This document shows, piece by piece, positions 1 through 58,026 of a stretch of 58,026 nucleotides of DNA; positions within the stretch are counted from its first letter, which is position 1; the number at the start of each line of letters is the position of its first letter. The stretch covers positions 1-58,026 of the forward strand of contig CAKPAL010000001.1 in the NCBI GenBank assembly GCA_934132925.1, written 5' to 3'. This stretch comes from an uncultured Bacilli bacterium. GTDB taxonomy: Bacteria > Bacillota_I > Bacilli_A > RF39 > UBA660. The translations under genes and the position numbers were made by a program. The notes under the pieces are model-generated. The model saw only the letters and a program-made list of their open reading frames with translations, made no database searches and was not told the DNA's origin.

Positions 1-315
1 GTAAATTATAATTTATCTAATACTGATTTATTTATTAAACTTAATGTTGCTTATGATACTAAACTTGATAAATTAGAGAAAGTTTTAGAAAGCATTAGAG
101 AAGATGTTTTTAAAATAGAGGGAGTTACTGACTATAAACTTTTAGGTGTTGATGAACTTAGTGATTCTTCGATTGGATATATGGTGGATGTTAGTTGTAA
201 GTCTGCAGATAGATTTACCGCTAAAAGAAAATTTTTGAGATTAGTTAAGGATACTTTTGATAAAGAGGGTATTGTTATTCCGTATACTACGGTTGATATT
301 AATATTAAAAAATAA
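1..315 (+). CDS. 3' end of an MscS-family mechanosensitive-channel-like protein (partial; 5' end lies outside the window)
   Basis: Frame 1 is open from the window edge to TAA at 313-315. The translation (...KLDKLEKVLESIREDVFKIEGVTDYKLLGVDELSDSSIGYMVDV...KEGIVIPYTTVDINIKK) resembles the MscS C-terminal domain. It is absent from the ORF track because it is truncated. Confidence 0.5.
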   Translation, partial: VNYNLSNTDLFIKLNVAYDTKLDKLEKVLESIREDVFKIEGVTDYKLLGVDELSDSSIGYMVDVSCKSADRFTAKRKFLRLVKDTFDKEGIVIPYTTVDINIKK

Positions 316-908
316 TGATGGGAAGTGACTATATGGATAAGATAGATTATTTTAATGTTGAATATAATTATATAAAAGATGAAAAGAAGAGGGAAGATGC
401 TAAATATTTAGTTAGTAAGTTACCTGATTATTTCTTTGATATTCCAGCTTCTAGTACTGGTAAATACCATCCTTTATTTGCTAGTAGTGAGCATGGTCTT
501 GTTAAACATACTAAGGTAGCGGTTAGAATAGCTAAAGAACTTCTAGATAATCCTGGTCTTAATAATTTTAAGGATAATGAAAAAGATATTATAATTATGG
601 CTATTATTTTACATGATGGTTGTAAGAGCGGTGTTACACATGAGAAATATACAAGATTTGATCATCCTTTAATAGTATGTGATTTAATAAAAGAAAATAG
701 GGATAAGTTATCTCTTGATGATAGTGAATTTGATTTACTTATTAGAGTTATTTCTTCGCATATGGGAATATGGAATAAGGATTATAATGGTAATGAGGTT
801 TTACCTATTCCTAAAGATAAATATCAAAGATTTGTTCATTTATGTGATTATTTATCTAGTAAGAAATTTCTTAATGTAGATTTTGATGGTATTAATATTA
901 GAGACTAA
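315..908 (+). CDS. HD-domain phosphohydrolase
   Basis: The 197-aa ORF carries H..HTKVAV, ILHDGCKSG and SSHMGIW motifs typical of the HD superfamily. Its start overlaps the upstream stop (TAATG). Confidence 0.7.
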   Translation: MMGSDYMDKIDYFNVEYNYIKDEKKREDAKYLVSKLPDYFFDIPASSTGKYHPLFASSEHGLVKHTKVAVRIAKELLDNPGLNNFKDNEKDIIIMAIILHDGCKSGVTHEKYTRFDHPLIVCDLIKENRDKLSLDDSEFDLLIRVISSHMGIWNKDYNGNEVLPIPKDKYQRFVHLCDYLSSKKFLNVDFDGINIRD

Positions 909-927
909 TAATTTTAGTCTTTTTTTC
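902..927 (+). terminator. rho-independent terminator
   Basis: AGACTAA-taatt-TTAGTCT hairpin followed by T7. The 5' arm contains the stop codon. Confidence 0.6.
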
Positions 928-949
928 ATATTATTATTTAGGTGAGTTT

Positions 950-1936
950 ATGAAATATAGGTATTTTATTTTACCAATTATTATTATTTCGGTTATGATT
1001 TTTGTTATTGATTATGATAAGGGAATTGTTAATAAGTATGTTTTTAGTGATGATAAAGAAGTTAATTATCCTTTTTTTGGTAATGATAAAATTGATAATT
1101 ATATTAATAATTATTTAAGTAGTTATATTGATAATGATGACAATATATTTATTGATTATGATTATAGTAATGATGATAATAATTATTATCTTACTTTTTA
1201 TAAATATATTTTAAATGGTAATATTATTAATGATAGTAGTGATAATTTTGTTATAGATATGGATAATAATAGTATTAATAGAATATATGATAGTTATTAT
1301 GAGTATGATTTTATTACTAATAGTGATAGAGATGATGATAGGAAACTTATTGCTATTACTTTTGATGATGGGCCTAATTATAATACTAATAAGATACTTA
1401 ATATTTTAGAAAAATATGATGCTAAAGCTACTTTCTTTGTTCTTGGTAGTAGAATTCATGGCAATGAATATATTCTTAAGAGAATGGTTAGTGATGGTAA
1501 TGAGATTGGTAATCATACTTATAGTCATTTACTTTTAACTAAATATAAGGAAGATAAAATTAAAAGTGAAATAGATACTACTAGTGATCTTATTTTCAAA
1601 GTTACGGCGAAGAGGCCTAGATTACTTAGACCTAGTTATGGTTCTTTTAATAAGACTATTAAGAAACTAGCGGGGTCTCCTATTATTATATGGGATATTG
1701 ATACTTTAGATTGGAAATATCATAATTCTAATAGAATTAGTAAGAGGGTTATTAGTAAAGTTAAGGATGGTGATATTGTTTTGATGCATGATATTTATAG
1801 TGCAACGGCGAATGCGTTAGAGGTTATTATTCCTACTTTGAAAGATATGGGGTATGAGTTTGTTACAGTTAGTGATTTGTTTTATTATAAGGGGATTACT
1901 TTAGAAAATGGTAAAGTATATGGTTATGCTAGATAA
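950..1936 (+). CDS. polysaccharide/peptidoglycan deacetylase (NodB homology domain) with N-terminal membrane anchor
   Basis: NodB motifs are present: ITFDDGP, NEIGNHTYSH, LLRPSYG and LMHD. The N-terminus is hydrophobic. Confidence 0.85.
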   Translation: MKYRYFILPIIIISVMIFVIDYDKGIVNKYVFSDDKEVNYPFFGNDKIDNYINNYLSSYIDNDDNIFIDYDYSNDDNNYYLTFYKYILNGNIINDSSDNFVIDMDNNSINRIYDSYYEYDFITNSDRDDDRKLIAITFDDGPNYNTNKILNILEKYDAKATFFVLGSRIHGNEYILKRMVSDGNEIGNHTYSHLLLTKYKEDKIKSEIDTTSDLIFKVTAKRPRLLRPSYGSFNKTIKKLAGSPIIIWDIDTLDWKYHNSNRISKRVISKVKDGDIVLMHDIYSATANALEVIIPTLKDMGYEFVTVSDLFYYKGITLENGKVYGYAR

Positions 1937-1950
1937 TTTTTTGTTTGATA

Positions 1951-1979
1951 TTGAAAAATTATTTATTTATTGATACAAT
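1951..1979 (+). promoter_or_regulatory. sigma-A-type promoter candidate
   Basis: TTGAAA - 17 nt - TACAAT, about 20 nt upstream of a strong RBS (AGGAGGAGAG). Confidence 0.4.
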
Positions 1980-1999
1980 ATTAGGAGGAGAGTGAACTT

Positions 2000-2503
2000 A
2001 TGAAGAAAGAAAGAGAAATACCTTTTAAGAATTATATAATATTGGCATTAGTATTGATACTTACTATAATAGGGGTTATATATATTTTTATGTGGTATAG
2101 TTCTAAAGAGAAGAGTAAATTAGAACTACCTATTTTGGATGATTATATAATGTCTATTAATTATAATGAGCTTAATGATTATATAGTAGAAAATAAGGAT
2201 GCAGTAATTTATACTTCAGTGTTAAATGATATTAATATTAGATTATTTGAAAATAAGTTTAAGAATGTTATTGTTAAGAATAATTTGAATAGTAGTATAC
2301 TATATTTAGATTTGACTGATGAAATTAAGGATAATAATGTACTTTTAAATATGGAAAAGAAGTATGGAACTAAAGTAGATATTCCTTCAGTTATGGTATT
2401 TAAAGATGGTGTTTTGACTGATGTTTATAATATAAAAGAGGATAATTATAATATTAAAAAATTAGAGAAATATTTAGAGAAAGAAGTTGTAATAAATGAT
2501 TAA
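2000..2503 (+). CDS. membrane-anchored thioredoxin-fold-like protein lacking CXXC
   Basis: N-terminal TM helix. The C-terminal region (AVIYTS...IPSVMVFKDGVL) resembles a thioredoxin fold, but no cysteine pair is present. Strong RBS. Confidence 0.4.
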   Translation: MKKEREIPFKNYIILALVLILTIIGVIYIFMWYSSKEKSKLELPILDDYIMSINYNELNDYIVENKDAVIYTSVLNDINIRLFENKFKNVIVKNNLNSSILYLDLTDEIKDNNVLLNMEKKYGTKVDIPSVMVFKDGVLTDVYNIKEDNYNIKKLEKYLEKEVVIND

Positions 2504-3005
2504 TATTGTTTTATATGAACCTGAAATACCAGAGAATACTGGTAATATAATGAGAACTTGTGCAGGAACTAATAGTCATCTTCATTTGGTAGAACCACTT
2601 GGTTTTGTTATGGATGAGAAGAGAATTAAAAGAAGTGGTGTTAATTATATTGATAAGGTTAATTATCAAAGATATATTGATTATGATGATTTTAAGGAAC
2701 ATAATGATGGAGAATATTTTTACTTTACTAGATATGGGACTAAACCTTATAGTGAGATTGATTTTAGTGATAAGAATAAGAATTATTATTTAATATTTGG
2801 TAAAGAGAGTACTGGTATTCCTAAGGAAATACTTCATGATAATTTAGAGAACTGCTACCGAATACCGACAAGTGATAATATTAGGGCTCTTAATTTGTCT
2901 AATTGTGTGGCATTAATTACTTATGAGGCTTTAAGGCAGCAGGGTTTTCCTAATTTACTTATGAGTGATCCTTTTAAAGGAGAAGATTATTTAGAAAAAG
3001 AATAG
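2496..3005 (+). CDS. trmL: tRNA (cytidine/uridine-34 2'-O)-methyltransferase, SpoU/TrmL family
   Basis: YEPEIPENTGNIMRTC...LHLVEPLGF and FGKESTGIP motifs, with the length expected for TrmL/CspR. Confidence 0.85.
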   Translation: MINIVLYEPEIPENTGNIMRTCAGTNSHLHLVEPLGFVMDEKRIKRSGVNYIDKVNYQRYIDYDDFKEHNDGEYFYFTRYGTKPYSEIDFSDKNKNYYLIFGKESTGIPKEILHDNLENCYRIPTSDNIRALNLSNCVALITYEALRQQGFPNLLMSDPFKGEDYLEKE

Positions 3006-3006
3006 C

Positions 3007-3441
3007 TTATTTAATAAAGCCATTCTTTTTTAATTTATCAATAATTTTGTTTACGGATACATCGCCTTCAATTCTAGTAGCGGTTGTTTTTTCTTCACCG
3101 TCTTTAATAAATACAGTGATTGGAGTACTACCATCAAAACTAATTTTTGATGTGAAGTCTTCTAATTCTTTTTTTGTATATTTATCTACATCAGTATAGT
3201 ATATTTTGATATTGTATTTACCTGCTACTTTTTTTAGTTTAGGTTTGTAATTATTACAATGAGTACAAGTAGTTCTAGAAATACATAATACAAAACTTTC
3301 TTTATTATCTAGTTTTTCTATTATTTCGTTATAATTTAATTTTACTAAGTTATTATCCATGGTAAAGATAAAATATCCAATACCTGCTCCTATAACAAAT
3401 AAAATAATGCATATAATAATGTTCTTTTTTTTATTTTTCAT
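3007..3441 (-). CDS. membrane-anchored thioredoxin-family thiol-disulfide oxidoreductase
   Basis: N-terminal TM helix followed by a thioredoxin fold with the active-site motif C-T-H-C (SRTTCTHCNNYKP). It is the only convincing minus-strand gene in the first 37 kb. Confidence 0.75.
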   Translation of the reverse strand: MKNKKKNIIICIILFVIGAGIGYFIFTMDNNLVKLNYNEIIEKLDNKESFVLCISRTTCTHCNNYKPKLKKVAGKYNIKIYYTDVDKYTKKELEDFTSKISFDGSTPITVFIKDGEEKTTATRIEGDVSVNKIIDKLKKNGFIK

Positions 3442-3493
3442 TTAAATCACCATATTAATAATACCACTTTTTAGAGAAAAAAGCAAAAATATC

Positions 3494-3522
3494 TTCCAAT
3501 ATATTTAAAAAAATGATATAAT
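3494..3522 (+). promoter_or_regulatory. extended -10 promoter candidate for the Tad-like operon
   Basis: TGaTATAAT at 3514-3522 with a weak -35 (TTCCAA) 17 nt upstream, about 30 nt before the RBS of the first locus gene. Confidence 0.4.
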
Positions 3523-3553
3523 TTTAAGTAGTATAGAGTACGAGGTGATATAT

Positions 3554-4225
3554 ATGAATGGTGGTAAATATTTAATAATAGCATTTTTATTAGCTTTGTT
3601 TACTAATATATCTTTAGTTAAAGCAAATTGTACTAATGAGGAAATAGCAAAATTAAAAGATGAGGCTAGTAAGATAAAAGTTACTTATGAACATTTAGGT
3701 AAAGTTGATATGTATGATGAGATTAAGTATAATCTATTTAATATCGAAATTACTAATATACCTGATGATTTTTATATTAAAATATATAATGATATAGTTT
3801 ATAATCCGGTTGATGGTAAAGTTGAGAAAAAACTATCTACTGGTAAATGGGAAATAAAAGTTTATTCAAATAAATGTGAGGAACAAATCGATAAAATTAA
3901 TTTGAAGTTACCAACATTTAATATGTATTCTTTGGATCCTTTATGTGAAGGAATAGATGGTGATGATTTTCCATTATGTGGAAAATATTATGAATCAAGA
4001 GTGAGTTATGCTGACTTTGAAAAAAGAGTGAAATCATATATAGCAACACATCCAAAAAAAAATAATAATGATGTGAATAATGATGATAAAAATATATTTG
4101 AAAATGTTTTAGTTTTTTTGATTAAGTACAAGTATTATTTTGCATCTGGTACTATATTATTAGTGGTATTAATAATATTATTCTTTAGTTGGAAGAAAAG
4201 AAGAAATAGAGGTGTTTTGAAGTGA
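3554..4225 (+). CDS. secreted protein with C-terminal TM anchor and basic tail; function unknown; first gene of the Tad/T4SS locus
   Basis: I prefer the ATG at 3554 (RBS GAGGTGA) over the track GTG at 3545. Signal peptide (...SLVKA), 4 Cys, and a C-terminal hydrophobic helix followed by KKRRNRG. Confidence 0.6.
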   Translation: MNGGKYLIIAFLLALFTNISLVKANCTNEEIAKLKDEASKIKVTYEHLGKVDMYDEIKYNLFNIEITNIPDDFYIKIYNDIVYNPVDGKVEKKLSTGKWEIKVYSNKCEEQIDKINLKLPTFNMYSLDPLCEGIDGDDFPLCGKYYESRVSYADFEKRVKSYIATHPKKNNNDVNNDDKNIFENVLVFLIKYKYYFASGTILLVVLIILFFSWKKRRNRGVLK

Positions 4226-6447
4226 ATAAGAAATGGTTTGGAATATTATTGCTTTTAACATTTTTCATTTTTATGCCAAAGGTTAATGCTGATTATGGTG
4301 ATATGCGATATGAAGTTACTAATATGGTGATAGATGGCAATTATATTACATTTGAGGGATGGGCATTTATTCATAGAACACAAAATTATGTTGATTATGA
4401 TTATGCTTATGGAAATGATAATATTTTTTATAATACAGGTGGTGGACAAAGAATAAAAATTATTGCATACGCTAATGGAAGACAAATTGATGAAAAAGAG
4501 GTTACTGGTGGTGGCGATTATAATTTTTATTGTTTGATGTATCATTTTACTGAGACAAAAGATGAGTGCAGGAATGCTTATCGTGGTATTTTTGGTAATG
4601 ATGATCGTTTGCAAGGAAAAGATAATAATAAATGTAAGAGGGATGCTACTAGTAAAGAACAGTGTTTATATGAGGATATAGGTTTTGATATTACATTTGA
4701 TATATCTAATTGGAATGTTTCTGAGGCGGATAGAATAACATTCAAAATTAGTGCTTACAATTATCACTATGGCTGGACTACTCCTGTTTCTTTGGGAATT
4801 GTAAAGGGAACTGAAAATGTAAAAAATAATTCTGCTATTCAAATTGAAGAAGGTACTGTAAGTGAATATGTACAAGTATTTGCTAGTGAGGCACTGGTGA
4901 GAGATTTAGCTGGAGGATATTTTTTAGTTAATGCTGCTGGCAAATATATGGGTTCAAGTATTAATGCTACTTGTGGTTGTAGCGGGCCTCGATATAATGA
5001 GTCTTCTTGTCCTAACTGTCATTGGGTAGGTGTTAGTAGTCCAAGTGTTTATAGAGTATCTAGAATACTTGATAATGATGGTCAGTTAAATGAATTAAAT
5101 GGATTAAATCCTAGACAATATGTTGTTTATATTCCTACTACTGATATTGAAGGATCAAGAGAAGGTATTTTATGGGGATCGTGGGTTACTGCACCGACTT
5201 CTTTAGCATTAACTTTTGGTGGTAGTTCTCCTAATAATTGTGATGTGTCTATTTCTTCAAGTTGTAATAATAGTACTAATGTGATAAGCAATTGTCAATC
5301 TAAGGAGAGTGTGACCGTTACTGATTATTCTGGTAGTCCATCGATAGGCTCTAAAAAAGTTTCGGCTAGTATTAAATATAATGTAAAACAGGATATATCG
5401 ATGGCTAATATTTTGACTCCAACAACAACTTATGCTGGTGCAGGTTTTAAGTTTGGGGTAATGTATTATAATTCATTTACATGGAGTAAGGAGGAACCGA
5501 CTTATAGTTGTTCTGAATATGAAAGAGTGTTGGTGGGTTCTACTACTGAAATTGATTATTCAGCTTCTTGGGTATGTACTGGTTATAGAACAGAAGAAGG
5601 AAGAAGTGAGTGTGCTAAAACTAATCCAAGGCCTACTGTGACAGTTAATACATATGAAAATAAATGGGTAAGTTCAAGTTGTTCTTCTGGTTATGATAGT
5701 TTAAAAAGCAGAGCTCTTTCAAGCATGGAAAATTCATTTGAGGCGAAAATTAAAAAGAGTGATGACTTCGAAAATGGTATTAGTTTTGTTTCTAATGTTA
5801 ATGGGAATAATTTAGATATTTATAATAAAGAATGTAATTATGAAAGTGACTATGATAATAAAGAAATTAAGATGAGTTGTGTTTTCTATTTACCTAATTC
5901 TTCTATATCTAATTATTCTGGTAAGGTTTCTTATAATATGGGATATCGTAATAATGGTTTAAATAACAAATACTATACTCCTATTGTGTGGTCGGAAAGT
6001 GAAAATCCATATACAGTAGCAGCAGAAATAGATGGTTTAAATGGGTTAAAAGCTTCTTCTATCGGAACATGGAGTGAATGGAGTACTGATTTGTCATGTG
6101 GTATTAATTTATATCCATTACTTGGAGTACCTAAAGGAAAAAGTTATAAATATTTGTTTATATATAGACCGATTGATTTGAATAATCCATTTCCTAATAG
6201 GAATGCTGGTATGAATTGGTATGATTGGTATAATGATAGTCAAAACAAGGAAAGATTAGAAGCGTCTTATAATAGGTTACAATATGAAATAACTCTTGAT
6301 AGTAAGTTGGTTTCTGAAATTAAAAAATATAATAGCAATGAACTAAGTAATGGTGGATATTTAGATTGGAAGACAATAGATAGATTTGGTAATAGTTCAT
6401 TTGTTGATGATTATTTTAATACCAAAAGACAAAATATAGTAGAGTAG
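4222..6447 (+). CDS. large secreted Cys-rich protein (741 aa); candidate pilus-associated adhesin or tip protein
   Basis: The GTG start overlaps the upstream stop (GTGA). Signal peptide ...PKVNA. I count 18 cysteines. I recognise no family. Confidence 0.65.
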   Translation: MNKKWFGILLLLTFFIFMPKVNADYGDMRYEVTNMVIDGNYITFEGWAFIHRTQNYVDYDYAYGNDNIFYNTGGGQRIKIIAYANGRQIDEKEVTGGGDYNFYCLMYHFTETKDECRNAYRGIFGNDDRLQGKDNNKCKRDATSKEQCLYEDIGFDITFDISNWNVSEADRITFKISAYNYHYGWTTPVSLGIVKGTENVKNNSAIQIEEGTVSEYVQVFASEALVRDLAGGYFLVNAAGKYMGSSINATCGCSGPRYNESSCPNCHWVGVSSPSVYRVSRILDNDGQLNELNGLNPRQYVVYIPTTDIEGSREGILWGSWVTAPTSLALTFGGSSPNNCDVSISSSCNNSTNVISNCQSKESVTVTDYSGSPSIGSKKVSASIKYNVKQDISMANILTPTTTYAGAGFKFGVMYYNSFTWSKEEPTYSCSEYERVLVGSTTEIDYSASWVCTGYRTEEGRSECAKTNPRPTVTVNTYENKWVSSSCSSGYDSLKSRALSSMENSFEAKIKKSDDFENGISFVSNVNGNNLDIYNKECNYESDYDNKEIKMSCVFYLPNSSISNYSGKVSYNMGYRNNGLNNKYYTPIVWSESENPYTVAAEIDGLNGLKASSIGTWSEWSTDLSCGINLYPLLGVPKGKSYKYLFIYRPIDLNNPFPNRNAGMNWYDWYNDSQNKERLEASYNRLQYEITLDSKLVSEIKKYNSNELSNGGYLDWKTIDRFGNSSFVDDYFNTKRQNIVE

Positions 6448-6457
6448 GTGATAGAGA

Positions 6458-7327
6458 GTGAAATGGTCTACAGTAACCGTAGGTATTATGATTTTAGGTA
6501 TAATAGGTGTATCGATAATTCTATTATTTCAACAGATAACTACAACTAATGAAAATGATTATTACTTACTTAAAGAAATAACGGAAGCGGCAATGATTGA
6601 TTCAATAGATATTTCTTATTATAGAGAAACAGGAAAACTTAAGATAATAAGAGAGAAGTTTGTAGAGAACTTTACTAGAAGATTTTCAGAATCAACATTG
6701 ATAATAGGAACAAGTTATACGATAAAGTTTTTTGATGTAATGGAGGAACCGCCTAAGGTATCAGTGATGATAGATACTGGTATTGAAAACTATAAGATAT
6801 ATAATAATGTTGATAGTTATAAGGTATTAAATAATTTATCTGGTATTCTTGAGTATGTTGGTTCTGGTAGTGGTAAATCTAGTACTAAAGATAATCCTTA
6901 TAAAATTAATACTTATACTAAAGATTATTATGCTATAATCGAAAAAACCTCTGGTGGTTATGATAAGTGTTTACAACTTAATACACCTGATGAACTAATT
7001 TCTGGTAAATATAAGAATGTTGTAATGAAAAGTGTTGAATATCAGAGTGAAAGTTATGATCAGGGAAAAGTTAATTTTGCTATTTTACAGAGGGATATTG
7101 CATATGAAAATGCTGATAATGATTATGGATACTTTTTACCTCTTGATAATATTGAAAAAAATGTGTATAATGGTAATAGTATAAGTAAGTGTAATTGCTC
7201 ATCTTGCGGCTATAGTGGTGATTATTGTGTAAATATTACTTCTTCTGGTAGTGGTGCAAGGGATTATGCAATTATTAAATATAAAGTAACATGGCAATAT
7301 GAAGAATATAAATATAAATTAAGTTAA
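6458..7327 (+). CDS. membrane-anchored protein with a pseudopilin-like hydrophobic N-terminus; function unknown
   Basis: GTG start after AGGTGA. One N-terminal TM (TVGIMILGIIGVSIILLF), 5 Cys including a CNCSSC..C cluster near the C-terminus. Confidence 0.55.
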   Translation: MKWSTVTVGIMILGIIGVSIILLFQQITTTNENDYYLLKEITEAAMIDSIDISYYRETGKLKIIREKFVENFTRRFSESTLIIGTSYTIKFFDVMEEPPKVSVMIDTGIENYKIYNNVDSYKVLNNLSGILEYVGSGSGKSSTKDNPYKINTYTKDYYAIIEKTSGGYDKCLQLNTPDELISGKYKNVVMKSVEYQSESYDQGKVNFAILQRDIAYENADNDYGYFLPLDNIEKNVYNGNSISKCNCSSCGYSGDYCVNITSSGSGARDYAIIKYKVTWQYEEYKYKLS

Positions 7328-7343
7328 TAAAAAGGAGGAAATT

Positions 7344-8174
7344 ATGAATAACTTAAAAGCTTCGATGAAGAAATTTCTTGGTAACAAGAATACTGTTACC
7401 ATATTGGGGATAGTATTATGTTTAGTAGTACTATATGTTGGTTATAATTATCGTATTAATGCAAGGGTGGAATTGGTGGAAGTTCCTTATGCTACTAAAA
7501 CTATTCAACCAAGAACTTATATTACTCAAGATATGATAGGAACTATGAATGTGCCAAAATCGTTTTTAGTTGGTAGGTATTATAATAATGCTAATGCTAT
7601 TGTTGGTAAATATACTAATTATAATACTATTATAGCAAAGGGAAGTTTATTCTATGCTGATTTGGTTGTATCTAAAGATGAGTTACCTGATTCAGCATTT
7701 GCAGATGTACCAGAAGGGTATACTGTTGTAAACTATCCAGTTAATATTGCTACTACTTATGCTAATTCAATGGCTCCTGGTAGTTATATTAATATTTATT
7801 ATAAGTCACTTGATGATAATGGTAAGATAATGTTTGGTAAGTTTATTAGTAATATTAAGGTTCTTGATGTTAAGGATGCTTCTGGTCAACATGTATTTGA
7901 GAATAGTGAAGAAACTAGAACTCCTGCTTATATGTTATTTGCAGTACCTGAAGAGACACACTTATTATTAAGAAAAGCTTTATATTTGACTAAATATTCT
8001 GTTGAGTTAATATTAGTTCCTAATACTGCTACTTTAACTGATAGTGATAAGGTTAATGTAAGTAGTTCTGATATTGAAAGTTTTATTAATGATAAGACTG
8101 AGTTTGTTGATGTAACTGATTTACCTAATATTAGTGATCAAGTTCAAGAAAAAGACAATACAACAACTGAATAA
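7344..8174 (+). CDS. cpaB: Flp pilus assembly protein CpaB/RcpC-like
   Basis: N-terminal TM followed by a SAF-like segment (VELVEVPYATKTIQPRTYITQDMIG) and an RcpC-like C-terminal half. It sits immediately upstream of the CpaF ATPase. Confidence 0.7.
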   Translation: MNNLKASMKKFLGNKNTVTILGIVLCLVVLYVGYNYRINARVELVEVPYATKTIQPRTYITQDMIGTMNVPKSFLVGRYYNNANAIVGKYTNYNTIIAKGSLFYADLVVSKDELPDSAFADVPEGYTVVNYPVNIATTYANSMAPGSYINIYYKSLDDNGKIMFGKFISNIKVLDVKDASGQHVFENSEETRTPAYMLFAVPEETHLLLRKALYLTKYSVELILVPNTATLTDSDKVNVSSSDIESFINDKTEFVDVTDLPNISDQVQEKDNTTTE

Positions 8175-8204
8175 TTAATATATTAAGAGTAAGGAGGGCA
8201 AAAT

Positions 8205-9542
8205 ATGGATGAGATGTTTACCCAGATAGATTTTGGTCCGCTAAAACCTTTCTTGGAAAATGATGATATTACCGATATTTCTTATAGTAATAATGGTCAG
8301 GTTTGGTTAAAGAGTTTATCACAAGGTGTATATAGAGTAGAGAACACTGGTATTGATAATCCTTTAATGGAAAAGATAGCGTTTCAGTGTGCTAATACAA
8401 TGGGAAAGTCATTCAATATGGCAAATCCATTTCTAGATGCTGAATCAGCTGAATTAAGAATGAACTTCGTTCATGATTCGATAGCTAAGAATGGTATTGC
8501 AGTACTTATAAGAAAAACCCCAGCAAAAATTAGATTACAAAAAGAAAAAATAATTGCAGATGATTATATAAGACTTAATATTCATGACTTTTTACTTAAG
8601 TGTGTTGAAGGCCATTGTAACATATTAGTAAGTGGTGAAACTGGTTCAGGTAAAACAGAGTTTATTAAGTATTTGGCTGCTCATACAAAAGAAAATGAGA
8701 AAATAATAACAATAGAGGATACTTTAGAGTTACACTTAGATAAGATATTTCCTCATAGAGATATTGTGGCTATGAAGACTAATAATATTGCTTCATACTC
8801 AGATGTTCTTGTTACTTGTATGAGACAGAATCCTAGATGGATTTTATTATCCGAGGTAAGAAGTGCTGAAGCGGTTATGGCTGTTCGTAATAGTATTTCT
8901 TCAGGACATAATATTTTATCTACTATTCATGCTGATAAAGCAGAATCTATTCCTAGTAGATTATATAGTTTGCTTGAAACTAATCAGGATGTTAGTCAAT
9001 TTTTGACTACTATTCATAGATATGTTCAACTTGGTGTACATATTAAGGCTTATTATAGTCAAAAGTATAAGAATTTTCATAGGGAGGTTTCTGAAGTAGT
9101 AGAATTTTATGTTACTGATGATAATAAACCAGAATATAAGATTCTTTATAGAAAGACTCCTGATGGTCATGAGACTACTGCTAATCCTAGTAAGCATTTA
9201 TTAGACTATTTGGAAAGTCAGGGTGTAATAATGCCTCCAGATATTCTTGTTAAAGAAGAATTTAAGGATGGCAGTGTTAATAATGAGACTAATGATTTTG
9301 TGGTAGATAATAGCAGTACAGTTAGTAATACTCAGGTACCTAGTACTGCTAATGTACAAAGTAATGTTGTTAGTCAAGGTCAAAGTATTTTGAGTGGTAT
9401 TGCTAATCAATATCAGAATATGCAGTCTGGACAAGCTATGAAAAATACTGTTAATCAAAATGTTAATAGTATTCCAAATATTTATGGTGCACAGACTATA
9501 ACTCCTAGTGGAGTAAATGTGATGAGTATAAATAATAGTTAA
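8205..9542 (+). CDS. tadA: CpaF/TadA-type secretion ATPase (T2SSE/VirB11 superfamily) with a Q/N/S-rich C-terminal tail
   Basis: Walker A VSGETGSGKTEF, RQNPRWILLSEVR (Walker B region), and His box GHNILSTIHA. The last ~80 aa are low complexity. Confidence 0.9.
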   Translation: MDEMFTQIDFGPLKPFLENDDITDISYSNNGQVWLKSLSQGVYRVENTGIDNPLMEKIAFQCANTMGKSFNMANPFLDAESAELRMNFVHDSIAKNGIAVLIRKTPAKIRLQKEKIIADDYIRLNIHDFLLKCVEGHCNILVSGETGSGKTEFIKYLAAHTKENEKIITIEDTLELHLDKIFPHRDIVAMKTNNIASYSDVLVTCMRQNPRWILLSEVRSAEAVMAVRNSISSGHNILSTIHADKAESIPSRLYSLLETNQDVSQFLTTIHRYVQLGVHIKAYYSQKYKNFHREVSEVVEFYVTDDNKPEYKILYRKTPDGHETTANPSKHLLDYLESQGVIMPPDILVKEEFKDGSVNNETNDFVVDNSSTVSNTQVPSTANVQSNVVSQGQSILSGIANQYQNMQSGQAMKNTVNQNVNSIPNIYGAQTITPSGVNVMSINNS

Positions 9543-9556
9543 GGGTAGGTGATATA

Positions 9557-10450
9557 ATGGAAATAGTTTTGATAGGAGTTATTATAATATTTATAATATC
9601 TTATCGTACAAAACAAGGTGAATCTGTATATAAGTTTATTTCAGAAACTGCTGTTAATACTTATAGAAAATTGGAACCTTACTCCTTTAAAGTAATGAGA
9701 GATAAAGTAAAAGAACTAGGACTAGAATATACACCTAGACAATACTTATTTCAAATACTAGCTTTTGCTGGATTATCTGGTGGAATAAGTTATCTATACT
9801 TTTATAATATATTTATAAGTGTCGGTTATATCTTAATAGCGGTATCTTTTATACCTTATATAACTTATTTAAGATGTAAAAGACAGTATAGTGAGTATTT
9901 ATTTGAACAAGTACAGGTATATTGTACTAATACGATAATGGAGTTTGCTACTACTGGGGCTTTTGTTAAGTCATTAGAGGGAGTAGTAGAATCAGGTATA
10001 TTGGAAGAACCTTTGGTATCTGATGTTAAGACAATGATAGCTTTATCTTATGAGAAGGGTGATGTCTATGATTCAATTAAGTATATGGATACTAAGTATC
10101 CATACTATATGGTTAAGAATATGCACCAATTATTCTTACAGGTAACTAAAGAGGGTGCTAAGGATACAGAAGAAACTTTTGAGAATATGTTATCTGATAT
10201 TGATATTTTAGTTGAAGGTGTATATAGAGATAGGACAGATAGAGCAGCCTTTCATAAGCAATTTATTACTTTTGGTGTTGCTTTATATGGTATGGTTGCA
10301 CTTATACAACTTTTGATAGGTCAAGAAACTTATATTGCTATGATAGATAATTTATTAATTAGATTATTTGTTCATGGGGTAGTAATAATTAATAGTTGTT
10401 TTCTCTTGAATGGAGAAAAATATTACAACGAGAATGTAGGTGCTGAATAA
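9557..10450 (+). CDS. tadB: TadB-like polytopic membrane protein (T2SSF domain)
   Basis: TM - cytoplasmic helical domain - C-terminal TMs, matching TadB/GspF-type platform architecture. Position follows the ATPase. Confidence 0.65.
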   Translation: MEIVLIGVIIIFIISYRTKQGESVYKFISETAVNTYRKLEPYSFKVMRDKVKELGLEYTPRQYLFQILAFAGLSGGISYLYFYNIFISVGYILIAVSFIPYITYLRCKRQYSEYLFEQVQVYCTNTIMEFATTGAFVKSLEGVVESGILEEPLVSDVKTMIALSYEKGDVYDSIKYMDTKYPYYMVKNMHQLFLQVTKEGAKDTEETFENMLSDIDILVEGVYRDRTDRAAFHKQFITFGVALYGMVALIQLLIGQETYIAMIDNLLIRLFVHGVVIINSCFLLNGEKYYNENVGAE

Positions 10451-11241
10451 TGTATTTAGAGCTTATTATAGTTACAGTTATTGTCTTCTATATATTTATT
10501 GTTAATAAGAAGATAAAGACTTCATTCTTTAGTAGTAATAGTAAACTATGTAATATTTTGAAAGAGAAAGATTATGATTTTCTATTAATTGCTAAATATG
10601 GTGATAGGGTATATGATCCTAATGAAGTATTTATGAAAAGAGTTAGAAATGGTGTTTTAATGGCTATTGGTTTAATATTTGTATTTATTTCTAATATGAG
10701 TTATTTAGCTGTTATTATTGCTTTAGTAATTGGTTATATAACTTTTAAGTATCAATATATCGGATTAAAAAGATGGTATAAAAGTCATTTGAATTATATT
10801 GATTCATTACTTCCATATTATTTGAAGACATTAGAGGTATTAATTCATCATTATACTGTACCAGTAGCTCTTGCTAAGAGTGTTGATGATGCTCCTGAAG
10901 TATTTAAACCAGGGCTTAAGAAAATGCTTAGTAAGATAGAGGCTGGCGATCAATCTATTGATCCTTATATGGATTTTGCTAAGGAGTATCCAGTAAGAGA
11001 TTCAATGAGAATGATGAGACTATTATATAGATTAGGGCTTGGTGAACAAGAAAAGAAGCATCAACAATTAGTATCGTTTTCTAGATCAGTATCTTCTCTT
11101 CAGGCTAAGGCTAGAGAAATGAAATACAAGGCTAGACTTGATACAATGGAAAAGAAAACTTTAGTAATGATGGTTGTTACTGGAGCAGGTTCTTTAATAC
11201 TATTATTGATTTCAATCTTTATGCTGATAACATCAGTATAA
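10450..11241 (+). CDS. tadC: TadC-like polytopic membrane protein (T2SSF domain)
   Basis: Same architecture as the preceding gene. The start overlaps its stop (TAATG). Confidence 0.65.
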   Translation: MYLELIIVTVIVFYIFIVNKKIKTSFFSSNSKLCNILKEKDYDFLLIAKYGDRVYDPNEVFMKRVRNGVLMAIGLIFVFISNMSYLAVIIALVIGYITFKYQYIGLKRWYKSHLNYIDSLLPYYLKTLEVLIHHYTVPVALAKSVDDAPEVFKPGLKKMLSKIEAGDQSIDPYMDFAKEYPVRDSMRMMRLLYRLGLGEQEKKHQQLVSFSRSVSSLQAKAREMKYKARLDTMEKKTLVMMVVTGAGSLILLLISIFMLITSV

Positions 11242-11295
11242 ATTTTTGGAATATATCAAAAAGAATAAAAAAATGTATATAAGAAAGAAGGTGAA

Positions 11296-11454
11296 ATGAT
11301 GAAAGAAGCAACTGGTGAGGTATCAATGACAGTTATTACGATTGTACTTTTAGTAGCTGTATTAGCTATTGGTATGTTTTTATTTGGTAGAGAGAATTCT
11401 ATTGGCAGAAACTGGATAGAGGATAAATTCAATAATATGATGTATCCAAAATAA
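11296..11454 (+). CDS. flp: Flp-like pilin candidate (52 aa); not in the supplied ORF track
   Basis: The RBS AAGGTGA precedes tandem ATGs at 11296 and 11299. Translation: MMKEATGEVSMTVITIVLLVAVLAIGMFLFGRENSIGRNWIEDKFNNMMYPK, i.e. a short polar leader ending in Gly, a hydrophobic helix, then a short tail. It occupies the canonical flp position between tadC and tadE. It lacks the classical G/xxxxEY motif. Confidence 0.5.
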   Translation: MMKEATGEVSMTVITIVLLVAVLAIGMFLFGRENSIGRNWIEDKFNNMMYPK

Positions 11455-11482
11455 TGATTAAGATTAAAGTGGGTGAAAATTA

Positions 11483-11929
11483 ATGAGAGATTCAGTTGGT
11501 GGAACATTTATGATATATGTGCTTATTGTCTTTCTAGCTGTTTATATTGTCTTTGTAGCAGTAGCATTTAATTATGCTAGGGCATTTAGAGTAAAAGATA
11601 AAATAATGGATATTATCGAACAGAATGAAGGTATTAGTGATTTTAGTAATACTTCAGGAGAGATTGGGCAAATAGAGTCTTATTTGAATAAGATATCATA
11701 TAGAGTAAATGGTATAAGTGAAAGTAAATGTAGTGGTTTTGATTATATAAATGAAGAAAGAGGTTATTGCATAGCTAAAAAGACTAGCAGTGGTCAAATT
11801 GATGATAGTATTACTAATGAATACTATAAGGTTAGAACTTTTGTTTATATAGAATTTCCATTTTTAAAATTACAATTTACTATACCTATAAATGGTGAAA
11901 CTAGAAGAGTAGATAAGATTACTAGTTAA
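11483..11929 (+). CDS. tadE: TadE-like pseudopilin
   Basis: N-terminus MRDSVGG-TFMIYVLIVFLAVYIVFVAVAF has a short leader, Gly, then a hydrophobic helix, followed by a ~110-aa globular part. It lies directly after the flp candidate. Confidence 0.5.
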   Translation: MRDSVGGTFMIYVLIVFLAVYIVFVAVAFNYARAFRVKDKIMDIIEQNEGISDFSNTSGEIGQIESYLNKISYRVNGISESKCSGFDYINEERGYCIAKKTSSGQIDDSITNEYYKVRTFVYIEFPFLKLQFTIPINGETRRVDKITS

Positions 11930-11946
11930 AGAAAGGATAAAAAGTT

Positions 11947-12948
11947 ATGGATACAGTAGTAGCAAATAAATATAGTAGTATATTAAATGAACTTAATATA
12001 GAAGTATCTAAAAAAATAGAGGGTGAGTTTGAAGCAAGTGAAATTATTAATACTTTTCAAAATTACTTCTTTAATAAAATGTTTTTAGATATTACTGCAA
12101 TTAAGAATTATAAAGATTTAACTAATTTGCAAAAATTATCAATGGGTATTAATATGGATAAAGTAATACTTCTTTTAGATGCTGAAGATCCTATAAGTGA
12201 TTCTAGTTTCTTTCTATCTAAATTAGTAGGTATGGGAATATATAATTTTACCAAAGATAAGAATAATTTAATGTATCTATATACTAATCCTAATCTTTAT
12301 AGGGATGTTGCTTATTTACAAAATGTCTCATTAAGTGAAGAACATAAGGAGTTATCTGGTAATCAGTCAGTTCAAAAGAGGGTTTTAGGTATTAAAAATG
12401 TTACAGATTCTGCTGGTGCTACTAGTTTGATATTTATGCTTAAAAAAGTATTAAATGAACAATATAATGTTATGGCTTTAGAATTAGATAAGAGAGATTT
12501 TACTTATTTTAATGATAAGAATATGATTAGTATTAGAGAAGCAGAATTGGAAAGTAATATAAATAGATATAATGCGGAAGTATTTTTAGTTGATTTAAAT
12601 AATGTTAAAAAGGAGTCTTCTTGTACTGATGTGTTGTATTTGGTTGAACCTTCTACTTTGAAATTGAATAAGTTAATGACAATTAATCCAAGAATACTTA
12701 ATGAACTTAGAGATAAGAAAGTAGTATTAAATAAGAGTCTTTTATCAGAAGATGATATTGCTGATTTTGAAGCAGAATCAGGAATAAAGGTATTCTTTAA
12801 TATGCCTCCAGTTAATGATAAGAAGGATAATAGCAAGAAATTGTCAAAATTACTTGGTATGCTTGGTTATGTAAAAGTAGTTAGTACTGATGATGAAGAG
12901 GAAGATGAAAAGAAAAAAAGCATTTTTGATTTATTTAGATTTAAATAA
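11947..12948 (+). CDS. tadZ: TadZ/CpaE-like ParA/MinD-fold protein with degenerate P-loop
   Basis: The C-terminal half follows the ParA/MinD strand pattern (RVLGIKNVTDSAGATSLIF...VMALELD...VFLVDLN...VLYLVEPS...VVLNKS). The Walker A position reads KNVTDSAGATS rather than KGGxGKT. A ~145-aa N-terminal domain resembles the TadZ receiver-like domain. Confidence 0.5.
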   Translation: MDTVVANKYSSILNELNIEVSKKIEGEFEASEIINTFQNYFFNKMFLDITAIKNYKDLTNLQKLSMGINMDKVILLLDAEDPISDSSFFLSKLVGMGIYNFTKDKNNLMYLYTNPNLYRDVAYLQNVSLSEEHKELSGNQSVQKRVLGIKNVTDSAGATSLIFMLKKVLNEQYNVMALELDKRDFTYFNDKNMISIREAELESNINRYNAEVFLVDLNNVKKESSCTDVLYLVEPSTLKLNKLMTINPRILNELRDKKVVLNKSLLSEDDIADFEAESGIKVFFNMPPVNDKKDNSKKLSKLLGMLGYVKVVSTDDEEEDEKKKSIFDLFRFK

Positions 12949-12969
12949 AAAAAGTGTATATATTTTACA

Positions 12970-13006
12970 AAGATAAAAGTAAAATAATTGACTTTTATCT
13001 TTTTTT
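12970..13006 (+). terminator. rho-independent terminator ending the Tad-like operon
   Basis: AAGATAAAAGT - 10-nt loop - ACTTTTATCTT (11 bp) followed by a T-run. Confidence 0.7.
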
Positions 13007-13016
13007 AGTGTATGAT
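12988..13016 (+). promoter_or_regulatory. sigma-A-type promoter overlapping the terminator
   Basis: TTGACT - 17 nt - TATGAT, 25 nt upstream of the ATG at 13042. Confidence 0.55.
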
Positions 13017-13041
13017 ATATTTAGATTTAAGGAGGGAAATT

Positions 13042-13374
13042 ATGTATTTATTAGCAGGAACAGATATTTGTGGTAATCCTAGCTTAGCACCTTTATGGAA
13101 TATTGTAGGAACAGTAATAAATATTATTTGGATAGGAGTACCTATATTATTAATTATATTAGGGTCTATTGATTTAGGTAAAGCAGTAATTTCAAGTAAA
13201 GAAGATGAAGTTAAGAAAGCTAAAAAATCACTTTTAAATAGACTTATTTATGCTGTACTTGTTTTCTGTGTAGTTTGGATTGTTCAAATAGTAATGGATG
13301 CAATTAGCAAAATTGGTATTGAAGGAACAGATACTACTTCATGGGCAAATTGTTGGAAACAAATAAGATCTTAA
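13042..13374 (+). CDS. VirB2/TrbC-like two-TM hairpin (pilin-like) protein, free-standing copy
   Basis: I prefer the ATG at 13042 (RBS AAGGAGGG) over the track start at 13012. The 110-aa protein has two TM helices flanking a basic loop (KAVISSKEDEVKKAKKSLLNR), with Cys near both termini. It is clearly homologous to the C-terminus of the 14599 ORF. Confidence 0.55.
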   Translation: MYLLAGTDICGNPSLAPLWNIVGTVINIIWIGVPILLIILGSIDLGKAVISSKEDEVKKAKKSLLNRLIYAVLVFCVVWIVQIVMDAISKIGIEGTDTTSWANCWKQIRS

Positions 13375-13387
13375 TTATAAATATTTT

Positions 13388-13414
13388 AGAAATCATGAAA
13401 AAATGATTTCTTTT
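13388..13414 (+). terminator. rho-independent terminator (copy 1 of a duplicated hairpin)
   Basis: AGAAATCAT-gaaaaa-ATGATTTCT followed by TTTT. Confidence 0.7.
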
Positions 13415-13452
13415 GTTAATTGATGTAAAATAGAAATAATGGAGGTGCAGTA

Positions 13453-13713
13453 ATGGAAAATAACAAATTAGTAGTTAATGGAGAAAATGGTAATAAAATT
13501 ACTTTAAATGTTATAGATATTATAGCAATCAAGGAATTAAATAAAGAATATATTATATATACAATCGAAGGAGATAGTAGTGATAATATATATGCTTCAA
13601 TTTTTGTTGAAGATGAAACTTCATATACTATCAAGACAATAGAAAATGATGATGAATGGGAAATCGTTCAAAATATAATTAATGAGATGAGTTCAAAGCA
13701 AGAGGGGGATTAG
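13453..13713 (+). CDS. DUF1292-family small acidic protein
   Basis: The 86-aa translation (...ITLNVIDIIAIKELNKEYIIYTIEGD...IYASIFVEDETSYTIKTIENDDEWEIVQNIINEM) fits the DUF1292 pattern. Confidence 0.65.
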   Translation: MENNKLVVNGENGNKITLNVIDIIAIKELNKEYIIYTIEGDSSDNIYASIFVEDETSYTIKTIENDDEWEIVQNIINEMSSKQEGD

Positions 13714-13716
13714 GAA

Positions 13717-14454
13717 ATGTATAGTACAGAGCAACTATTAGATATGTTAAACAAAAAGTTAGAAGATTATAAATTGGAAGCTACCGAATTAGAAGAAGCT
13801 GCAGATAAATCAGTTAATCCAAGTGAATATAGAATGACAGTAGAATATATTAAAAATAAATATAAAACTGCTGAAAAAATAAAGTATATAGAAAATGTAA
13901 TATCAAATACTGAAAAAAGAATGAATAATTTGCAAAGTATTGATAATAATATTGGTTCAAATATAAGAGATAAAGCAATAATTAGAAATCTTGGATATAT
14001 GCATAGTGGAAGTCAAGAAAGAATAGCAAGATTAAAAAACAAAACTGGATTAATTCAAGAAAAGCAAAGAAAGTTTGCTGATAAAAAATATAATATAATA
14101 ACAAGGCGAATAGAAAAACAAGCTGAAATATCAGGTGAATTAAAAAAAACTCATATACAAGAACATAATACACAAGAACAAATTGATGATATACCAGATA
14201 AAATAGAAAATTATGAACAAAAATTGGATGACTGGAGATCGTTAGGATTATTTGGATTATTTAGTGGTAAGGAGTTACCAAATTTTGTGAAAAAGACTTT
14301 AGTTTTTGGCTATACTGTTAGTAGTTATGCTAAAAAATCTGTTTTGTGTGCTCGACTATTAAGATTAAAAAGTAAGAAGGCAATTTATGAAGAAATAAAC
14401 AAAAGAGTTCTTTATCGTGAGGCAAATATAATAAATAGTGGAAAAGTAAAATAA
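13717..14454 (+). CDS. coiled-coil protein of unknown function with a hydrophobic C-terminal segment
   Basis: 245 aa, K/E/Q-rich with a heptad-like composition; LGLFGLFSG segment near the C-terminus. It starts 4 nt after the DUF1292 gene. Confidence 0.55.
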   Translation: MYSTEQLLDMLNKKLEDYKLEATELEEAADKSVNPSEYRMTVEYIKNKYKTAEKIKYIENVISNTEKRMNNLQSIDNNIGSNIRDKAIIRNLGYMHSGSQERIARLKNKTGLIQEKQRKFADKKYNIITRRIEKQAEISGELKKTHIQEHNTQEQIDDIPDKIENYEQKLDDWRSLGLFGLFSGKELPNFVKKTLVFGYTVSSYAKKSVLCARLLRLKSKKAIYEEINKRVLYREANIINSGKVK

Positions 14455-14505
14455 TTTTAATACTTTTTATAATATGTATAATTGTTATTGAAGATGATAT
14501 TTAAA

Positions 14506-14535
14506 AGAAATCATAAAAAAATGATTTCTTTTTTA
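14506..14535 (+). terminator. rho-independent terminator (copy 2 of the duplicated hairpin)
   Basis: AGAAATCAT-aaaaaa-ATGATTTCT followed by TTTTT. It differs from the copy at 13388 by one loop base. Confidence 0.7.
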
Positions 14536-14598
14536 CTTTTTGTATGCTATAATTAGGTTATAGTGATTTATTGTGCTTGATTGGAGTGAAAAAGTAAA

Positions 14599-15642
14599 AT
14601 GAGAAAGAAAATATTATTAAGTTTAACTATTATTATATCAATGATTGTGGGTGTTAATAGTGTTATGGCTGCTACTGAACTTACTTGTGTTTACAAGAAA
14701 GGAGTTGCGGTTTTTGGGCAACCTGCTGTTAAAATTGTTCAATATGATGATGGTACTAAAAAAGTATATATAAATAAGAAAGAAAAAGAACCAGATGTTG
14801 ATAGTGAATCATGGCTTTCTGCTTCAAGGGCAAAAGTTACTGAGGAATTGTCATCTTGTCCAAAATATATAAATTATAAAGATGGAACAGTTATTTTTAA
14901 TAAAGAAAAAAAATCTGGCTATACGGAATTAATTAAAGAATCTAATACAATACCAGAAGTTGATAAAACATATTCAAATATTCATGATATACCTGATATA
15001 AAAAATACTACTTGGTTGAAAGAATGTACATACAGAAAAGTTGGTGGAGATGATTATATTTTCTTGTTTTTTAATAATGATAAAATGAAGTTATTTCATG
15101 GTATTTCTGATGTAACCGAAACTGTTGGAAATCATGCTATTGGTATGACATCAAATGATATTAAACTTGATGATTTGCTAAAGACTTATAATAAAAGCAA
15201 TTCTTGTCCGAATGCTGTATATATTAATAGTAAAATATCTTCAGGTTTTACTGCAGCAACTATTACAACTTATTCATTAAAGAATGATAATGGTGCAACA
15301 TTTTTACTTAATAGGACACAAAATGGAGAAAGTACATCTGAAGATCCTGTAGATGATGATTCATGTGATTTATTTGACAAAGATTTAATAGATTTTATTA
15401 ATAAAATAATGCAATGGATAAGAATATTCGTTCCAATTTTATTAATTGGTTTAGGAATATTGGATTTTACAAAGGCAGTTTTTTCAAAGAGTGAAGATGA
15501 TATGAAAAAATCAAGAGAGAAATTTATTAAAAGGGTTATAGCAGCGGTAGCAGTATTTTTGGTTCCGATGTTTGTTAATTTAATTTTAGATTTAGCTAAT
15601 AGTGTATGGAGTTGGATTAATCCAAATACTTGTATTAAATAG
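14599..15642 (+). CDS. secreted two-module ectodomain fused to a C-terminal VirB2/TrbC-like hairpin
   Basis: Signal peptide (...NSVMA). Two ~100-aa modules each carry C...SCP.(Y)IN. The C-terminal ~95 aa (15349-15642) align with the 13042 protein (VPILLIgLG.lDftKAVfSksEDdmKK...). Confidence 0.6.
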   Translation: MRKKILLSLTIIISMIVGVNSVMAATELTCVYKKGVAVFGQPAVKIVQYDDGTKKVYINKKEKEPDVDSESWLSASRAKVTEELSSCPKYINYKDGTVIFNKEKKSGYTELIKESNTIPEVDKTYSNIHDIPDIKNTTWLKECTYRKVGGDDYIFLFFNNDKMKLFHGISDVTETVGNHAIGMTSNDIKLDDLLKTYNKSNSCPNAVYINSKISSGFTAATITTYSLKNDNGATFLLNRTQNGESTSEDPVDDDSCDLFDKDLIDFINKIMQWIRIFVPILLIGLGILDFTKAVFSKSEDDMKKSREKFIKRVIAAVAVFLVPMFVNLILDLANSVWSWINPNTCIK

Positions 15643-15655
15643 GAGGTGAATAATT

Positions 15656-17443
15656 ATGTTTAGTTTGGATATTATGTCTTCAATAAGGGATTCGTTGAGA
15701 GTTTTGATGCTTGAAATATGTAATATTGTATATAGATTGATTTCTTTTTGCTTTTCTATTTTTGAATCGTTGGGAACAGCTGAAATAATAACTAATGATA
15801 AAGTACAAGCAATTTTTAGTAGAGTTAGTTTAATACTTGGCTTATTTATGGTGTTTAGAATTACATTTGCATTTATCGAATATATTATTGATCCAGATGC
15901 TATGTCTGATAAGAAAAAAGGTGCTGGTGCAATTGTAAAAAAGGTAATAATTGTTATTGTTTTGCTTGGAAGCACTTCATCTCTGTTTAAACTTGCTTTT
16001 CAAGCACAGGATATAATTGTAAATAATGATATTGTTTCTAAAGTTATATTTGGAACAAAAAATACTGATAAAGAAAAGTTTGGCTCTGAATTAAGTTATG
16101 AGGTTTTTTCTGCTTTTTATAGAATGAATGATAATGATGTTTCTAGTGAAACATCTATGTATAAAGAATGTAAAGATATAATGGATAATTGGTTAGCAGA
16201 AGATATGAGAGAGAATAACGGAAGTTTGGATTTGGCCTATGCTTGTCTTAATGAAAGAGCAAAGTATGATATTAATGGTGAAACTAAAGAAGAATATATA
16301 ATTGATTTTGATGGTGGCGGTGTTTTGGCATTAATTATAGGAATTATTGTTTTATATGTTATTGTGATATTTACTATTCAAGTTGGTGTTAGAGTTATTC
16401 AATTAGCATATTTACAAATAATCGCTCCTATTCCAATAGTAATGTATTTAACTCCAAAGGGTGATGATACTTTAAAAAAATATGGAACTCAATGTATGAC
16501 TACTTTTGTTGATTTCTTTTTAAGAACTGCAATAATATATTTTGCTGTTATGCTTATTAAAGAGCTTTGGGGAAATGGTAATTTGATTGGTAATGTTTTG
16601 AATGCTAATTTGTCAGCCACTGGATGGCCTGCATTGTATGTGAAGGTTATTATGATATTGGCAATATTAGTATTTGCTAAAAAAGTGCCAGCATTATTGA
16701 AAGAAATTTTCCCATCTCTTGGTGGGGCAGCATCATTTGATTATGGGTTAAGTTTCAAGAAACAGGTTGTAGAACCTTTAAAAGCGGCATATAATAGTCC
16801 TTTGGGATGGGGATTAAAACTGGGAAAAAACATGGCAACTTCTGCTATAACAGAGTATGATAGAAAAAAATATAATTTACCAAAATCTAGAAATAAATGG
16901 CAACAAAAACTTGACAAGTTAATGCCAGGACGTGCAGAGGCTATTAAAAATGTCACCGAAGGTGCAAAAGAGGTTAGAGATATTGATGATAAATGGAATG
17001 ATGGAGTTAAAATTGCTAAAAAATTTACTGCAGCAGGATTTGGTCTTCATGGAAGTGGTCCGAATGGTTGGGATAAAGCATTGGATGGTACAACTAAAAG
17101 AAATTATCAGATTATATTTAATAGTGATGAATTTATAAATTCAAAAATGACTTTAGATAAAGCAAAAAAAGAAATGGAAAGATTGAGAGATGGATTGCTT
17201 CAAGTTCAAAGTGGTGGAACATTTACTTTTGGTGGTGTTACATATAATTCAAGTAATGTAGCTAATTTATCTGATAAATATAATTCTCAAAGTGGCGTTG
17301 TTTCAGGCTTAGAAACAGTTCACAATAGTCTTAGAAAACAATATGCAGATGATGCTGCTACAGAAGATAAATTTAAATTTGTCAAAAATAATCAGGCAAA
17401 CCCTGCTGAACCAAGCCATACTCATACAACTGAAGGTATTTAA
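15656..17443 (+). CDS. VirB6/TrbL-like polytopic T4SS channel protein
   Basis: 595 aa with at least 6 predicted TM segments and a ~200-aa hydrophilic C-terminus. Strong RBS AGGAGGTG. It lies between the pilin-like and VirB3/VirB4 genes. Confidence 0.55.
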   Translation: MFSLDIMSSIRDSLRVLMLEICNIVYRLISFCFSIFESLGTAEIITNDKVQAIFSRVSLILGLFMVFRITFAFIEYIIDPDAMSDKKKGAGAIVKKVIIVIVLLGSTSSLFKLAFQAQDIIVNNDIVSKVIFGTKNTDKEKFGSELSYEVFSAFYRMNDNDVSSETSMYKECKDIMDNWLAEDMRENNGSLDLAYACLNERAKYDINGETKEEYIIDFDGGGVLALIIGIIVLYVIVIFTIQVGVRVIQLAYLQIIAPIPIVMYLTPKGDDTLKKYGTQCMTTFVDFFLRTAIIYFAVMLIKELWGNGNLIGNVLNANLSATGWPALYVKVIMILAILVFAKKVPALLKEIFPSLGGAASFDYGLSFKKQVVEPLKAAYNSPLGWGLKLGKNMATSAITEYDRKKYNLPKSRNKWQQKLDKLMPGRAEAIKNVTEGAKEVRDIDDKWNDGVKIAKKFTAAGFGLHGSGPNGWDKALDGTTKRNYQIIFNSDEFINSKMTLDKAKKEMERLRDGLLQVQSGGTFTFGGVTYNSSNVANLSDKYNSQSGVVSGLETVHNSLRKQYADDAATEDKFKFVKNNQANPAEPSHTHTTEGI

Positions 17444-17467
17444 AAATAAAAAGGAGTGTGATACATA

Positions 17468-17791
17468 GTGAATGGTTATTTAGTACCTGCTAATGCTAAA
17501 AGGGGTACATTGATATTTAATATGTTTAGACCTATTGATTTGATAATGTTTGGTGTAGGTGCTGGTTTATCTTTGTTACTTTTGATGATAGTTCAATCAG
17601 ATAGTACAGTACTTGTATTATTATCTTGTTTACCTGTTGGTATAACTGGGTTATTAGTAGTACCTATACCTAATTATCATAATGTACTTTGCGCATTACA
17701 GAGTGTATTAAGGTTCTATAAAGAAAGAAGAAATTATATATGGAAAGGTTGGTGTTTTTATGACGAGCTTGCAGACAACAGTAAAAAATAA
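17468..17791 (+). CDS. PrgI-family (VirB3-like) small membrane protein
   Basis: 107 aa. N-terminus ...VPANAKRGTLIFNMFRPIDLIMFGVGAG followed by two TM helices, immediately upstream of VirB4. Confidence 0.55.
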   Translation: MNGYLVPANAKRGTLIFNMFRPIDLIMFGVGAGLSLLLLMIVQSDSTVLVLLSCLPVGITGLLVVPIPNYHNVLCALQSVLRFYKERRNYIWKGWCFYDELADNSKK

Positions 17792-18320
17792 TTCTAAATA
17801 TACTGAAGATTGGTTACCTATTAGAAATATATCTAATGGTATGATTGTTTTAGAGAATAAGAAAAAAGTAACGGGTGTTAAGATAAGACCTAGAAATATC
17901 TTTATTCTTGATCAAAGTAGTCAAGATAGTACTTTAATTGCTTTAAAGAACTTCTATAATACTATTGATTTTGAGTTTTGGTTAATTTCTGCTGATCGTC
18001 CTGTTGATTTGAATAATTATTTAGCAAGATTACAACTTTTGTATAATCAGACTTCGAATCCTGCTGTTAGAAAGCTTATTAATCAGGATATAGATAAGGC
18101 TAATGATTTTATGAATAATAATATTACTGATACTGAGTATTATATATTATTTAAGGAAAAAAATGATGATTTAATTCAGAAGAGACTTAGGACTTTAATT
18201 ACAGGCCTTGCTAATTCTGGATTGGAGGCTGTTCAGGTATCTAATGATGATTTAAGAGTTATATTAGATAATTTCCTTAATAGCGGAATGACTACTAATT
18301 TTGGGACGGTGATTGCGTAA
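17760..18320 (+). CDS. VirB4-type ATPase, N-terminal domain as a separate ORF
   Basis: EDWLPIRNISNGMIVLENKKKVTGVKIRPRNIFILDQSSQDS...NFYNTIDFEFWLIS matches the N-terminal region of Gram-positive VirB4 proteins of the ConE, Orf16 and TcpF type. It ends with a TAATG overlap onto the next ORF. Confidence 0.6.
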   Translation: MTSLQTTVKNNSKYTEDWLPIRNISNGMIVLENKKKVTGVKIRPRNIFILDQSSQDSTLIALKNFYNTIDFEFWLISADRPVDLNNYLARLQLLYNQTSNPAVRKLINQDIDKANDFMNNNITDTEYYILFKEKNDDLIQKRLRTLITGLANSGLEAVQVSNDDLRVILDNFLNSGMTTNFGTVIA

Positions 18321-20104
18321 TGAAGTTTAAAAGTGAATTAGCTCCGAAAGGATTACAATTTAATCCATCTGATTTTGTTATTAGTGATAAGTATGCAACT
18401 ATACTTACTGTAATATCTTATCCTAGATTTATTGGACCTGGTTATTTATCTAATTTAACTAATATGTCTGGTGTAAAGGTAGTTATAAAGCATATACCTG
18501 TTCCTTTTTCTGTTCTTGCTAAGATGTTAAATAAAGAGATTTCTGATTTAAGAAGTAGATATCAACAGGAGAAAGATAGAACAATTCAAGAAAGAATAAG
18601 ACAAGATGTTGATTCGTTAGAATATTTTATTCAACAGTTTACTGCATCACAGGCTAAAACTTTTGATTTTCAAATGCATATAATGATTACTGCTAATACA
18701 AGAGAAGAACTTGAAATGAAAAAGGTAAGTATTAAGAATTATATGGATGCTATGGAACTTAGAGCAGTACCTTTGAGATTTGAACAAGAAAGAGTTTTGA
18801 AATCAATACTTCCTATATTTGAGAAACAACCTATTGAGGATAGAATTGGTACTCCAATGCCTTCACCAACTATGGCTGCGATGTATCCGTTTATTTTTGA
18901 TAGTATAAAGGATGATGGTTTATCAACATTACTTGGTGTAGATTTTTCTGGTGGTGTAGTTTTGTTTAATCAGTTTTTATATCAATTAAAGAAAGAGAGT
19001 AACAGAAATAATGCTAATATGATTATATTAGGTACTTCTGGTAGTGGTAAATCTACAGCGGCTAAATTAATACTTCGTAGTCATATTAGAAATGGTTATC
19101 AGATAGTAGCTGTTGATCCTGAGGGTGAAATTAGCGAAATGACCAAGATGTATGGTGGCGATGTCGTTGATTTAGGTAAAGGTGGAGAATATGGTATGGT
19201 AAATCCACTTGAAGTAATAATGGATGCTGATGAGTCTGAAATTAGAAATGGTCTTGGTTATACTGTTTTAAATAAGACTTTACAATCTTTGAAGGCATTT
19301 ATGAAATATTATTCTCCTGATATAGAAGAGGATGTGTTAGCTTTATTTAGTGGTGTTGTTCAAGATACTTATGCTAGATTTGGTATAACATTTACATCTG
19401 ATTTTTCAAAGTTTACTTCTAAAGATTATCCTATCTTTAGTGATGTTTATGTAACTGTAACTAGCAGATTAACATCTATGACAGAGAAGACTCATGAAAG
19501 AGATGTAATGGAAAGACTTGAATTAAAGTTAAGACCATTAGTAAGAGAGCTTCAATATTATTTTAATGGTCATACTTCTATTAATACTGAGAGTTCGTTT
19601 TTGGTATTTAATATTAAAGAACTTATGAATTCTGATGCTAATATTAGAAATGCTTTATTATTTAATATTCTTAAGTTTGCTTGGGGATTATGTTTAAATC
19701 CTAATGTTAATACTGTATTATCTGTTGATGAAGCTCATGTATTATTAGGAGCTAAAAATGAACTTGGTGCAGAGTTTTTAGCACAAGTTCAAAGAAGAGC
19801 TAGAAAGTATAATACTGGAACTATAATTATAACACAACAACCTTCTGATTTTGTTGCTGATGGTATATTGATGCATGGTAAAGCTATATTTGATAATTCT
19901 TCTTATTACTTGGTAATGGGATTGAAGAAGCAAGCAGTAGAAGATTTATCGATGTTAATAGATTTAAATGATAATGAAAAAGAATCAATAAAGAGATTTA
20001 GTCAGGGAGAGGCTTTATTTGTATGTGGTAATAGAAGGATGCAAGTAAATGTTATTGTAACTGAAGAAGAGTTAGAATCGTTTGGTTCTGGTGGTGGTTT
20101 ATAA
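18320..20104 (+). CDS. virB4: VirB4-type T4SS ATPase, central and C-terminal NTPase part
   Basis: Walker A ILGTSGSGKST, DPEGE, NPLE, Walker B SVDEAHVLL and ITQQPSD. Confidence 0.9.
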   Translation: MKFKSELAPKGLQFNPSDFVISDKYATILTVISYPRFIGPGYLSNLTNMSGVKVVIKHIPVPFSVLAKMLNKEISDLRSRYQQEKDRTIQERIRQDVDSLEYFIQQFTASQAKTFDFQMHIMITANTREELEMKKVSIKNYMDAMELRAVPLRFEQERVLKSILPIFEKQPIEDRIGTPMPSPTMAAMYPFIFDSIKDDGLSTLLGVDFSGGVVLFNQFLYQLKKESNRNNANMIILGTSGSGKSTAAKLILRSHIRNGYQIVAVDPEGEISEMTKMYGGDVVDLGKGGEYGMVNPLEVIMDADESEIRNGLGYTVLNKTLQSLKAFMKYYSPDIEEDVLALFSGVVQDTYARFGITFTSDFSKFTSKDYPIFSDVYVTVTSRLTSMTEKTHERDVMERLELKLRPLVRELQYYFNGHTSINTESSFLVFNIKELMNSDANIRNALLFNILKFAWGLCLNPNVNTVLSVDEAHVLLGAKNELGAEFLAQVQRRARKYNTGTIIITQQPSDFVADGILMHGKAIFDNSSYYLVMGLKKQAVEDLSMLIDLNDNEKESIKRFSQGEALFVCGNRRMQVNVIVTEEELESFGSGGGL

Positions 20105-20126
20105 TCACTATTAGGTGGTGAATATT

Positions 20127-20903
20127 ATGAATGAAGAAGAAACAAAAGAAGTAAAAACAAAAACTTTATGGAATATGATGTCATTAAAGACTAAATTAAT
20201 TGTTATAGGAAGCTCTTTAGGTTTCTTTTTCATCGTTATATTTATTTGTGTTATTATTGCTCCACTTATGGAAATTGGGGTAATTGATATTGGTAAAGGT
20301 GGGCCTAATGGTAGTTATCCTCTTGATTATTCTGATATTGGGGAGTCTGCGACTTATTGGTGGCCGATTGGTAGTGCTGATACAAGAAATGTTAAGGGTG
20401 TATTAGTGGCGGATGGCCTGCCAGTTTCTACGACAATATCTTCTTATTTTGGAAATAGAAAAGATCCTTTTACTGGTGTTGCCAGTAATCATAGTGGTAC
20501 TGATATTGCGGCGAATGATGGTAGTGTTGGTACTATTAATATAATTGCCGCTAAAGAAGGAACTGTTATATATCCTGCTGCTGGTGATGTTACTAGTTGT
20601 CCATCTAATTCTAATTTGGATATTTGTGGTGGCGGTTATGGTAATTATGTGATGATAGAACATGGTGATGGTACTATTACTTTATATGGTCATATGGCTG
20701 CTAATTCTATTACTGTTACTGCCGGTAATCCTGTTATGCAGGGACAAGTAATTGGTAAAATGGGTAGTAGTGGTCGTTCTACTGGTTCACATTTACATTT
20801 TGAAGTGAGGGTCAATGGTAGTAGAGTTGATGGGTTAAACTATGTATCGATGAATAATCCTAGACCTGTTATTGATAATAGTTCTGATGATGAGGATATT
20901 TAA
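20127..20903 (+). CDS. membrane-anchored M23 (LytM-type) peptidoglycan endopeptidase
   Basis: I prefer the ATG at 20127 (RBS AGGTGGTG). TM helix, then HSGTDIAA...GNYVMIEHGDG..TLYGHM...GSSGRSTGSHLHFEV. Confidence 0.9.
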   Translation: MNEEETKEVKTKTLWNMMSLKTKLIVIGSSLGFFFIVIFICVIIAPLMEIGVIDIGKGGPNGSYPLDYSDIGESATYWWPIGSADTRNVKGVLVADGLPVSTTISSYFGNRKDPFTGVASNHSGTDIAANDGSVGTINIIAAKEGTVIYPAAGDVTSCPSNSNLDICGGGYGNYVMIEHGDGTITLYGHMAANSITVTAGNPVMQGQVIGKMGSSGRSTGSHLHFEVRVNGSRVDGLNYVSMNNPRPVIDNSSDDEDI

Positions 20904-20913
20904 GGGAGATAAA

Positions 20914-21777
20914 ATGAAGAAAGATGATATTAAAACATTTATTACAATAATTATAATATGTACTTTAATAGTTGGATTGGTTCTAATACTGAATAGAAAG
21001 AGTAATAGTGAAAAATTAGAAGTTGTTAATGATTATAATAGTTTTTTTACTACAACTAATTATGTTAATAATTTTTTAAGTTATTCTAAAGATTCTAGTA
21101 AGTTATATGATGTTATATATAGTAGTTATATAGATGATAATAATATTACTAAAGATAATATTTTTGATTATATTAAATCTTATCAAGGTGATGTATCTAT
21201 TAAAGTTACTGATATGAAATATGTTAAGGTAAAAGATAATTATATTTATTATGTTAAAGGTAAATTATATCAAAGTACTTTTGATAGTGTTGAAGTTATA
21301 GAAGATAATTTTGAGGTAGTAGTGTTAGTGGATATTGATACTTCTTCTTATAGTATATATCCTATAGATGATAATGATTATAAAGATATAATTAATGGTA
21401 TTAAGAAAATTAAAATAGAAAATAATTCTAATAATGTTGTTAAGACATCTAGTTCTATAAGTAAAGAACAAATGTGTGTTGTGTATTTATCTGATTATAT
21501 AGATAAATTAAATAATGATATTAATTCTGCTTATGATGTATTGAGTAATAGTATGAAGAAAAAATATGTATCTTTAGATAATTTTAGATTATATATAAAT
21601 AATAACTTAAATAGAATTACAACTGATGCTGATAAGTGTTCTTTAGAGAAAGTTAAGAATAAGAGAATATATACTGTTTTAGATAAAAATAGTAATAAGT
21701 ATGTGTTTGTTGAAACGAATATTATGAATTATAAAGTTGATTTTTATTTGTATGATAATAGTGGTGAAAATAAATAG
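20914..21777 (+). CDS. membrane-anchored protein; VirB8-like (TcpC/PrgL-type) candidate
   Basis: I prefer the ATG at 20914 (RBS AAGGGAGA) over the track start at 20872. One N-terminal TM plus a ~250-aa extracytoplasmic part that seems to consist of two similar beta-rich halves. The call rests on position and architecture only. Confidence 0.35.
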   Translation: MKKDDIKTFITIIIICTLIVGLVLILNRKSNSEKLEVVNDYNSFFTTTNYVNNFLSYSKDSSKLYDVIYSSYIDDNNITKDNIFDYIKSYQGDVSIKVTDMKYVKVKDNYIYYVKGKLYQSTFDSVEVIEDNFEVVVLVDIDTSSYSIYPIDDNDYKDIINGIKKIKIENNSNNVVKTSSSISKEQMCVVYLSDYIDKLNNDINSAYDVLSNSMKKKYVSLDNFRLYINNNLNRITTDADKCSLEKVKNKRIYTVLDKNSNKYVFVETNIMNYKVDFYLYDNSGENK

Positions 21778-21803
21778 CAGGAAGTGTTATTTATTTTCTT
21801 CTT
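21766..21803 (+). terminator. weak AT-rich terminator candidate
   Basis: GAAAATAAATA - 11-nt loop - TATTTATTTTC followed by TTCTTT. Confidence 0.35.
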
Positions 21804-21830
21804 TAGTATGAAAAATGAGAATTAAAAGCA

Positions 21831-21859
21831 TTTACAATTTAGAGTATTAATGCTATAAT
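21831..21859 (+). promoter_or_regulatory. sigma-A-type promoter for the coupling-protein gene
   Basis: TTTACA - 17 nt (ending in TGc) - TATAAT. Confidence 0.6.
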
Positions 21860-21887
21860 AATGTTAGTAATTTGGAGGAAGACAGGT

Positions 21888-24035
21888 ATGAAAATAAAGG
21901 TAGAAAAAAAAGATTTAATTATATTTATAGCATTTTGTGTATTTTTATTATATTTATGTGCAATAGGAGTTCTTAATGCTTCTAGTATAGCAACAGAAGG
22001 TAGGTTTTATGGATTACTTCCATTTAAAGCTTTTACTCCTAGATATATTGGAATGACTTTTTTCTTATTTTTAGCAGCTTTGATTGGTATTTTTATGGCT
22101 GTTAAGTCTTATATTTTTGATCGTGATAAAGGATTTGGTTTTACTATAGGTGGAAAGAAGGAAAAAGGGTATTCTAAATGGGCTACTGATAAAGAATTTA
22201 AAAATGGTCTATCAGTGGTTAATATTCAAGATGAAAAAACAGAGGCTGCTGGTATACCTCTTTATAGTAAAAAAGGTAAGATGTGGGTAGATAATGGTGA
22301 GGACCATTATTTAGTAATGGGTGCTACTGGTAGTGGTAAAACAGTAATAGTAGCAAAACCAATGATTAAGTTACTTGCTAAACATAATGAATCAATGATA
22401 TTAACTGATCCAAAAGGTGAATTGTATGAAGAGACTGCTGAATTGTTAAAATCAGAGGGGTATAATATTATTACTTTAAACTTTAGAGATCCTGGTCATG
22501 GTAATGCCTGGAATCCGATGAGTCTTCCATATCAGTTATATAAGGAAGGTAATACAGATAAGGCAATTGAATTGTTAGATGACTTGGCTTTAAATATTTT
22601 GTATGAGGAAAAAAATAGTGGGGATCCTTTTTGGGAAAAAACTGCTGCTGATTATTTTACGGGGCTTGCTTTAGGTTTGTTTGAGGATGGTACACCAGAA
22701 CAAGTTAATTTAAATAGTTTAAATTTAATGTGTAGTTTAGGTGAAGAAAGATTTGGAGGTCCAAATAATAATTATATTAAAGAGTATTTTAATGGTAAGG
22801 ATCCTTCTAAACCCGCTTATATTAATGCTTCGGGTACAGTGTTTACTGCTGATGAAACTAAACAGGGTATTATAGCAACATTTAAACAAAAAATTAAATT
22901 GTTTTCTTCAAGAGAAAATCTATCAGAAATGTTATCATATAGTGATTTTGATATGAGAAATATTGGTAGAAATAAAACTGCTGTTTTCTTGATTGTTCAA
23001 GATGAAAAGAAGACTCTTCACCCACTTGCTACAATATTTATTAAACAATGTTATGAAACTTTAATTGATGTTGCTCAAGAGAGTGGTGGTAAGTTACCTT
23101 ATAGAACCAATTTTATTCTTGATGAGTTTGCTAATATGCCACCTTTAAAAGATGTTACAACAATGGTTACTGCTGCTAGAAGTAGACTAATTAGATTTAC
23201 ATTTATTATTCAGAACTTTGCACAACTTACACAAGTTTATGGTAAAGAAAATGGGGATACTATTCGTGGTAATTGTAATTTGGTTTACTTAATAAGTAGT
23301 GAAATTGCTGCTTTGGAAGAAATAAGTAAAATGTGTGGAGAAGTTAAATCTAAAGAAAAGGAGAAAACAGCTTCAACACCACTTGTTACAGTGAGCGATC
23401 TTCAAAGACTTAGTAAATTTGAAATTATAGTATTAAGAAGAAGAATGTTTCCTTATAAGACCAGATTTCAAACAGATTTTGAGGTTGATTGGGGTAGAAC
23501 ATATCCAAAAGCGGTACCACCTGTTAGAGAGAAAAGAGAAGTTCAATTATTTGATATAAGAGAATTCGTTAAAGAAAAGAAAAAAGAGAAAATGGAAGCA
23601 ATGGGAACAAATCCATTTACTGGTAGTAATCCATTTGCAGGTGCTAGTCCATTTGGTGCGTCTCCATTTGGAGGAGCAAATCCTTTTATGGGAGTGAATA
23701 GTCCAATGGCTGGTATACCTTTTATGAATGATGATAAAAATGATAATGATGATGGTGGTTTTAATATTGATGATTTAGTTAAAAAAATAGATGCTAAAAT
23801 AGCGGAAATTGAAAAAGAAGAAGAAACTAAAAAGTTAAATGAAATAGAAGAAGTACCAATTTCTGAACCTGTTAAGATGGAAGATAAAACTAATGTTATT
23901 GATGTAGAAGAGACTAATAATACTTCTAATGAAATTGTTAGTGAAAATAAAAATATAGAAGAACCACTTAAGAATATGTATGAAGAGAATACAAATGATG
24001 ATGATTTCTTTGATGATTTCTTTAGTGATGATTAA
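21888..24035 (+). CDS. virD4: VirD4/TraG-type type IV coupling protein
   Basis: I prefer the ATG at 21888 (RBS GGAGGAAG). Two N-terminal TMs, Walker A VMGATGSGKT, DPKGELY, NAWNPM and Walker B FILDEFANM. The low-complexity C-terminal tail has (N/S)PF-G repeats and an acidic end. Confidence 0.9.
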   Translation: MKIKVEKKDLIIFIAFCVFLLYLCAIGVLNASSIATEGRFYGLLPFKAFTPRYIGMTFFLFLAALIGIFMAVKSYIFDRDKGFGFTIGGKKEKGYSKWATDKEFKNGLSVVNIQDEKTEAAGIPLYSKKGKMWVDNGEDHYLVMGATGSGKTVIVAKPMIKLLAKHNESMILTDPKGELYEETAELLKSEGYNIITLNFRDPGHGNAWNPMSLPYQLYKEGNTDKAIELLDDLALNILYEEKNSGDPFWEKTAADYFTGLALGLFEDGTPEQVNLNSLNLMCSLGEERFGGPNNNYIKEYFNGKDPSKPAYINASGTVFTADETKQGIIATFKQKIKLFSSRENLSEMLSYSDFDMRNIGRNKTAVFLIVQDEKKTLHPLATIFIKQCYETLIDVAQESGGKLPYRTNFILDEFANMPPLKDVTTMVTAARSRLIRFTFIIQNFAQLTQVYGKENGDTIRGNCNLVYLISSEIAALEEISKMCGEVKSKEKEKTASTPLVTVSDLQRLSKFEIIVLRRRMFPYKTRFQTDFEVDWGRTYPKAVPPVREKREVQLFDIREFVKEKKKEKMEAMGTNPFTGSNPFAGASPFGASPFGGANPFMGVNSPMAGIPFMNDDKNDNDDGGFNIDDLVKKIDAKIAEIEKEEETKKLNEIEEVPISEPVKMEDKTNVIDVEETNNTSNEIVSENKNIEEPLKNMYEENTNDDDFFDDFFSDD

Positions 24036-24038
24036 GAG

Positions 24039-24070
24039 AGCGTAAATGACTAAGTTTATGCTTTTTTTCT
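24039..24070 (+). terminator. rho-independent terminator ending the T4SS locus
   Basis: AGCGTAAA - 8-nt loop - TTTATGCT (one G-U pair) followed by T7. Confidence 0.65.
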
Positions 24071-24081
24071 TTTTAAAAAAC

Positions 24082-24110
24082 TTGACAACAGGTCAAATCT
24101 AAGATACAAT
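24082..24110 (+). promoter_or_regulatory. consensus-like sigma-A promoter of rny
   Basis: TTGACA - 17 nt - TACAAT. Confidence 0.65.
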
Positions 24111-24181
24111 TGATTTGTATAGTTTAAATTAAAATTAATAATTTTTTCTATAAAATGTATTTAAAGAATGGAGGTGTTCGT

Positions 24182-25735
24182 ATGAGTGAAACAGGTTTCT
24201 CCATTTTACTATTTGTTCTTGGATTAATCGTAGGATTAGTTGTTATAACTGTTGTTAATGTTTTAAAGAAGAAAAGTGAAGCTAAAACAGCAGATTCGAT
24301 AATAGATGTTGCAAAGAAAGATGCAGAAAAAATTAAAAGAGATACTTTATTTGAGACAAAAGAAGAAATTCATAAATTGAAAATGGATGCTGATAAAGAA
24401 ATTAAAGAGAAAAAAGGCGAAATAAAAGAGCAAGAAGATAGATTGCTTCAAAGGGAAAATAATATTGATCGTCGTGATTTAGCGATGCAAAATAGAGAAA
24501 ATGCTTTAGAAGAAAGAGAAAATAATTTATTAGAGAGACAGCAAAAAATTCAAGAAGCAAAAGAAGAAATGGAAGAAATAAAAAGAAAAGAACTTGAAGA
24601 ACTAGAAAAAATAAGCAAATATACTAAAGAACAAGCAAGAGAGGCTGTTATGAAAATGGTTGAAGATAAAATGACTAAAGAAATAGCAGCATACATTAAA
24701 GAAAGAGAAGCAGAAGCAAAATTAGAAGTAGATGAAAAAAGTAAAGATTTACTAGTTGGTACTATGCAAAAGTATGCAGCAGATATTACTAGTGAACAAA
24801 CAGTATCAGTAATTACTCTTCCTAATGATGAAATGAAGGGTAGATTGATTGGTAGAGAAGGTAGAAATATTAGAACAATAGAATCAGTAACAGGAGTAGA
24901 TTTAATAATTGATGATACACCTGAGGCTATTGTTATATCTAGTTTTGATCCTTTAAGAAGAGAAATTGCAAGATTAACTTTGGAAACTTTAATTAAGGAT
25001 GGTAGAATACATCCTGCTAGAATAGAGGAACTATATGCTAAAACTTGTGCTGATATTAGAACCGCTATTAAAGAATATGGAAAGAATGCTTTATATGAAT
25101 TAGGATTATCAAAGATGGATCCTGAACTTGTTGAGATAGTTGGTAAGTTACATTTTAGAAGTAGTTATGGTCAAAATGCTTTGAAGCATTCAATGGAGGT
25201 TGCTAATTTATCTGGTATTTTAGCGGGTGAGTTAGGTGAGAATGTTAACCTTGCTAAAAGAGCTGGATTACTTCATGATATTGGGAAGGCTATTGATTTT
25301 GAGATGGAAGGAAGTCATGTTAAAATTGGTGTAGATCTTGCTAAGAAGTATGGTGAGGATGAAGTTGTTATAAATGCTATTGCTTCACATCATGGAGATA
25401 CTGTTCCTACTAGTATTATTGCTTCGATTGTTGCTATAGCGGATTCTATTTCAGCATCAAGACCTGGTGCTAGAAATGATTCTTCAGAGAATTATGTTCA
25501 GAGATTAGAAGAATTAGAAGCTATTGGTAATAAAGTTGCAGGTGTTGAAAAAGCTTATGCTGTACAAGCAGGAAGAGAGCTTCGTGTAATGGTTAAACCT
25601 GAAGAAGTTGATGATTTAACTGCTCATCAAATTGCTAGACAAATTAAAGAACAAATTGAAGATGAACTAAAATATCCTGGAACTATTAAGGTTACAGTTA
25701 TAAGAGAAACAAGATGTACAGAAGAGGCTAAATAG
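24182..25735 (+). CDS. rny: ribonuclease Y
   Basis: I prefer the ATG at 24182 (RBS GGAGGTG). N-terminal TM, K/E-rich coiled coil, KH domain ([15 protein letters not shown]) and HD domain (LLHDIGKA...ASHHGD). Confidence 0.95.
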
Positions 25736-25775
25736 TCTTTTCTGTTTTCTATAAATGTGAAAGGAGGAATTATAC

Positions 25776-26849
25776 ATGTTAGAGAAATTATCATTAGAAG
25801 AAAAAGTAGGGCAAATGTTTATGTTTGGTGTTAATGATAGAAATACTGATGGTATAATAGAACTTATTAAAAAGTATAAAATTGGTGGTGTAATTCTTTA
25901 TAAAAGAAATTATAGTGATTATAATGATATGCTTAATTTGATCAAAAGATTAAGAGAGGCTAATAAAGATAATAAAGTACCTCTACTAATAGCTATTGAT
26001 GAAGAGGGTGGAATGGTAAATAGAATGCCTAAAGAGTTTAATAATCTTAAGAGTATTTATCGTTTTTCTAAATTAAATAATCAAAATGTTATTAAAGAAT
26101 ATGCCAGTGTTATTTCTAAAGAACTTAGTGGTAGTGGTATTAATATGAATTTTGCTCCAGTTGTTGATATATATAATAATTCTAATAGTAGTGTTCTTAA
26201 ATGGAGATGTTTTTCTAGTGATGTTTCTTTGGTAGCGGATTCTAGTGTTACTTATGTTCAAGAAATGCAGAAGTATGATGTAATTCCTGTTATTAAACAT
26301 TTTCCTGGCCATGGTTCTACAAAAATGGATACACATTTTTTACTTCCTTATATTTTTGATTATAATGAAATATTAAATAAACATTTATATCCATTTGAAG
26401 TTGCGATTAAGAATGGATGTGATGCCATTATGGTTGGTCATATTGTGATTAGAAAACTTACTAAGTTATTGCCTGCTTCTATATCAAAAGATTTTGTGTA
26501 TGAATATTTAAGAAAGAGATATAACTATGATGGTTTAGTTATTACTGATGATATTAGAATGAAATCGTTAGATATTTTATATAAACCTATTGCTTTGAAA
26601 AAGGCATTTAGTAGTGAATCTGATATTATTTTATTTAAATATAGAAATAATGATGAGAGAATTATTAATAAGGTAATAAAAATGGTATGTGATAATAAAA
26701 TAGATAAAGATAAAATAGATAAGTCTGTTTCAAGAATTTTATCTATTAAAGAAAAATATAATGTTAGTGATGATATTAGTAATATTGGTTGTGATATTGT
26801 TAATATTAATAAAGAAATAGATAGAATAAATAATTATATTAAGGATTAG
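25776..26849 (+). CDS. nagZ: glycoside hydrolase family 3 beta-N-acetylhexosaminidase-like
   Basis: Motifs EKVGQMFMFG, IAIDEEGG, NFAPVVD and KHFPGHG. Confidence 0.85.
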   Translation: MLEKLSLEEKVGQMFMFGVNDRNTDGIIELIKKYKIGGVILYKRNYSDYNDMLNLIKRLREANKDNKVPLLIAIDEEGGMVNRMPKEFNNLKSIYRFSKLNNQNVIKEYASVISKELSGSGINMNFAPVVDIYNNSNSSVLKWRCFSSDVSLVADSSVTYVQEMQKYDVIPVIKHFPGHGSTKMDTHFLLPYIFDYNEILNKHLYPFEVAIKNGCDAIMVGHIVIRKLTKLLPASISKDFVYEYLRKRYNYDGLVITDDIRMKSLDILYKPIALKKAFSSESDIILFKYRNNDERIINKVIKMVCDNKIDKDKIDKSVSRILSIKEKYNVSDDISNIGCDIVNINKEIDRINNYIKD

Positions 26850-26950
26850 GTGTTAATAATACTTAATCTTTTTCTATTATCTATGAAAATAATACTTTAT
26901 TTTTAAGTATAAAGATGTTATAATTAGTATGTAGATAACAGGAGGTTAAG

Positions 26951-27913
26951 ATGAGCATATTTAATAAAATTAAAACAGTTTTTTCTAAAGATAAATCGGC
27001 AGAAAAATATGAAGAGGGTCTTGCTAAAACAAGAAAAGAGTTTTCTACGGAGTTAGCTTCTTTATCTAAAAAGTATAAGAATATTGATGATGATTATTTT
27101 GAAGAATTAGAGGATATTCTTATAATGTCTGATATTGGAGTTAATACAGTAGTTAAGTTTGTTGATAAATTAAAAAAGAGAGTTAAAGAAGAGAGTATAA
27201 AAGATACTGATACTTTAAAAGAAATAATAATAGATGAATTACTTATAATGTATGTTGATAACGGGGTACTTAAGAGTAAGATTAATTATAGTGATGAGGG
27301 TCCTACAGTAATATTATTTATTGGTGTTAATGGTGTAGGTAAAACTACTAGTATTGGTAAAATAGCAAATAAATTAAAGAAAGAGGGTAAAAAAGTTTTA
27401 TTAGTGGCTGCTGATACTTTTAGGGCAGGTGCTATAGAACAATTAAAGGAATGGGGACAAAGACTTGGTATAGAGGTTGTTAGTACAACTTCTAAAGATC
27501 CATCTGCTGCTGTATATGATGGTCTTGATAGAGGTATTAAAGGTGAATATGATGTTATTTTAATTGATACCGCTGGCAGATTACAAAATAAGGTTAATCT
27601 AATGAATGAATTAGAGAAAATGAATAATGTTATTAAGAAAGTTATTCCTAATGCTCCATCTGAAACATTACTTGTAATTGATGCTAGTTCAGGTCAAAAT
27701 GGTATTATGCAGGCTAAGGCTTTTAGTGAAGTAACTGATATTACTGGTATAGTTTTAACTAAGTTAGATGGTACTGCTAAAGGTGGAATAATATTGGCTA
27801 TAAAAGAAGAGACTAATATACCGGTTAAGTTTGTTGGACTTGGTGAAGGAGAAGATGATCTTCAGACTTTTGATATAGAGAAATATATTTATGGTTTATT
27901 TAAAGATTTATAA
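26951..27913 (+). CDS. ftsY: signal recognition particle receptor FtsY
   Basis: Motifs GVNGVGKTTSIGK, DTAGR, TKLDGTAKGG and GLGEGEDDL. Confidence 0.95.
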   Translation: MSIFNKIKTVFSKDKSAEKYEEGLAKTRKEFSTELASLSKKYKNIDDDYFEELEDILIMSDIGVNTVVKFVDKLKKRVKEESIKDTDTLKEIIIDELLIMYVDNGVLKSKINYSDEGPTVILFIGVNGVGKTTSIGKIANKLKKEGKKVLLVAADTFRAGAIEQLKEWGQRLGIEVVSTTSKDPSAAVYDGLDRGIKGEYDVILIDTAGRLQNKVNLMNELEKMNNVIKKVIPNAPSETLLVIDASSGQNGIMQAKAFSEVTDITGIVLTKLDGTAKGGIILAIKEETNIPVKFVGLGEGEDDLQTFDIEKYIYGLFKDL

Positions 27914-27934
27914 GAAGGGAAAGGGAGATTAATT

Positions 27935-28237
27935 ATGAAGAAAGAAAAGAAGAAGAAAGAAGAGAAGTATAAATTAGTAGACTCTGTAAAATTAAGGAAG
28001 ATAGAGATATCTATAACGGCAATAGTGGGAGTAATATTTTTAGTATTACTAATATTATCTATGACTAATGTTGTTTATTTACCTGCTACTTTAATTTCAT
28101 TTGCTTTATTTTTGTTTTGTATTTGCTATTACTACATTGAAGATGAATCAAAAAAGAAATTAGTATATATATTATTTTCTTTAGGTGTTATTTTGATAAT
28201 AGTGGAAGTTATATATACTTTGGTTAAGATAAGATAA
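27935..28237 (+). CDS. small membrane protein, unknown function
   Basis: 100 aa with a K/E-rich N-terminus and three hydrophobic helices. RBS GGGAGA. Confidence 0.5.
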   Translation: MKKEKKKKEEKYKLVDSVKLRKIEISITAIVGVIFLVLLILSMTNVVYLPATLISFALFLFCICYYYIEDESKKKLVYILFSLGVILIIVEVIYTLVKIR

Positions 28238-28530
28238 TGGATGAAAGAGAATATTTAATTATTTTATATGACTTCTATGGTGAATTATTAAGTGATAAAC
28301 AAAGAGAGTATTTTGAAGATTATTATTTTAATAATTTATCATTAGGAGAAATTAGTGAAAATGAAGATGTAAGTAGGAATGCAGTACATAAGAGTATTAA
28401 AAAAGTAGAGAGTGAATTACATAATTATGAAGAAAAGTTAGGTCTATATAAGAGGGCTGAAGAACTAGATGTTATTGCTAATGAAATAAAAGATGAAGAT
28501 TTAAAAGAAAGAATAAAAAATATATTGTAG
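28237..28530 (+). CDS. ylxM: UPF0122/YlxM-family putative helix-turn-helix protein
   Basis: YDFYGELLSDKQREYFEDYYFNNLSLGEISENEDVSRNAVHKSIKK is typical of YlxM. TAATG overlap with the upstream gene. Confidence 0.85.
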   Translation: MDEREYLIILYDFYGELLSDKQREYFEDYYFNNLSLGEISENEDVSRNAVHKSIKKVESELHNYEEKLGLYKRAEELDVIANEIKDEDLKERIKNIL

Positions 28531-28540
28531 GGGAGATATT

Positions 28541-28684
28541 ATGACAAATAGAAAATATAAGATGTATTATGATTATCGTAAAAGAACAAGTGGTGGTTTT
28601 TTGGATGCAATATTTTTATCTGGAATGATGCTTAGTGGTTTGATATTAATACTTCTTTCAATAGCGGGTGGTATACATGGATAG
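28541..28684 (+). CDS. 47-aa membrane peptide candidate (not in ORF track)
   Basis: ATG after GGGGAGA. Translation MTNRKYKMYYDYRKRTSGGFLDAIFLSGMMLSGLILILLSIAGGIHG. Its stop overlaps the start of the next gene by 8 nt. Confidence 0.4.
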   Translation: MTNRKYKMYYDYRKRTSGGFLDAIFLSGMMLSGLILILLSIAGGIHG

Positions 28685-29561
28685 TATATTAGAAAGGTTT
28701 TCAGATAATTTAACTGATGTTAAATATATAACTAATCCTGCTATTGCGAGGGATGAAGAAATTAAAAAATTAATACTAGTTCTTTTAACACCAGAAAAAT
28801 CAGCAGTATTAGTTGGTAAACCAGGTATTGGTAAAACTGCTATTGTAGAGGGATTAGCATATAGAATACAAAGGCATGAGGTGCCTAATGCTTTAGATGG
28901 TTATACTATTTATAGAGTTAATACAACAGCATTGCTTACTAATAATGGTGAAGAGAATAGGGTATTAAAATTAGTAGAAGAATTAAAAGAAAAAGATAAA
29001 GTTATTCTTTTCATTGATGAAATTCATACTTTAATTGGATCTGGTTCTTTGGATTTAGCTAATATGTTTAAAGAAGGTTTAAGTAGGGGTACTATTAAAA
29101 TGATTGGTGCTACTACTACTGATGAGTATGAGAGATATATTTTAAGAGATAAGGCTTTTTTAAGAAGATTTGAAAAGGTTGATGTATCTGAACCTACTGA
29201 AAAGATGACTGTTGAAATACTTTTGAAGACATTACCTAAGTTAGAACAGCAGACAGGAGTAGTTCTTCCTTATACTGATTTTATTAATGAAAAGATTATG
29301 AAGTTTATTGTTAATATGACTACTGAATATAAGAGAGTATATGAAATATCTTCTAGATATCCGGATATTGCTTTAGTAATTCTTAGACAATGTTTTTCTA
29401 ATGCTATTTATGATAATAGAAAAACTATAGATTTTAAAAATATTTATGATGCTATTAGAACTACTAAGGCTGTATATCCTGATGTTATTAAAAAAGAGTT
29501 AGTTAAATTTAAAGAAGTATTTAGTGAAGAATTAAAAGAAGAAAATATTGATATTGAATAA
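28677..29561 (+). CDS. stand-alone Clp/Hsp100 D1-type AAA+ ATPase domain protein
   Basis: I prefer the ATG at 28677 (RBS GGGTGG). Walker A VGKPGIGKTAIVEGLAYRI, Walker B ILFIDEIHTLIGSGS, and LRRFEKVDVSEPT. There is no N-domain, M-domain or D2. Confidence 0.8.
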   Translation: MDSILERFSDNLTDVKYITNPAIARDEEIKKLILVLLTPEKSAVLVGKPGIGKTAIVEGLAYRIQRHEVPNALDGYTIYRVNTTALLTNNGEENRVLKLVEELKEKDKVILFIDEIHTLIGSGSLDLANMFKEGLSRGTIKMIGATTTDEYERYILRDKAFLRRFEKVDVSEPTEKMTVEILLKTLPKLEQQTGVVLPYTDFINEKIMKFIVNMTTEYKRVYEISSRYPDIALVILRQCFSNAIYDNRKTIDFKNIYDAIRTTKAVYPDVIKKELVKFKEVFSEELKEENIDIE

Positions 29562-29578
29562 TTTTATACTAGATTAGT

Positions 29579-29605
29579 AAGAGGATACGAGAGTATCTTC
29601 TTTTA
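29579..29605 (+). terminator. rho-independent terminator
   Basis: AAGAGGATAC-gaga-GTATCTTCTT (10 bp including one G-U pair), T-rich 3' side. Confidence 0.55.
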
Positions 29606-29614
29606 CTATATATA

Positions 29615-29690
29615 ATATCTTATGATTGTTTATGAATAGACTATAATAGGCTATTCATAACAAGATAAGACTTAAATAAGGCTTATCTTG
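29615..29690 (+). repeat. two-hairpin intergenic element, copy A (upstream of murE)
   Basis: ATATCTTATGATT, then hairpin 1 TTATGAATAG/CTATTCATAA, then hairpin 2 CAAGATAAG/CTTATCTTG. A TTCACTTTAAATATAA tail follows ~25 nt later. Its homolog is at 34704-34771. Confidence 0.6.
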
Positions 29691-29771
29691 AATAAAAAGT
29701 GTAAAATAATTGGATATTCACTTTAAATATAATAAAAAATATAATATAATAATAATGAGAGGTGTAAAATA

Positions 29772-31229
29772 ATGAAGTTAGATAAATTACTACAAAATAT
29801 AGAATATAAGGTAATAAAGGGAAGTCTTGATAAAGAGATAACTGGTTTATATTATGATTCTAGAAAGGTAACTAATTCTTCAGCTTTTGTTTGTTTAACT
29901 GGTTCTTTAGTAGATGGACATGATTATATAGGAACTGCTACTGAAAAGGGAGCTACAGTTATATTTGTTGAGAAAGATGTTCAGGTAGAAGAAGATGTTA
30001 CAGTAATAAAATTAGAAAGTACAAGAAAGAGTTTATCACAACTTGCAATTAATTATTTTGATAATCCAGCAAGTAAACTTACTATGATAGGTATTACTGG
30101 TACTAAAGGTAAGACTACTACATCATGGATGATTAAGAATATTATGGAAGAGGCTGGTTATAAAACGGGTGTTATTGGAACAATGGGTATTTTTATTGGG
30201 GATACTCATTATGAAACGGTTAATACTACTCCAGAAAGTTATGATATTCAAAAGTATCTGAGAGAAATGGTAGATAAAGGTGTAGAATATGCTATTATGG
30301 AAGTTTCTTCTCAGGCGTTAAAAGTTGGTAGAGTAGAAGGAATGATGTTTGATTATGGTGTATTTACTAATTTAACAAGAGATCATATTGGTGAAGGAGA
30401 ACATGAAAATATGGAAGATTATATTTATTGTAAAAGTCTTCTATTTCAAAGATGTCGTCATGGTATATTAAATATCGATGATTCACATTATGATGATATG
30501 ATAAAGAATAGTACTTGTGATATTCATACTTTTGGTAAAGATAAAAATGCTACATTAGTTATTGATAATATTAATTTATTAAGAAAAGAACATTTTATTG
30601 GTTTAGAGTTAACTACTAAAGGTTTACTTAATGATACTTTTTTAGTTAATACTCCAGGTGAGTTTTCAGCTTATAATGCAATATCCGCTATACTTACTAC
30701 TACTTTGATTGGTATACCAGTAGAGGATATTAAAAAGGCTCTTGCTAAAGTTGCTGTTAAGGGTAGGGTTGAGATTGTACCAGTATCTAGTAGATATACA
30801 GTTATGATTGATTATGCTCATAATGGTGTATCGATGGAAAGTATTTTAGAAACGATGAGAGCTTATCATCCTAAGAGAATTGTATCACTATTTGGATGTG
30901 GTGGTAATAGAAGTAAGGACAGAAGATATGATATGGGTGAAATATCTGGTCGATTAGCAGATTTTACTATCGTTACTGAAGATAATTCTAGATATGAGGA
31001 TATTAATGATATTATGAATGATATTGAAATTGGTTTGAAGAAAACTAATGGTAAATATATTAAGATAGCGGATAGAAAGGCTGCTATTAAGTATGCTATT
31101 GATCATGCTGAAGAAGGGGATATTATTCTTTTATTAGGTAAAGGTCATGAGACATATAGGGAGATAAATGGGGTTAGAGAACATTTAGATGAAAGAGAAG
31201 TAATTAAAGATATAATGGATAATAAATAG
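29772..31229 (+). CDS. murE: UDP-N-acetylmuramoyl-L-alanyl-D-glutamate ligase MurE (added amino acid not assignable by eye)
   Basis: Motifs GITGTKGKTT, MEVSSQAL, DYAHN and GCGGNRSKDRR. Confidence 0.9.
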   Translation: MKLDKLLQNIEYKVIKGSLDKEITGLYYDSRKVTNSSAFVCLTGSLVDGHDYIGTATEKGATVIFVEKDVQVEEDVTVIKLESTRKSLSQLAINYFDNPASKLTMIGITGTKGKTTTSWMIKNIMEEAGYKTGVIGTMGIFIGDTHYETVNTTPESYDIQKYLREMVDKGVEYAIMEVSSQALKVGRVEGMMFDYGVFTNLTRDHIGEGEHENMEDYIYCKSLLFQRCRHGILNIDDSHYDDMIKNSTCDIHTFGKDKNATLVIDNINLLRKEHFIGLELTTKGLLNDTFLVNTPGEFSAYNAISAILTTTLIGIPVEDIKKALAKVAVKGRVEIVPVSSRYTVMIDYAHNGVSMESILETMRAYHPKRIVSLFGCGGNRSKDRRYDMGEISGRLADFTIVTEDNSRYEDINDIMNDIEIGLKKTNGKYIKIADRKAAIKYAIDHAEEGDIILLLGKGHETYREINGVREHLDEREVIKDIMDNK

Positions 31230-31253
31230 AATAGAAGAAAGGAAGAGATAATT

Positions 31254-32510
31254 ATGTTACCATTAAAAAGAGCAAACATCTTATTACCTAAAGATGTAGA
31301 CATGACTAAATGGTCAGTAGTAGCTTGTGATCAATATACAAGTGAACCTGAGTATTGGAAAGAGGTAGAAAAGGAAGTTGGTAGTAGTCCTTCAACTTTA
31401 AATTTAATTTTACCAGAGTTATATTTGGAAGATACTGATGTTGAGGATAGAATTAAAAAAATTAATAAGACAATGGAAGAATATTTAGATGAAAGTATTT
31501 TTAATGAGTATAAAGATACAATGATATATCTAGAGAGAACACAGAAAGATGGAAAAGTAAGAGAAGGATTAATGGCAATGGTCGATTTGGAAGACTATTC
31601 TTATGAGAAGGGTTCACAGACTTTAATTAGAGCTACTGAAAAAACTGTTATTGAGAGGATTCCTCCTAGGTTAAAAGTAAGAGAAAATGCTTCTTTAGAA
31701 CTTCCTCATATTATGATTTTAATCGATGATGAGAAGAAAAATATTATTGAAAGTTTAAAAGATAAGGTTACTAGTGATGATGTGGTTTATGACTTTGATT
31801 TGATGGAAAATGGTGGTCATATTAAGGGTTATAAATTAAGTGATGAGGTAATTAATGGTATTGAAAGTGGTTTAGAAAGCTTGATGGATAAGGATTACTT
31901 TGAAAAGAAATATAATGTTAAAAATAAGGGTGTTTTATTATTTGCTATGGGCGATGGTAATCATTCACTTGCCACTGCTAAAGCTAATTATGAGAATTTA
32001 AAGAAGACTATGAGCGAAGAGGAATATTTAAATAATCCTGCTAGATATGCTTTAGTAGAGGTTGTTAATTTACATAGTCCAGCTTTAGAGTTTGAACCAA
32101 TTCATAGAGTTATCTTTAATACTGATGTTAATAATTTAGTAGAGGAATTACATAAGTATTATGATATTAATGAAGATGGTGATGGTGAATATTTTGAATT
32201 AGTTACTAAAGATTTTGATAAGAGACTATATATTTCTAATCCTAAATCTAATATTGCTGTTGGTTCTATTCAAATGTTTTTAGATGATTATTTAAAAGAT
32301 CATAGTGGTAAACTTGATTATATTCATGGTGATGAAACTACTAGAAGTATGGGTAGTGAAGAAGGTAATGTTGGTATTTTATTTGAGGCTATGCCTAAAG
32401 AAGAACTATTTAGAACAGTTATTTTAGATGGTGCTTTGCCTAGAAAAACTTTTTCTATGGGCCATAGTTATGATAAGAGGTATTATTTAGAGGCTAGAAA
32501 GATAAAATAA
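31254..32510 (+). CDS. DUF1015-family protein
   Basis: 418 aa with VACDQYTSEP, GDGNHSLATAK and EPIHRV motifs typical of DUF1015. Confidence 0.75.
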   Translation: MLPLKRANILLPKDVDMTKWSVVACDQYTSEPEYWKEVEKEVGSSPSTLNLILPELYLEDTDVEDRIKKINKTMEEYLDESIFNEYKDTMIYLERTQKDGKVREGLMAMVDLEDYSYEKGSQTLIRATEKTVIERIPPRLKVRENASLELPHIMILIDDEKKNIIESLKDKVTSDDVVYDFDLMENGGHIKGYKLSDEVINGIESGLESLMDKDYFEKKYNVKNKGVLLFAMGDGNHSLATAKANYENLKKTMSEEEYLNNPARYALVEVVNLHSPALEFEPIHRVIFNTDVNNLVEELHKYYDINEDGDGEYFELVTKDFDKRLYISNPKSNIAVGSIQMFLDDYLKDHSGKLDYIHGDETTRSMGSEEGNVGILFEAMPKEELFRTVILDGALPRKTFSMGHSYDKRYYLEARKIK

Positions 32511-32527
32511 CTTAAGAATTTATTAAG

Positions 32528-32559
32528 AAAAAATTAACTGATATTGGTTAATTTTTTTT
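32528..32559 (+). terminator. rho-independent terminator
   Basis: AAAAAATTAAC - 8-nt loop - GTTAATTTTTT with a continuing T-run. Confidence 0.7.
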
Positions 32560-32596
32560 GGTATTTGTGATATACTTGTAGTAGGAGAGGTGCGAA

Positions 32597-33313
32597 ATGA
32601 AAAAAATTAATGTATTATTTATTATTGTAGGTATTATTTCTTTTTTGGTAGCGGGTTATATTATTACGGATAAGATATTGGCAAGAAATATTAATGTAGA
32701 GATAGATGAAGAGAAAGAACTTGGGACCGCTAATGAATATTTGGCAAAAATTGGTTCTCCACTTGGATGGCTTATTGTTAAAGAGGGTATCGATATGCAG
32801 GATGATAATGGTAAGTATAAGCCTAGATATAATTATGATTATTTAAATAGTATAGAAAATAAACAATTATTTACGATGGAATATATTTTAAGTTATCCGG
32901 ATAATGAGAGTCAGTTTGTAGTGTTATCAGCGGGTGATTATGAAAAGATTGATGTATTTCCTACTGGGGATTTTACATTGGCTTATTTAGACTATAAATC
33001 TTTTAATGAATATTATAGTGAATTATTTGGTAAGAATTTTAATATTGATAAGGCTAAAAAGGGTAATACTAAGTATGATAAGGATTATGTTTATTATGAT
33101 AATAGACGTCCTGGTAGTAATGGTGTATATGTTTCTATGATTACTAGTGATAAGGTTTGGTATAAGAATGGTGAGTATATTGCTAATGTTAAGGTAACTT
33201 ATAGTACTAGATTAGTGGACATTACTGGTGTAAGTGATAGTACTGGTATTGTTACTTATACTAAGAATAGTGATAATGCTATTATATTAAGGTCATTTAT
33301 ATTAGAGAAGTAA
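32597..33313 (+). CDS. membrane-anchored extracytoplasmic protein, unknown function
   Basis: 238 aa with an N-terminal TM. RBS GGAGAGGTG. No recognised motifs. Confidence 0.5.
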   Translation: MKKINVLFIIVGIISFLVAGYIITDKILARNINVEIDEEKELGTANEYLAKIGSPLGWLIVKEGIDMQDDNGKYKPRYNYDYLNSIENKQLFTMEYILSYPDNESQFVVLSAGDYEKIDVFPTGDFTLAYLDYKSFNEYYSELFGKNFNIDKAKKGNTKYDKDYVYYDNRRPGSNGVYVSMITSDKVWYKNGEYIANVKVTYSTRLVDITGVSDSTGIVTYTKNSDNAIILRSFILEK

Positions 33314-33326
33314 TTCTCTTTTTTCT
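33304..33326 (+). terminator. short terminator candidate
   Basis: AGAGAA-gtaa-TTCTCT followed by T6. Confidence 0.45.
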
Positions 33327-33327
33327 A

Positions 33328-33356
33328 TTGTAAATATATTTGTTTTATGGTAAACT
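33328..33356 (+). promoter_or_regulatory. promoter candidate for the leader ORF and TasA-like gene
   Basis: TTGTAA - 17 nt (ending in TGg) - TAAACT. Confidence 0.45.
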
Positions 33357-33389
33357 TAATTTGTAAGGTAAAGAGAGGAGGACCCCTTC

Positions 33390-33488
33390 ATGATAAACAA
33401 TAATGTTAATTTAAATAGATTAAGCAATATTAACCACAAGTTAACTCAAAATTATAAAATGGGGGGGGGGTTGTTTATCTTATTATAA
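33390..33488 (+). CDS. 32-aa leader-type ORF containing the G10 tract (not in ORF track)
   Basis: Very strong RBS AGAGGAGG 6 nt upstream. Translation MINNNVNLNRLSNINHKLTQNYKMGGGLFILL; the GGG codons come from the G10 run. Confidence 0.4.
   Translation: MINNNVNLNRLSNINHKLTQNYKMGGGLFILL
33461..33470 (+). repeat. G10 homopolymer tract
   Basis: Ten consecutive G at 33461-33470. It is the only long G/C run I saw in this AT-rich window. Confidence 0.95.
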
Positions 33489-33514
33489 ATAAAAGAAATA
33501 TAGATAAAATAATT

Positions 33515-33567
33515 AAAGACTATGAAATAACTAATAGAAATATTAGTAATTTTTCATAGTCTTTTTG
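33515..33567 (+). terminator. long bipartite hairpin: terminator or attenuator upstream of the TasA-like gene
   Basis: AAAGACTATGAAA (33515-33527) pairs perfectly with TTTCATAGTCTTT (33552-33564). An inner ACTAATA-gaaa-TATTAGT stem sits in the loop. A T-run follows, then RBS GGAGG at 33572. Confidence 0.65.
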
Positions 33568-33583
33568 TAATGGAGGTAAGTAT

Positions 33584-34642
33584 ATGGAAAAAGAAAAGAA
33601 GTTTATGATAATTGGAGTATTTATATTATTAATAACTTTAGTAGGAGCAGCAGGAACTTATGCTTGGTTTACTTGGAGTAGTACTAGTAATACTAATTTA
33701 ACTATGTCAATTGGAGCATCATCTGATGTAATATTTAAAACTGGTAATGATATAAGTACTAATAAATTAGCACCAGTATTTAATTATACTGATGGAGAAA
33801 AAACTAGTTTTACTATAACTAATAAAAGTACTACTAGTTTTAGTTATAGAATATCATTAAATATTACTAGTATTGATAATGAATTAAAGAATAGTACATT
33901 AAAATATAAACTAGTATCAAATAATACTACAATAACTGAAGGAGACTTTAGTAATATTGAAAATACTAATAAGTTATATGAAGGAGAATTATCTAAAGGT
34001 AATATTAGTTATATCTTTTATCTATATATTAATGGCAATGAAGAAAATGATCTTAATATGATAAATAAATCACTAGTTGGTACAATAACAGTAGCAGAAG
34101 CAACTGCTACATATGAGTTAACTAATGAAGATGGTACTACTTATACACCATCATATAATGGTTATGGGTCAAAAGTGGTTAAATCAAGTGCGCCTCTTAG
34201 TAAATTTAAAGAAGTAAAAGTAGATGGAGTAACTGTAGATAGTTCTAACTATACATTAACAGAAGGATCGACAATAGTTACCTTTAAAGAATCTTATCTT
34301 AAAACATTAAGTGAGGGAGAACATACATTCAAGATAATATCTAATGATGGCTTTGCTTCAGGTAAAATAACTATTAAGAATGTTAAATTAATTGAATTTA
34401 AGGTTTCTTTAGATGTACAAACTGATAGTTTTAAAGCAGAAGATGGTATGACTTGGAAACAATTTATAAACTCTAGTTATAATGTTGATAGTAGATTTAA
34501 AATAGTTGATGGGAAGGCGGAAGATACAATTGTTCAAATGGCACCATTGGCCCCTTTTTATATTAATATTAATGAGGATGATTTGATTATTAATGAAGGT
34601 CATTATTATAGCGTTAATGGTAAAGTTTATACTTCAAGTTGA
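33584..34642 (+). CDS. TasA/camelysin-like secreted protein with a SipW-type signal peptide
   Basis: N-terminus ...LITLVGAAGTYAWFTWSS resembles the SipW-cognate signal class (G-T-aromatic-A-x-F). The rest is a beta-rich N/T/S-rich body. Confidence 0.55.
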   Translation: MEKEKKFMIIGVFILLITLVGAAGTYAWFTWSSTSNTNLTMSIGASSDVIFKTGNDISTNKLAPVFNYTDGEKTSFTITNKSTTSFSYRISLNITSIDNELKNSTLKYKLVSNNTTITEGDFSNIENTNKLYEGELSKGNISYIFYLYINGNEENDLNMINKSLVGTITVAEATATYELTNEDGTTYTPSYNGYGSKVVKSSAPLSKFKEVKVDGVTVDSSNYTLTEGSTIVTFKESYLKTLSEGEHTFKIISNDGFASGKITIKNVKLIEFKVSLDVQTDSFKAEDGMTWKQFINSSYNVDSRFKIVDGKAEDTIVQMAPLAPFYININEDDLIINEGHYYSVNGKVYTSS

Positions 34643-34659
34643 TACGATGGTATCTTTTT
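34641..34659 (+). terminator. short terminator candidate
   Basis: GATAC-gatg-GTATC followed by T5. It resembles the core of the hairpin at 29584. Confidence 0.4.
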
Positions 34660-34703
34660 AAATAGAGGAAAATAGGAGTTAGAAAGTATTCACTGTGAAT
34701 ATG

Positions 34704-34771
34704 ATATCTTATGATTATTTATGAATAGATTATAGGCTATTCATAAGAAGAAAAGATGATGGCTTTTCTTC
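34704..34771 (+). repeat. two-hairpin intergenic element, copy B (upstream of rpsB)
   Basis: ATATCTTATGATT, then hairpin 1 TTATGAATAG/CTATTCATAA (identical arms to copy A), then hairpin 2 GAAGAAAAG/CTTTTCTTC. A TTCACTTTTAAATATAA tail follows. Confidence 0.6.
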
Positions 34772-34941
34772 ACTTTTAAATATAAAATATAGTAAAATTG
34801 TTTACTTATTTGGCATAATATGATAATATATATATGGCTTTTCAAAAAATATACACAAGTATTGATTTAATTATCCTAGTGCCTTATGGTGGATGTTAGA
34901 GAAGAGATATTTGGAAGCAAAACGAAAGGAGAGTGTTTAAT

Positions 34942-35874
34942 ATGACAGTAGTATCAATGAGCTATTTGTTAGAAGCAGGAGTTCACTTTGGTCATCAAAC
35001 TAAAAGATGGAATCCTAAAATGAAAGAGTATATTTATAACTCTAGAGATGATATTTATATCATAGACTTACAAAAGACAGTTGCTAAAATAGAAGAAGCT
35101 TATGAAGCTTTAAATAAAATTGCCGCTGATGGAGGAAAAGTTCTATATGTTGGAACTAAGAAACAAGCACAAGAAGTATGTAAAGAAGAAGCTGAAAGAA
35201 GTAATATGTATTATATGACTGAAAGATGGTTAGGTGGTACATTAACTAACTTTAGAACTATCAGAAGAAGAGTAAATCGTCTTGAAGAAATTGAAAAGAT
35301 GGAAAAAGATGGTACTTTTGATAGATTACCTAAGAAAGAAGTAGTAGGACTTAAGAAGGAATATGAAAAGTTAAATAAAAACTTATGTGGTATTAGAGAA
35401 ATGACTAAATTACCTCAAGCTATTATTATTGTAGATTCTACTAAAGAATATAATGCAATAAGAGAAGCTAAAAAGTTAGGTATTCCAGTATTTGGTCTTA
35501 TCGACACTAATTGTGATCCTGATGATGTAGATTATGTACTTCCTGGAAATGATGATGCTGTAAGAAGTATTAAAGTTGTACTTGGTTCTTTAACTAATGC
35601 TATTATTGAAGCTAATGGTGGAACAATTGTTGATTATGTAAGTGAAGATGATAAAAAACCTTCTAAAGAAAAATCTTTTGCTAAAAGGGATAAAAAAGAA
35701 GTAAAAGAAGATAAAGAAGAAAAGTCTGTTATTGTAGAAGATAATGAAGATGAAAAGCCAGAATTAGATTTAAATATCTTAACAGTAACTGAACTTAGAG
35801 ACCTTGCTAAGAAAAGAGAAATTAAAGGTTACTCTAAAATGAAAAAAGAAGAATTAATTGAAAATTTAAAATAA
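34942..35874 (+). CDS. rpsB: 30S ribosomal protein S2 with a C-terminal K/E-rich linker and Rho_N/SAP-like extension
   Basis: I prefer the ATG at 34942 (RBS AAAGGAGAG). [19 protein letters not shown] and [11 protein letters not shown] are present. About 75 extra C-terminal residues end in [30 protein letters not shown]. Confidence 0.95.
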
Positions 35875-35885
35875 GGAGGAATACT

Positions 35886-36758
35886 ATGATTACTGCTAAT
35901 ATGGTAAAAGAATTAAGAGAAACTACAGGTGCTGGAATGTTAGACTGTAAGAAGGCTCTTACTGAAACAAATGGTAATATGGAAGAAGCTATTACTTGGC
36001 TTAGAGAGAAGGGTATTTCTAAAGCTGCTAAAAAGCAGACTAGAATTGCTGCTGAAGGACTTGCAAAAGCTGTATTTGATGGTAATAAGGCTGTAATTGT
36101 TGAAGTTAATTCAGAGACAGATTTTGTTGCTAAAAATCCAGAATTTACAGGTTTAGTTGAAGCTATAGCTAATGCTATTTTAAATAGTGGTGTTAAGTCT
36201 ATGGAAGAGGCTATGAAATTAGAAGTTAATGGTAATACTATTGAAAATTTAATTGTAGATAAGACTGCTACTATTGGGGAAAAATTATCATTTAGAAGAT
36301 TTGAATTAATTGAAAAAGAAGATAATCAAGTATTTGGTACTTATTCACATATGGGTGGAAAAATTGTTACTTTAGCTGTTCTAGAAGGAACAGATGAAGA
36401 AGTAGCTAAAGATGTTGCTATGCAAATAGCCGCTATGAGACCTTTATATTTAGATAAAGATTCTGTACCTGCTGATAGAGTAGAGAAAGAAAGAGAAATC
36501 TTAACTGAACAAGCTGAAAATGAAGGTTTAGATGCAAATAAACTTCCTATGATTGTTAATGGTAGATTAAATAAATTCTATGAAGAAGTATGTCTATTAG
36601 ATCAAGGTTTTGTTAAAGAAAATAAAATGAAAGTATCTAAATATGTAGAAAGTAAGAATATGAAAGTATTATCTTTCGTAAGATATGAAGTTGGCGAAGG
36701 TATGGAAAAAAGAGAAGAAAACTTTGCCGATGAAGTTGCTAAACAAATTAATGGTTAA
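35886..36758 (+). CDS. tsf: elongation factor Ts
   Basis: VKELRETTGAGMLDCKKAL and the downstream EF-Ts pattern. It follows rpsB. Confidence 0.95.
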   Translation: MITANMVKELRETTGAGMLDCKKALTETNGNMEEAITWLREKGISKAAKKQTRIAAEGLAKAVFDGNKAVIVEVNSETDFVAKNPEFTGLVEAIANAILNSGVKSMEEAMKLEVNGNTIENLIVDKTATIGEKLSFRRFELIEKEDNQVFGTYSHMGGKIVTLAVLEGTDEEVAKDVAMQIAAMRPLYLDKDSVPADRVEKEREILTEQAENEGLDANKLPMIVNGRLNKFYEEVCLLDQGFVKENKMKVSKYVESKNMKVLSFVRYEVGEGMEKREENFADEVAKQING

Positions 36759-36790
36759 AAAGAAGCATTTATGTTTCTTTTTTTCTTTTT
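36759..36790 (+). terminator. rho-independent terminator after tsf
   Basis: AAAGAAGCA-ttta-TGTTTCTTT (one G-U pair) followed by a T-run. Confidence 0.6.
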
Positions 36791-36836
36791 ATATGATATA
36801 CTTTAATTAGATTAAATAGGAAAGGAGAAAAATTAT

Positions 36837-37217
36837 ATGTATGATTATGACTTATATAGTCCAGTTGATAGTTCTATGGCAGTTTGGCCTATAATTATCG
36901 GATGTCTATTGGGAATAGTTTCAATAGTTAGCTTATGGATAATATATAAGAAGGCTGGCAAAAAAGGTTGGGAGGCTATAGTTCCAATATATAATACAAT
37001 AGTATTAATTGAAATTGCTGGATTACCTTTATGGTATTTTGCTTTATTCTTTGTTCCTTTTGCTAATATATATGCAATATTTAAGATATATATAGAATTG
37101 GCACATAGATTTGATAAATCGACTGGCTTTGGGGTAGCAACAGTTTTCTTTAGTATTATTTGTCTACCAATATTAGCATTTAATAATGATTTAGTGTATA
37201 ATAAAAAAGTAGATTAA
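36837..37217 (+). CDS. DUF5684-like small membrane protein
   Basis: IIYKKAGKKGWEAIVPIYNTIVLIEIAGLPLWYF is a core motif shared with the convergent neighbour. Confidence 0.55.
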   Translation: MYDYDLYSPVDSSMAVWPIIIGCLLGIVSIVSLWIIYKKAGKKGWEAIVPIYNTIVLIEIAGLPLWYFALFFVPFANIYAIFKIYIELAHRFDKSTGFGVATVFFSIICLPILAFNNDLVYNKKVD

Positions 37218-37223
37218 TGTTAT

Positions 37224-37268
37224 GAACTTCATTTCTTTGATAGGAGAGAAATGAGGTTCTTTCTTTTA
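37224..37268. terminator. bidirectional terminator between convergent genes
   Basis: GAACTTCATTTCT - 10-nt loop - AGAAATGAGGTTC (13 bp including one G-U pair), with T-runs on both strands. Confidence 0.7.
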
Positions 37269-37282
37269 ATCTACTTTTATTT

Positions 37283-37831
37283 TTAGTCTACTTTTTTTCC
37301 ACAATTTTCACAAAACTTAGCATCTTTCTTTAATTTGATGCCACAACCTAGACAATATTTTTCTGAACTATTATTGGTGTTATCATTAATAGGACCAGTT
37401 GGATTTACTTCGATATTTTTGTCATAAACATATTTATCAGAGAAACCAAAGATTATTATCATGATGTAATTAAATAAGGCTCCTAGTAAGGCTGTTGGCA
37501 TAGTGTTTATTTTCATTTTTTTTGCTAGATTCCAGAAGATGCAGAAATAAGCAAAGGTACTAGCAAGATTGGTTAGGATACTTAAGACCTCTATTTTAAG
37601 AATACTTAAAATACTGCCTGATATTGCTATTAAAAAAAACCACCAATTTAGACCTGCTACTTCAGTAAGTGTGTAGGTATTGTAAAATGGGATAAGGGCC
37701 TCCCAACCATTTTTGCCAGCTTTTTTAAATAATTTCCATAGGGCTATTGTATATATGATATAGATGGTTACTACGGCAATAATAGCAATGATAGCTCCAC
37801 TAAATAAAAATGTAAATAAAGCGTATTCCAT
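37283..37831 (-). CDS. DUF5684-like membrane protein with a C-terminal zinc-ribbon
   Basis: LFKKAGKNGWEALIPFYNTYTLTEVAGLNWWFF core. The C-terminus reads CLGCGIKLKKDAKFCENCG. Confidence 0.6.
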   Translation of the reverse strand: MEYALFTFLFSGAIIAIIAVVTIYIIYTIALWKLFKKAGKNGWEALIPFYNTYTLTEVAGLNWWFFLIAISGSILSILKIEVLSILTNLASTFAYFCIFWNLAKKMKINTMPTALLGALFNYIMIIIFGFSDKYVYDKNIEVNPTGPINDNTNNSSEKYCLGCGIKLKKDAKFCENCGKKVD

Positions 37832-38008
37832 AATTTACTCCTTTCTTTAATAATATATCAAAGAATATAAATAATTACAATATATTTTATAGTTATGTTA
37901 GTTTTATTTGCTTTTTAATAGTTAGTGTTTATTATAATTATTGTTTGTTTTTTTCTTGATTAATGGGAAAATTTAATATATAATTATATAGAAGAATAGG
38001 TGATTAAA

Positions 38009-39523
38009 ATGAAGAAAATATTACTTTGTATTATGGATGGTGTAGGATTATCTAAGAATAAGAAATATAATGCTGTAATGGCTGCAGATACGCCTTTTTT
38101 GGATAAATTGTGGAAGAAGTATCCTCATAGTACTCTTGCTGCTTCTGGAGTAGAAGTTGGATTACCTAGAGGACAAATGGGTAATTCTGAAGTTGGACAT
38201 ACTAATATAGGGGCTGGAAGGATTGTATATCAGTCACTTGAATTTATTAATAGTAAAGTTAGAGATAGAAGTTTTTATGATAATGAGGAATTTTTGAAAG
38301 TTATTAGGCATGTTAAAGAAAATAATTCTAGTTTACATTTAGTTGGTCTTCTTTCTGATGGTGGTGTTCATTCGCATATTAATCACTTGGCTAGGTTATT
38401 AGATATGGCTAAAAATGAAGGTTTAAATAAGGTGTATGTTCATGTATTTACTGATGGTAGAGATGTTGGTCCTACTAGTGGTATTAAATATATTACAATG
38501 CTTGAGAATTATATGAAAAAGATTGGTCTTGGTAAGATTGCTTCGGTTGGTGGTAGATATTATGGTATGGATAGGGATAATAATTTTGATAGGGTAGAGA
38601 AAGCATATATAGCTATGGTTACTGGTACTAAAGAGATGTCAGCAAGTGAAATATGGAATAGTAATCAAAAGAAAGGGATTACTGATGAGTTTATTGTTCC
38701 TACTACTGTATGTAAAGATGGCTTGATAAAGGATAATGATGGTATTATATTCTTTAATTATAGACCTGATAGATTAAGAGAACTTGCTAGTATATTTACT
38801 AATGTTGATTATGAGTGCTTTGATAGAAAGATGATTAACAATTTGAAGGTATGTACAATGATGCATGTTACTGATACAGTACTTTGTCCTTTTGCTTTTG
38901 AGTTAGAGAAACTTTCTAATACTTTAGGAAAATATATGGCTGATAAAGGTTATACTCAGCTTCGTATAGCGGAAACAGAAAAGTATGCTCATGTTACTTA
39001 TTTCTTTGATGGTGGTATTGATAAGGAATATGATGGTGAGAAAAGAATATTAGTTCCTAGTCCTAAAGTTGCTACTTATGATTTAGAGCCAGAAATGAGT
39101 GCTAATATGATTACGGCTTCTTTAGTAAAAGAAATTGCCACTAATAACGAGGATTTGATTGTACTTAACTTTGCTAATGGTGATATGGTTGGTCATACTG
39201 GAGATTATAAGGCCGCTATTAAAGCAGTTGAAACGGTTGATAGTTGTATTGGTAAGATACTTGATAATATATCGTTAGATGAGTATACAGTTATTATAAC
39301 GGCAGATCATGGTAATTGTGAGGTTATGAGAAATAAGGATGGTAGTATTAATACTAGTCATACTACAAATAGGGTACCTTTTATTATTACTGATAAGAGA
39401 TTAAAATTAATGGATGGTAAATTAGGTGATATTGCTCCTACTATATTATATTTAATGGGAATTGATATTCCTAAAGAGATGACTGGTAATATTTTGATTA
39501 AAAATAGAAAGAAGTTGAAATGA
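38009..39523 (+). CDS. gpmI: 2,3-bisphosphoglycerate-independent phosphoglycerate mutase
   Basis: Motifs LCIMDGVG, GNSEVGHTNIGAGR, DGGVHSH, FTDGRD and ADHGN. I prefer the ATG at 38009 over the GTG at 38000. Confidence 0.95.
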   Translation: MKKILLCIMDGVGLSKNKKYNAVMAADTPFLDKLWKKYPHSTLAASGVEVGLPRGQMGNSEVGHTNIGAGRIVYQSLEFINSKVRDRSFYDNEEFLKVIRHVKENNSSLHLVGLLSDGGVHSHINHLARLLDMAKNEGLNKVYVHVFTDGRDVGPTSGIKYITMLENYMKKIGLGKIASVGGRYYGMDRDNNFDRVEKAYIAMVTGTKEMSASEIWNSNQKKGITDEFIVPTTVCKDGLIKDNDGIIFFNYRPDRLRELASIFTNVDYECFDRKMINNLKVCTMMHVTDTVLCPFAFELEKLSNTLGKYMADKGYTQLRIAETEKYAHVTYFFDGGIDKEYDGEKRILVPSPKVATYDLEPEMSANMITASLVKEIATNNEDLIVLNFANGDMVGHTGDYKAAIKAVETVDSCIGKILDNISLDEYTVIITADHGNCEVMRNKDGSINTSHTTNRVPFIITDKRLKLMDGKLGDIAPTILYLMGIDIPKEMTGNILIKNRKKLK

Positions 39524-40536
39524 TGATAGAATTACTTAATACTAAGGTTTTTGATAATGAAAGGAATGTTTTAAATGCTGATTTGTTTGTTAGTAATTTG
39601 AAACATGTTCTTAGTAGTTTTAGATTTAATACAAAGATTACTTATATGGTATATAGGAATGTTACAATATATAATATTTCTTGGAATGATGATAAAGATT
39701 ATAATGATATATTGGGATTAAGAAAAGAAATTGCTTTAGCTTTAGGTGTTGATGTTCATGAATTAGATATTGTTAAGATTAATGATAATGAGATTAAGAT
39801 TAAAGTACAGAATATGAAAAAGAGTACTTTATCTTTAAAAGAGTTATTAGAAGAGGTTCATGATGAGGATAATAATTTGATACCGCTTGGTTTATCTGAG
39901 GATGATAAGGTTATTTATTTTGATGTTGATAGGGATAAGAATTTATTAGTAGTAGGAGTAACTGGAACTGGTAAATCTAATTTATTTAATAGTATTATTT
40001 TGAATATGTTGATGAAAAGAGATGGTACTAGAATTGTTATTTTGGATTCACAGAGTATTAATTATAATAGTTATAGTGATGTAGTAGAGGTTGTTAATGA
40101 TGAAGATGAAATTATTAATAAATTAAAAGGTTTTAGAAGAGAATTTGAAGAGAGAGTAGTTAATGGTAATAGGGATAGGATTGTTATCTTTATTGATGAA
40201 ATATATGAAATTATAAAGAATGATATTAGTGTTAAAGATGATATTAACTATTTATTAGAGGTTGGTAGTAGTATGAATATTCATATTATTATGTCTACTG
40301 ATAGTGTATTAGATGAGGATATTAGTTATTTATTTGATAAAGATGATATTTCTAAATTATGTTTTTATTTAACTAGTAGGAATGAATATAATAGATTTTT
40401 AGATGAATATGTAGATGAAAGTTTAGGTAAAGATGCTATTTATATTTCTTTTGGTGGTAAAAGAGAAAGAGTTTGTATTCCTTTGGTGGATGATGATGAG
40501 ATAGAAAGGGTAGTTGGTTATTTGAAAAATAATTAG
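39520..40536 (+). CDS. soluble FtsK/SpoIIIE-family ATPase-domain protein
   Basis: ATGA overlap with the gpmI stop. Walker A VVGVTGTGKSN and Walker B IVIFIDEIYEI. I see no TM segments and no gamma domain. Confidence 0.7.
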   Translation: MMIELLNTKVFDNERNVLNADLFVSNLKHVLSSFRFNTKITYMVYRNVTIYNISWNDDKDYNDILGLRKEIALALGVDVHELDIVKINDNEIKIKVQNMKKSTLSLKELLEEVHDEDNNLIPLGLSEDDKVIYFDVDRDKNLLVVGVTGTGKSNLFNSIILNMLMKRDGTRIVILDSQSINYNSYSDVVEVVNDEDEIINKLKGFRREFEERVVNGNRDRIVIFIDEIYEIIKNDISVKDDINYLLEVGSSMNIHIIMSTDSVLDEDISYLFDKDDISKLCFYLTSRNEYNRFLDEYVDESLGKDAIYISFGGKRERVCIPLVDDDEIERVVGYLKNN

Positions 40537-40563
40537 GATTATATTTAAAGGAGTAACATAATT

Positions 40564-41637
40564 ATGGCTGGTAAGAAAAAGATTTATATAAATAATGATA
40601 ATGATGGTGTTAGTGAAGATAATAAGAATAAAAATAAGAAGAGAGATAATATTTTTAGTATAATACTAGGTGTATGTGACGTAATAGCAGTAGTAGTGTT
40701 ATTTCTTTTATATGGTCCTTTTAATGGATTTAGAGATTGGCTTGTTACTACCGCTATGAGTACAATGAATCATCAGTATTTTGCTACTACTTTTTATAGT
40801 GATGAGTATATTGATAAGGTTCTTAAAAGACATAGTATTTTAGAGCCTGAGGGGAATACGGATATTAGTGCTATTATTGGTGAAGAAAAGAGTTATGTTG
40901 ATGAGTATGATAAGGAAATACTTAATAGGAATAAGAATGATTTGTATAAGATAATTGAAATTAATGAGAAGGGGTTTAGTGGTTTTTTGGTGGCAGTTTA
41001 CGATCCTTCTAAGATTAAGGTTACTTATAGTAAGAATATTGGTTATGCAGGAGAGTATTTGGTTGATATGGCTAAAAGAGAAGGGGCCGCTATTGCGATA
41101 AATGGTGGGGGATTTGTAGATATTGAAGGTAAAAGTAATGGTGGTCAAGCGATAGGAACTGTTATATCTAATGGAAAAATCATTAATACTTATGGTTATA
41201 GCTTATATGGTGGAGGTGTTATTGGTTTTACTAATGATAATAAACTTTATCTAGGTAGAATTAGTGCTACTGAGGCTATTAATATGGGTATTAGAGATGC
41301 AGTGGAATTTGGTCCTTTTCTTATAGTTAATGGTAAGAGTGCTTTTATTAATGGTAATGGTGGATATGGTGTTCATCCTAGAACAGCTATTGCACAAAGA
41401 CAAGATGGTATAGTACTATTCTTAGTTATCGATGGTAGAAGTTTAAAAAGTAAGGGTGCTGATATGAATCATTTGGTTGATATTTTACTTAGATATCATG
41501 CTTATAATGCTGCTAATCTAGATGGTGGTAACTCTAGTGTATTGGTAGTTAACAATGAAATTATTAATCATCCTATTAACTGGGATAATATGGAACAGAC
41601 TAGACCAATAGCTGATGGTTTTGTAGTAGTAGAGTAA
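40564..41637 (+). CDS. phosphodiester glycosidase (NAGPA/DUF2233) family protein, membrane anchored
   Basis: N-terminal TM. AINGGGF, HPRTAIAQ and AANLDGGNSSVLVV motifs. Confidence 0.7.
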   Translation: MAGKKKIYINNDNDGVSEDNKNKNKKRDNIFSIILGVCDVIAVVVLFLLYGPFNGFRDWLVTTAMSTMNHQYFATTFYSDEYIDKVLKRHSILEPEGNTDISAIIGEEKSYVDEYDKEILNRNKNDLYKIIEINEKGFSGFLVAVYDPSKIKVTYSKNIGYAGEYLVDMAKREGAAIAINGGGFVDIEGKSNGGQAIGTVISNGKIINTYGYSLYGGGVIGFTNDNKLYLGRISATEAINMGIRDAVEFGPFLIVNGKSAFINGNGGYGVHPRTAIAQRQDGIVLFLVIDGRSLKSKGADMNHLVDILLRYHAYNAANLDGGNSSVLVVNNEIINHPINWDNMEQTRPIADGFVVVE

Positions 41638-41738
41638 TCTACTATTTTTTGTAAAGTCAAATTTTAGTTATATTTTTGATTGTGATTTTATTTGCTTGTT
41701 TAATGTATAGATTATATGTAATCATATAGTACAATAAC

Positions 41739-41766
41739 TTGACATAAGAGCATAATGTGTTATAAT
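41739..41766 (+). promoter_or_regulatory. strong promoter of the polysaccharide cluster
   Basis: TTGACA - 16 nt (ending in TGt) - TATAAT. This leaves a ~135-nt leader before the GTG start. Confidence 0.6.
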
Positions 41767-41901
41767 TAATATGTATCGAATTGATGTAGAATTAGATAAA
41801 GAGATAAAATTTATTTGGAATTTAAAAACATAATTGATTTGATGTGTTTTATATACAATATGTTGGTTAAATTTGTTTTTAAATAGATAAGGAGCATTTT
41901 T

Positions 41902-43260
41902 GTGAAAAAAGTTATAACATATGGAACATATGACTTGCTACATTATGGTCATATTAGATTATTGGAACGTGCAAAACAACTTGGTGATTATTTGATTGTA
42001 GGTGTTACTGCTGCTGATTTTGATAAACGACGTGGTAAAATTAATGTACAACAATCATTGATGGAAAGAATTGAAGCTGTAAAAGCTACTGGTTTAGCTG
42101 ATGAAATTATTATAGAAGAATATGAGGGACAAAAGATAGATGATATAATAAGTTATGGTATTGATGTTTTTACTGTTGGATCGGATTGGGTTGGAAAATT
42201 CGATTATTTGAAAGAATATTGCGAAGTTGTATATTTGGATAGGACGGAGGGTATTTCTAGTACAGAAAAAAGAAGTGAAAACTCTTCTATTAGGCTTGGC
42301 ATTGTTGGAGAAAATAACTTGATAAAGAAATATATTAATGAGGCTAAATATGTTAATGGTTTACATATAACATCTTTGTGTACAAAAAATAGTAAATTGA
42401 TTGATGATTTGAATGATACTGGTGTTGTTTTTTATGATAGCTATGCCGATATGCTTAATAATGTTGATGCTATATTTGTTGTGTCTCATGTTGATGAACA
42501 CTATAATTATGTTATGGAGGCTTTAGAAAATAAAAAACATGTTTTATGTGAAACTCCCATTAGCATGAAGAAAAATGAATATTTGAAAATGTTCGATTGT
42601 TCTAAAAAGAATAAGGTTGTTTTTATGGAAAATATAAAAACAGCATATGCTACGGCATTTTCTAGATTATTATTATTAGTGAAAAGTGGTGCTATTGGAG
42701 ATGTTGTTAATGTTGATGTTACTTGTACTAGTTTAAATGAATATAATAATGTTTCAAAAGAATTGTTTATTAAAGGACAAAATAGTATTTGTGATTGGGG
42801 TTCAACTTGCATGCTTCCAGTGTTTTCAATATTAGGAATTAATTATAAGAAAAAACATTTTTCAACATATTATTTAGATAAAAAAAATAATTTTGATTTA
42901 TTTACTAAAATTGATTTGTATTATGATAATGCCGTTGCTACATTAAAAATGGGAAAGGGAATTAAATCAGAAGGTGAATTGATTATAAGTGGAACAAAAG
43001 GATATGTTTATGTTCCAGCTCCATGGTGGAAAACTGACTATTTTGAAATTAGATATGAAAACCCTTTGGATAATAAACGCTATTTTTATAAATTAAATGG
43101 AGAAGGAATACGATATGAATATATAGATTTTCTAAAACAAATAAAGGGAATAAAATATTTTTCTAATGTTGATAGTAATATTTCTGAAACCATTGTTTCT
43201 TTGATAGAAGATTACAATAACAAGGTTGATTTGGATGAAATTATTATAAATAATAAATAA
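41902..43260 (+). CDS. fusion protein: glycerol-3-phosphate cytidylyltransferase (TagD-like) plus Gfo/Idh/MocA-type oxidoreductase domain
   Basis: GTG start after AAGGAG. The N-terminus has TYGTYDLLHYGHIRLLERAK and RTEGISST (cytidylyltransferase signatures). Residues ~130-450 have IRLGIVG...VLCETP, a Rossmann oxidoreductase pattern. Confidence 0.8.
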   Translation: MKKVITYGTYDLLHYGHIRLLERAKQLGDYLIVGVTAADFDKRRGKINVQQSLMERIEAVKATGLADEIIIEEYEGQKIDDIISYGIDVFTVGSDWVGKFDYLKEYCEVVYLDRTEGISSTEKRSENSSIRLGIVGENNLIKKYINEAKYVNGLHITSLCTKNSKLIDDLNDTGVVFYDSYADMLNNVDAIFVVSHVDEHYNYVMEALENKKHVLCETPISMKKNEYLKMFDCSKKNKVVFMENIKTAYATAFSRLLLLVKSGAIGDVVNVDVTCTSLNEYNNVSKELFIKGQNSICDWGSTCMLPVFSILGINYKKKHFSTYYLDKKNNFDLFTKIDLYYDNAVATLKMGKGIKSEGELIISGTKGYVYVPAPWWKTDYFEIRYENPLDNKRYFYKLNGEGIRYEYIDFLKQIKGIKYFSNVDSNISETIVSLIEDYNNKVDLDEIIINNK

Positions 43261-43310
43261 TAGCAGTTGTATTTTAAACTAAAAATAATTATATTGAGGG
43301 AGGTGGTAGA

Positions 43311-44837
43311 TTGAGAACAAAAAGAAGTTTTTTGAATTTAATTACTGATTTGCTTCCATTAGTTGTTATTTCTATTCTTGGAATATTTAAGTTAAAGTTA
43401 TTTATTGATGTTTTAGGTAATAAGACATTAGGTCTGTATCAGTTGTATTCTCAAATAATGGTTTATGTGGCATTAGTTGATGGAGGGCTTAGTAGTGCTT
43501 TAATGTTTTCTCTTTATAAGCCTAATTCTTCTGGTAATGTTGAAAAAGTAAAAGAAATTATGGCTGCTGGATATAAAGTTTTTTCTTTAATAGGAATGAT
43601 TGTTTTTGGGTTAACTGCAATTATATCACCATTTGTTCATTTCTTTATTAAGGATACAGTTTTTTCAAATCAATTTGTTGCGTTGACATTTTTAATTTTT
43701 TCACTTAGTAATGTTGTTGAATATTTTTTTGTTCCACAAAGAAGTATTTTGGAAGTTAAGGAAAAAAAATATATAGTTAATATTTGTATTCAAACTGGTC
43801 AAATTATATTGAGTGTTTTAGAAATTATAATGTTGATGTTAAAATGCAAATTTGTTAATATTTTATTGATGCATGTTTTTGTTAAATTATTGTCTAATAT
43901 TTGTGTTGCAATTTGTTGTAAAAAAATTTATCCAGAGTATAAGGTCGGTGGTTTGACAAAAAAAGACTTTGAGTTTACTAAGCAAATTAAAAACTTAGTT
44001 TTTCATAAAATAAATGGACTTATAGTATACAATATAGACATTATTTTAATTTCTAAGATATTAGGTTTAGATGATGTTGCTATTTATTCAACATATAATT
44101 ATGTTATTAATATGTTACGAAATATTATTGGTAAAATTTCCGGCAGTATAACTGCTATCATAGGAAATTATTTATCTGAAAATAATATAAATAAAACATA
44201 TGAATTATTTAATGAATTACGAAGTATGATGTTTTTTATTGCTACATTAGTTAGTGTACCATTATTTTTTGCTTTAGGAGATTTTATTGATATATGGTAT
44301 GAAGGAAAAATTCAGACACAGTTTTTAATCACTTTGTCATTTGCTTTATATATGTATATTTATATAATAAAAATTCCTACAACCACTTTTGTTACTGCAG
44401 CAGGGTTATTTAAAGAGACAAAAATTTGTGCTTTATGTGATACAATTATTAACTTTGTATTATCATTGGTATTAATATTTAGTATTGGTATGTCTGGGGT
44501 TGTATTCGCCACTGCATTTTCAGCTTTTGTGGCAGAATATTTTATGAAAACTAATGTTTTGTATAAAAATGTTTTTATAAAAAATAAATCAATAGAATTT
44601 TATAGAAGAAACTTGAAATTTTTTATTTTTACTTTAGTTGATTTTGCACTTGGGTATCTATTATTTATGAATATACATATAACTAATATTTTGATGTGGT
44701 TTGCTATATATTTTGTATATTTTGTTATAAATGGCATAATTACTCTTATGGTGTTTTATACATTTAAAGAGGTAACCTTTGTTAATAGACTAAAAAAATT
44801 ATTGAGTTTTAAAAAAATAATGATTAAGGAGAAGTGA
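43311..44837 (+). CDS. wzx: MOP-superfamily polysaccharide flippase (Wzx-like)
   Basis: TTG start after GGGAGGTGG. About 12-14 TM helices, with the size and context typical of Wzx. Confidence 0.65.
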   Translation: MRTKRSFLNLITDLLPLVVISILGIFKLKLFIDVLGNKTLGLYQLYSQIMVYVALVDGGLSSALMFSLYKPNSSGNVEKVKEIMAAGYKVFSLIGMIVFGLTAIISPFVHFFIKDTVFSNQFVALTFLIFSLSNVVEYFFVPQRSILEVKEKKYIVNICIQTGQIILSVLEIIMLMLKCKFVNILLMHVFVKLLSNICVAICCKKIYPEYKVGGLTKKDFEFTKQIKNLVFHKINGLIVYNIDIILISKILGLDDVAIYSTYNYVINMLRNIIGKISGSITAIIGNYLSENNINKTYELFNELRSMMFFIATLVSVPLFFALGDFIDIWYEGKIQTQFLITLSFALYMYIYIIKIPTTTFVTAAGLFKETKICALCDTIINFVLSLVLIFSIGMSGVVFATAFSAFVAEYFMKTNVLYKNVFIKNKSIEFYRRNLKFFIFTLVDFALGYLLFMNIHITNILMWFAIYFVYFVINGIITLMVFYTFKEVTFVNRLKKLLSFKKIMIKEK

Positions 44838-44841
44838 TTTT

Positions 44842-46038
44842 ATGTATAATAATAAAAAATTATTAATTTTAGGAGGATCAGAATTTCAAATTCCTTTGAT
44901 ATTGGAAGCAAAAGATTTAGGAATTATAACTTATGTTATCGATATTAATATAGATGCTCCTGCTATGGAATATGCTGATTATAAATACCAAATGAGTATT
45001 AAGGATAAGGAAGGTGTTTTGAAAATTGCTAAAGAAATTATGCCTGATGGTGTTACTGTGGGCATGGTTGATGTTGCCGTTCCTACTTGTGCTTATATAA
45101 ATCAGGAATTAAATCTAAATGGATTAGATGTAGTGACAGCAATAAATGCAACAAATAAGCATGAAATGATAAAATGTTTCAAGAAATTTAATGTTCCTTG
45201 TCCAAACTATTGTTATGTATCATGCAATGAATTGAATGAAATTAAGGATTGTAATCTTGATTTTCCTTTAATTATTAAACCAATTGATATGGCTGGGTCT
45301 AGAGGAATCTATTTGGTTAATAATCATGATGATTTTTTGAAAGCATTAAAAGAAAGCTCAGAAATTAGTGATACTGGAAATCTATTAATTGAGGAGTATA
45401 TGGAAGGTCCAGAGGTTAGTGTTGAGATTGTTGTTAGCAATGGTAATCCAAATGTTATCCAAATTACTGATAAATCAACAAGTGGCCCTCCACATTTTGC
45501 TGAAACTGGTCATTTACAACCATCTAGATTACCCACTGATGTAAAGGAAAAAATAAAAGAGGTGGCATGTAATGCTGCTAAATCTCTTGGGCTTGTTAAT
45601 TCTTTAGGTCATGCAGAATTAAAAATAACCTCAACCGGTCCGAAGATGATTGAACTTGGTGCTAGAGCTGGTGGTGATGCAATTGGTGAACAGTTGATAT
45701 TACTTTCTACAGGTGTAAGTTTTTCTAAGATTGCTATCGATATTGCTTTTGGATATGATGTTCATATACCAAGTGTTAAGAATGAAATAAGTTGTATTAG
45801 ATTTATTCAATCAAAAAAGGGTATTTTAAAGAATGTAAGTGGAGTAGAAGAGGCTAAGAAAATTGATTGTGTTTTTGATGTTAAATTTACTGGTGTTATT
45901 GGTAAAGAATATGATGATGTCGTAGATAACTCTGGTAGACTTGGTTATGTTATAACACATGGTACAAATTATGAGGATGTAATTGAAGCATGTAATAGAG
46001 CAATTGATTTGATAGAGGTAGAAATTAATGAAAAATAA
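44842..46038 (+). CDS. ATP-grasp domain ligase
   Basis: LLILGGSEFQIPLI, PLIIKPIDMAGSRGI, EEYMEGPEVSVE and HAELKIT...MIELGARAGG. Confidence 0.8.
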   Translation: MYNNKKLLILGGSEFQIPLILEAKDLGIITYVIDINIDAPAMEYADYKYQMSIKDKEGVLKIAKEIMPDGVTVGMVDVAVPTCAYINQELNLNGLDVVTAINATNKHEMIKCFKKFNVPCPNYCYVSCNELNEIKDCNLDFPLIIKPIDMAGSRGIYLVNNHDDFLKALKESSEISDTGNLLIEEYMEGPEVSVEIVVSNGNPNVIQITDKSTSGPPHFAETGHLQPSRLPTDVKEKIKEVACNAAKSLGLVNSLGHAELKITSTGPKMIELGARAGGDAIGEQLILLSTGVSFSKIAIDIAFGYDVHIPSVKNEISCIRFIQSKKGILKNVSGVEEAKKIDCVFDVKFTGVIGKEYDDVVDNSGRLGYVITHGTNYEDVIEACNRAIDLIEVEINEK

Positions 46039-47041
46039 TGAAAGTATAATTGATTTGGGTAGTTTTATAGAATATCCTCTTTTAACGGGGAAAGAGTTGT
46101 TTAAAGAAATAAATGATAAAGATAAGATTCGATTAAATAGTTGTAGAGCTGCTATTCTTCATTCAATGCGATGTTATGGTGTTAATAAAGTTTGGGTTGC
46201 TAAATATCAATGTGACGTTGTAAAAGAATTTTTATTACGTAATGGAGTTGAAGTTTTTGAGTATGACATTGATTTGAATTTCAATCCATTATTATCATCA
46301 AATAATTCTGATACTGCTATAGTACTTACAAATTATTTTGGTATTCTTGGTGATAGTCACTTTGATCCCTTGATAGAACAATATACGAATATTATAATAG
46401 ATAATGCGCAAGCTTTATTCTATCATCCAAAGAGTAATTGTTTGAATTGTTATTCTCCTAGAAAATTTGTTGCTACTCCTGATGGTGCATATGTTATTGG
46501 TAAAAATGTTAATAATAAATTTAATTATGTTCAGGATGTTTCTTCAGATACAAGCCAATTTTTATTTATGAGATATGAATATGGATGTAATGGTGCAGGT
46601 TATAAAAATAAAAAGGATAATGATTATAGAATAGACAATTCAAATGTTTTGTTGATGTCAAAGTTAACATATAAATTACTTGATTCTTTTGATTATAATG
46701 ATATTATTAATAAAAGAAAAATTAACTTTAATTATGCTAGAAAATTATTTGATGAAATTAATGCAATTGATATAGCTAATATTTGTGATCCTGATTGCGT
46801 ACCTATGGGATATCCTTTATTAATAGATAAAGCAGATATTATTTCTGAATTTCATAAGAATCATATATACCAAGCAAGATATTGGGAATATATGTTGAGT
46901 GCATATGATAAAGATTGTTTAGAATATAGATTGGCTAGTAGATTGGCACTTGTTTGTATAGACCAAAGATATTCGAAAAAAGAAATTGACTATCAATTTG
47001 AAATTATTAAAAAATTGTTAAATGATAAAGGAGGTAAATAA
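46028..47041 (+). CDS. DegT/WecE-like PLP-fold protein (tentative)
   Basis: The pattern NSCRAAILHSM...VWVAKYQCDVV...IVLTNYFG...IIIDNAQA...YSPRKFV resembles fold-type-I sugar aminotransferases. This is weak recognition by eye. Confidence 0.35.
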   Translation: MKNNESIIDLGSFIEYPLLTGKELFKEINDKDKIRLNSCRAAILHSMRCYGVNKVWVAKYQCDVVKEFLLRNGVEVFEYDIDLNFNPLLSSNNSDTAIVLTNYFGILGDSHFDPLIEQYTNIIIDNAQALFYHPKSNCLNCYSPRKFVATPDGAYVIGKNVNNKFNYVQDVSSDTSQFLFMRYEYGCNGAGYKNKKDNDYRIDNSNVLLMSKLTYKLLDSFDYNDIINKRKINFNYARKLFDEINAIDIANICDPDCVPMGYPLLIDKADIISEFHKNHIYQARYWEYMLSAYDKDCLEYRLASRLALVCIDQRYSKKEIDYQFEIIKKLLNDKGGK

Positions 47042-48099
47042 TGTATTATTTAAACAAAAATATTAAAGATTTAGATAGAATTTTTGATCAACATAAAAGA
47101 AGGGGATATTTAAGATTGGATTTAAATGAAAATCCTACTGGTTTACCACAGGATTTTATAGATAAAGTATTAAAAGGTGTAGATGCTGAATTTATTTCGC
47201 AATATCCTGAAACTTTAGAATTTACAGAAACACTTGCAGATTATCTAGGCACTGATATAGCCCATATTAATTTAGTAAATGGCTCTTCTGAGGGAATTAG
47301 AAACATAATAGAGGCATATACTTCAGAGGAAGGAAAAATACTTGGTGTTACTCCTTCTTATGCGATGTTTGAAGTTTATTCAAAAATGTATGGAAGAAAT
47401 TTTATTCCAATCAAGTATACAGATGATTTAAAGATTGATATTGAAGATGTATTGGAAAAAATGACTAATGATATTGAATTAATAATAATTGTTAATCCAA
47501 ATAATCCTATAGGGAATGCTTTTACTAATGATGAAATGGAAAGAATTATCGACAAAGCTAAAGAAAACAAAATAACGGTTTTAATTGATGAAGCTTATTA
47601 TTATTTTTATGATAATACATTTATTAATTATGCTTTAGAAAATGAACATATATTTTTGACTCGTACTTTTTCAAAATTATTTTCTCTTGCTGGATGCAGA
47701 CTTGGATATGTTGTTGGATGGCCAGAGGGGATTAAAATGATTCAGAAATTGTGCACACCTCATAATGTAAATGCGTTTGGAATGAGATTTGCTAAAGCAA
47801 TAATTGAAGAACCGAATATGATTCAGGAACTTATTGATAAGCATAAGGAAGGTAGAGAGTATTTAACCAGTTTTTTATCTGAAAACAATTATAGTTTTAG
47901 TGCTTTGAATGGAAATTTTATGTTTGTTAAACCTAAGACTGATCCTGAACTTTTGGTTAAAAAAATGAAAGATGAGAAGCATATTTTGATTAAAGTATAT
48001 AATGGTATAGGTAATCTTGGAAAATGTTTGCGTATTACTACTGGTGAAAAAAGCGCTATGATTGAATTTGTAAACGCTTTAAAGGAACTAGATAATTAA
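47041..48099 (+). CDS. class I/II (HisC/CobD-like) pyridoxal-phosphate aminotransferase or decarboxylase
   Basis: Motifs LDLNENP, NPNNPIGN, DEAYYYF and FSKLFSLAGCRLGY. Confidence 0.8.
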   Translation: MYYLNKNIKDLDRIFDQHKRRGYLRLDLNENPTGLPQDFIDKVLKGVDAEFISQYPETLEFTETLADYLGTDIAHINLVNGSSEGIRNIIEAYTSEEGKILGVTPSYAMFEVYSKMYGRNFIPIKYTDDLKIDIEDVLEKMTNDIELIIIVNPNNPIGNAFTNDEMERIIDKAKENKITVLIDEAYYYFYDNTFINYALENEHIFLTRTFSKLFSLAGCRLGYVVGWPEGIKMIQKLCTPHNVNAFGMRFAKAIIEEPNMIQELIDKHKEGREYLTSFLSENNYSFSALNGNFMFVKPKTDPELLVKKMKDEKHILIKVYNGIGNLGKCLRITTGEKSAMIEFVNALKELDN

Positions 48100-48194
48100 A
48101 AATTGAAAGATTAAATATTTTATTTAGTCTTTTTTGAATATAATTGAAAAAAAAATCTATATATGATAAAATATTAGTAGAAAAGGAGTATAAA

Positions 48195-49043
48195 ATGAAT
48201 GATAAAACGTTAAGAAAATTGCAATTAACTGAATTAGACATGTTAGTTAAGATTGATAAGATTTGTAGAGATAATAACATTAATTACTTTTTAATTGGTG
48301 GTACGCTTATTGGCGCTGTTAGACATAAGGGATTCATACCTTGGGATGATGATATAGATATTGGAATGATACGATCTGATTATGAAAGATTTATTAATCT
48401 TTGTATTAATGAAAATGTATTAGGTAATGATTATTTTTTAGATTGTAATGAATCTGATGATGATTACTTTATACCTTTTATAAAAATTAAAAAAAATAAT
48501 ACTACATTTGCTGAAAAAAGTCTTGATGGTATAGATATACACAAGGGAATCTTTTTAGATGTTTTTCCTTATGATAATGTTCCAAAACAAGATTCTTTCG
48601 GTCAAAAAATACAAGCAATTGTAGTAAGAAATATTCAATATGCAATATATGTAAAATATCATGTATATAAATTAAAAGACAAGAGAAGGAAAATTTTTAC
48701 TTGGTTTTTGACATTGTTACCTGCTAGTACTTTGAAAAAATTAAATAAATATTTCTCAACTATATTTGAAAAAAATTCTAATAATAAGTATATAGTTTCA
48801 TTGGCTGGTTCTTCCCCTTACTATGAAGAAACTCTTTTAAAAGAAAAACTTTTCCCTTTGAAAAAAATTAAATTTGAAGATCATGACTTTTTTGCATTTA
48901 AAAATAATGATTATTATTTAAGTCAACTTTATGGTGATTATATGCAATTACCTCCTGTGGAAGAAAGAATGAATCACAATCCTGTTTGTATTGATTTTAA
49001 TAGTGGAAAGTGTCAAGTTAATAGAAGTAAAAAACAAAGATAA
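48195..49043 (+). CDS. licD: LicD-family phosphotransferase
   Basis: I prefer the ATG at 48195 (RBS AAAGGAG). FLIGGTLIGAVRHKGFIPWDDDIDIGM and LDVFPYD motifs. Confidence 0.85.
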   Translation: MNDKTLRKLQLTELDMLVKIDKICRDNNINYFLIGGTLIGAVRHKGFIPWDDDIDIGMIRSDYERFINLCINENVLGNDYFLDCNESDDDYFIPFIKIKKNNTTFAEKSLDGIDIHKGIFLDVFPYDNVPKQDSFGQKIQAIVVRNIQYAIYVKYHVYKLKDKRRKIFTWFLTLLPASTLKKLNKYFSTIFEKNSNNKYIVSLAGSSPYYEETLLKEKLFPLKKIKFEDHDFFAFKNNDYYLSQLYGDYMQLPPVEERMNHNPVCIDFNSGKCQVNRSKKQR

Positions 49044-49084
49044 ATGAATAAAAGAGCATTATAGTATAAGAAAGGAAGTGCTTT

Positions 49085-50029
49085 ATGCCAAAAGTAAGTG
49101 TCATTGTTCCGGTATACAATGTTGAAAATTATATTGATAAGTGTTTAACTAGCTTGATTAATCAGACACTTAAAGATATTGAAATTATAATAATTAATGA
49201 TGGAAGTACAGATAATAGTCAAATTATTATAAATAAATATGCTAAAAAATATAAGCGTATTAAAAGTTATACTCAAGAAAATAAAGGACAAGCTGCTGCG
49301 AGAAATTTTGGATTAACAAAAAGTATTGCTGAATATATTACTTTTGTTGATAGTGATGATTATATTGAAAATACAATGCTTGAGAAACTATATAATGAAA
49401 TTATTAAAAATGATTATGATATAATTGTCAGTGATATCATAAAAGAGACTACTAATGGTACTTCTTTGTTTAAAAATTTTTGGGTTATAAAAGATGAAAT
49501 GAATAAGAATTTTATGACATCACATATGGGACCAGTTGCTAGGTTGTATAAGAGAAAACTTTTAATTGATAATAATTTTAAATTTTTAGAAGGAGTTATT
49601 TATGAAGATTTAGCATCAATACCAATCCTTGGTATGTATACCAACAAAATTGGATATATAGAGGAGGCTTTTTATCATTATCTTATTAGAGATGGTTCGA
49701 GTATGAAACAGGTTACTTATAATAAGAAAATGGAAGATATATTTATAGTTATGAATAATCTTTCCGATAAAATAACTGTTGAGTATAGTGATGAATTGGA
49801 GTATTTGTATATTGAGCATTTATTGTATGGTGCTTCTCTTAGATTTGTACAATTTGATAAATATAATATGCTTTTAAGAATTAGAAATATTATGCACGAA
49901 AAATATAGTAAATACTATGAAAATGTATATTATAAAAATAAAAGTTTTAAGTTTAGACTAATATGTTTTTTAGCATATCATGGATATTACAAATCCATTA
50001 AATATTTGAAAAGGATTGGTGGTAAATAG
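49085..50029 (+). CDS. family-2 glycosyltransferase
   Basis: Motifs VSVIVPVYNVENYIDKCL, INDGSTDNS and FVDSDDY. Confidence 0.9.
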   Translation: MPKVSVIVPVYNVENYIDKCLTSLINQTLKDIEIIIINDGSTDNSQIIINKYAKKYKRIKSYTQENKGQAAARNFGLTKSIAEYITFVDSDDYIENTMLEKLYNEIIKNDYDIIVSDIIKETTNGTSLFKNFWVIKDEMNKNFMTSHMGPVARLYKRKLLIDNNFKFLEGVIYEDLASIPILGMYTNKIGYIEEAFYHYLIRDGSSMKQVTYNKKMEDIFIVMNNLSDKITVEYSDELEYLYIEHLLYGASLRFVQFDKYNMLLRIRNIMHEKYSKYYENVYYKNKSFKFRLICFLAYHGYYKSIKYLKRIGGK

Positions 50030-50994
50030 TGATCAAGTTAAGTATTATAGTTCCTGTGTATAATGTCGAAAAATATTTGGATAGGTGTTTGGATAGTTTG
50101 GTTAATCAAACTCTTGAAAATATTGAAATAATAGTAGTTAATGATGGTAGTCCTGACAATAGTCAGAAAATAATTGATAAATATGCTAATAAGTTTTCAA
50201 ATGTAAAGCCTTATATTAAGAGGAATGGTGGAATATCTGATGCTAGAAATTTTGGTATTAAACATGCAAATGGTGAATATATAGCATTTGTTGATAGTGA
50301 TGATTATGTTGATAAAACAATGTTTGAAAAAATGTATAATAAAGCTAAAGAAAATTCTTTTGATATTGTTGAGTGCAATTTACAAATGGTTGATGATGAT
50401 GGAAAACTGATGAGATATGTTACGCCAGCATTAAAAGAGGATATTTATTATACTAATGACTTAAAAAAATATATGATTAATATGTATACTTCCGTTTGGA
50501 ATAAAATTTACAAAAAAACTTTATTTGATAATGAAGTTAGATTTAAAAGAAATGTTTGGTTTGAAGATGTTGAGTTTTTATATAAGATAATTCCTTATGT
50601 GAAAACTATCGGATTTGTTCATGAGAATTTATATTATTATGTGCAGAGAGAAGGTTCTATTACTAAAACATTTGATGATAGATTGTATTGTTATATTGAT
50701 AATTGGAATGGTATAGTAGAATTTTATAAGGAAAAAGGATTATATGATAATTATTATAGTGAAATAGAGTATTCTTATGTAAGATATCTTTATGCAACTT
50801 TTATTAAGCAGTCATCAAATTATAAGAGTAAGATTGATTTTGATAATGCTGTTAAAGCTGCTAAACAAAATGTTAAACAAATATTTCCAAAATATAGACA
50901 TAATAAATATTTTTATACTAATTTAAAAGGAATATATTTATTATTGTTTAATAAATTTTTTGCTAGTATTATTTTTTTGGTTGGGAGAGTATAA
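50029..50994 (+). CDS. family-2 glycosyltransferase (paralog of the preceding gene)
   Basis: Motifs LSIIVPVYNVEKYLDRCL, VNDGSPDNS and FVDSDDY. The GTG start overlaps the upstream stop. Confidence 0.9.
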   Translation: MIKLSIIVPVYNVEKYLDRCLDSLVNQTLENIEIIVVNDGSPDNSQKIIDKYANKFSNVKPYIKRNGGISDARNFGIKHANGEYIAFVDSDDYVDKTMFEKMYNKAKENSFDIVECNLQMVDDDGKLMRYVTPALKEDIYYTNDLKKYMINMYTSVWNKIYKKTLFDNEVRFKRNVWFEDVEFLYKIIPYVKTIGFVHENLYYYVQREGSITKTFDDRLYCYIDNWNGIVEFYKEKGLYDNYYSEIEYSYVRYLYATFIKQSSNYKSKIDFDNAVKAAKQNVKQIFPKYRHNKYFYTNLKGIYLLLFNKFFASIIFLVGRV

Positions 50995-50996
50995 AG

Positions 50997-51848
50997 ATGA
51001 GTATGGGTTTTAAAAAGATAGATGATGAAACATTGGGTAAATTGAAGAAAACAGAACTTGAAATTTTGAATGAAATAGATAGAATATGTAAAAAAAATAA
51101 TATTAGTTTTTTTCTTATAGGTGGAACACTATTAGGTGCTGTGCGTCATAATGGATTTATCCCATGGGATGATGATTTGGATATTGGAATGATGAGAGAT
51201 GATTTTGTAAAATTTTCCTCTATAGTTAGAAGTGAGTTAGATAGCAAATATTTTTTTGATTATTTTAATACTGATAAAAATTATCATTTACCATTCGCAA
51301 AGATAAGAAAAAATGGTACCACTTTTAATGAAGAAAGTTCTAAAGACCTTAATAATCACAAAGGAATATTTGTTGATATTTTTCCTTATGATTATACTGA
51401 TGATAATTTTAAAAGAAGTTATATAAAGGCTGCAATCATTCAAGTTTTATCAGATACAGTTTTGGTAAAAAAGAAGATAATTAATATTTGTTCTTGCAGA
51501 CATAAGTTTTTATCTGCTATTTGTTGTATATTTACCTCACATTTTTTGTTGTGGTTTATTGATTTTTTCTCTAGAAAATTTAATGGTAAAAAAAATATGT
51601 ATACTCATGTTGTTTGCTTTAACTCTTTGATTAATTTAAAAAAAGATTATTTTTTGATTGATGACATTTTTCCTTTAAAAGCAGTGCTTTTTGAGGGTAA
51701 AAAATATAATGGATTAAATGATAATGATAAGTTTTTAACTATGCAGTATGGAGATTACATGAAACTTCCTCCAAAGGAAGAACGAGTTAATCATATGGCT
51801 TTGGATATATCTTTTAACCAGGGAATAACAATGACAAATAGAAAGTGA
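50997..51848 (+). CDS. licD: LicD-family phosphotransferase (second copy)
   Basis: FLIGGTLLGAVRHNGFIPWDDDLDIGM and VDIFPYD motifs. Confidence 0.85.
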   Translation: MSMGFKKIDDETLGKLKKTELEILNEIDRICKKNNISFFLIGGTLLGAVRHNGFIPWDDDLDIGMMRDDFVKFSSIVRSELDSKYFFDYFNTDKNYHLPFAKIRKNGTTFNEESSKDLNNHKGIFVDIFPYDYTDDNFKRSYIKAAIIQVLSDTVLVKKKIINICSCRHKFLSAICCIFTSHFLLWFIDFFSRKFNGKKNMYTHVVCFNSLINLKKDYFLIDDIFPLKAVLFEGKKYNGLNDNDKFLTMQYGDYMKLPPKEERVNHMALDISFNQGITMTNRK

Positions 51849-51858
51849 TGGAGATAAT

Positions 51859-52983
51859 ATGAAAAAAGTTTTAATTTTACAATTACTTGGTAAATCCTAT
51901 GGTGGTATTTGGCAAGTTAATAGGTTATTAGGAGAAGAACTAATAAAAAAGGGTTATAGTGTTGCTATCTTAAATCTTAGGGATAATAAGGTTGATTTAA
52001 ATGAAAATTATGATAGAAAATTAATTGTTGATACTATAAATAAAGTCGATGATTGGGACTATCCTTTGAAGTCTTCAGTTCTTAAATTTAAAATTAGTAT
52101 ATTTACATATATCAGGCAAATCAGGAAGATAAATACTGATTATAAGAAGATGGGTATTTTTATAGAAAATTATGATCCTGATTATATTATTGTTTCACAT
52201 TATTTATTATTGAATGCAATCCCTAACAAATATTTAGAAAAAACAATTTATCAGCAACATTCTTCTGCTGATTATGCTTTTAGTCAAAGAGGCAATAAAA
52301 GAACTCTATTTAAATTTAATAACAAAGTTAGATTCCTTTGGCTTAGCAAAGCTTCATGTGAAAAGGCAATTGCCAATGGTTTAAGTAATTGTTATTATAT
52401 TTATAATGCAGTTAGGTTTAATAGCAAGTTAAAATCTAATGTTGTGTCGAATAAAAAACTGGTAACTATTGCTAGGCTTTCATATGAAAAAAGAATTGAT
52501 TTGATGATAGATATTGTTAATGAACTTTTTTCTGATAATGATTCTTTAAATGGTTGGGTTTTTGAAATTTATGGTGACGGAGATATGTTGAATAAATTAT
52601 TAGAAAAAACGTATGATAAAAATAGAATAAAAATTATGGGTGTTACCGATAATCCAAAAGAAGTATTATTAGGTTCATCAATCAATTTGAACACTTCATT
52701 GTTTGAGGGATTTAGTCTATCAATATTAGAAGCCAATGAATGTGGTGTTCCTACAGTATCATTTAATTTTGGTGAGTCAGCATCGGAACAAATTATAAAT
52801 AATAAAACTGGTATTATCGCTGATAATATTGTCGATTATAAACAAAAATTGTTAAATTTAATGGTTGATGATAAGTACTTGGAGAAAATGTCTTATGAAT
52901 GTAAAAAATATAATGACAATTTTAAAATGAATAAGATTATTAATGATTGGATTTTGTTATTTGCTAGTATTGATAATAAGTAA
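51859..52983 (+). CDS. GT-B fold (family 4-like) glycosyltransferase
   Basis: The C-terminal part has TSLFEGFSLSILEANECGVPTVS, an E-x7-E-type motif. Confidence 0.8.
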   Translation: MKKVLILQLLGKSYGGIWQVNRLLGEELIKKGYSVAILNLRDNKVDLNENYDRKLIVDTINKVDDWDYPLKSSVLKFKISIFTYIRQIRKINTDYKKMGIFIENYDPDYIIVSHYLLLNAIPNKYLEKTIYQQHSSADYAFSQRGNKRTLFKFNNKVRFLWLSKASCEKAIANGLSNCYYIYNAVRFNSKLKSNVVSNKKLVTIARLSYEKRIDLMIDIVNELFSDNDSLNGWVFEIYGDGDMLNKLLEKTYDKNRIKIMGVTDNPKEVLLGSSINLNTSLFEGFSLSILEANECGVPTVSFNFGESASEQIINNKTGIIADNIVDYKQKLLNLMVDDKYLEKMSYECKKYNDNFKMNKIINDWILLFASIDNK

Positions 52984-53068
52984 ATATTTAAATTAAAACT
53001 TTACTTATCTTTTGATTTATTATATAATTAGTATTGGTTATTTATATATTGAGAGTTGGTGTTTAATT

Positions 53069-54655
53069 ATGTTAAAAAAAATTGATAAAGCAAAAGTTGT
53101 TAATATTTCTAAAGTTGTTGTTACAATTTTATTGTTAATTCAACCAATTTTTGATGTTATTAGAGCAAGTAGTATTCATGATATTCAAATATTTGGTTTT
53201 TCTCTATTAGAAATTGTTAATATTATCTTAGTTCTTGTTCTTGGGTGCTTATCAATATTATGTGGTAATGGTAAAAAAAGATTTTTTAGATATTTTATTT
53301 TTGCTCTTATATTTTTTATATATTTTGCTCTTCATTGTTATAATATGACCTTGTTTGATGAAAGTATATACCCTAATCATACTTTGAATTTTGCAAAGGA
53401 ATTCTATTATTTGTATAAAACATTTATTAATCCTTTGATCTTGATGATGAGTTTATATTATTTAAATGTTGACAAAAATTATTTATTAAAAATTATTAGA
53501 ATTTTTTCTTTAATGATTAGTGTACCAATTATTTTAGGCGATATTTTTGGTTTCGGTTATGCTGCATATGGTGAAAATGGTGCTAGATGTTTAAAATCAA
53601 TTTTTGATTGGTTTGGTTTTGATAATAAATATAGTTTATCTTTTTATGAACTTACTTGTATGGGACCTTATTTTTCGGCTAATCAATTATCATCGATAAC
53701 TTTTATGATATTGCCGATACTATTTTATTCTGCTTATGAAGAAAAAAAATTAATTAATTATATTGAATTATGTAGTATGATTTTGTGTATGTATATGATT
53801 GGTACTAAGGTTTCTACATATGGTGTAATTGCGGTTTTCATTATGTTTTTTGCATTATATATATTTTTCCTTTTGTATAATAGATATAAAAAGAATGGAA
53901 TTAAATTGAACAATGTAAAAAAAATTTGTATAATAATGATTGCTAGTTTAATTTTGTTTAATTTTTGCCCTAGGAGATATGAAATGAAATTTGATAATAA
54001 TGACATTTCTTCAGTAAAACGTATTGAAAATAATTTGAAAGCAAATGAGGAGGATTCGGCAGTTTTTGCTGAAAAATGGAATAGTATAAAGAAAGTAAAT
54101 TGTTATGAAATGAGTAATGATGAAGAAGATGACTTTTTGAGTTTTTTTGATAATTATAGTGATTATATGGGAGTGTCAGATTTTATTATAAATTCATATG
54201 GTGCCAATAATAATCCTGAATTTTGGTGTAATTATTTACAAACTTCTAGTGATAACGATTATAGAAAACTAAAAACATCAATATTAAGGGAAATATATAT
54301 TGATAATAATAATTCATTAGATAAATATTTTGGCCTTGGATATAATTTAAATTATATATATACTGAATCTGATTATAGTTATCAATTCTATAGTTATGGT
54401 ATTGTTGGATGTTTGTTATTTATTGGTGGTTATTTTGCGGTTATTTGTTATTCTGCTTATATGATGTTGAAAAATAAAAAAGAACTGTTTAATTTTAGAA
54501 ATTTGTTATTTTTATCTTCACCATCTTTGGCACTATTTACAGCTGCCTTTTCTGGACATGTTATTGAAAGAACTATGCCATTACTCACTTTATCAATATT
54601 GTGTAGTTTAATTCTGTTGGTTGTTAGAGAATCTATTCGAGATGTAAATGATTGA
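53069..54655 (+). CDS. wzy: O-antigen polymerase/ligase-like polytopic membrane protein (Wzy-like)
   Basis: I prefer the ATG at 53069. About 10-12 TM helices with a large extracytoplasmic loop. Position inside the cluster supports the call. Confidence 0.5.
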   Translation: MLKKIDKAKVVNISKVVVTILLLIQPIFDVIRASSIHDIQIFGFSLLEIVNIILVLVLGCLSILCGNGKKRFFRYFIFALIFFIYFALHCYNMTLFDESIYPNHTLNFAKEFYYLYKTFINPLILMMSLYYLNVDKNYLLKIIRIFSLMISVPIILGDIFGFGYAAYGENGARCLKSIFDWFGFDNKYSLSFYELTCMGPYFSANQLSSITFMILPILFYSAYEEKKLINYIELCSMILCMYMIGTKVSTYGVIAVFIMFFALYIFFLLYNRYKKNGIKLNNVKKICIIMIASLILFNFCPRRYEMKFDNNDISSVKRIENNLKANEEDSAVFAEKWNSIKKVNCYEMSNDEEDDFLSFFDNYSDYMGVSDFIINSYGANNNPEFWCNYLQTSSDNDYRKLKTSILREIYIDNNNSLDKYFGLGYNLNYIYTESDYSYQFYSYGIVGCLLFIGGYFAVICYSAYMMLKNKKELFNFRNLLFLSSPSLALFTAAFSGHVIERTMPLLTLSILCSLILLVVRESIRDVND

Positions 54656-54673
54656 GATGTATGGAGATTTGTT

Positions 54674-55939
54674 ATGAGAAAGAGAAAAAATAAAAAAAAT
54701 ATGTTTGTAATTATAGTATCGCTTATTATAGTGTTGTGCATAGGTGGTTATTTTGGATATAATTATTTTTATGAAAAAAATAATATGTTGAATGAAAAAG
54801 ATATTGTTAAAAAAATTACTAGTCATTATAATGAATATGTTAAAACTAATGATGAGGTAAAAATTTATGATAAAAATGGTAATGAAACTGGTCTTATTGG
54901 TAAGGATGTAGAACTAAATCTTGATGAAATTGAAATTACTTCTGATACTAAATATTTTAAGATTAAAGATTTTGATGATGAGTATTATGTAAAATATCAA
55001 GATGTTGATAAAATAGATGCATTAACCTTATATAGCGATAGATATAAAAGTTATATATTATTTAATGAAAATATTGTTACTAATGATAAGACTTCCTTCT
55101 ATGATGAAAATAATAATTTAGTGTATACTTTTAATAAGTCTTTTGATTTACCAATTATTATTAAGGGTGATAATAGATATGGAATAGAGTTTAATAATAG
55201 ATTGTTATATGTTAAGAAAGATGAAATAAAAGAAACTAAAGAAAATAATAATACTGAATTAAAAAATGCTAATGGAGTTCCCGTTCTTAACTATCATTTT
55301 GCTTATGAAGATGATGATAAGACTTGTAATCAGGTAATTTGTCATTCTGCTAGTCAATTAAAAGAACATTTTTCTTATATTAAAGATAATAATTTCTTTA
55401 CACCTACAATGAAAGAACTTGAAATGTATATAGATAAAAAATTACAATTACCTCAAAAGAGTGTAGTTATTACATTTGATGATGGGTGGAGAGCAGATGT
55501 TGCAAGAAAATATGTTGATGAATATAAAATTAATGCGACTTTGTTTTTAATAACTAGTTGGTATGATAAGGAACAATTTGAGTCTGAGTATTTTGAAATT
55601 CATTCACATGGCGATAATATTCATAATGGAGGTCTTTGCAGTGGTGGACAGGGTGGAGAAATAAAATGTATGGATCACGATAAGTTGTTGACAGATTTAA
55701 AAACTAGTCGTGAAAAGTTAGATGGAAGTACAGTGTTCTGCTATCCGTTTTATGAATATAATGATTATAGTATCAAAGTACTTAAAGAAGCAGGTTTTAC
55801 AATGGCTTTTGCGGGAGAATATGCTGGTGGTAAAACAAAAGTAACACCTGGTATTGATAAATTTAGGCTTCCTAGGTGGGTAATAGTTAATTATACGACT
55901 AAAAAACAATTCATTAGTTATGTTAATGGAGGAGAGTAA
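54674..55939 (+). CDS. membrane-anchored polysaccharide deacetylase (NodB domain)
   Basis: N-terminal TM. ITFDDGW and EIHSHGDN motifs in the C-terminal half. Confidence 0.8.
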   Translation: MRKRKNKKNMFVIIVSLIIVLCIGGYFGYNYFYEKNNMLNEKDIVKKITSHYNEYVKTNDEVKIYDKNGNETGLIGKDVELNLDEIEITSDTKYFKIKDFDDEYYVKYQDVDKIDALTLYSDRYKSYILFNENIVTNDKTSFYDENNNLVYTFNKSFDLPIIIKGDNRYGIEFNNRLLYVKKDEIKETKENNNTELKNANGVPVLNYHFAYEDDDKTCNQVICHSASQLKEHFSYIKDNNFFTPTMKELEMYIDKKLQLPQKSVVITFDDGWRADVARKYVDEYKINATLFLITSWYDKEQFESEYFEIHSHGDNIHNGGLCSGGQGGEIKCMDHDKLLTDLKTSREKLDGSTVFCYPFYEYNDYSIKVLKEAGFTMAFAGEYAGGKTKVTPGIDKFRLPRWVIVNYTTKKQFISYVNGGE

Positions 55940-55940
55940 A

Positions 55941-56426
55941 ATGAAGAAAAAGAAAGTATTATTTATTTCTTCAACTGGTGGTCATTTAGAGGAATTGACA
56001 CAATTAAAAGAGTTATTTGACAAATATGATTATTATATTGTAACTGAAAGAACAAAATCAAATATGAGTTTGAAGAAAAAATATCCTAAAAGAGTATCGT
56101 ATTTGATATATGGTAGTTATACTACTTTGGGTAAAAAGATAATATATCCGTTTAAGTTATTATTAAATAGTTTCATATCATTATTTATATATATTAAGGT
56201 AAGACCTAAATATATAGTTTCGACTGGGGCTCATACTGCCGGTCCTATGTGTCTTATTGGCAAAATATTTGGCAGTAAAATAATATTTATAGAAACGTTT
56301 GCTAATTCTAAGACAAAGTCTAGAACAGGTAGTATAGTTTATAAGTTTGCTGATTTATTTATAGTTCAGTGGAAAGAAATGTTAGAACTATACCCTAATG
56401 CAACGTATGGAGGGTGGATTTTCTGA
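55941..56426 (+). CDS. Alg14-like membrane subunit of a two-part glycosyltransferase (PssD/Cps14F type)
   Basis: I prefer the ATG at 55941 (RBS GGAGGAGAG). VLFISSTGGHLEEL and STGAHTAGP motifs. Confidence 0.8.
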   Translation: MKKKKVLFISSTGGHLEELTQLKELFDKYDYYIVTERTKSNMSLKKKYPKRVSYLIYGSYTTLGKKIIYPFKLLLNSFISLFIYIKVRPKYIVSTGAHTAGPMCLIGKIFGSKIIFIETFANSKTKSRTGSIVYKFADLFIVQWKEMLELYPNATYGGWIF

Positions 56427-56905
56427 TGATTTTAATAACATTAGGTACTCAAGATAAGCAATTTACAAGATTACTTGAGTCAGTACAAAAAGAAATAGAT
56501 AAAGGTAATATAAAGGATGAGGTTGTGGTACAGGCTGGTCATACTAAATTTGAAAGTAAAGATATGGAAATATTTGATTTAATTGATAGAGAAAAGTTTG
56601 CAGATTTAATATCTAAATGTGATTTGCTTATTACTCATGGAGGTGTTGGTTCTATTATTACTGGGTTACAACATAATAAAAAGGTTATTGTAGCTCCTAG
56701 ACTTGCTAAATACGATGAGCATATGAATGATCATCAATTACAAATTACTACTAATTTTGCTAACGCTGGTTATGTATTACCATTATATGAAGATGATGAC
56801 TTAGGAGAAGTGTTAGAAAGAGCAAAGAAATTTAAACCTAAAAAATTTAGAAGTAATACTAGTAAAATGGTAAGAATAATAGATGAATTTATTAATGGCA
56901 ATTAG
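56426..56905 (+). CDS. Alg13-like catalytic subunit (GT28 C-terminal domain, PssE/Cps14G type)
   Basis: I prefer the ATG at 56426, which overlaps the upstream TGA. ILITLGTQ, ITHGGVGSI and DHQLQI motifs. Confidence 0.8.
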   Translation: MILITLGTQDKQFTRLLESVQKEIDKGNIKDEVVVQAGHTKFESKDMEIFDLIDREKFADLISKCDLLITHGGVGSIITGLQHNKKVIVAPRLAKYDEHMNDHQLQITTNFANAGYVLPLYEDDDLGEVLERAKKFKPKKFRSNTSKMVRIIDEFINGN

Positions 56906-56916
56906 TGGAGGTGTTT

Positions 56917-57915
56917 ATGAAGATATTAGTAACAGGTGGTACTGGTTATGTTGGTAGTCATACTGTGGTAGAGTTATTAAATAATAATTATGATGTAGTT
57001 ATTATTGATAATTTATATAATTCTAAAAGGGACGTAGTAGATAAAGTAGAGAGGATAACTGGAAAAAGTCTAGTATTTTATGAAGGTGATGTTTGTGATA
57101 GAATATTATTAAGAAAAATATTTGAAGAGCATAAAATAGATGCAGTAATTCATTTTGCTGGTTATAAGGCTGTTGGTGAGTCTGTACAAAAACCTATTAT
57201 GTATTATAGAAATAATATTGATAGTACACTTGCATTATGCGAAGTTATGAAAGAATATAATGTAAAGAATATAGTATTTTCTTCTAGTGCTACTGTTTAT
57301 GGAACTCCTAAAAGTTTACCTATAAAAGAAAGTGCTGAAGTTGGTCATGCTACTAATCCTTATGGAGAAACTAAAATTATAAATGAAAGAATACTTAGTG
57401 ATTTATATTATTCTGATAATAGTTGGAATATTGCACTACTTAGATATTTTAATCCAATTGGCGCACATAAAAGTGGCTTGATTGGAGAATCACCTAATGA
57501 CATACCTAATAATTTGATGCCTTATATTGTTAAAGTAGCCACTCATGAATTAAAAAAATTATCAATATTCGGTAATGATTATGATACTATAGATGGTACA
57601 GGAGTAAGAGATTATATTCATGTTGTTGATTTAGCAAAAGGCCATATAAAGGCTGTAGAATGGGTGATTAACAATAATGGAATTGATACTTTTAATTTGG
57701 GTACTGGTAATGGATATAGTGTACTTGAATTGGTTGAGGCTTTTAAAAGGTACAATAATGTTGATGTACCATACAAAATTGTTGGTAGAAGAGAAGGAGA
57801 TGTTGCTTCTTGTTATGCTGATGTTTCTAAAGCTAAAGATATACTTAATTGGACAGCAGAGTATGGTATTGAAGATATGGTAAAAGATTCTTATAATTTT
57901 GCTAAGAATAATTAG
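56917..57915 (+). CDS. galE: UDP-glucose 4-epimerase
   Basis: I prefer the ATG at 56917 (RBS GGAGGTG). Motifs ILVTGGTGYVGSH, SSSATVYG, YGETK and RYFNP. Confidence 0.95.
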   Translation: MKILVTGGTGYVGSHTVVELLNNNYDVVIIDNLYNSKRDVVDKVERITGKSLVFYEGDVCDRILLRKIFEEHKIDAVIHFAGYKAVGESVQKPIMYYRNNIDSTLALCEVMKEYNVKNIVFSSSATVYGTPKSLPIKESAEVGHATNPYGETKIINERILSDLYYSDNSWNIALLRYFNPIGAHKSGLIGESPNDIPNNLMPYIVKVATHELKKLSIFGNDYDTIDGTGVRDYIHVVDLAKGHIKAVEWVINNNGIDTFNLGTGNGYSVLELVEAFKRYNNVDVPYKIVGRREGDVASCYADVSKAKDILNWTAEYGIEDMVKDSYNFAKNN

Positions 57916-57924
57916 GATATTGCA

Positions 57925-57947
57925 ATAAAAAGTAATATTCTTTTTAT
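57925..57947 (+). terminator. weak AT-rich terminator candidate after galE
   Basis: ATAAAAAG - 7-nt loop - CTTTTTAT. There is no clean T-run. Confidence 0.3.
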
Positions 57948-58026
57948 ATTGTTGAGTTATAATACATATGTTACAAATTTAATATAAAAAAAGATACCAT
58001 TCTGGTATAATTAAGTTGACGACAAA

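Follow-up and report, generated by a model that had tools for sequence, protein, structure and literature searches.

The window analysed here is a 58,026-nt contig of an uncultured Bacilli bacterium. An operon-like locus of about 20 kb was located at 3545..24035, with 21 consecutive ORFs in the same + orientation, and its make-up is that of a very divergent Tad-like pilus module joined to a relaxase-less Gram-positive T4SS (Table 1). The ORF map bore out the uninterrupted series of ORFs and the start/stop overlaps at 4222, 10450 and 18320 described in the initial annotation, and every motif quoted there (GETGSGKT, LLSEVR, GHNILSTIHA, GTSGSGKST, VDEAH, GATGSGKT and ILDEFANM) was present in the translations. 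Terminator/promoter nodes had also been proposed: the intergenic gaps exist, but promoter-like sites were not enriched (128 found versus 131 expected) and no + strand terminator-like sites were found in the locus by the scan. As for the flanks, rny lies downstream as claimed, but trmL does not directly adjoin the locus, since an overlooked thioredoxin gene on the - strand separates them. The GC content of the locus shows no anomaly.

Transcription of the entire locus is probably driven by a promoter in the intergenic region preceding the first gene, which has an extended -10-like element. This upstream sequence, TGATATAAT included, recurs in the close relative L011, where it runs directly into the ribosome-binding site of the p333 homologue; such a fusion of the promoter region to p333 and the T4SS genes is consistent with one transcription unit. 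Different species carry the locus in different chromosomal contexts (e.g., after obg in L036), and the entire 21-gene order is kept in one species with a TadB that is 57% identical.

Table 1. Features of the locus, with positions in the window.
Feature	Position	Strand	Basis
Intergenic region upstream of first gene	3442..3544	+	TGATATAAT, extended -10-like element, read directly
226-aa protein, signal peptide and C-terminal membrane anchor	3545..4225	+	Translation; conserved first gene
741-aa secreted Cys-rich protein	4222..6447	+	Signal peptide in translation
DUF5411 protein, N-terminal transmembrane helix	6458..7327	+	Pfam DUF5411 6.7e-46
CpaB/RcpC-like protein, membrane anchor and SAF/RcpC domain	7344..8174	+	Family-level profile matches
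Secretion ATPase, CpaF/TadA-VirB11-FlaI clade	8205..9542	+	Pfam T2SSE 2.7e-27
TadB-like polytopic inner-membrane protein, candidate platform protein	9557..10450	+	Paralogy; remote TadB-position match
TadC-like membrane protein	10450..11241	+	Paralogue of preceding TadB-like gene (hhalign 94% probability)
52-aa pilin-like protein	11296..11454	+	Leader MKEATG, then E and ~20 hydrophobic residues
148-aa minor-pilin-like protein	11483..11929	+	Leader MRDSVG/G plus hydrophobic helix
p333, 333-aa cytoplasmic protein	11947..12948	+	Fold without known match; bridging gene
Small VirB2-like (T4SS_pilin) membrane protein	13012..13374	+	Pfam T4SS_pilin 0.002, sub-threshold
Within-species hypervariable cassette (cargo slot, pilin-fusion ectodomain, VirB6)	13415..17445	+	blastn versus same-species contigs
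Variable cargo slot	13453..14454	+	DUF1292 protein (86 aa, Pfam 2e-9) and 245-aa coiled-coil protein
347-aa pilin-fusion surface protein	14599..15642	+	T4SS_pilin 6.3e-7, above cut-off, residues 265-329
VirB6/TrbL-like channel protein, variable C-terminal extension	15656..17443	+	Pfam TrbL_4 1.1e-8
VirB3-like small membrane protein	17468..17791	+	Weak TcpE match 0.0067
VirB4 N-terminal domain, separate 186-aa ORF	17760..18320	+	NF045975 positions 98-277, 9.1e-15
VirB4 ATPase domain, 594-aa ORF	18320..20104	+	NF045975 (Mbov_0397 family) positions 294-893, 1.5e-106
M23 cell-wall hydrolase, VirB1-equivalent	20115..20903	+	Pfam Peptidase_M23 7.7e-27
301-aa bitopic membrane protein (287 aa by gene callers)	20872..21777	+	Conserved after hydrolase, 34 loci
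VirD4-type coupling protein	21861..24035	+	T4SS-DNA_transf 6.5e-52, TrwB_AAD_bind 3.4e-22, TraG-D_C 8.3e-21

Pfam and NCBIfam searches gave no family match for either of the first two proteins. Homologues of the 226-aa protein also occupy the first position in metagenome loci. The 741-aa protein has positional equivalents in relatives, 684 to 1114 aa long across species, and is a candidate surface component that might serve as an adhesin. The DUF5411 gene lies directly 5' of the CpaB-like gene in relatives, with one ORF between them in L119.

The first half had been described as a complete Tad set. The ATPase and, at the family level, CpaB were recovered, but T2SSF, Flp, TadE and TadZ profiles (Pfam, NCBIfam) matched neither the window proteins nor about 20 relatives of each; the divergence of this half is such that the family profiles miss five of its seven named parts. 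Its reading as a highly divergent type IV filament module of the Tad/CpaF kind is partly supported by the sequence comparisons. The CpaB/RcpC-like protein of the window matched RcpC (0.0067) and TIGR03177 CpaB (1.3e-4) below both cut-offs, while RcpC was matched by 7/7 members of its family (best 5.8e-9) and SAF by three, and the putative assignment, sub-threshold in the single protein, is convincing only across the family. The ATPase also matched the NCBIfam VirB11 (1.5e-33) and TadA-type (2.1e-31) models, both sub-threshold; its best solved structure was CpaF (1.7e-20), followed by VirB11 (1.5e-16), and it ends in a Q/N/S-rich C-terminal tail of about 100 aa.

For the proposed pair of T2SSF-type proteins the evidence is indirect. 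The TadB-like protein had no match in Pfam, NCBIfam or PDB sequences, and family profile searches with the TadC-like protein were empty, but the two are paralogous (hhalign 94%, E 1.3e-7, 224 columns) and the TadB-like one remotely resembles the gene in the TadB position of a bona fide Tad locus on a plasmid (84.6%, E 6.8e-6). The AF2 model of the TadB-like protein (pLDDT 80) gave a sole compact Foldseek match, the cytoplasmic domain of EpsF (T2SS F; TM 0.61, E 5.9, not significant). The TadB-like family is confined to 309 representatives out of 1.84 billion.

The Flp-like and TadE-like labels also failed at the profile level, the 52-aa protein having no Flp_Fap match and no canonical Flp G/xxxxEY motif, and the 148-aa protein no TadE Pfam match; but the two families have in common a short prepilin-like leader, M-[KR]-[DE]-A-x-G, which indirectly suggests that they are pilin-like. 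M-K-x-A-x-G is invariant in 31 aligned sequences of the 52-aa family, with E after the G in at least 90%, and almost all of the 48 listed homologues of the 148-aa protein, whose gene is often duplicated in relatives, begin with M-[KR]-[DE]-[AS]-x-G. A crude motif scan found no prepilin peptidase in the window or in any fetched locus. The p333 protein, previously called TadZ-like, had no Pfam, NCBIfam or PDB match and matched neither a plasmid TadZ-like protein nor MinD; nothing supports the TadZ label. When the Tad block is deleted, p333 stays with the T4SS side, adjoining the pilin gene in L011, L043 and L058.

The second half proved to be a Gram-positive-type T4SS, as first proposed. The predicted set of two VirB2-like pilin proteins, VirB6, VirB3-like, VirB4, M23 hydrolase and VirD4 is well supported by Pfam and NCBIfam matches, that of the VirB3-like protein being weak. 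The small VirB2-like protein (120 aa as ORF, 110 aa by gene callers) belongs to a family found in 75/86 loci, and the position and size of the VirB3-like protein are conserved in 83 loci. The division of VirB4 between two ORFs had been overlooked earlier. The called gene of the N-terminal part matches Pfam TraC-like; the ATPase part carries Walker A (GTSGSGKST) and Walker B (VDEAH) and also matches the CD1110 family (1.3e-50), this and the NF045975 match being below their cut-offs. Since the split is conserved in all 83 loci readable there, it is not a recent frameshift. In relatives, SpoIID, NlpC-P60, CHAP, VanY or glucosaminidase proteins take the place of the M23 hydrolase. The 301-aa protein that follows is possibly a VirB8 equivalent, as had been suggested, with no Pfam, NCBIfam or PDB match in favour of this candidate. 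VirD4 ends in an acidic C-terminal tail with [NS]PF repeats in the translation; in clades L024-L028 no VirD4 was found within 10 kb.

Comparison of the window with contigs of the same species by blastn revealed the hypervariable cassette of about 4 kb. Identity is 94-97% on either side, while the interior is unalignable or about 70% identical in L001/L005, and the 3' end of VirB6 (16951-17446) is unalignable in L002/L006. The cargo slot is empty in some same-species contigs and holds three other genes (205, 162 and 336 aa) in others. The pilin fusion, composed of a signal peptide, a variable ectodomain and a C-terminal VirB2-like T4SS_pilin domain, is only 46% identical between same-species contigs whose flanking genes are 96-100% identical, and VirB6 ranges from 595 to 731 aa within one species with 44-73% identity. 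The variability of VirB6 and the pilin fusion parallels the case of ICEBs1, where the VirB6 homologue ConG determines exclusion specificity (10.1101/2021.01.25.428195).

Profile scanning of the window took in, between 27.9 and 58 kb, every ORF of 80 aa or more (E<=1e-5) and, between 0.3 and 27.9 kb, the main ORFs. In agreement with the initial annotation, no relaxase, integrase, transposase or prepilin peptidase (Peptidase_A24) was found among the ORFs scanned, and no tRNA was found in the 58-kb contig. Neither was a relaxase found in the VirB4-VirD4 intervals of five relatives, nor in the ORFs just after VirD4 in three of those five. At least 555 related stretches were confirmed in species-representative genomes; the genomes with a relative of the locus number at least several hundred and come from uncultured gut Bacilli whose genomes are small. 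The best 120 database homologues of VirB4 are all about 594 aa long (589-596) and at least 81% identical; among plasmid-borne VirB4 proteins, the nearest shares no more than 30% identity. VirB4 is 73-97% identical across 80 species loci and, between the closest species, 95-97% identical versus 89-91% for RNase Y and 87-90% for FtsY; the motors are under strong purifying selection. The locus is a conserved chromosomal one and not a mobile element across hundreds of uncultured gut Bacilli species. This conservation over a large clade makes the claim that it is not an ordinary ICE stronger than could be known from the window.

The initial annotation also stated that no described system with this combined architecture was known to it. 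As a claim that nothing comparable is published, this is too strong: pairs of type IV pilus and T4SS (IncI R64, PAPI-1, Sulfolobales Ups/Ced) have been described, and so has the domesticated relaxase-less T4SS of monoderm Patescibacteria with VirB2-like pilins (PMC12857230, PMC12102498). No paper on a Tad-T4SS locus in Bacillota was found in the literature search. The closest analogues are the T4SS of Patescibacteria and, among the pairs, R64 and PAPI-1. The T4SS of Patescibacteria (e.g., Southlakia epibionticum) is likewise monoderm, MPF-FATA-related, relaxase-less, chromosomal and vertically inherited, with VirB1-, B3-, B4-, B6-, D4- and VirB2-like (T4SS_pilin) genes in reduced-genome hosts, where type IV pili and T4SS both matter for cell-cell association (PMC12102498, PMC12857230). 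However, Patescibacteria are another phylum, and the hosts here are wall-bearing Bacilli (Bacillota) with genomes of about 1.5 Mb; the type IV pili of Patescibacteria are encoded separately, while here a CpaF/Tad-kind filament module lies in the same gene string; and Patescibacteria have six pilin-like (VirB2-like) genes against two here, where VirB4 is split. R64 and PAPI-1 co-encode a type IV filament and a VirB4/VirD4 machine that cooperate in mating-pair formation, the pilus helping R64 in liquid matings and being essential in PAPI-1 (PMC12857230). They are Gram-negative mobile elements (a conjugative plasmid and a transferable island) with a type IVb filament, whereas the present locus is chromosomal, relaxase-less and monoderm, with a Tad-like filament.

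Mycoplasma ICEs (ICEA/ICEB), from hosts of related low-GC lineages, provided the best NCBIfam matches for VirB4 (Mbov_0397, 1.5e-106) and VirB6 (MMCAP2_0566, 2.7e-7, below the model's cut-off), with a faint pilin-like match to Mbov_0395. Since the scores are below the family cut-offs (357 versus 590 bits for VirB4), the proteins are not members of these families. Mycoplasma ICE and chromosomal DNA transfer do not rely on a canonical relaxase, and these ICEs have no VirB1- and VirB8-like parts (PMC12857230). They also differ in being mobile and in hosts without a cell wall. To our knowledge, they carry no Tad module. The systems of pCF10 (Prg/Pcf), ICEBs1 (Con), pCW3 (Tcp) and pIP501 (Tra) resemble the locus in hydrolase, VirB3-like, VirB4, VirB6 and VirD4, but are mobile, with relaxase and oriT, and use surface adhesins instead of a type IV filament; such canonical Gram-positive conjugative T4SSs, unlike the one here, make VirB4 as one polypeptide. 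Tad/Flp (type IVc) pili (Caulobacter Cpa, Aggregatibacter Tad, Bifidobacterium breve, Micrococcus luteus) have in common with the locus a CpaF-like ATPase and a CpaB/RcpC-like protein, a pair of paralogous membrane proteins encoded behind the ATPase and, after the gene for a pilin of about 50-60 aa, genes of the minor-pilin-like type. They differ in the profile-detectable T2SSF, Flp_Fap and TadE proteins, in TadZ and TadV, neither of which was identified here, and in the leader, G/xxxxEY against MKxAxG then E.

The cultured cold-seep Mycoplasmatota bacterium zrk4 has a plasmid, CP074574.1, typed as non-mobilizable, that encodes a T4SS_pilin fusion protein and VirB4 and, about 3 kb further along, SAF/CpaB, an AAA_31 TadZ-like ATPase and CpaF, together with a gene in the TadB position and a T2SSF protein. 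Unlike the present locus, it is a plasmid with the T4SS first, its proteins are about 27-30% identical, and its Tad parts are recognisable by standard profiles. The plasmid is an independent instance of a T4SS located together with a bona fide Tad cluster; the literature search found no publication on it.

From these data we infer that the two modules cooperate, and with it the direction of transport and the substrate. The locus would be a domesticated relaxase-less Gram-positive-type T4SS, preceded in this species by a divergent Tad-like filament module, and would form a contact-dependent transfer apparatus, a reading to which a probability of about 50% is given. Together with the TadB/TadC-like pair and the CpaB-like protein, the CpaF-clade ATPase would build a filament from the 52-aa and 148-aa pilin-like proteins, possibly with the upstream secreted proteins as tip or adhesin components, and the filament would contact another cell. 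The M23 hydrolase would open the cell wall, and split VirB4, VirB3-like, VirB6 and the two VirB2-like proteins would form the envelope channel, into which VirD4 would feed cytoplasmic substrates outward to the contacted cell. Proteins are candidate substrates, and so is chromosomal DNA moved with no canonical relaxase, after the manner of chromosomal transfer in mycoplasmas; the pilin-fusion/VirB6 cassette may set partner or exclusion specificity. Cooperation between a type IV filament and a T4SS has precedents in R64, PAPI-1, Ups/Ced and Patescibacteria (PMC12857230, PMC12102498).

The linkage of the modules was assessed from the neighbourhood beside the T4SS or the ATPase. The Tad block adjoins the T4SS in the same order (bABCfEZ-pP63n4) in 43/59 informative species, but each half also occurs without the other beside it: in the remaining 16 species the T4SS is preceded by at least 2.4 kb of unrelated genes, about 19 ATPase-centred metagenome loci have a Tad block with no T4SS core for at least 4 kb downstream, and in L011 the Tad block is cleanly deleted with the T4SS intact. 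The linkage is frequent, not obligatory. The initial annotation had named halves carried independently by relatives as something that would undercut a joint apparatus, and part of the species show this. These separations, together with break points that are not constant (behind TadC, p333 or the small pilins), favour a reading in which two independent machines adjoin through ancestry alone and their proximity is functionally meaningless. The filament would then attach the cell to mucus, particles or host, adhesion being the established role of Tad pili, and the T4SS would serve an unrelated task. This explanation is a serious contender, though clearly the less probable one. The linked order persists down to 73% VirB4 identity and, in a neighbour-joining tree of VirB4 rooted at its midpoint, turns up on either side of the root; synteny kept for so long would hardly be neutral where genomes measure about 1.5 Mb. 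The separate co-location on the Mycoplasmatota plasmid and the bridging genes (pilin-like, minor-pilin-like, p333 and small VirB2-like), which travel with either module, also argue against it.

A competence-like apparatus, in which DNA caught by the Tad-like filament would enter the cell through the relaxase-less T4SS, would suit a system without a relaxase and genome-reduced organisms that may scavenge DNA. Precedents are the Tad pili of Micrococcus luteus, for which DNA capture is reported, and the ComB T4SS of H. pylori, which imports DNA. It is nevertheless improbable: a full VirD4 with a substrate-recruiting C-terminal tail is present, the known uptake T4SSs (ComB) have no VirD4 (PMC12857230), and surface parts hypervariable within a species fit cell-cell recognition better than binding of free DNA. 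A decaying or integrated conjugative element that has lost relaxase and integrase, suggested by a gene set like that of Gram-positive conjugation machines, by the Mycoplasma ICE models as best VirB4 and VirB6 matches and by relatives without VirD4 or Tad block nearby, is largely refuted and very improbable, since no ORF is broken, VirB4 exceeds RNase Y in conservation, relatives occur in hundreds of species with plasmid homologues so distant, the window has neither GC anomaly nor tRNA or integrase, and the VirB4 split is common to every readable locus.

The 21 consecutive + strand ORFs that the initial annotation had read as a Tad pilus module followed by a Gram-positive type IV secretion system (T4SS) are present, with start/stop overlaps at 4222, 10450 and 18320, and all the sequence motifs quoted for them were found in the translations. 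Both flanks of the locus are housekeeping genes. The window has a GC content of about 27% with nearly all genes on the + strand, and the ranges inside the locus (25–32%) and in the rest of the window (23–31%) overlap, with no sharp break at either edge. Regarding the terminator/promoter nodes proposed to interrupt the gene string, the intergenic gaps exist, but the + strand showed no terminator-like site and promoters were not enriched (128 versus 131 expected), in a consensus scan which the AT-rich DNA makes uninformative.

Positions of the locus, its parts and neighbouring features in the window
Feature	Position	Strand	Description
Upstream flank			DUF6568 protein, SpoU/TrmL-type methylase, thioredoxin gene (− strand)
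Locus	3545–24035	+	21 ORFs
Segment deleted in relative L011	3545–11929		L011 3235–4807 compared with window 3442–11946
Tail of CpaF-like ATPase	9230–9542	+	About 100 aa, Q/N/S-rich, low-complexity
Bridging gene p333	11947–12948	+	333-aa cytoplasmic protein
Hypervariable cassette	13415–17445		Variable between same-species contigs
VirB4, first ORF	17760–18320	+	186 aa, N-terminal TraC-like domain
VirB4, second ORF	18320–20104	+	594 aa, ATPase
VirD4 end	23500–24035	+	[NS]PF-type repeats, then a long acidic tail closing in DDFFDDFFSDD; low-complexity
Downstream flank			RNase Y, GH3 glycosidase, FtsY
Contig remainder	27.9–58 kb		YlxM, Mur ligase, ribosomal protein S2, EF-Ts, iPGM, wall-polysaccharide cluster
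Secreted protein	33584–34642		352 aa; no Pfam match at 1e-5
Small membrane ORF	36837–37217	+	Convergent with the next ORF
Small membrane ORF	37283–37831	−	Neighbour of the preceding ORF
DUF5684 matches	36837–37831		Two regions; the listed region lies in the + strand ORF
P-loop protein	39520–40536		338 aa, soluble, FtsK/SpoIIIE/HerA-type (FtsK_SpoIIIE 1.7e-9); among wall-polysaccharide genes, 15 kb from the T4SS

The assignment of the second half to a Gram-positive-type T4SS (MPF-FATA/FA) is solid, with family matches for VirB4, VirD4, VirB6 and the M23 wall hydrolase. In Pfam, the VirD4 coupling protein matched T4SS-DNA_transf at 6.5e-52, as well as TrwB_AAD_bind and TraG-D_C, the hydrolase matched Peptidase_M23 at 7.7e-27, and VirB6 matched TrbL_4 above the cut-off (1.1e-8). 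One of the two VirB2-like proteins is a 347-aa pilin fusion, an ectodomain followed by a C-terminal T4SS_pilin domain (6.3e-7), and the other, of 120 aa, matched T4SS_pilin at 0.002. The VirB3-sized protein showed a weak TcpE match (0.0067) together with a conserved position. For a VirB8-like (NTF2-fold) component, the 301-aa bitopic candidate, p301, gave no match to Pfam, NCBIfam or PDB sequences.

VirB4 (NF045975 at 1.5e-106, CD1110 family at 1.3e-50, also P-loop_TraG and AAA_10) is encoded by two overlapping ORFs. The first corresponds to positions 98–277 of the NCBIfam VirB4 model and the second to positions 294–893 (1.5e-106). Since the split is kept in 83 of the 83 related loci readable there, it is a fixed arrangement and neither a pseudogene nor a frameshift error; a recent frameshift was rejected on the same conservation. 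The best family matches of this half were the NCBIfam models of Mycoplasma integrative and conjugative elements (ICEs), with every score below the curated equivalog cut-off: 357 bits versus 590 for VirB4 (Mbov_0397), 30 versus 90 for VirB6 (MMCAP2_0566) and 12.5 versus 40 for the pilin-like protein (Mbov_0395). The T4SS proteins are relatives, not members, of these families.

Within the assembly collection, the exact VirB4 sequence occurred in 342 blocks, from pig and human gut; at the six places examined, the neighbouring genes were unchanged. In a scan with one genome per GTDB species, at least 555 related stretches were confirmed. The best 80 of these have VirB4 identities of 73–97% and come from metagenome-assembled genomes (MAGs) labelled Bacilli or Tenericutes, including Firmicutes bacterium CAG:321, Acholeplasma sp. 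CAG:878 and Candidatus Onthousia, and also from a closed 1.52-Mb chromosome; for the window's own species, a contig of about 1.46 Mb exists. The names of the best relatives probably belong to GTDB order RFN20 or neighbouring orders. Four loci with unchanged gene order and 74–80% identical VirB4 (L026, L066, L076 and L081) lie in public MAGs labelled Methanobacteriaceae or Muribaculaceae, and these labels are most likely binning errors.

In the closest species, VirB4 is 95–97% identical, compared with 89–91% for RNase Y and 87–90% for FtsY. Surface parts diverge fast in these species (L007–L011), with identities of 34–45% for the pilin fusion and 38–62% for VirB6. The rny flank is common to the closest species only; elsewhere the T4SS is found in other contexts, e.g., directly 3' of rplU-rpmA-obg. 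Overall, the data indicate that the locus has long been fixed in the chromosome and that purifying selection on it is strong.

The Tad half is a real type IV filament module, but a very divergent one. The claim of a complete Tad set held for the CpaF-type ATPase and for CpaB/RcpC, but not for Flp or TadZ, and the T2SSF and TadE profiles found no match. All locus proteins were scanned with Pfam and NCBIfam; for five Tad-half families some 20 relatives apiece, and in addition 7 CpaB-family members and 10 distant TadB-family representatives, were scanned with Pfam alone. T2SSF, Flp, TadE and ParA were unmatched throughout. The ATPase matched Pfam T2SSE at 2.7e-27. Against PDB sequences CpaF was best (1.7e-20), followed by VirB11 (1.5e-16), with FlaI also behind CpaF; NCBIfam models do not separate VirB11 from TadA. 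All seven scanned members of the 276-aa CpaB/RcpC-like family matched RcpC (best 5.8e-9) and three matched SAF, the window protein itself being sub-threshold.

The two membrane proteins encoded after the ATPase were more difficult to assign. T2SSF was absent by profile search from the TadB-like and TadC-like window proteins, from 38 relatives and from 10 distant representatives, and profile searches against PDB sequences were empty for both families, as well as for those of p333 and p301. With 309 representatives in 1.84 billion proteins, the TadB-like family is a narrow one. Using a broadened profile, the two proteins were found to be paralogues (hhalign 94%, E 1.3e-7, 224 columns), and the TadB-like family matched a Mycoplasmatota plasmid gene that occupies the TadB position in a bona fide Tad cluster (hhalign 84.6%, E 6.8e-6); hhalign found nothing when the narrow TadB and TadC profiles were compared with individual plasmid sequences, and only the broadened TadB profile succeeded. 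Modelled by AF2 from a shallow alignment, the TadB-like protein reached a pLDDT of 55, and this model was discarded; a second model, with distant representatives added, reached 80. In Foldseek, its sole compact match was the cytoplasmic domain of EpsF (T2SS F; TM 0.61, rmsd 3.9 Å), which is not significant (E 5.9). Paralogy, the plasmid match and this fold match are indirect evidence in favour of a TadB/TadC-like pair.

In the 52-aa family, M-K-x-A-x-G is invariant, followed by E in at least 90% of sequences and then by about 20 hydrophobic residues. Flp_Fap gave no match, the conserved motif is not the G/xxxxEY processing motif (no E5/Y6), and the protein is pilin-like in size and layout only. 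The 148-aa family, with no match to the TadE Pfam profile, starts with M-[KR]-[DE]-[AS]-x-G, a leader type common with the 52-aa family. Judged from sequence, this short leader on pilin-sized and minor-pilin-sized proteins has the look of a putative prepilin-peptidase substrate set. No TadV/CpaA prepilin peptidase (Peptidase_A24) was found in the 58-kb window by Pfam, and a crude motif scan of the window and the fetched loci turned up no membrane ORF with G-x-G-D-x-K. The naming of p333 as TadZ/CpaE is unsupported: its family has no Pfam, NCBIfam or PDB match and no detectable relative of known fold, and hhalign gave no match with the AAA_31 TadZ-like protein of the plasmid or with a hand-entered MinD sequence.

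The linkage of the two halves was evaluated in the best 80 of the at least 555 species loci, annotated with iterated HMMs. The T4SS core (pilin, pilin fusion, VirB6, VirB3, VirB4N and VirB4C) is present in every locus whose sequence covers it. The co-occurrence of both halves in the same order, a check named in the initial annotation, was found in part: Tad-like genes lie directly upstream of the T4SS in 43 loci, but 16 have unrelated upstream genes over at least 2.4 kb (21 were uninformative), and the reverse was seen in a search of metagenome contigs from the ATPase side, where the T4SS core follows in about 20 loci and is missing for at least 4 kb downstream in about 19. In a neighbour-joining VirB4 tree, Tad-less loci form several separate clades nested among Tad-bearing ones, and the joined arrangement occurs on both sides of the midpoint root, a pattern that favours linkage in the ancestor, followed by repeated loss or relocation. 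All 21 genes, among them DUF5411 and those for the upstream secreted proteins, stand in unchanged order in a species with 57% identical TadB.

Individual loci show how the modules come apart. In L011, a close relative with 95% identical VirB4 and unchanged trmL/trx and rny flanks, a clean deletion leaves the thioredoxin gene directly before the p333 homologue; the promoter-like upstream intergenic region with its TGATATAAT element is kept and fused to the p333 ribosome-binding site. L043 keeps the pilin-like gene, the minor-pilin-like gene and p333, with the ATPase and platform genes absent from the locus, and L058 is similar, with the pilin-like gene also not seen. Core-less ATPase loci end, for example, after TadC, or with a pair of small VirB2-like genes before uvrA. 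In one metagenome lineage (L148, L151, L156, L157, L159, L161 and L169), the CpaB, pilin-like and minor-pilin-like genes of the Tad-like block are duplicated and the block ends with p333 and two small VirB2-like genes (uvrA is next in L148, the one locus read closely), so that VirB2-like genes are able to travel with the filament block and not with the T4SS core. The clade L024–L028 has a T4SS core with neither a Tad block upstream nor VirD4 within 10 kb downstream, and its hydrolase is a 752-aa SpoIID, NlpC/P60 and beta-lactamase-domain fusion.

The fusion is thus the majority state but not obligatory, and the modules are separable, as would be expected if the two machines were mere neighbours. 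We regard this explanation as rather unlikely, given the joined order on both sides of the midpoint root and a second case of co-location. The best plasmid match, the 98-kb CP074574.1 of a cultured cold-seep Mycoplasmatota bacterium (L087, record 14155–43885; typed non-mobilizable), encodes a T4SS_pilin fusion protein and VirB4 and, about 3 kb on, SAF/CpaB, an AAA_31 TadZ-like ATPase, CpaF, the TadB-position gene and a T2SSF protein. This is independent support for the Tad–T4SS association. No publication on this plasmid was found.

The most economical reading is a domesticated conjugation-type channel, paired in most species with a Tad-like filament that would provide contact. That VirD4 is complete and carries a repeat-rich acidic tail speaks for outward recruitment of substrates over pure uptake. 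Candidate substrates are proteins and chromosomal DNA, the latter transferred with no canonical relaxase, as mycoplasmas do in chromosomal transfer. A competence device, in which the channel would serve uptake, is quite improbable, since known uptake T4SSs lack VirD4 (PMC12857230), whereas here it is complete.

As the initial annotation had stated, no relaxase, integrase, transposase or Peptidase_A24 was found among the scanned ORFs of the 58 kb (27.9–58 kb at E ≤ 1e-5); profiles detected no MOB relaxase near the T4SS, and the window holds no tRNA. In five relatives, relaxases were also absent from the VirB4–VirD4 intervals and, in three of them, from the ORFs just after VirD4. The intervals contain shifting wall hydrolases (SpoIID, NlpC/P60, CHAP, VanY, glucosaminidase), lipoproteins and coiled-coil proteins, and one incidental IS110 transposase was seen among all these ORFs. 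None of the ICE hallmarks was observed, namely an integrase or transposase, an att/tRNA boundary, a compositional anomaly or a patchy strain distribution. The conservation of VirB4, the many species and flank contexts, and a nearest plasmid VirB4 at most 30% identical rule out a recent ICE, and an ICE remnant is extremely improbable in view of homologues in hundreds of species, a VirB4 more conserved than housekeeping genes and the kept VirB4 split.

Within the species, one part of the locus is hypervariable: in same-species contigs the DNA flanking the cassette is 94–97% identical to the window, and the inside varies. The cargo slot, a variable gene site just before the pilin fusion, has three states (DUF1292 plus 245 aa; empty; 205 plus 162 plus 336 aa), the pilin-fusion ectodomain is replaced (46% identity), and VirB6 ranges from 595 to 731 aa with 44–73% identity. 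YddJ-mediated exclusion in ICEBs1 takes its specificity from an extracellular loop of ConG, the VirB6 homologue (10.1101/2021.01.25.428195). Because of this precedent, the cassette is read as a putative partner or exclusion specificity determinant, and it is a concrete starting point for testing partner specificity by population genomics.

Cooperation between type IV filaments and T4SSs is established for IncI R64, PAPI-1 and the Sulfolobales Ups/Ced systems (PMC12857230, PMC12102498). The T4SS of Patescibacteria, derived from MPF-FATA, lacks a relaxase, is vertically inherited and has VirB2-like pilins; it is essential (PMC12102498, PMC12857230), specifically for epibiotic growth, and is so far the only monoderm case highlighted of a domesticated relaxase-less T4SS with such pilins (PMC12857230). 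The same review reports that Gram-positive T4SSs otherwise have no VirB2-type subunits (PMC12857230). The present locus shares domestication, the lack of a relaxase and VirB2-like pilins with that system, but within Bacillota, and it differs from it in having the filament module in one gene string with the T4SS, a split VirB4 and a polymorphic surface cassette. Literature searches on RFN20/RF39 T4SSs, on Tad with T4SS in Firmicutes and on VirB4 with CpaF in monoderms found no description of such a locus.

Across a large clade of Bacilli from human and animal guts, a comparable machine is chromosomally fixed; its motor proteins exceed RNase Y in conservation, and most species have the T4SS physically joined to a type IV filament module. 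Its breadth, conservation and Patescibacteria parallel make the locus notable, within the limit set by the separability of the modules. If these cooperate, it would be the first Tad–T4SS composite in Gram-positive bacteria, as far as the literature search reached, would challenge the view of Gram-positive T4SSs as pilus-free, and would suggest that exchanging DNA, proteins or nutrients through cell contact is a core feature of these uncultured organisms. A bolder proposal, which we consider unlikely, is that these abundant small-genome gut Bacilli use the fused machine as an obligatory cell–cell interface with other bacteria or conspecifics, a second, independent Patescibacteria-style T4SS-dependent lifestyle but within Bacillota, with the pilin-fusion/VirB6 cassette acting as a mating-type or exclusion code. 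If true, it would help explain the clade's resistance to cultivation.

Among the genes of the contig remainder, the 352-aa secreted protein has the N-terminus ...GAAGTYAWFTW, which presumably resembles a SipW-type/camelysin-like signal.

Follow-up and report, generated by a model that had tools for sequence, protein, structure and literature searches.

What would a pair of pilin-like proteins do in a monoderm bacterium of the class Bacilli? The window, by which we mean the whole analysed stretch of 58,026 nucleotides, encodes proteins of 110 and 347 residues between a Tad/Flp pilus operon and the VirB6-like, VirB3-like, split VirB4, M23 peptidase and VirD4 genes of a type IV secretion system (T4SS). 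The initial annotation regarded them as paralogous hairpins of the VirB2/TrbC type, one free-standing and one carrying a displayed ectodomain, and both open reading frames lie where it had placed them. According to current reviews, Gram-positive T4SSs have no VirB2 homologs, the only exception being Patescibacteria (PMC12857230, PMC4027160). Our best explanation, to which we assign a probability of roughly 55%, is that the two proteins are a VirB2-like pair of the Pfam family PF18895 serving a chromosomal, relaxase-free, monoderm-type T4SS, with the small protein as core subunit and the large one as minor display subunit; as part of this explanation, the T4SS would be coupled to the Tad/Flp pilus operon. 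The features of the locus are collected in Table 1.

Table 1. Features in and around the hairpin locus, in window coordinates
Feature	Position	Strand	Basis
Membrane-anchored thioredoxin (CTHC), upstream edge of the locus	3007..3441	-	PF00085; N-terminal anchor and CTHC motif read
Promoter-like site TTGACT-17-TATGAT, just 5' of the small gene	12988..13016	+	consensus scan, 10/12 matches; consensus match only
Shine-Dalgarno AAGGAGG, 6 nt 5' of ATG 13042	13029..13035	+	direct sequence reading
Small free-standing hairpin protein, 110 aa	13042..13374	+	open reading frame
AT-rich terminator-like stem-loop AGAAATCAT-GAAAAA-ATGATTTCT, then TTTTG, 3' of the small gene	13388..13415	+	sequence reading
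Cassette: DUF1292 protein (86 aa) and 245-aa coiled-coil protein	13453..14454	+	PF06949, 38.6 bits
Second stem-loop AGAAATCAT-AAAAAA-ATGATTTCT and T-run, near-identical to the first, ending the cassette	14506..14535	+	sequence reading
347-aa protein	14599..15642	+	open reading frame
Sec-type signal peptide, residues 1-24, VMA|A	14599..14670	+	sequence features; hydrophobic segment 1-29
Ectodomain module d1, residues 25-118, beta-rich, conserved C30 and C87	14671..14952	+	AF2
Ectodomain module d2, residues 136-240, beta-rich with one helix, invariant C143 and C203	15004..15318	+	AF2; alignment; separate HMM module
Acidic disordered linker, residues 241-255	15319..15363	+	pLDDT <50 at 240-255 (AF2)
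C-terminal hairpin: C256, helix 261-295, basic loop, helix 299-340, C345	15364..15642	+	PF18895; BLASTP
VirB6-like polytopic membrane protein, 595 aa, directly 3' of the 347-aa gene	15656..17443	+	PF19597 TrbL_4, 35.2 bits
VirB3-like protein (107 aa) and VirB4 as two coupled ORFs (186 + 594 aa)	17468..20104	+	NF045975
M23 peptidase, 301-aa protein and VirD4 coupling protein; end of the T4SS block	20115..24035	+	PF01551, PF02534

BLASTP aligned residues 18-86 of the small protein with residues 263-331 of the large one (29/69 identities, 42%; E=1e-14), and hhalign of the two hairpin sub-families gave a probability of 98.9% (E=3e-17, 73 columns), a similarity that by either score far exceeds chance and that establishes the 110-aa protein and the C-terminal ~92 residues of its larger neighbour as paralogs, as had been claimed. 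Profile searches assign the common hairpin module to PF18895 (T4SS_pilin, VirB2-like), rather than to a holin or another unrelated family. The model of this family spans ~71 positions and has a gathering cut-off of 26.6 bits, which is exceeded by the 347-aa protein both in hmmscan (29.8 bits, residues 265-329 on model positions 7-71) and in a six-frame search (34.1 bits), as well as by a short ortholog from a related locus (L050, 28.7 bits). The 110-aa protein alone scores under the cut-off with 18.6-18.9 bits (E ~0.002), and PF18895 is the top family in 14 of 22 small-pilin homologs (best E 3.7e-6); weak noise matches of the hairpins went to GPCR and AgrB models.

The likeness to VirB2/TrbC pilins drawn by the initial annotation holds for the VirB2-like family and for the predicted hairpin topology, but does not extend to PF04956 (TrbC/VirB2), which gave no match at E<=1 in the Pfam profile search of the hairpin proteins, or to solved pilins, as a profile of the small pilin run against PDB sequences retrieved GPCR noise and no pilin. 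Foldseek of the hairpin against PDB returned just generic transmembrane hairpins at E>1, the fold being too simple to discriminate, and neither of the AF2 models found anything at E<0.05 in PDB or BFVD. A relation to mycoplasma-ICE pilin-like proteins had been raised as well; against NF045849 (Mbov_0395) the two hairpin proteins reached 12.5 and 10.6 bits (E=0.09 and 0.35), far under the cut-off of 40 bits.

The gene context of the pair is well conserved. In most of 86 related loci the order is TadZ-like, small hairpin, extended hairpin, VirB6-like, VirB3-like and VirB4N, so that both hairpin copies are kept in related loci and the VirB6-like gene lies 3' of the extended form as it does here. 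The VirB6-like protein has weak matches to NF045848 and NF045889, and the split VirB4 ORFs match NF045975 at model positions 98-277 and 294-893, the split being kept in five related loci (L001-L005). Housekeeping genes flank the locus, with SpoU/thioredoxin on one side and, after the T4SS block, RNase Y (PF12072)/FtsY on the other. The cassette between the two hairpin genes is no part of the pair: it occupies this place in one of the 86 loci, that of the present window alone, and in relatives it is found upstream of the small gene (L001) or is undetected. No relaxase was found among the scanned ORFs from 315 to 28530 of the window, and in four genomes (G000, G001 with a 1.46 Mb chromosome, G002 and G003) relaxases of the two families searched there, PF03432 and PF02486, were absent or distant and fragmentary. 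Besides, the small pilin found no counterpart at E<=1 when 72,556 plasmids were searched by tblastn, and so it does not belong to the known plasmid-borne genes. Within the order, 293 of 301 genomes (0.6-1.6 Mb) and 123 of 127 genera have the hairpin family. In this large Bacillota lineage the PF18895 pilin pair belongs to a chromosomal T4SS and is both near-universal and vertically conserved. Genetic code 4 was rejected for this DNA, since reading TGA as Trp lifts the number of ORFs of at least 300 aa merely from 322 to 335.

Two hydrophobic segments around a basic loop are present in both proteins, and K/R outnumber D/E in both loops (7 vs 3 at residues 46-67 of the small protein, 8 vs 4 at residues 291-312 of the large one). 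The small protein consists of a short N-tail with C10, helix 1, the loop, helix 2 and a C-tail with C104 (AF2 helices 13-51, 54-90 and 99-109), and the large one likewise has C256 ahead of its first helix and C345 behind its second. These residues are invariant in the respective alignments (C10/C104 in A2, C256/C345 in A1). Both flanking cysteines are kept in 176 of 180 ORFs and both are lost in 2, while no intact ORF retains just one of them, a joint presence and loss as expected for a disulfide between the termini, which makes the bond suggested by the initial annotation plausible. The positive-inside charge balance, the signal peptides and the exported domains fused to either end all support a predicted N-out/C-out topology with a cytoplasmic basic loop, and every indicator puts both cysteines outside the cell. 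A Sec signal peptide is found on every N-extended hairpin form, CHAP and C39-like exo-enzyme domains are fused to the hairpin C-terminus in relatives, and a third paralog with signal peptide, ectodomain and poly-Asn linker also supports N-out. The ectodomain of this third paralog (G000:C3) was considered as a SleB-type cell-wall hydrolase, an assignment that we rejected as Pfam gives no support. The CTHC thioredoxin at the upstream edge, found in the same position in two related loci (L004 and L005), is a candidate oxidoreductase for the exported Cys pairs.

We take ATG 13042 as the right start of the small gene because it is preceded by AAGGAGG, because the alternative ATG 13012 sits within the -10 hexamer and was rejected, and because the lengths of the homologs (100-130 aa) fit the former. 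These homologs form 340 clusters with 55-96% identity, and the small protein lacks a cleavable leader. The AT-rich stem-loop behind the gene was read from the sequence, a G+C-based terminator scan having given no detection at 13388-13415.

The large protein begins with MRKKILLSLTIIISMIVGVNSVMA|ATE, and its signal peptide ahead of the ectodomain, recognised from sequence features, is conserved in all 20 homologs of alignment A1. The AF2 prediction of the ectodomain fold is confident (pLDDT of 81-90 for most of residues 31-210; strands of d1 at 28-115 with pLDDT about 85-90), and Foldseek of this model against PDB and BFVD gave no match at E<0.05, which makes it an orphan fold. The initial annotation had spoken of a duplicated, Cys-containing ectodomain. 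Two beta-rich halves are indeed predicted, each with one conserved Cys pair (C30/C87 and C143/C203) and with recurring C-x-Y and C-P motifs; a duplication at the sequence level, however, has weak support: hhalign of the halves gave a probability of 0.35%, with a global score no better than 30 column shuffles, and the cross-matches between them are weak, with independent E-values of 3e-4 to 6e-4. The segment leading into the hairpin is acidic, with 9 D/E vs 2 K/R at residues 238-262.

The hairpin is indeed fused to an exported domain, and relatives conserve this fusion, the N-terminal extension of one paralog spanning 40-600 residues; in many genera the orthologous second gene has a signal peptide and a segment of 25-40 residues before the hairpin, giving proteins of 137-190 aa. 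Mean pairwise identity among orthologs is 0.69 for the hairpin vs 0.28-0.30 for the ectodomain, ectodomains fall into at least 9 groups without BLAST links between them, and the modules are shuffled, with d1 in 1-4 tandem copies. Of 119 representatives of the ectodomain family, 113 carry the hairpin, and the others are short ORFs that were probably cut. By these comparisons the ectodomain appears as an orphan, modular, fast-evolving element found solely as a fusion to the hairpin.

We surmise that each hairpin spans the membrane so that the basic loop is cytoplasmic and the termini lie outside, where a disulfide would tie the two termini together. The 110-aa protein would be the core, probably major, subunit because of its high conservation, its own promoter-like site, the strong ribosome-binding site and the terminator-like hairpin, and a VirB6-like/VirB4 machine, with the VirB6-like protein as presumed assembly platform, may draw it from the membrane into an extracellular conduit or short pilus. 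The 347-aa protein would join the same assembly via the same hairpin, its flexible acidic linker carrying a signal-peptide-exported, disulfide-stabilised modular ectodomain that evolves fast and is swapped between lineages. By our own geometric estimate, a domain of ~230 residues on every subunit would crowd a VirB2-type helix; therefore, if a pilus exists, the fusion would have to be a minor component or be carried on a long linker. Most likely, the 347-aa protein would be a minor, specificity-determining (adhesin or tip-like) subunit and a functional analogue of VirB5, the minor pilin and tip adhesin, with which it would share the role of a low-copy, exposed, variable subunit that sets binding specificity and may nucleate assembly on VirB6. 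There is no homology between the two: VirB5 is soluble and helical and has no hairpin of the VirB2 kind, whereas the adhesin-like part of the 347-aa protein is fused to the pilin module.

A hairpin that does not polymerise is a possible, if rather unlikely, alternative: with its two helices it would serve as an anchor in the membrane or as a docking module, by which exported domains, namely orphan beta modules and CHAP and C39-like enzymes, are positioned at the T4SS or close to it. No pilus would be made, and the 110-aa copy would be a channel membrane subunit in a PrgF-like position. Monoderm conjugation systems are generally held to be pilus-less (PMC4027160), and in pCF10 the 75-aa two-TM PrgF is encoded at the corresponding place, 5' of the gene for the VirB6-like PrgH, yet the family assigned here is PF18895, not PrgF/Maff2, and PrgF was rejected as a homolog of the hairpins (hmmsearch 0.7 bits, hhalign probability 0.2%). 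The exo-domains are diverse, cell-wall-type enzymes included, and are fused at either hairpin end, and further hairpin copies are encoded away from the T4SS locus (G000:C3:276-1532; tandem arrays in G008:C2 and G010:C9); the CHAP/C39-like fusions and these off-locus copies are equally compatible with a fibre subunit and with a general module for anchoring or docking. What resembles a major structural subunit instead is the small gene, with its extreme conservation, promoter-like site and terminator-like hairpin, and the link between the termini by the invariant predicted disulfide is reminiscent of T-pilin and TrbC, which are cyclised head to tail.

The large proteins might also be pre-pro-pilins or carriers whose ectodomain is cut at the acidic linker after Sec export and is then either lost as a giant pro-region or set free as a secreted factor, so that a second bare pilin, slightly different from the first, remains. 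Canonical VirB2, TraA and TrbC are processed at their ends, the disordered linker stands immediately before C256, and the short second gene of many genera implies that a large N-domain is dispensable for the conserved role. We nevertheless regard this as improbable: we identified no conserved cleavage motif and no dedicated peptidase, the ectodomain family never occurs on its own, and its conserved Cys pairs and confident fold suggest a functional domain. That the hairpins are unrelated to secretion, being holin-like, bacteriocin-immunity or generic small membrane proteins in the locus by chance, is already disfavoured and in our view extremely improbable. Two-helix hairpins are structurally generic, as the unspecific Foldseek results and the GPCR/AgrB noise illustrate, but the fixed place between Tad and VirB6/VirB3/VirB4 genes in most of the 86 loci, the PF18895 assignment, the predicted outward termini with exported fusion partners and the lack of any lysis-cassette context around the hairpin genes all argue against it.

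Returning to the reading of a VirB2-like core and display pair, the small two-helix hairpin with a basic inter-helix loop, the termini outside the cytoplasm (predicted here from AF2 helices, charge and fusions) and the gene adjoining VirB3/VirB4/VirB6 are all shared with VirB2/TrbC/TraA (PF04956) of the T-pilus, RP4 and F-like pili. A covalent link between the termini is a further likeness, by a predicted disulfide in the present proteins and by a peptide bond in T-pilin and TrbC. Apart from the lack of detectable sequence similarity, they differ in the small protein having no leader to be cleaved and in the monoderm cell envelope. To the best of our knowledge, no natural VirB2 with a large folded domain is known.

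The closest parallel is seen in Patescibacteria, where PF18895 VirB2-like pilin arrays are essential in relaxase-free chromosomal T4SSs (Ca. Southlakia epibionticum, TM7x; PMC12102498, PMC12857230). Common to both are the family, at least two sequence-divergent pilin paralogs adjoining VirB6/VirB3/VirB4 genes, a chromosomal, relaxase-poor, monoderm-type T4SS in a reduced genome, and a co-occurring type IV-filament system (T4P in Patescibacteria, Tad/Flp in the present Bacilli). The present host, in contrast, belongs to a Bacillota lineage, its hairpins have a conserved Cys pair predicted to clamp the termini, and fusions, as an exported N-extension or, in some relatives, C-terminal enzymes, are not described in those two studies. 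The locus thus provides a second, independent setting to study monoderm 'pilins' and bears directly on the origin of the Patescibacterial pilins, for which it has been left open whether they were co-opted from diderm systems (PMC12102498). In addition, the design of signal peptide, ectodomain, linker and hairpin, together with the C-terminal enzymes of relatives, suggests a simple natural display of variable domains on a secretion apparatus. The host bacteria, which have many auxotrophies and have never been brought into culture, are common gut inhabitants of humans and animals (PMC6784871), so a conserved contact apparatus is a concrete lead to nutrient or partner acquisition.

We further speculate, as a doubtful extension, that an entire family of genome-reduced, uncultured and prevalent gut Bacilli (probably RF39/UBA660) builds a Patescibacteria-like, relaxase-free T4SS pilus or conduit of disulfide-ringed VirB2-like pilins, in which swappable fused domains, as 'pilin-adhesin' and 'pilin-enzyme' chimeras, would diversify partner recognition. 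If true, this would point to a contact-dependent, possibly epibiotic or parasitic, lifestyle of these Bacilli, and VirB2-like pilins would be an ancestral trait of monoderm T4SSs rather than something that Patescibacteria acquired.

Among other monoderm T4SS operons, PrgF (pCF10)/Maff2 of MPF-FATA and Mbov_0395 offer a positional likeness, as each is a small two-TM gene immediately upstream of a VirB6-like gene; PrgF differs in being without flanking Cys or tails. PrgF itself matches Maff2 weakly.

Both hairpin genes were recovered at the positions assigned to them in the initial annotation (see the table), on a contig that is identical with the window and belongs to a MAG of 869 kb (55% complete, standard genetic code); G+C content of the window is ~27%, and nearly all genes lie on the + strand. 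The small gene starts at ATG 13042, since this codon is preceded by AAGGAGG, homologs of the protein are 100-130 aa long, and the rival ATG 13012, which was rejected, falls within the -10 hexamer of a promoter-like site (TTGACT-17-TATGAT). The proposed paralogy of the free-standing hairpin and the C-terminal hairpin of the large protein was borne out by BLASTP, in which residues 18-86 of the former align without gaps to residues 263-331 of the latter (42% identity, E=1e-14), and by comparison of the sub-family profiles (probability 98.9%, E=3e-17).

The C-terminus of the large protein matched PF18895 'Type IV secretion system pilin' with 29.8 bits in hmmscan and 34.1 bits in a six-frame genome search (cut-off 26.6 bits), a value that short second-gene orthologs exceeded as well (28.7 bits in locus L050). 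The small protein scored 18.6-18.9 bits, under the cut-off, yet among 22 of its homologs, 14 had PF18895 as their top family. Judged by these profile scores, the hairpin of the large protein is a member of PF18895; a link reaching beyond this family did not emerge. A Pfam search of the hairpin proteins gave no match to TrbC/VirB2 PF04956, and a profile search of PDB sequences retrieved no pilin, so that relatedness to classical VirB2 rests on the PF18895 definition, the topology and the gene context. The mycoplasma-ICE 'pilin-like' model NF045849 reached E=0.09 and 0.35 at best, and Foldseek with the hairpin matched generic TM hairpins only.

In agreement with the two helices around a basic loop described initially, AF2 predicted long helices at 13-51 and 54-90 of the small protein and at 261-295 and 299-340 of the large one; in both, the loop carries 7-8 K/R versus 3-4 D/E, whereas the tails are acidic or neutral. 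By the positive-inside rule, the loop would thus be cytoplasmic and both termini outside. This N-out/C-out topology gains independent support from the Sec signal peptide at the start of every N-extended hairpin form, from the C-terminal enzyme domains in two related loci (L019 and L026), which are predicted pilin-enzyme chimeras within the T4SS locus, and from the exported domain of a third paralog in the same MAG, outside the window. The latter (418 aa) begins with a Sec signal peptide and continues with a ~190-aa orphan domain that has no Pfam match, a poly-Asn linker of ~85 residues and a Cys-hairpin-Cys unit, and no T4SS genes adjoin it. Charge balance and exported fusion partners together favor the outward-facing Cys residues that had been proposed for both sides of the hairpin. 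Besides, in two related genomes (G008 and G010), two or three open frames that include the hairpin (313-464 aa) are arrayed in tandem on a contig other than that of the genome's best small-pilin match, which suggests families of surface proteins anchored by the hairpin.

The two flanking Cys, one preceding helix 1 and one following helix 2, show no variation in either alignment. Both were found in 176 of 180 hairpin ORFs, while two had lost both, two were cut by a contig end, and no intact ORF among the 180 carried a single Cys; such a both-or-none pattern is expected of a disulfide. The two ORFs devoid of both Cys (L045 and L055) are second-gene orthologs, and the adjoining small hairpin genes retain the pair. 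T-pilin and TrbC undergo head-to-tail cyclisation, which a disulfide between the external tails of the hairpin would mimic. An extracytoplasmic thioredoxin lies next to the locus in conserved synteny, and L004 and L005 have it at this place too. At this border, the membrane-anchored CTHC thioredoxin is accompanied by a DUF6568/PedC-like membrane protein, and the two are candidate extracytoplasmic oxidoreductases for the many exported Cys-containing proteins of the locus.

For the large protein, AF2 modelling (20-sequence alignment, mean pLDDT 76.9) yielded beta-rich modules at 28-115 (d1) and 141-237 (d2), an acidic disordered linker at 240-255 and then the helical hairpin. A Cys pair is conserved in each module (C30/C87 in d1, C143/C203 in d2), and neither module was recognised by Pfam or by Foldseek against PDB and BFVD. 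The idea of the initial annotation that d1 and d2 arose by duplication was not supported by hhalign, and only weak cross-hits and common C-x-Y and C-P motifs hint at it; tandem duplication of d1 is clear in relatives. In a search of 1.84 billion representative proteins, a profile built from the ectodomain alone matched only 130, of which 119 were new; 113 of these contain the hairpin, and the other six are short ORFs (101-266 aa), probably fragments, which argues that the ectodomain exists solely within the hairpin fusion. The modules preceding the hairpin are arranged as d1-d2 (61 proteins), d1 (44), d2 (22), d1-d1 (20), d1-d1-d2 (4) or four copies of d1 (1). Among the loci, the ectodomains fall into at least nine groups unlinked by BLAST, and the N-terminal extension ranges from ~40 to ~600 residues. 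Mean pairwise identity among orthologs is 0.69 for the hairpin versus 0.28-0.30 for the ectodomain.

The T4SS block is chromosomal. It forms a single conserved block with the Tad/Flp operon, with a SpoU methylase and the thioredoxin at one end and RNase Y, a GH3 glycosidase and FtsY at the opposite end. The split of VirB4 is kept in L001-L005 (188 + 594 aa, the N-part matching PF26593 TraC-like), and is thus neither an assembly artefact nor a pseudogene. No integrase or relaxase was found among the scanned ORFs. The relaxase families PF03432 and PF02486 were further searched in four genomes, namely this MAG, CP091726.1 (1.46 Mb), which is the closest complete chromosome, and two more relatives. 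None of the four contained PF02486, and PF03432 was missing from this MAG and matched only below threshold in two other genomes. The sub-threshold matches in CP091726.1 are fragments broken by stops, and the sole intact PF03432 match is ~220 kb away from the locus.

Features of the hairpin locus and of related hairpin genes
Feature	Position	Remarks
DUF6568/PedC-like protein and CTHC thioredoxin	2000-3441	locus border
Tad/Flp and T4SS block	3545-24035
T2SSE ATPase	8205-9542	upstream Tad/Flp-type operon
ORF at TadB position	9557-10450	no Pfam match
ORF at TadC position	10450-11241	no Pfam match
Flp-like ORF		52 aa; upstream operon
TadE-like ORF		weak; upstream operon
333-aa ORF		no Pfam match; upstream operon
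Small hairpin gene	13042-13374	110 aa
AT-rich stem-loop + T-run	13388-13415	follows small gene; AGAAATCAT-loop-ATGATTTCT
AT-rich stem-loop + T-run, near-identical	14506-14535	after DUF1292 + coiled-coil cassette
Large hairpin gene	14599-15642	347 aa
VirB6-like protein		downstream; TrbL_4
VirB3/TcpE-like protein		downstream
VirB4, two ORFs	17760-20104	186 + 594 aa; overlap at TAATG
M23 peptidase		downstream
301-aa protein of unknown kind		between M23 peptidase and VirD4
VirD4		downstream
Third paralog	G000 C3:276-1532 (-)
Hairpin-enzyme fusions	L019:6419-7411, L026:4262-5203	N-terminal hairpin; C-terminal CHAP (29.4 bits) or Peptidase_C39_2 (60.3 bits)
Second-gene orthologs without Cys pair	L045:6447-6890, L055:6398-6835
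Tandem hairpin arrays	G008:C2:17756-22001, G010:C9:24848-27279

Homologs of the small protein form 340 clusters (55-96% identity) and those of the large one 51, with full-length alignments at 31-49% identity and one near-identical cluster (97%); all sources are uncultured gut MAGs ('Bacilli', 'Tenericutes', CAG:302, CAG:321, Ca. Faecimonas, Ca. Onthousia). Most of 86 loci searched with a hairpin HMM keep both copies, the gene order being TadZ-like, small hairpin, N-extended hairpin, VirB6-like, VirB3-like, VirB4N; some loci hold three. Within the order of the window, the hairpin family occurs in 293 of the 301 sampled genomes and in 123 of 127 genera, nearly all positive genomes belonging to one family, with 1-10 copies each and genome sizes of 0.6-1.6 Mb (completeness >=90%). 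Other families of the class yielded it in only 2 of ~70 genomes, and 72,556 plasmids contained no homolog. The hairpin-T4SS appears to be a core system passed on by vertical descent. The lineage is probably RF39/UBA660. RF39 bacteria are described as strongly reduced in genome and auxotrophic (PMC6784871).

We surmise, with a probability of roughly 0.55, that the pair combines a core assembled subunit with a minor specificity or adhesin subunit joined through the hairpin. The small protein, highly conserved and with its own signals, would be the core subunit assembled by the VirB6/VirB4 machine, while the large protein would enter the assembly via the same hairpin and display its variable domain, analogous to VirB5. 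The main rival, which we consider rather unlikely, is that the hairpin is an anchor or docking module that does not polymerise, a reading that the enzyme fusions and the unlinked hairpin copies favor. Ranked below both are cleavage of the ectodomain after export, which seems improbable, and a hairpin pair devoid of any T4SS role, to which we give hardly any credence.

The nearest known case is found in Patescibacterial T4SSs with their arrays of VirB2-like PF18895 pilins, which are chromosomal, mostly relaxase-free and essential for epibiosis, and which co-occur with type IV pili (PMC12102498, PMC12857230). The Tad/Flp and T4SS block likewise resembles the T4P and T4SS pairing reported essential in Saccharibacteria. 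Gram-positive systems are otherwise reviewed as lacking VirB2 homologs (PMC12857230, PMC4027160); PrgF of enterococcal pCF10 is a positional analog of the hairpin gene, with no detectable relatedness. New with respect to that literature are a Bacillota lineage with the pilin pair as a near-universal core feature, big modular exported domains or enzymes naturally fused to either hairpin end, and a conserved, predicted disulfide clamp.

The two stem-loops flank the DUF1292 and coiled-coil cassette on both sides. Of 86 loci, that of the window is the sole one in which this cassette was detected in between the hairpin genes, and in L001-L003 the small gene is preceded by a similar unit of two genes.

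Follow-up and report, generated by a model that had tools for sequence, protein, structure and literature searches.

The sequence analysed here, a stretch of 58,026 nucleotides from an uncultured Bacilli bacterium (hereafter, the window; 27.4% GC over 58 kb), carries a gene for a 352-aa secreted protein which is preceded by a short leader ORF containing a run of ten G residues and by a large terminator-like hairpin that we call P3 (Table 1). The upstream gene, encoding a 238-aa protein (GAGAAGTAATTCTC TTTTTTCT), ends at 33313, and the small terminator-like hairpin found at this end insulates the module from upstream transcription. The promoter-like element preceding the leader has an extended −10 (TG at 33348-49, hexamer at 33351-56) from which a transcript start at ∼33363-33365 is predicted. 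This element is absent from the list produced by a generic promoter scan, and the comparison of related modules revealed that a TTGnnn...TATGaTAttAT block is kept upstream of most of them. Generic promoter scanning also gave no plus-strand promoter-like site between 33390 and 33584, and there is no room for a separate promoter of the secreted-protein gene because its SD and ATG begin only 8 nt after the hairpin. The SD and ATG of the leader are kept in essentially all modules, divergent ones included. The coordinates that an initial annotation, made from the window alone, had given for the promoter, the RBS and the 32-aa leader ORF were all verified against the sequence, and so was its description of a 13-bp stem with a nested 7-bp stem and a T-run, followed by the RBS and the ATG of the next gene.

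Table 1. Features of the leader module and its surroundings in the window
Feature	Position	Strand	Remarks
Small terminator-like hairpin and T-run, end of upstream gene	33304-33325	+	Stem −5.5 kcal/mol, then U-run
Promoter-like element	33328-33356	+	−35 TTGTAA 33328-33333, 17-nt spacer, extended −10 TGgTAAACT
Leader SD GAGGAGG	33375-33381	+	8 nt 5' of AUG; read from sequence
C-rich pyrimidine tract CCCCTTC	33383-33389	+	Between leader SD and AUG; predicted 5' strand of stem P1
Leader ORF as read with G10	33390-33488	+	32 aa, truncated class, stop 26 nt before hairpin
Hairpin P2 (TTAAC-CACAA-GTTAA)	33430-33444	+	Inside leader ORF
G10 homopolymer	33461-33470	+	Gly codons of leader ORF; predicted 3' strand of P1
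AT-rich spacer	33471-33514	+	Holds both out-of-frame stops; third frame open into hairpin
Terminator-like hairpin P3 and U-run	33515-33566	+	Stem arms 33515-27 / 33552-64, then TCTTTTT
SD GGAGG (33572-76) and ATG (33584) of downstream gene	33572-33586	+	Begin 8 nt after hairpin
Secreted-protein gene, 352 aa	33584-34642	+	SipW/TasA-type signal motif and domain analysis
Terminator-like hairpin ending the 352-aa gene	34747-34771	+	Terminator scan and folding

The 352-aa protein has a KK-hydrophobic-GTYAWFTW N-terminus, which is a SipW/TasA-type signal motif, followed by a beta-sandwich and Ig-like/CBM_X2-like domains, and it is part of a large mosaic family. A ...G(S/T)TYAxFT motif is common to all of the genes located downstream of the module. 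The initial annotation had called this protein TasA-like, a name to which only the signal-peptide motif links it, and this motif matches the SipW-dependent-type signal peptide model TIGR04088 with 13.3 bits, below the NCBIfam cut-off of 19 (E = 0.073). Pfam analysis of the protein found no TasA or camelysin and gave only weak CBM_X2 and Shr-like matches below the cut-off. In the AF2 model (mean pLDDT 59) only the N-terminal beta-sandwich is confident; Foldseek returned no TasA but generic PA14/CBM-like sandwiches with TM-scores ≤0.33, and the only match in a PDB sequence search was the Ig-like region of an IgA protease. As there is neither Pfam or NCBIfam support above cut-off nor a match to the TasA fold, we have rejected the TasA identity of this gene.

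The G10 tract is the only run of six or more G or C residues in the 58 kb, in agreement with the early remark that it was the sole long G/C run, and ∼0.0003 runs of ten would be expected by composition. Furthermore, 103 related loci (777 kb) contain 60 G/C runs of at least 8 nt, every one of them inside the module. The length of the tract sets the end of the leader: with G10 the stop is the TAA at 33486-88 and with G9 the TAA at 33490-92, 22-26 nt before the hairpin, and with G8 or G11 the frame stays open up to the TAG at 33557-59, inside the 3' arm of P3 and ∼24 nt before the start codon of the gene. The frames read by hand for G9, G10 and G11 in the initial annotation were thus correct.

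The P3 hairpin is composed of a 13-bp perfect outer stem, a 2/4-nt internal loop and a 7-bp inner stem (33530-36 / 33541-47) closed by a GAAA tetraloop. Its predicted folding energy is −19.8 kcal/mol (z = −6.7, and none of 200 shuffled sequences folds as well), compared with −5.5 to −9.4 kcal/mol for the gene-end terminators in the window. A generic terminator scan left P3 uncalled, since its G-C pairs are fewer and its loop is longer than the rules of the scan allow. Its 50 nt are identical in six contigs from five species-level MAGs, with diverged flanks, and the variants show one A-U to G-C compensatory change in the inner stem, U.G wobbles and mostly GNRA loops. The sequence of P3 is conserved far beyond what pairing needs, which leaves room for a sequence-specific recognition, this conservation being in part a product of how the loci were collected. 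RNAalifold analysis of 26 modules recovered P2 and P3 with one compensatory pair only, so formal covariation is weak. A search of Rfam 15 gave zero matches at gathering thresholds across the window and chance-level ones only in 33300-33640 (E up to 10).

The same arrangement was found in more than 100 gut-metagenome contigs and in five species-level MAGs, in the order promoter, SD, C-rich tract, AUG, G-rich or poly-G element, AT-rich spacer, near-invariant 50-nt hairpin with U-run, SD and secreted-protein gene. Tract, leader and hairpin, whose conservation the initial annotation had wanted to see checked, recur therefore as a module in related gut bacteria. A viral contig match (L013) was discarded as a chance match in unrelated coding DNA, and about a dozen metagenome matches were also discarded as chance, being soil or marine contigs without the inner stem. 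At four loci (L009, L010, L011, and L136) the homologous gene has a plain promoter and no such module, which argues that the module is an add-on regulator. Across the collection, 22 leader clusters and 21 gene clusters are joined in 30 combinations with junctions at the hairpin.

The poly-G modules carry tracts of G7 to G12. Of 54 non-duplicate poly-G modules, 52 follow a simple rule: the full ORF is obtained with exactly one of the three length classes, and the other two classes lead to a stop 16-44 nt before the hairpin. Twenty of these modules are in frame and 34 are truncated, a proportion indistinguishable from one third (p = 0.57). Other relatives have no homopolymer and present AAGAGGGG, AAGAGGAG, AAGAAGGG or AAGGTGGG at the tract position; of 23 distinct modules of this type, 17 have an ORF that continues across the hairpin as far as the TAG and 3 more have one that stops inside the hairpin, and one such leader peptide was found on at least 1000 contigs in a peptide look-up. 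The in-frame share differs between poly-G and fixed, homopolymer-free modules (Fisher p = 0.005), and more so when a stop within the hairpin is scored as having reached it (p = 5e-5). Single-linkage grouping of the spacers proved useless in AT-rich sequence and greedy representatives were used instead; in this set of 48 distinct spacers the frame that crosses the hairpin is open in 47 and the other two frames in 0 and 1, with a joint shuffle probability of ∼2e-4 calculated on five dissimilar spacer types. On the basis of these sequence comparisons, the through-hairpin frame is the conserved and ancestral-looking frame of the leader in the homopolymer-free relatives.

Tract length also varies between close relatives. 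Clusters of modules that are at least 95% identical outside the tract range from G7 to G12, and both states are present in 6 of 10 of them. The window has G10 and two other loci (L001 and L002), whose downstream protein is identical, have G9. The exact leader peptide of the window is found on 3 contigs and its G9 version (33 aa) on 10 contigs, and in a related leader backbone, MNNNINLNRLNNVNYKLTQNYKM, G9 occurs on 41 contigs, G10 on 4 and G7 on 4. Both of the alleles found for the window's own backbone, G10 and G9, belong to the truncated class, and no in-frame allele of it appeared in exact look-ups of guessed peptides, guesses that may be one residue off; at an orthologous locus (L134) the leader is in frame. 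These loci show three features of SSR contingency loci, namely a tract of at least ∼7 nt, a length that differs between near-identical copies and a predictable change of frame. The core of the initial annotation, the entry of ribosomes into the hairpin as a function of tract length, holds well beyond the window, as seen in the conserved frame, in the open spacers and in the G7-G12 variation among near-identical modules. Taken together, the sequence data give good support to a leader ORF whose translation across a terminator-like hairpin is phase-variable.

We infer that P3 would stop transcription, that ribosomes would relieve it, and that the in-frame state would be ON. We lean, by a small measure, towards a model in which a phase-variable leader cassette, with a terminator gated by the in-frame ribosome, controls the secreted-protein gene. 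According to this model, the promoter would direct the synthesis of a transcript in which a short ORF, provided with a strong SD, comes first, and every transcript of the gene must cross P3 because the hairpin and its U-run sit 8 nt before the gene SD. The conserved frame would take ribosomes across the AT-rich spacer and the whole 5' arm, inner stem and loop of P3 up to the TAG in the 3' arm. When the tract is in frame, the leading ribosome would be on the 5' arm at the moment when the U-run is being transcribed, the hairpin would not form and the gene would be ON. After a slippage of one or two bases in the tract, the ribosome would stop 16-44 nt upstream, the hairpin would fold and most transcripts would end there, so the gene would be OFF. 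Expression would be heritable yet reversible because it depends on slipped-strand mispairing at the G tract, and the G10 allele of the window would belong to the OFF class. The folds show P1 (the predicted pairing of the C-rich tract with the G tract), P2 and P3 but no alternative antiterminator of the trp/his type, that is, no rival partner for the terminator arms, and therefore the module would work by direct occlusion (pyrBI-like) rather than as a trp-type attenuator.

This geometry has an experimental counterpart. At tR2 of E. coli, one inserted G moved the stop from 28 to 5 bp upstream and termination fell from ∼90% to <10%, and full termination was back once the stop lay beyond about 27-30 nt (PMC4824070). 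The out-of-frame stop distances of 16-44 nt and the in-frame stop in the 3' arm fit these measured thresholds. In Bacillus-type Firmicutes RNA polymerase can outrun the ribosomes (PMC13323073), and therefore an antitermination that depends on ribosomes would be weakened unless a pause site exists. Ribosome-mediated attenuation has been documented in B. subtilis (PMC4191407, PMC9226507).

The same phase-variable leader could act after transcription, an alternative that we consider unlikely. In this case in-frame ribosomes would unwind P3 and allow re-initiation, a standby site or mRNA protection, and in truncated alleles P3 would be a target for RNase III or a block for the 30S subunit. The leader stop is located 19-34 nt before the gene AUG in all modules, with the SD within reach of a terminating ribosome, and re-initiation downstream of leader peptides has been put forward as a general phenomenon (PMC4833913). 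Moreover, P3 contains ∼20 bp of near-perfect duplex, as expected for RNase III, and the 5'-UTR hairpin of H. influenzae hmw, which has a G-rich arm and is subject to SSR phase variation, is processed by this enzyme (PMC12721329). However, the SD and AUG of the gene are outside P3, at least 8 nt downstream, and hence unsequestered, the conserved U-run after the stem suits a terminator and would have no role in translational coupling, and the out-of-frame stop distances match the measured threshold at which termination is restored.

Selection appears to act on the open frame and on RNA structure rather than on the leader protein, because the spacer has no codon-position periodicity (entropy 1.08/1.24/1.06) and the compensatory changes in the stem alter the leader peptide (ITNRNIS to VTSSNTS). 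These two observations, the lack of an excess of variation at third codon positions and the change of several residues at once, speak against the ORF, of about 40-56 codons in the conserved frame, being a functional 40-56-aa micro-protein that is phase-varied by the tract, with P3 as part of its coding sequence or as its terminator and with the downstream gene expressed regardless. We regard such a micro-protein as very improbable, even though the ORF has a strong SD and highly conserved C-terminal residues (KDYEITNRNISDFS) and is publicly annotated as a 'hypothetical protein'. In fact, the N-terminal halves of the leader types are unrelated in sequence and in length, four leader peptides analysed had no Pfam match, and the module is always joined to one secreted-protein superfamily without space for a separate promoter.

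The C-rich tract at 33383-89 had been missed in the initial annotation. There are only two C-rich pyrimidine heptamers like CCCCTTC in the 58 kb, and the 10 nt before the AUG contain 4.0 C on average in modules vs 0.48 in 54 ordinary genes of the window (p = 1e-17). P1 is present in both MFE and centroid folds and is the best duplex in nearly all modules, and in one group of modules (L057) it has been swapped for an unrelated complementary pair, UAAUAAAU/AUUUAUUA. A permutation test of cognate against non-cognate pairs was significant over all modules (p = 0.0004); it was insignificant among the homopolymer-free modules alone (p = 0.29) because all pyrimidine and purine tracts cross-pair. P1 is absent from the RNAalifold consensus of 26 modules because the tract region mis-aligns. 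P2 was recovered by RNAalifold in 25 of the 26 aligned modules, without covariation because its sequence is invariant there; it keeps its shape with a different sequence (GAACA...TGTTC) at one locus (L003) and is absent at the orthologous locus (L134).

It has to be considered whether the G tract works as RNA, its pairing in P1 or with a C/U-rich sRNA in trans setting leader translation or mRNA stability, and its length having a gradual effect. The strong and specific C-rich tract, the P1 data (folds, duplex ranking, permutation and the L057 swap) and the precedent of the RepG-tlpB G-repeat in H. pylori (PMC8295292) are in line with this explanation, which does not account for the single frame kept open, in nearly all distinct spacers, along 30-50 nt of AT-rich sequence and on through the hairpin, nor for the near-universal in-frame state of the homopolymer-free modules. 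As the sole basis of the switch it seems to us a remote prospect, and P1 would more likely add a further layer to the switch than stand as a rival to it. In the ribosome-gated model, P1 would probably limit leader initiation to a co-transcriptional window.

The weakest explanation, that the palindrome functions as DNA, serving as the operator of a dimeric regulator or as a site of recombination that shuffles leaders and genes, and that the differences in poly-G length are incidental or arise from errors in assembly or sequencing, is in our opinion extremely improbable, since the near-invariant hairpin with diverging flanks, the 30 leader/gene combinations joined at it and the frequent contig breaks ∼134 nt from the hairpin, which would agree with it, are faced with U.G wobbles (L134 and L127) and a preference for GNRA loops that are RNA-level signatures, with a G7-G12 range that exceeds consensus errors, with frame statistics that an artefact does not explain, and with a mosaicism that ordinary homologous recombination within the 50 nt common to the modules would be expected to produce. 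Its reading as an invertible element or recombination site was rejected, as no recombinase was found in the flanks of the modules, the two copies of L003 lie in direct orientation, 6.6 kb from each other, with housekeeping genes between them, and the arms of P3, 24 nt apart, are too close for an invertible segment.

Because many uncultured bacteria of the human gut carry this cassette, with G tracts of different lengths, the module looks like a real, previously undescribed on/off switch. A full-text search of the literature found analogues but no description of this element, which is a new combination of two known principles. The first is that of the pyrBI/pyrE-type attenuators and other ribosome-repressed terminators (PMC4824070; PMC5021804), in which a short leader ORF runs into or through an intrinsic terminator, a close ribosome blocks the hairpin to give read-through and the distance from stop to hairpin decides the outcome. 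There, the input is UTP-sensitive pausing or translation speed, whereas here it would be a heritable poly-G frameshift, and the host, in contrast to E. coli, is low-GC and Firmicute-like, so that transcription-translation coupling may be loose. The second is that of contingency genes like Neisseria lgt, opc and pilC or those of Campylobacter (PMC2192423; PMC3315296), where a 7-12-nt G tract varies in length and toggles a frame, the genes being linked to surface or secreted proteins and present in several copies per genome. Unlike in classical SSR systems, the tract is here in a separate leader ORF and neither in the regulated gene nor in its promoter, the peptide seems irrelevant, and the effect on the gene must pass via an RNA hairpin.

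Other systems share part of this logic. In C. difficile cwpV (PMC5914908), also a phase-variable surface protein of a Firmicute, the OFF state is caused by an intrinsic terminator in the 5' leader, but a recombinase-driven inversion alters the leader, whereas here the terminator sequence is constant and ribosome occupancy would change. In the (ATCTTTC)n hairpin of H. influenzae hmw (PMC12721329) and in H. pylori tlpB/RepG (PMC8295292), a variable repeat is transcribed into the leader, pairs with a complementary pyrimidine- or purine-rich partner and exerts post-initiation control; those repeats are untranslated and give a graded tuning via pairing or processing, in contrast to a tract located in an ORF equipped with an SD and with a conserved frame logic. 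Finally, B. subtilis bmrCD and vmlR (PMC4191407, PMC9226507) have a leader ORF before an intrinsic terminator and ribosome position controls read-through, but this requires antibiotic-stalled ribosomes and an alternative antiterminator, and no alternative structure is evident here.

More generally, we tentatively propose, giving it a little less than an even chance, that this is a portable 'ribosome-gated terminator' cassette with SSR phase variation in a dedicated leader ORF, several copies of which per genome let a clade of uncultured human-gut Bacilli switch independently the members of a large and recombining family of secreted beta-sandwich proteins. If true, it would be the first SSR switch acting through translation-dependent antitermination, and the homopolymer-free relatives would reveal a non-stochastic attenuator with a physiological input tied to the C-tract/G-tract stem over the leader start. 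One G gained or lost in a throw-away frame would decide whether the terminator is visible, leaving protein and promoter untouched, and the cassette could be moved before any gene, as the leader/gene mosaics suggest that has happened in nature. The switch would also account for the recurrent assembly breaks and the frameshifted 'hypothetical' mini-genes at these loci. It would be a compact natural system to address how tightly ribosomes trail RNA polymerase in low-GC Gram-positives, and a synthetic part of ∼200 nt for heritable bistable expression. In the bacteria themselves, it points to an extensive and so far invisible surface variation in gut species known from metagenomes only, which would bear on their interactions with the immune system, with phages and with their niche.

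The promoter, RBS, 32-aa ORF, G10 run, stems, T-run and ATG described in the initial annotation were exact on re-check (see the table), and its hand-read frames were correct: with G10 the leader stops at 33486-33488, with G9 at 33490-33492 and with G11 at the TAG at 33557-33559, to which we found that G8 also stays open. The tract, taken there as the only long G/C homopolymer, is the sole G or C run of at least 6 nt in the 58-kb window (27.4% GC), where ∼0.0003 runs of ten are expected. The main terminator-like hairpin (P3, 33515-33566) has a predicted energy of -19.8 kcal/mol (z = -6.7; matched by none of 200 shuffles), while the obvious gene-end terminators of the window reach only -5.5 to -9.4 kcal/mol.

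Features of the leader module and its surroundings in the window
Feature	Position	Strand	Details
Extended -10 promoter	-35 at 33328-33333; -10 to 33356	+	TTGTAA, 17-nt spacer, TGgTAAACT; good match, read from sequence
Leader SD	33375-33381	+	GAGGAGG; read from sequence
Leader ORF	ATG 33390	+	32 codons, holds G10; read from sequence
G tract	33461-33470	+	G10; read from sequence
Hairpin, outer stem	33515-33527 / 33552-33564	+	Perfect, 13 bp
Hairpin, inner part		+	7-bp stem and GAAA loop inside the 13-bp stem; TCTTTTT after the stem
Mosaic junction	33564-33572		Hairpin 3' end (window equivalent)
Downstream gene	SD 33572-33576; ATG 33584	+	GGAGG; 352-codon ORF
rpsB (ribosomal protein S2)	34933-35874		313 codons; lysine/glutamate-rich C-terminal extension
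DUF5684 membrane protein	36837-37217	+	Downstream of tsf
DUF5684 membrane protein, convergent paralogue	37283-37831	-	Downstream of tsf; C-terminal zinc ribbon

The exact 50-nt hairpin was found on six contigs from uncultured gut 'Tenericutes/Bacilli/Clostridium sp.' (five species-level MAGs), and a looser pattern matched at least 120 metagenome contigs, mostly from human gut among the matches listed, ∼12 of which were chance hits. Conservation in relatives, proposed earlier as a check, was borne out, as the leader, G element and hairpin recur in the same order despite strongly diverged flanks: promoter, SD, C-rich tract, ATG, frequently a small GTTAAC...GTTAA hairpin, G7-G12 or another G-rich element, 30-50 nt of AT-rich spacer, hairpin with U-run, SD and a secreted-protein gene. 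In 103 loci (777 kb), each of the 60 G/C runs of at least 8 nt lies at the tract position of the module. Homologues of the downstream protein in four related loci (L009, L010, L011, and L136) have a plain promoter and lack the module, which indicates that the module is an add-on regulator. In one lineage (L024, L035, L076, L078, and L095) the leader SD lies 1-2 nt past the ftsZ stop (...DIPPFLRDRDNY*), leaving no space for the usual promoter, and transcription would reach the module from ftsZ or begin at a promoter within ftsZ; locus L012 has its own promoter at this position.

Modules without a homopolymer are numerous and hold AAGAGGGG, AAGAGGAG, AAGAAGGG or AAGGTGGG at the tract position. 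In 17 of 23 distinct modules of this kind (for example MKVLNIVNYKLIKRSYKSNLSIINNNINKDYEITNRNISDFS*) the leader ORF stays in frame across the spacer and hairpin as far as the TAG of the 3' arm, and in 3 more it stops within the hairpin. A single leader peptide of this type is present on at least 1000 contigs. Such loci include L016, L027, L041, L059, L096, L106, and L122 (AAGAGGGG, AAGAGGAG, AAGGTGGG and similar). That they are common implies a non-stochastic attenuator, for whose input a conserved Asn/Ile-rich stretch (IINNNI) directly upstream of the hairpin may matter. Of 54 non-duplicate poly-G modules, 52 regain the through-hairpin frame in exactly one of three tract-length classes, and the remaining two classes stop 16-44 nt upstream of the hairpin; 20 modules are in frame and 34 truncated (p = 0.57 against one third, p = 0.005 against the homopolymer-free modules). 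The through-hairpin frame is open in 47 of 48 distinct spacers, the other two frames in 0 and 1, and for five mutually dissimilar spacer types the chance of an open frame is 13-23% each and ∼2e-4 jointly.

Tract length differs among modules that share at least 95% identity over the rest of their sequence (one cluster contains G7, G8, six G9, G10, and G11), and both frame states occur within 6 of 10 poly-G clusters. At the window locus (murE, DUF1015, a 238-aa gene, module, gene, rpsB), the tract is G10 in the window versus G9 in loci L001 and L002, which encode an identical downstream protein; elsewhere at this locus, L135 carries G7, and the leader of L134 is shorter and in frame. Exact peptide look-ups found the window backbone with G9 on 10 contigs and G10 on 3, and a related backbone, MNNNINLNRLNNVNYKLTQNYKM, with G9 on 41, G10 on 4 and G7 on 4. 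The in-frame peptides of both backbones, whose query sequences were guessed, had no match by exact look-up and therefore the assembled majority at the window locus belongs to the truncated class. We consider it very probable that a hypervariable tract toggles the conserved leader frame that runs through the hairpin.

Because the hairpin ends 8 nt before the SD of the gene and our scan of the window found no promoter-like site between leader and gene, every gene transcript must cross the hairpin and U-run. Direct occlusion is the most economical reading of the leader: an in-frame ribosome would sit on the 5' arm during U-run transcription, giving read-through (gene ON), and a frameshifted ribosome would halt 22-26 nt short in the window, letting the hairpin fold (gene OFF). 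This direction is assigned because the homopolymer-free modules are in frame. In Escherichia coli tR2, one inserted G brought the stop codon, originally 28 bp before the terminator, to 5 bp before it and reduced termination from ∼90% to <10%, with full termination again beyond ∼27-30 nt (PMC4824070); pyrBI attenuation rests on the same principle. As caveats, Bacillus subtilis RNA polymerase can outrun ribosomes (PMC13323073), although ribosome-mediated attenuators nonetheless work there (PMC4191407, PMC9226507), and no pause site was identified in the leader. Furthermore, transcriptional slippage or ribosomal frameshifting at the G run could blur the ON/OFF states. Translational coupling or RNase III processing would make use of the same open frame and hairpin, and the hmw 5'-UTR SSR hairpin with RNase III is a known analogue; the U-run speaks for termination, and we lean modestly towards the full mechanism, tract-gated ribosome occlusion of a terminator-like hairpin.

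Alternatively, the leader ORF could encode a functional micro-protein. Codon-position periodicity is absent from the spacer (entropy 1.08/1.24/1.06 at positions 1/2/3), the N-termini of different leader types are unrelated, neither Pfam (leader peptides) nor Rfam (window and module region) gave a family match, and the main hairpin variant, altered on both sides of an inner-stem pair (ACTAATA/TATTAGT to ACTAGTA/TACTAGT), rewrites the peptide from ITNRNIS to VTSSNTS. Together these data indicate that the conserved entity is the open frame plus the RNA hairpin, not a protein. Loops are GNRA (GAAA, GUAA, GCAA, GAGA) with GAAG as the exception, and single stem changes give U.G wobbles, one of them in the L134 outer stem, a locus recovered independently of the hairpin search pattern; formal covariation is thin, since few stem positions vary and that pattern preset the outer arms. 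A 44-aa leader peptide shares a 90% cluster (peptide cluster 6) with two 481-aa JGI 'outer membrane protein TolC' entries (P0159, P0160), probably a clustering artefact. One NCBI record of the homopolymer-free leader peptide P0140 (peptide cluster 4) is 'Candidatus Gastranaerophilaceae' (Melainabacteria), the others being 'Bacilli bacterium'; either this contig is mis-binned or the distribution is wider.

The G tract could also act only as RNA. Modules have a mean of 4.0 C in the last 10 nt upstream of the leader AUG, versus 0.48 in 54 ordinary window genes (p = 1e-17); the initial annotation did not mention CCCCTTC, a heptamer of a kind that occurs only twice in the window. In nearly all modules the G-rich or poly-G element has its best duplex partner in this C-rich tract, in the L057 group an unrelated complementary pair (UAAUAAAU/AUUUAUUA) takes the place of both, and MFE and centroid folds of the window leader contain the pairing (stem P1), with the predicted 5' end additionally pairing past the tract. 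Cognate pairs exceeded non-cognate ones by permutation (p = 0.0004 overall; homopolymer-free modules alone not significant). P1 would be a second layer restricting leader initiation, and its G-rich 3' strand probably gave rise to the poly-G tract; an RNA-only role does not account for the conserved frame.

All module-linked genes begin with KK, a hydrophobic stretch and a G(S/T)TYAxFT-like motif (at least seven subfamilies), a pattern like that of SipW-dependent signal peptides; the P2' residue of TasA is aromatic (PMC10269814). The label TasA-like is weak: the NCBIfam match for the signal motif is under cut-off, and the AF2 model of the window protein shows a beta-sandwich for which the fold search gave only generic PA14/CBM-like matches and no TasA. 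Its Ig-like middle region (profile A1, 193-309; window protein ∼190-265) matches 9qa6_A 'IgA protease' (E = 7.5e-15), with weak CBM_X2 and Shr-like Pfam matches. The family (at least 582 clusters) conserves the N-terminal part and swaps C-termini, and longer homologues carry extra DUF285 or LRR C-termini. The rpsB extension has a Rho_N (SAP-like) Pfam match in the precomputed annotations of L001 and L002, whose rpsB gene is identical. Joined at the hairpin, leaders and gene 5' ends form mosaics (22 leader clusters and 21 gene clusters in 30 combinations), and two modules lie 6.6 kb apart on one contig. One leader occurs with different genes and vice versa (L004/L105, L066/L100 and L096, among others). 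The conserved hairpin seems to be a recombination junction between paralogous loci. The weakest rival, a palindrome serving as DNA operator or recombination site, agrees with these junctions and poorly with the GNRA loops and U.G wobbles.

Finally, a full-text literature search found further analogues (the cwpV terminator switch, the RepG/tlpB G-repeat, Rho-linked invertible switches and uORF attenuators) and no description of the leader module, which is a previously undescribed combination of two known principles. In L016, L022, L054, L068, L114, L116, L121, and many more loci the contig ends ∼134 nt from the hairpin; this is roughly an assembler k-mer length, and the module with the gene 5' end acts as an assembly-breaking repeat. 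The module is widespread in an uncultured gut lineage, and assembly breaks at it will hide such loci in MAGs.
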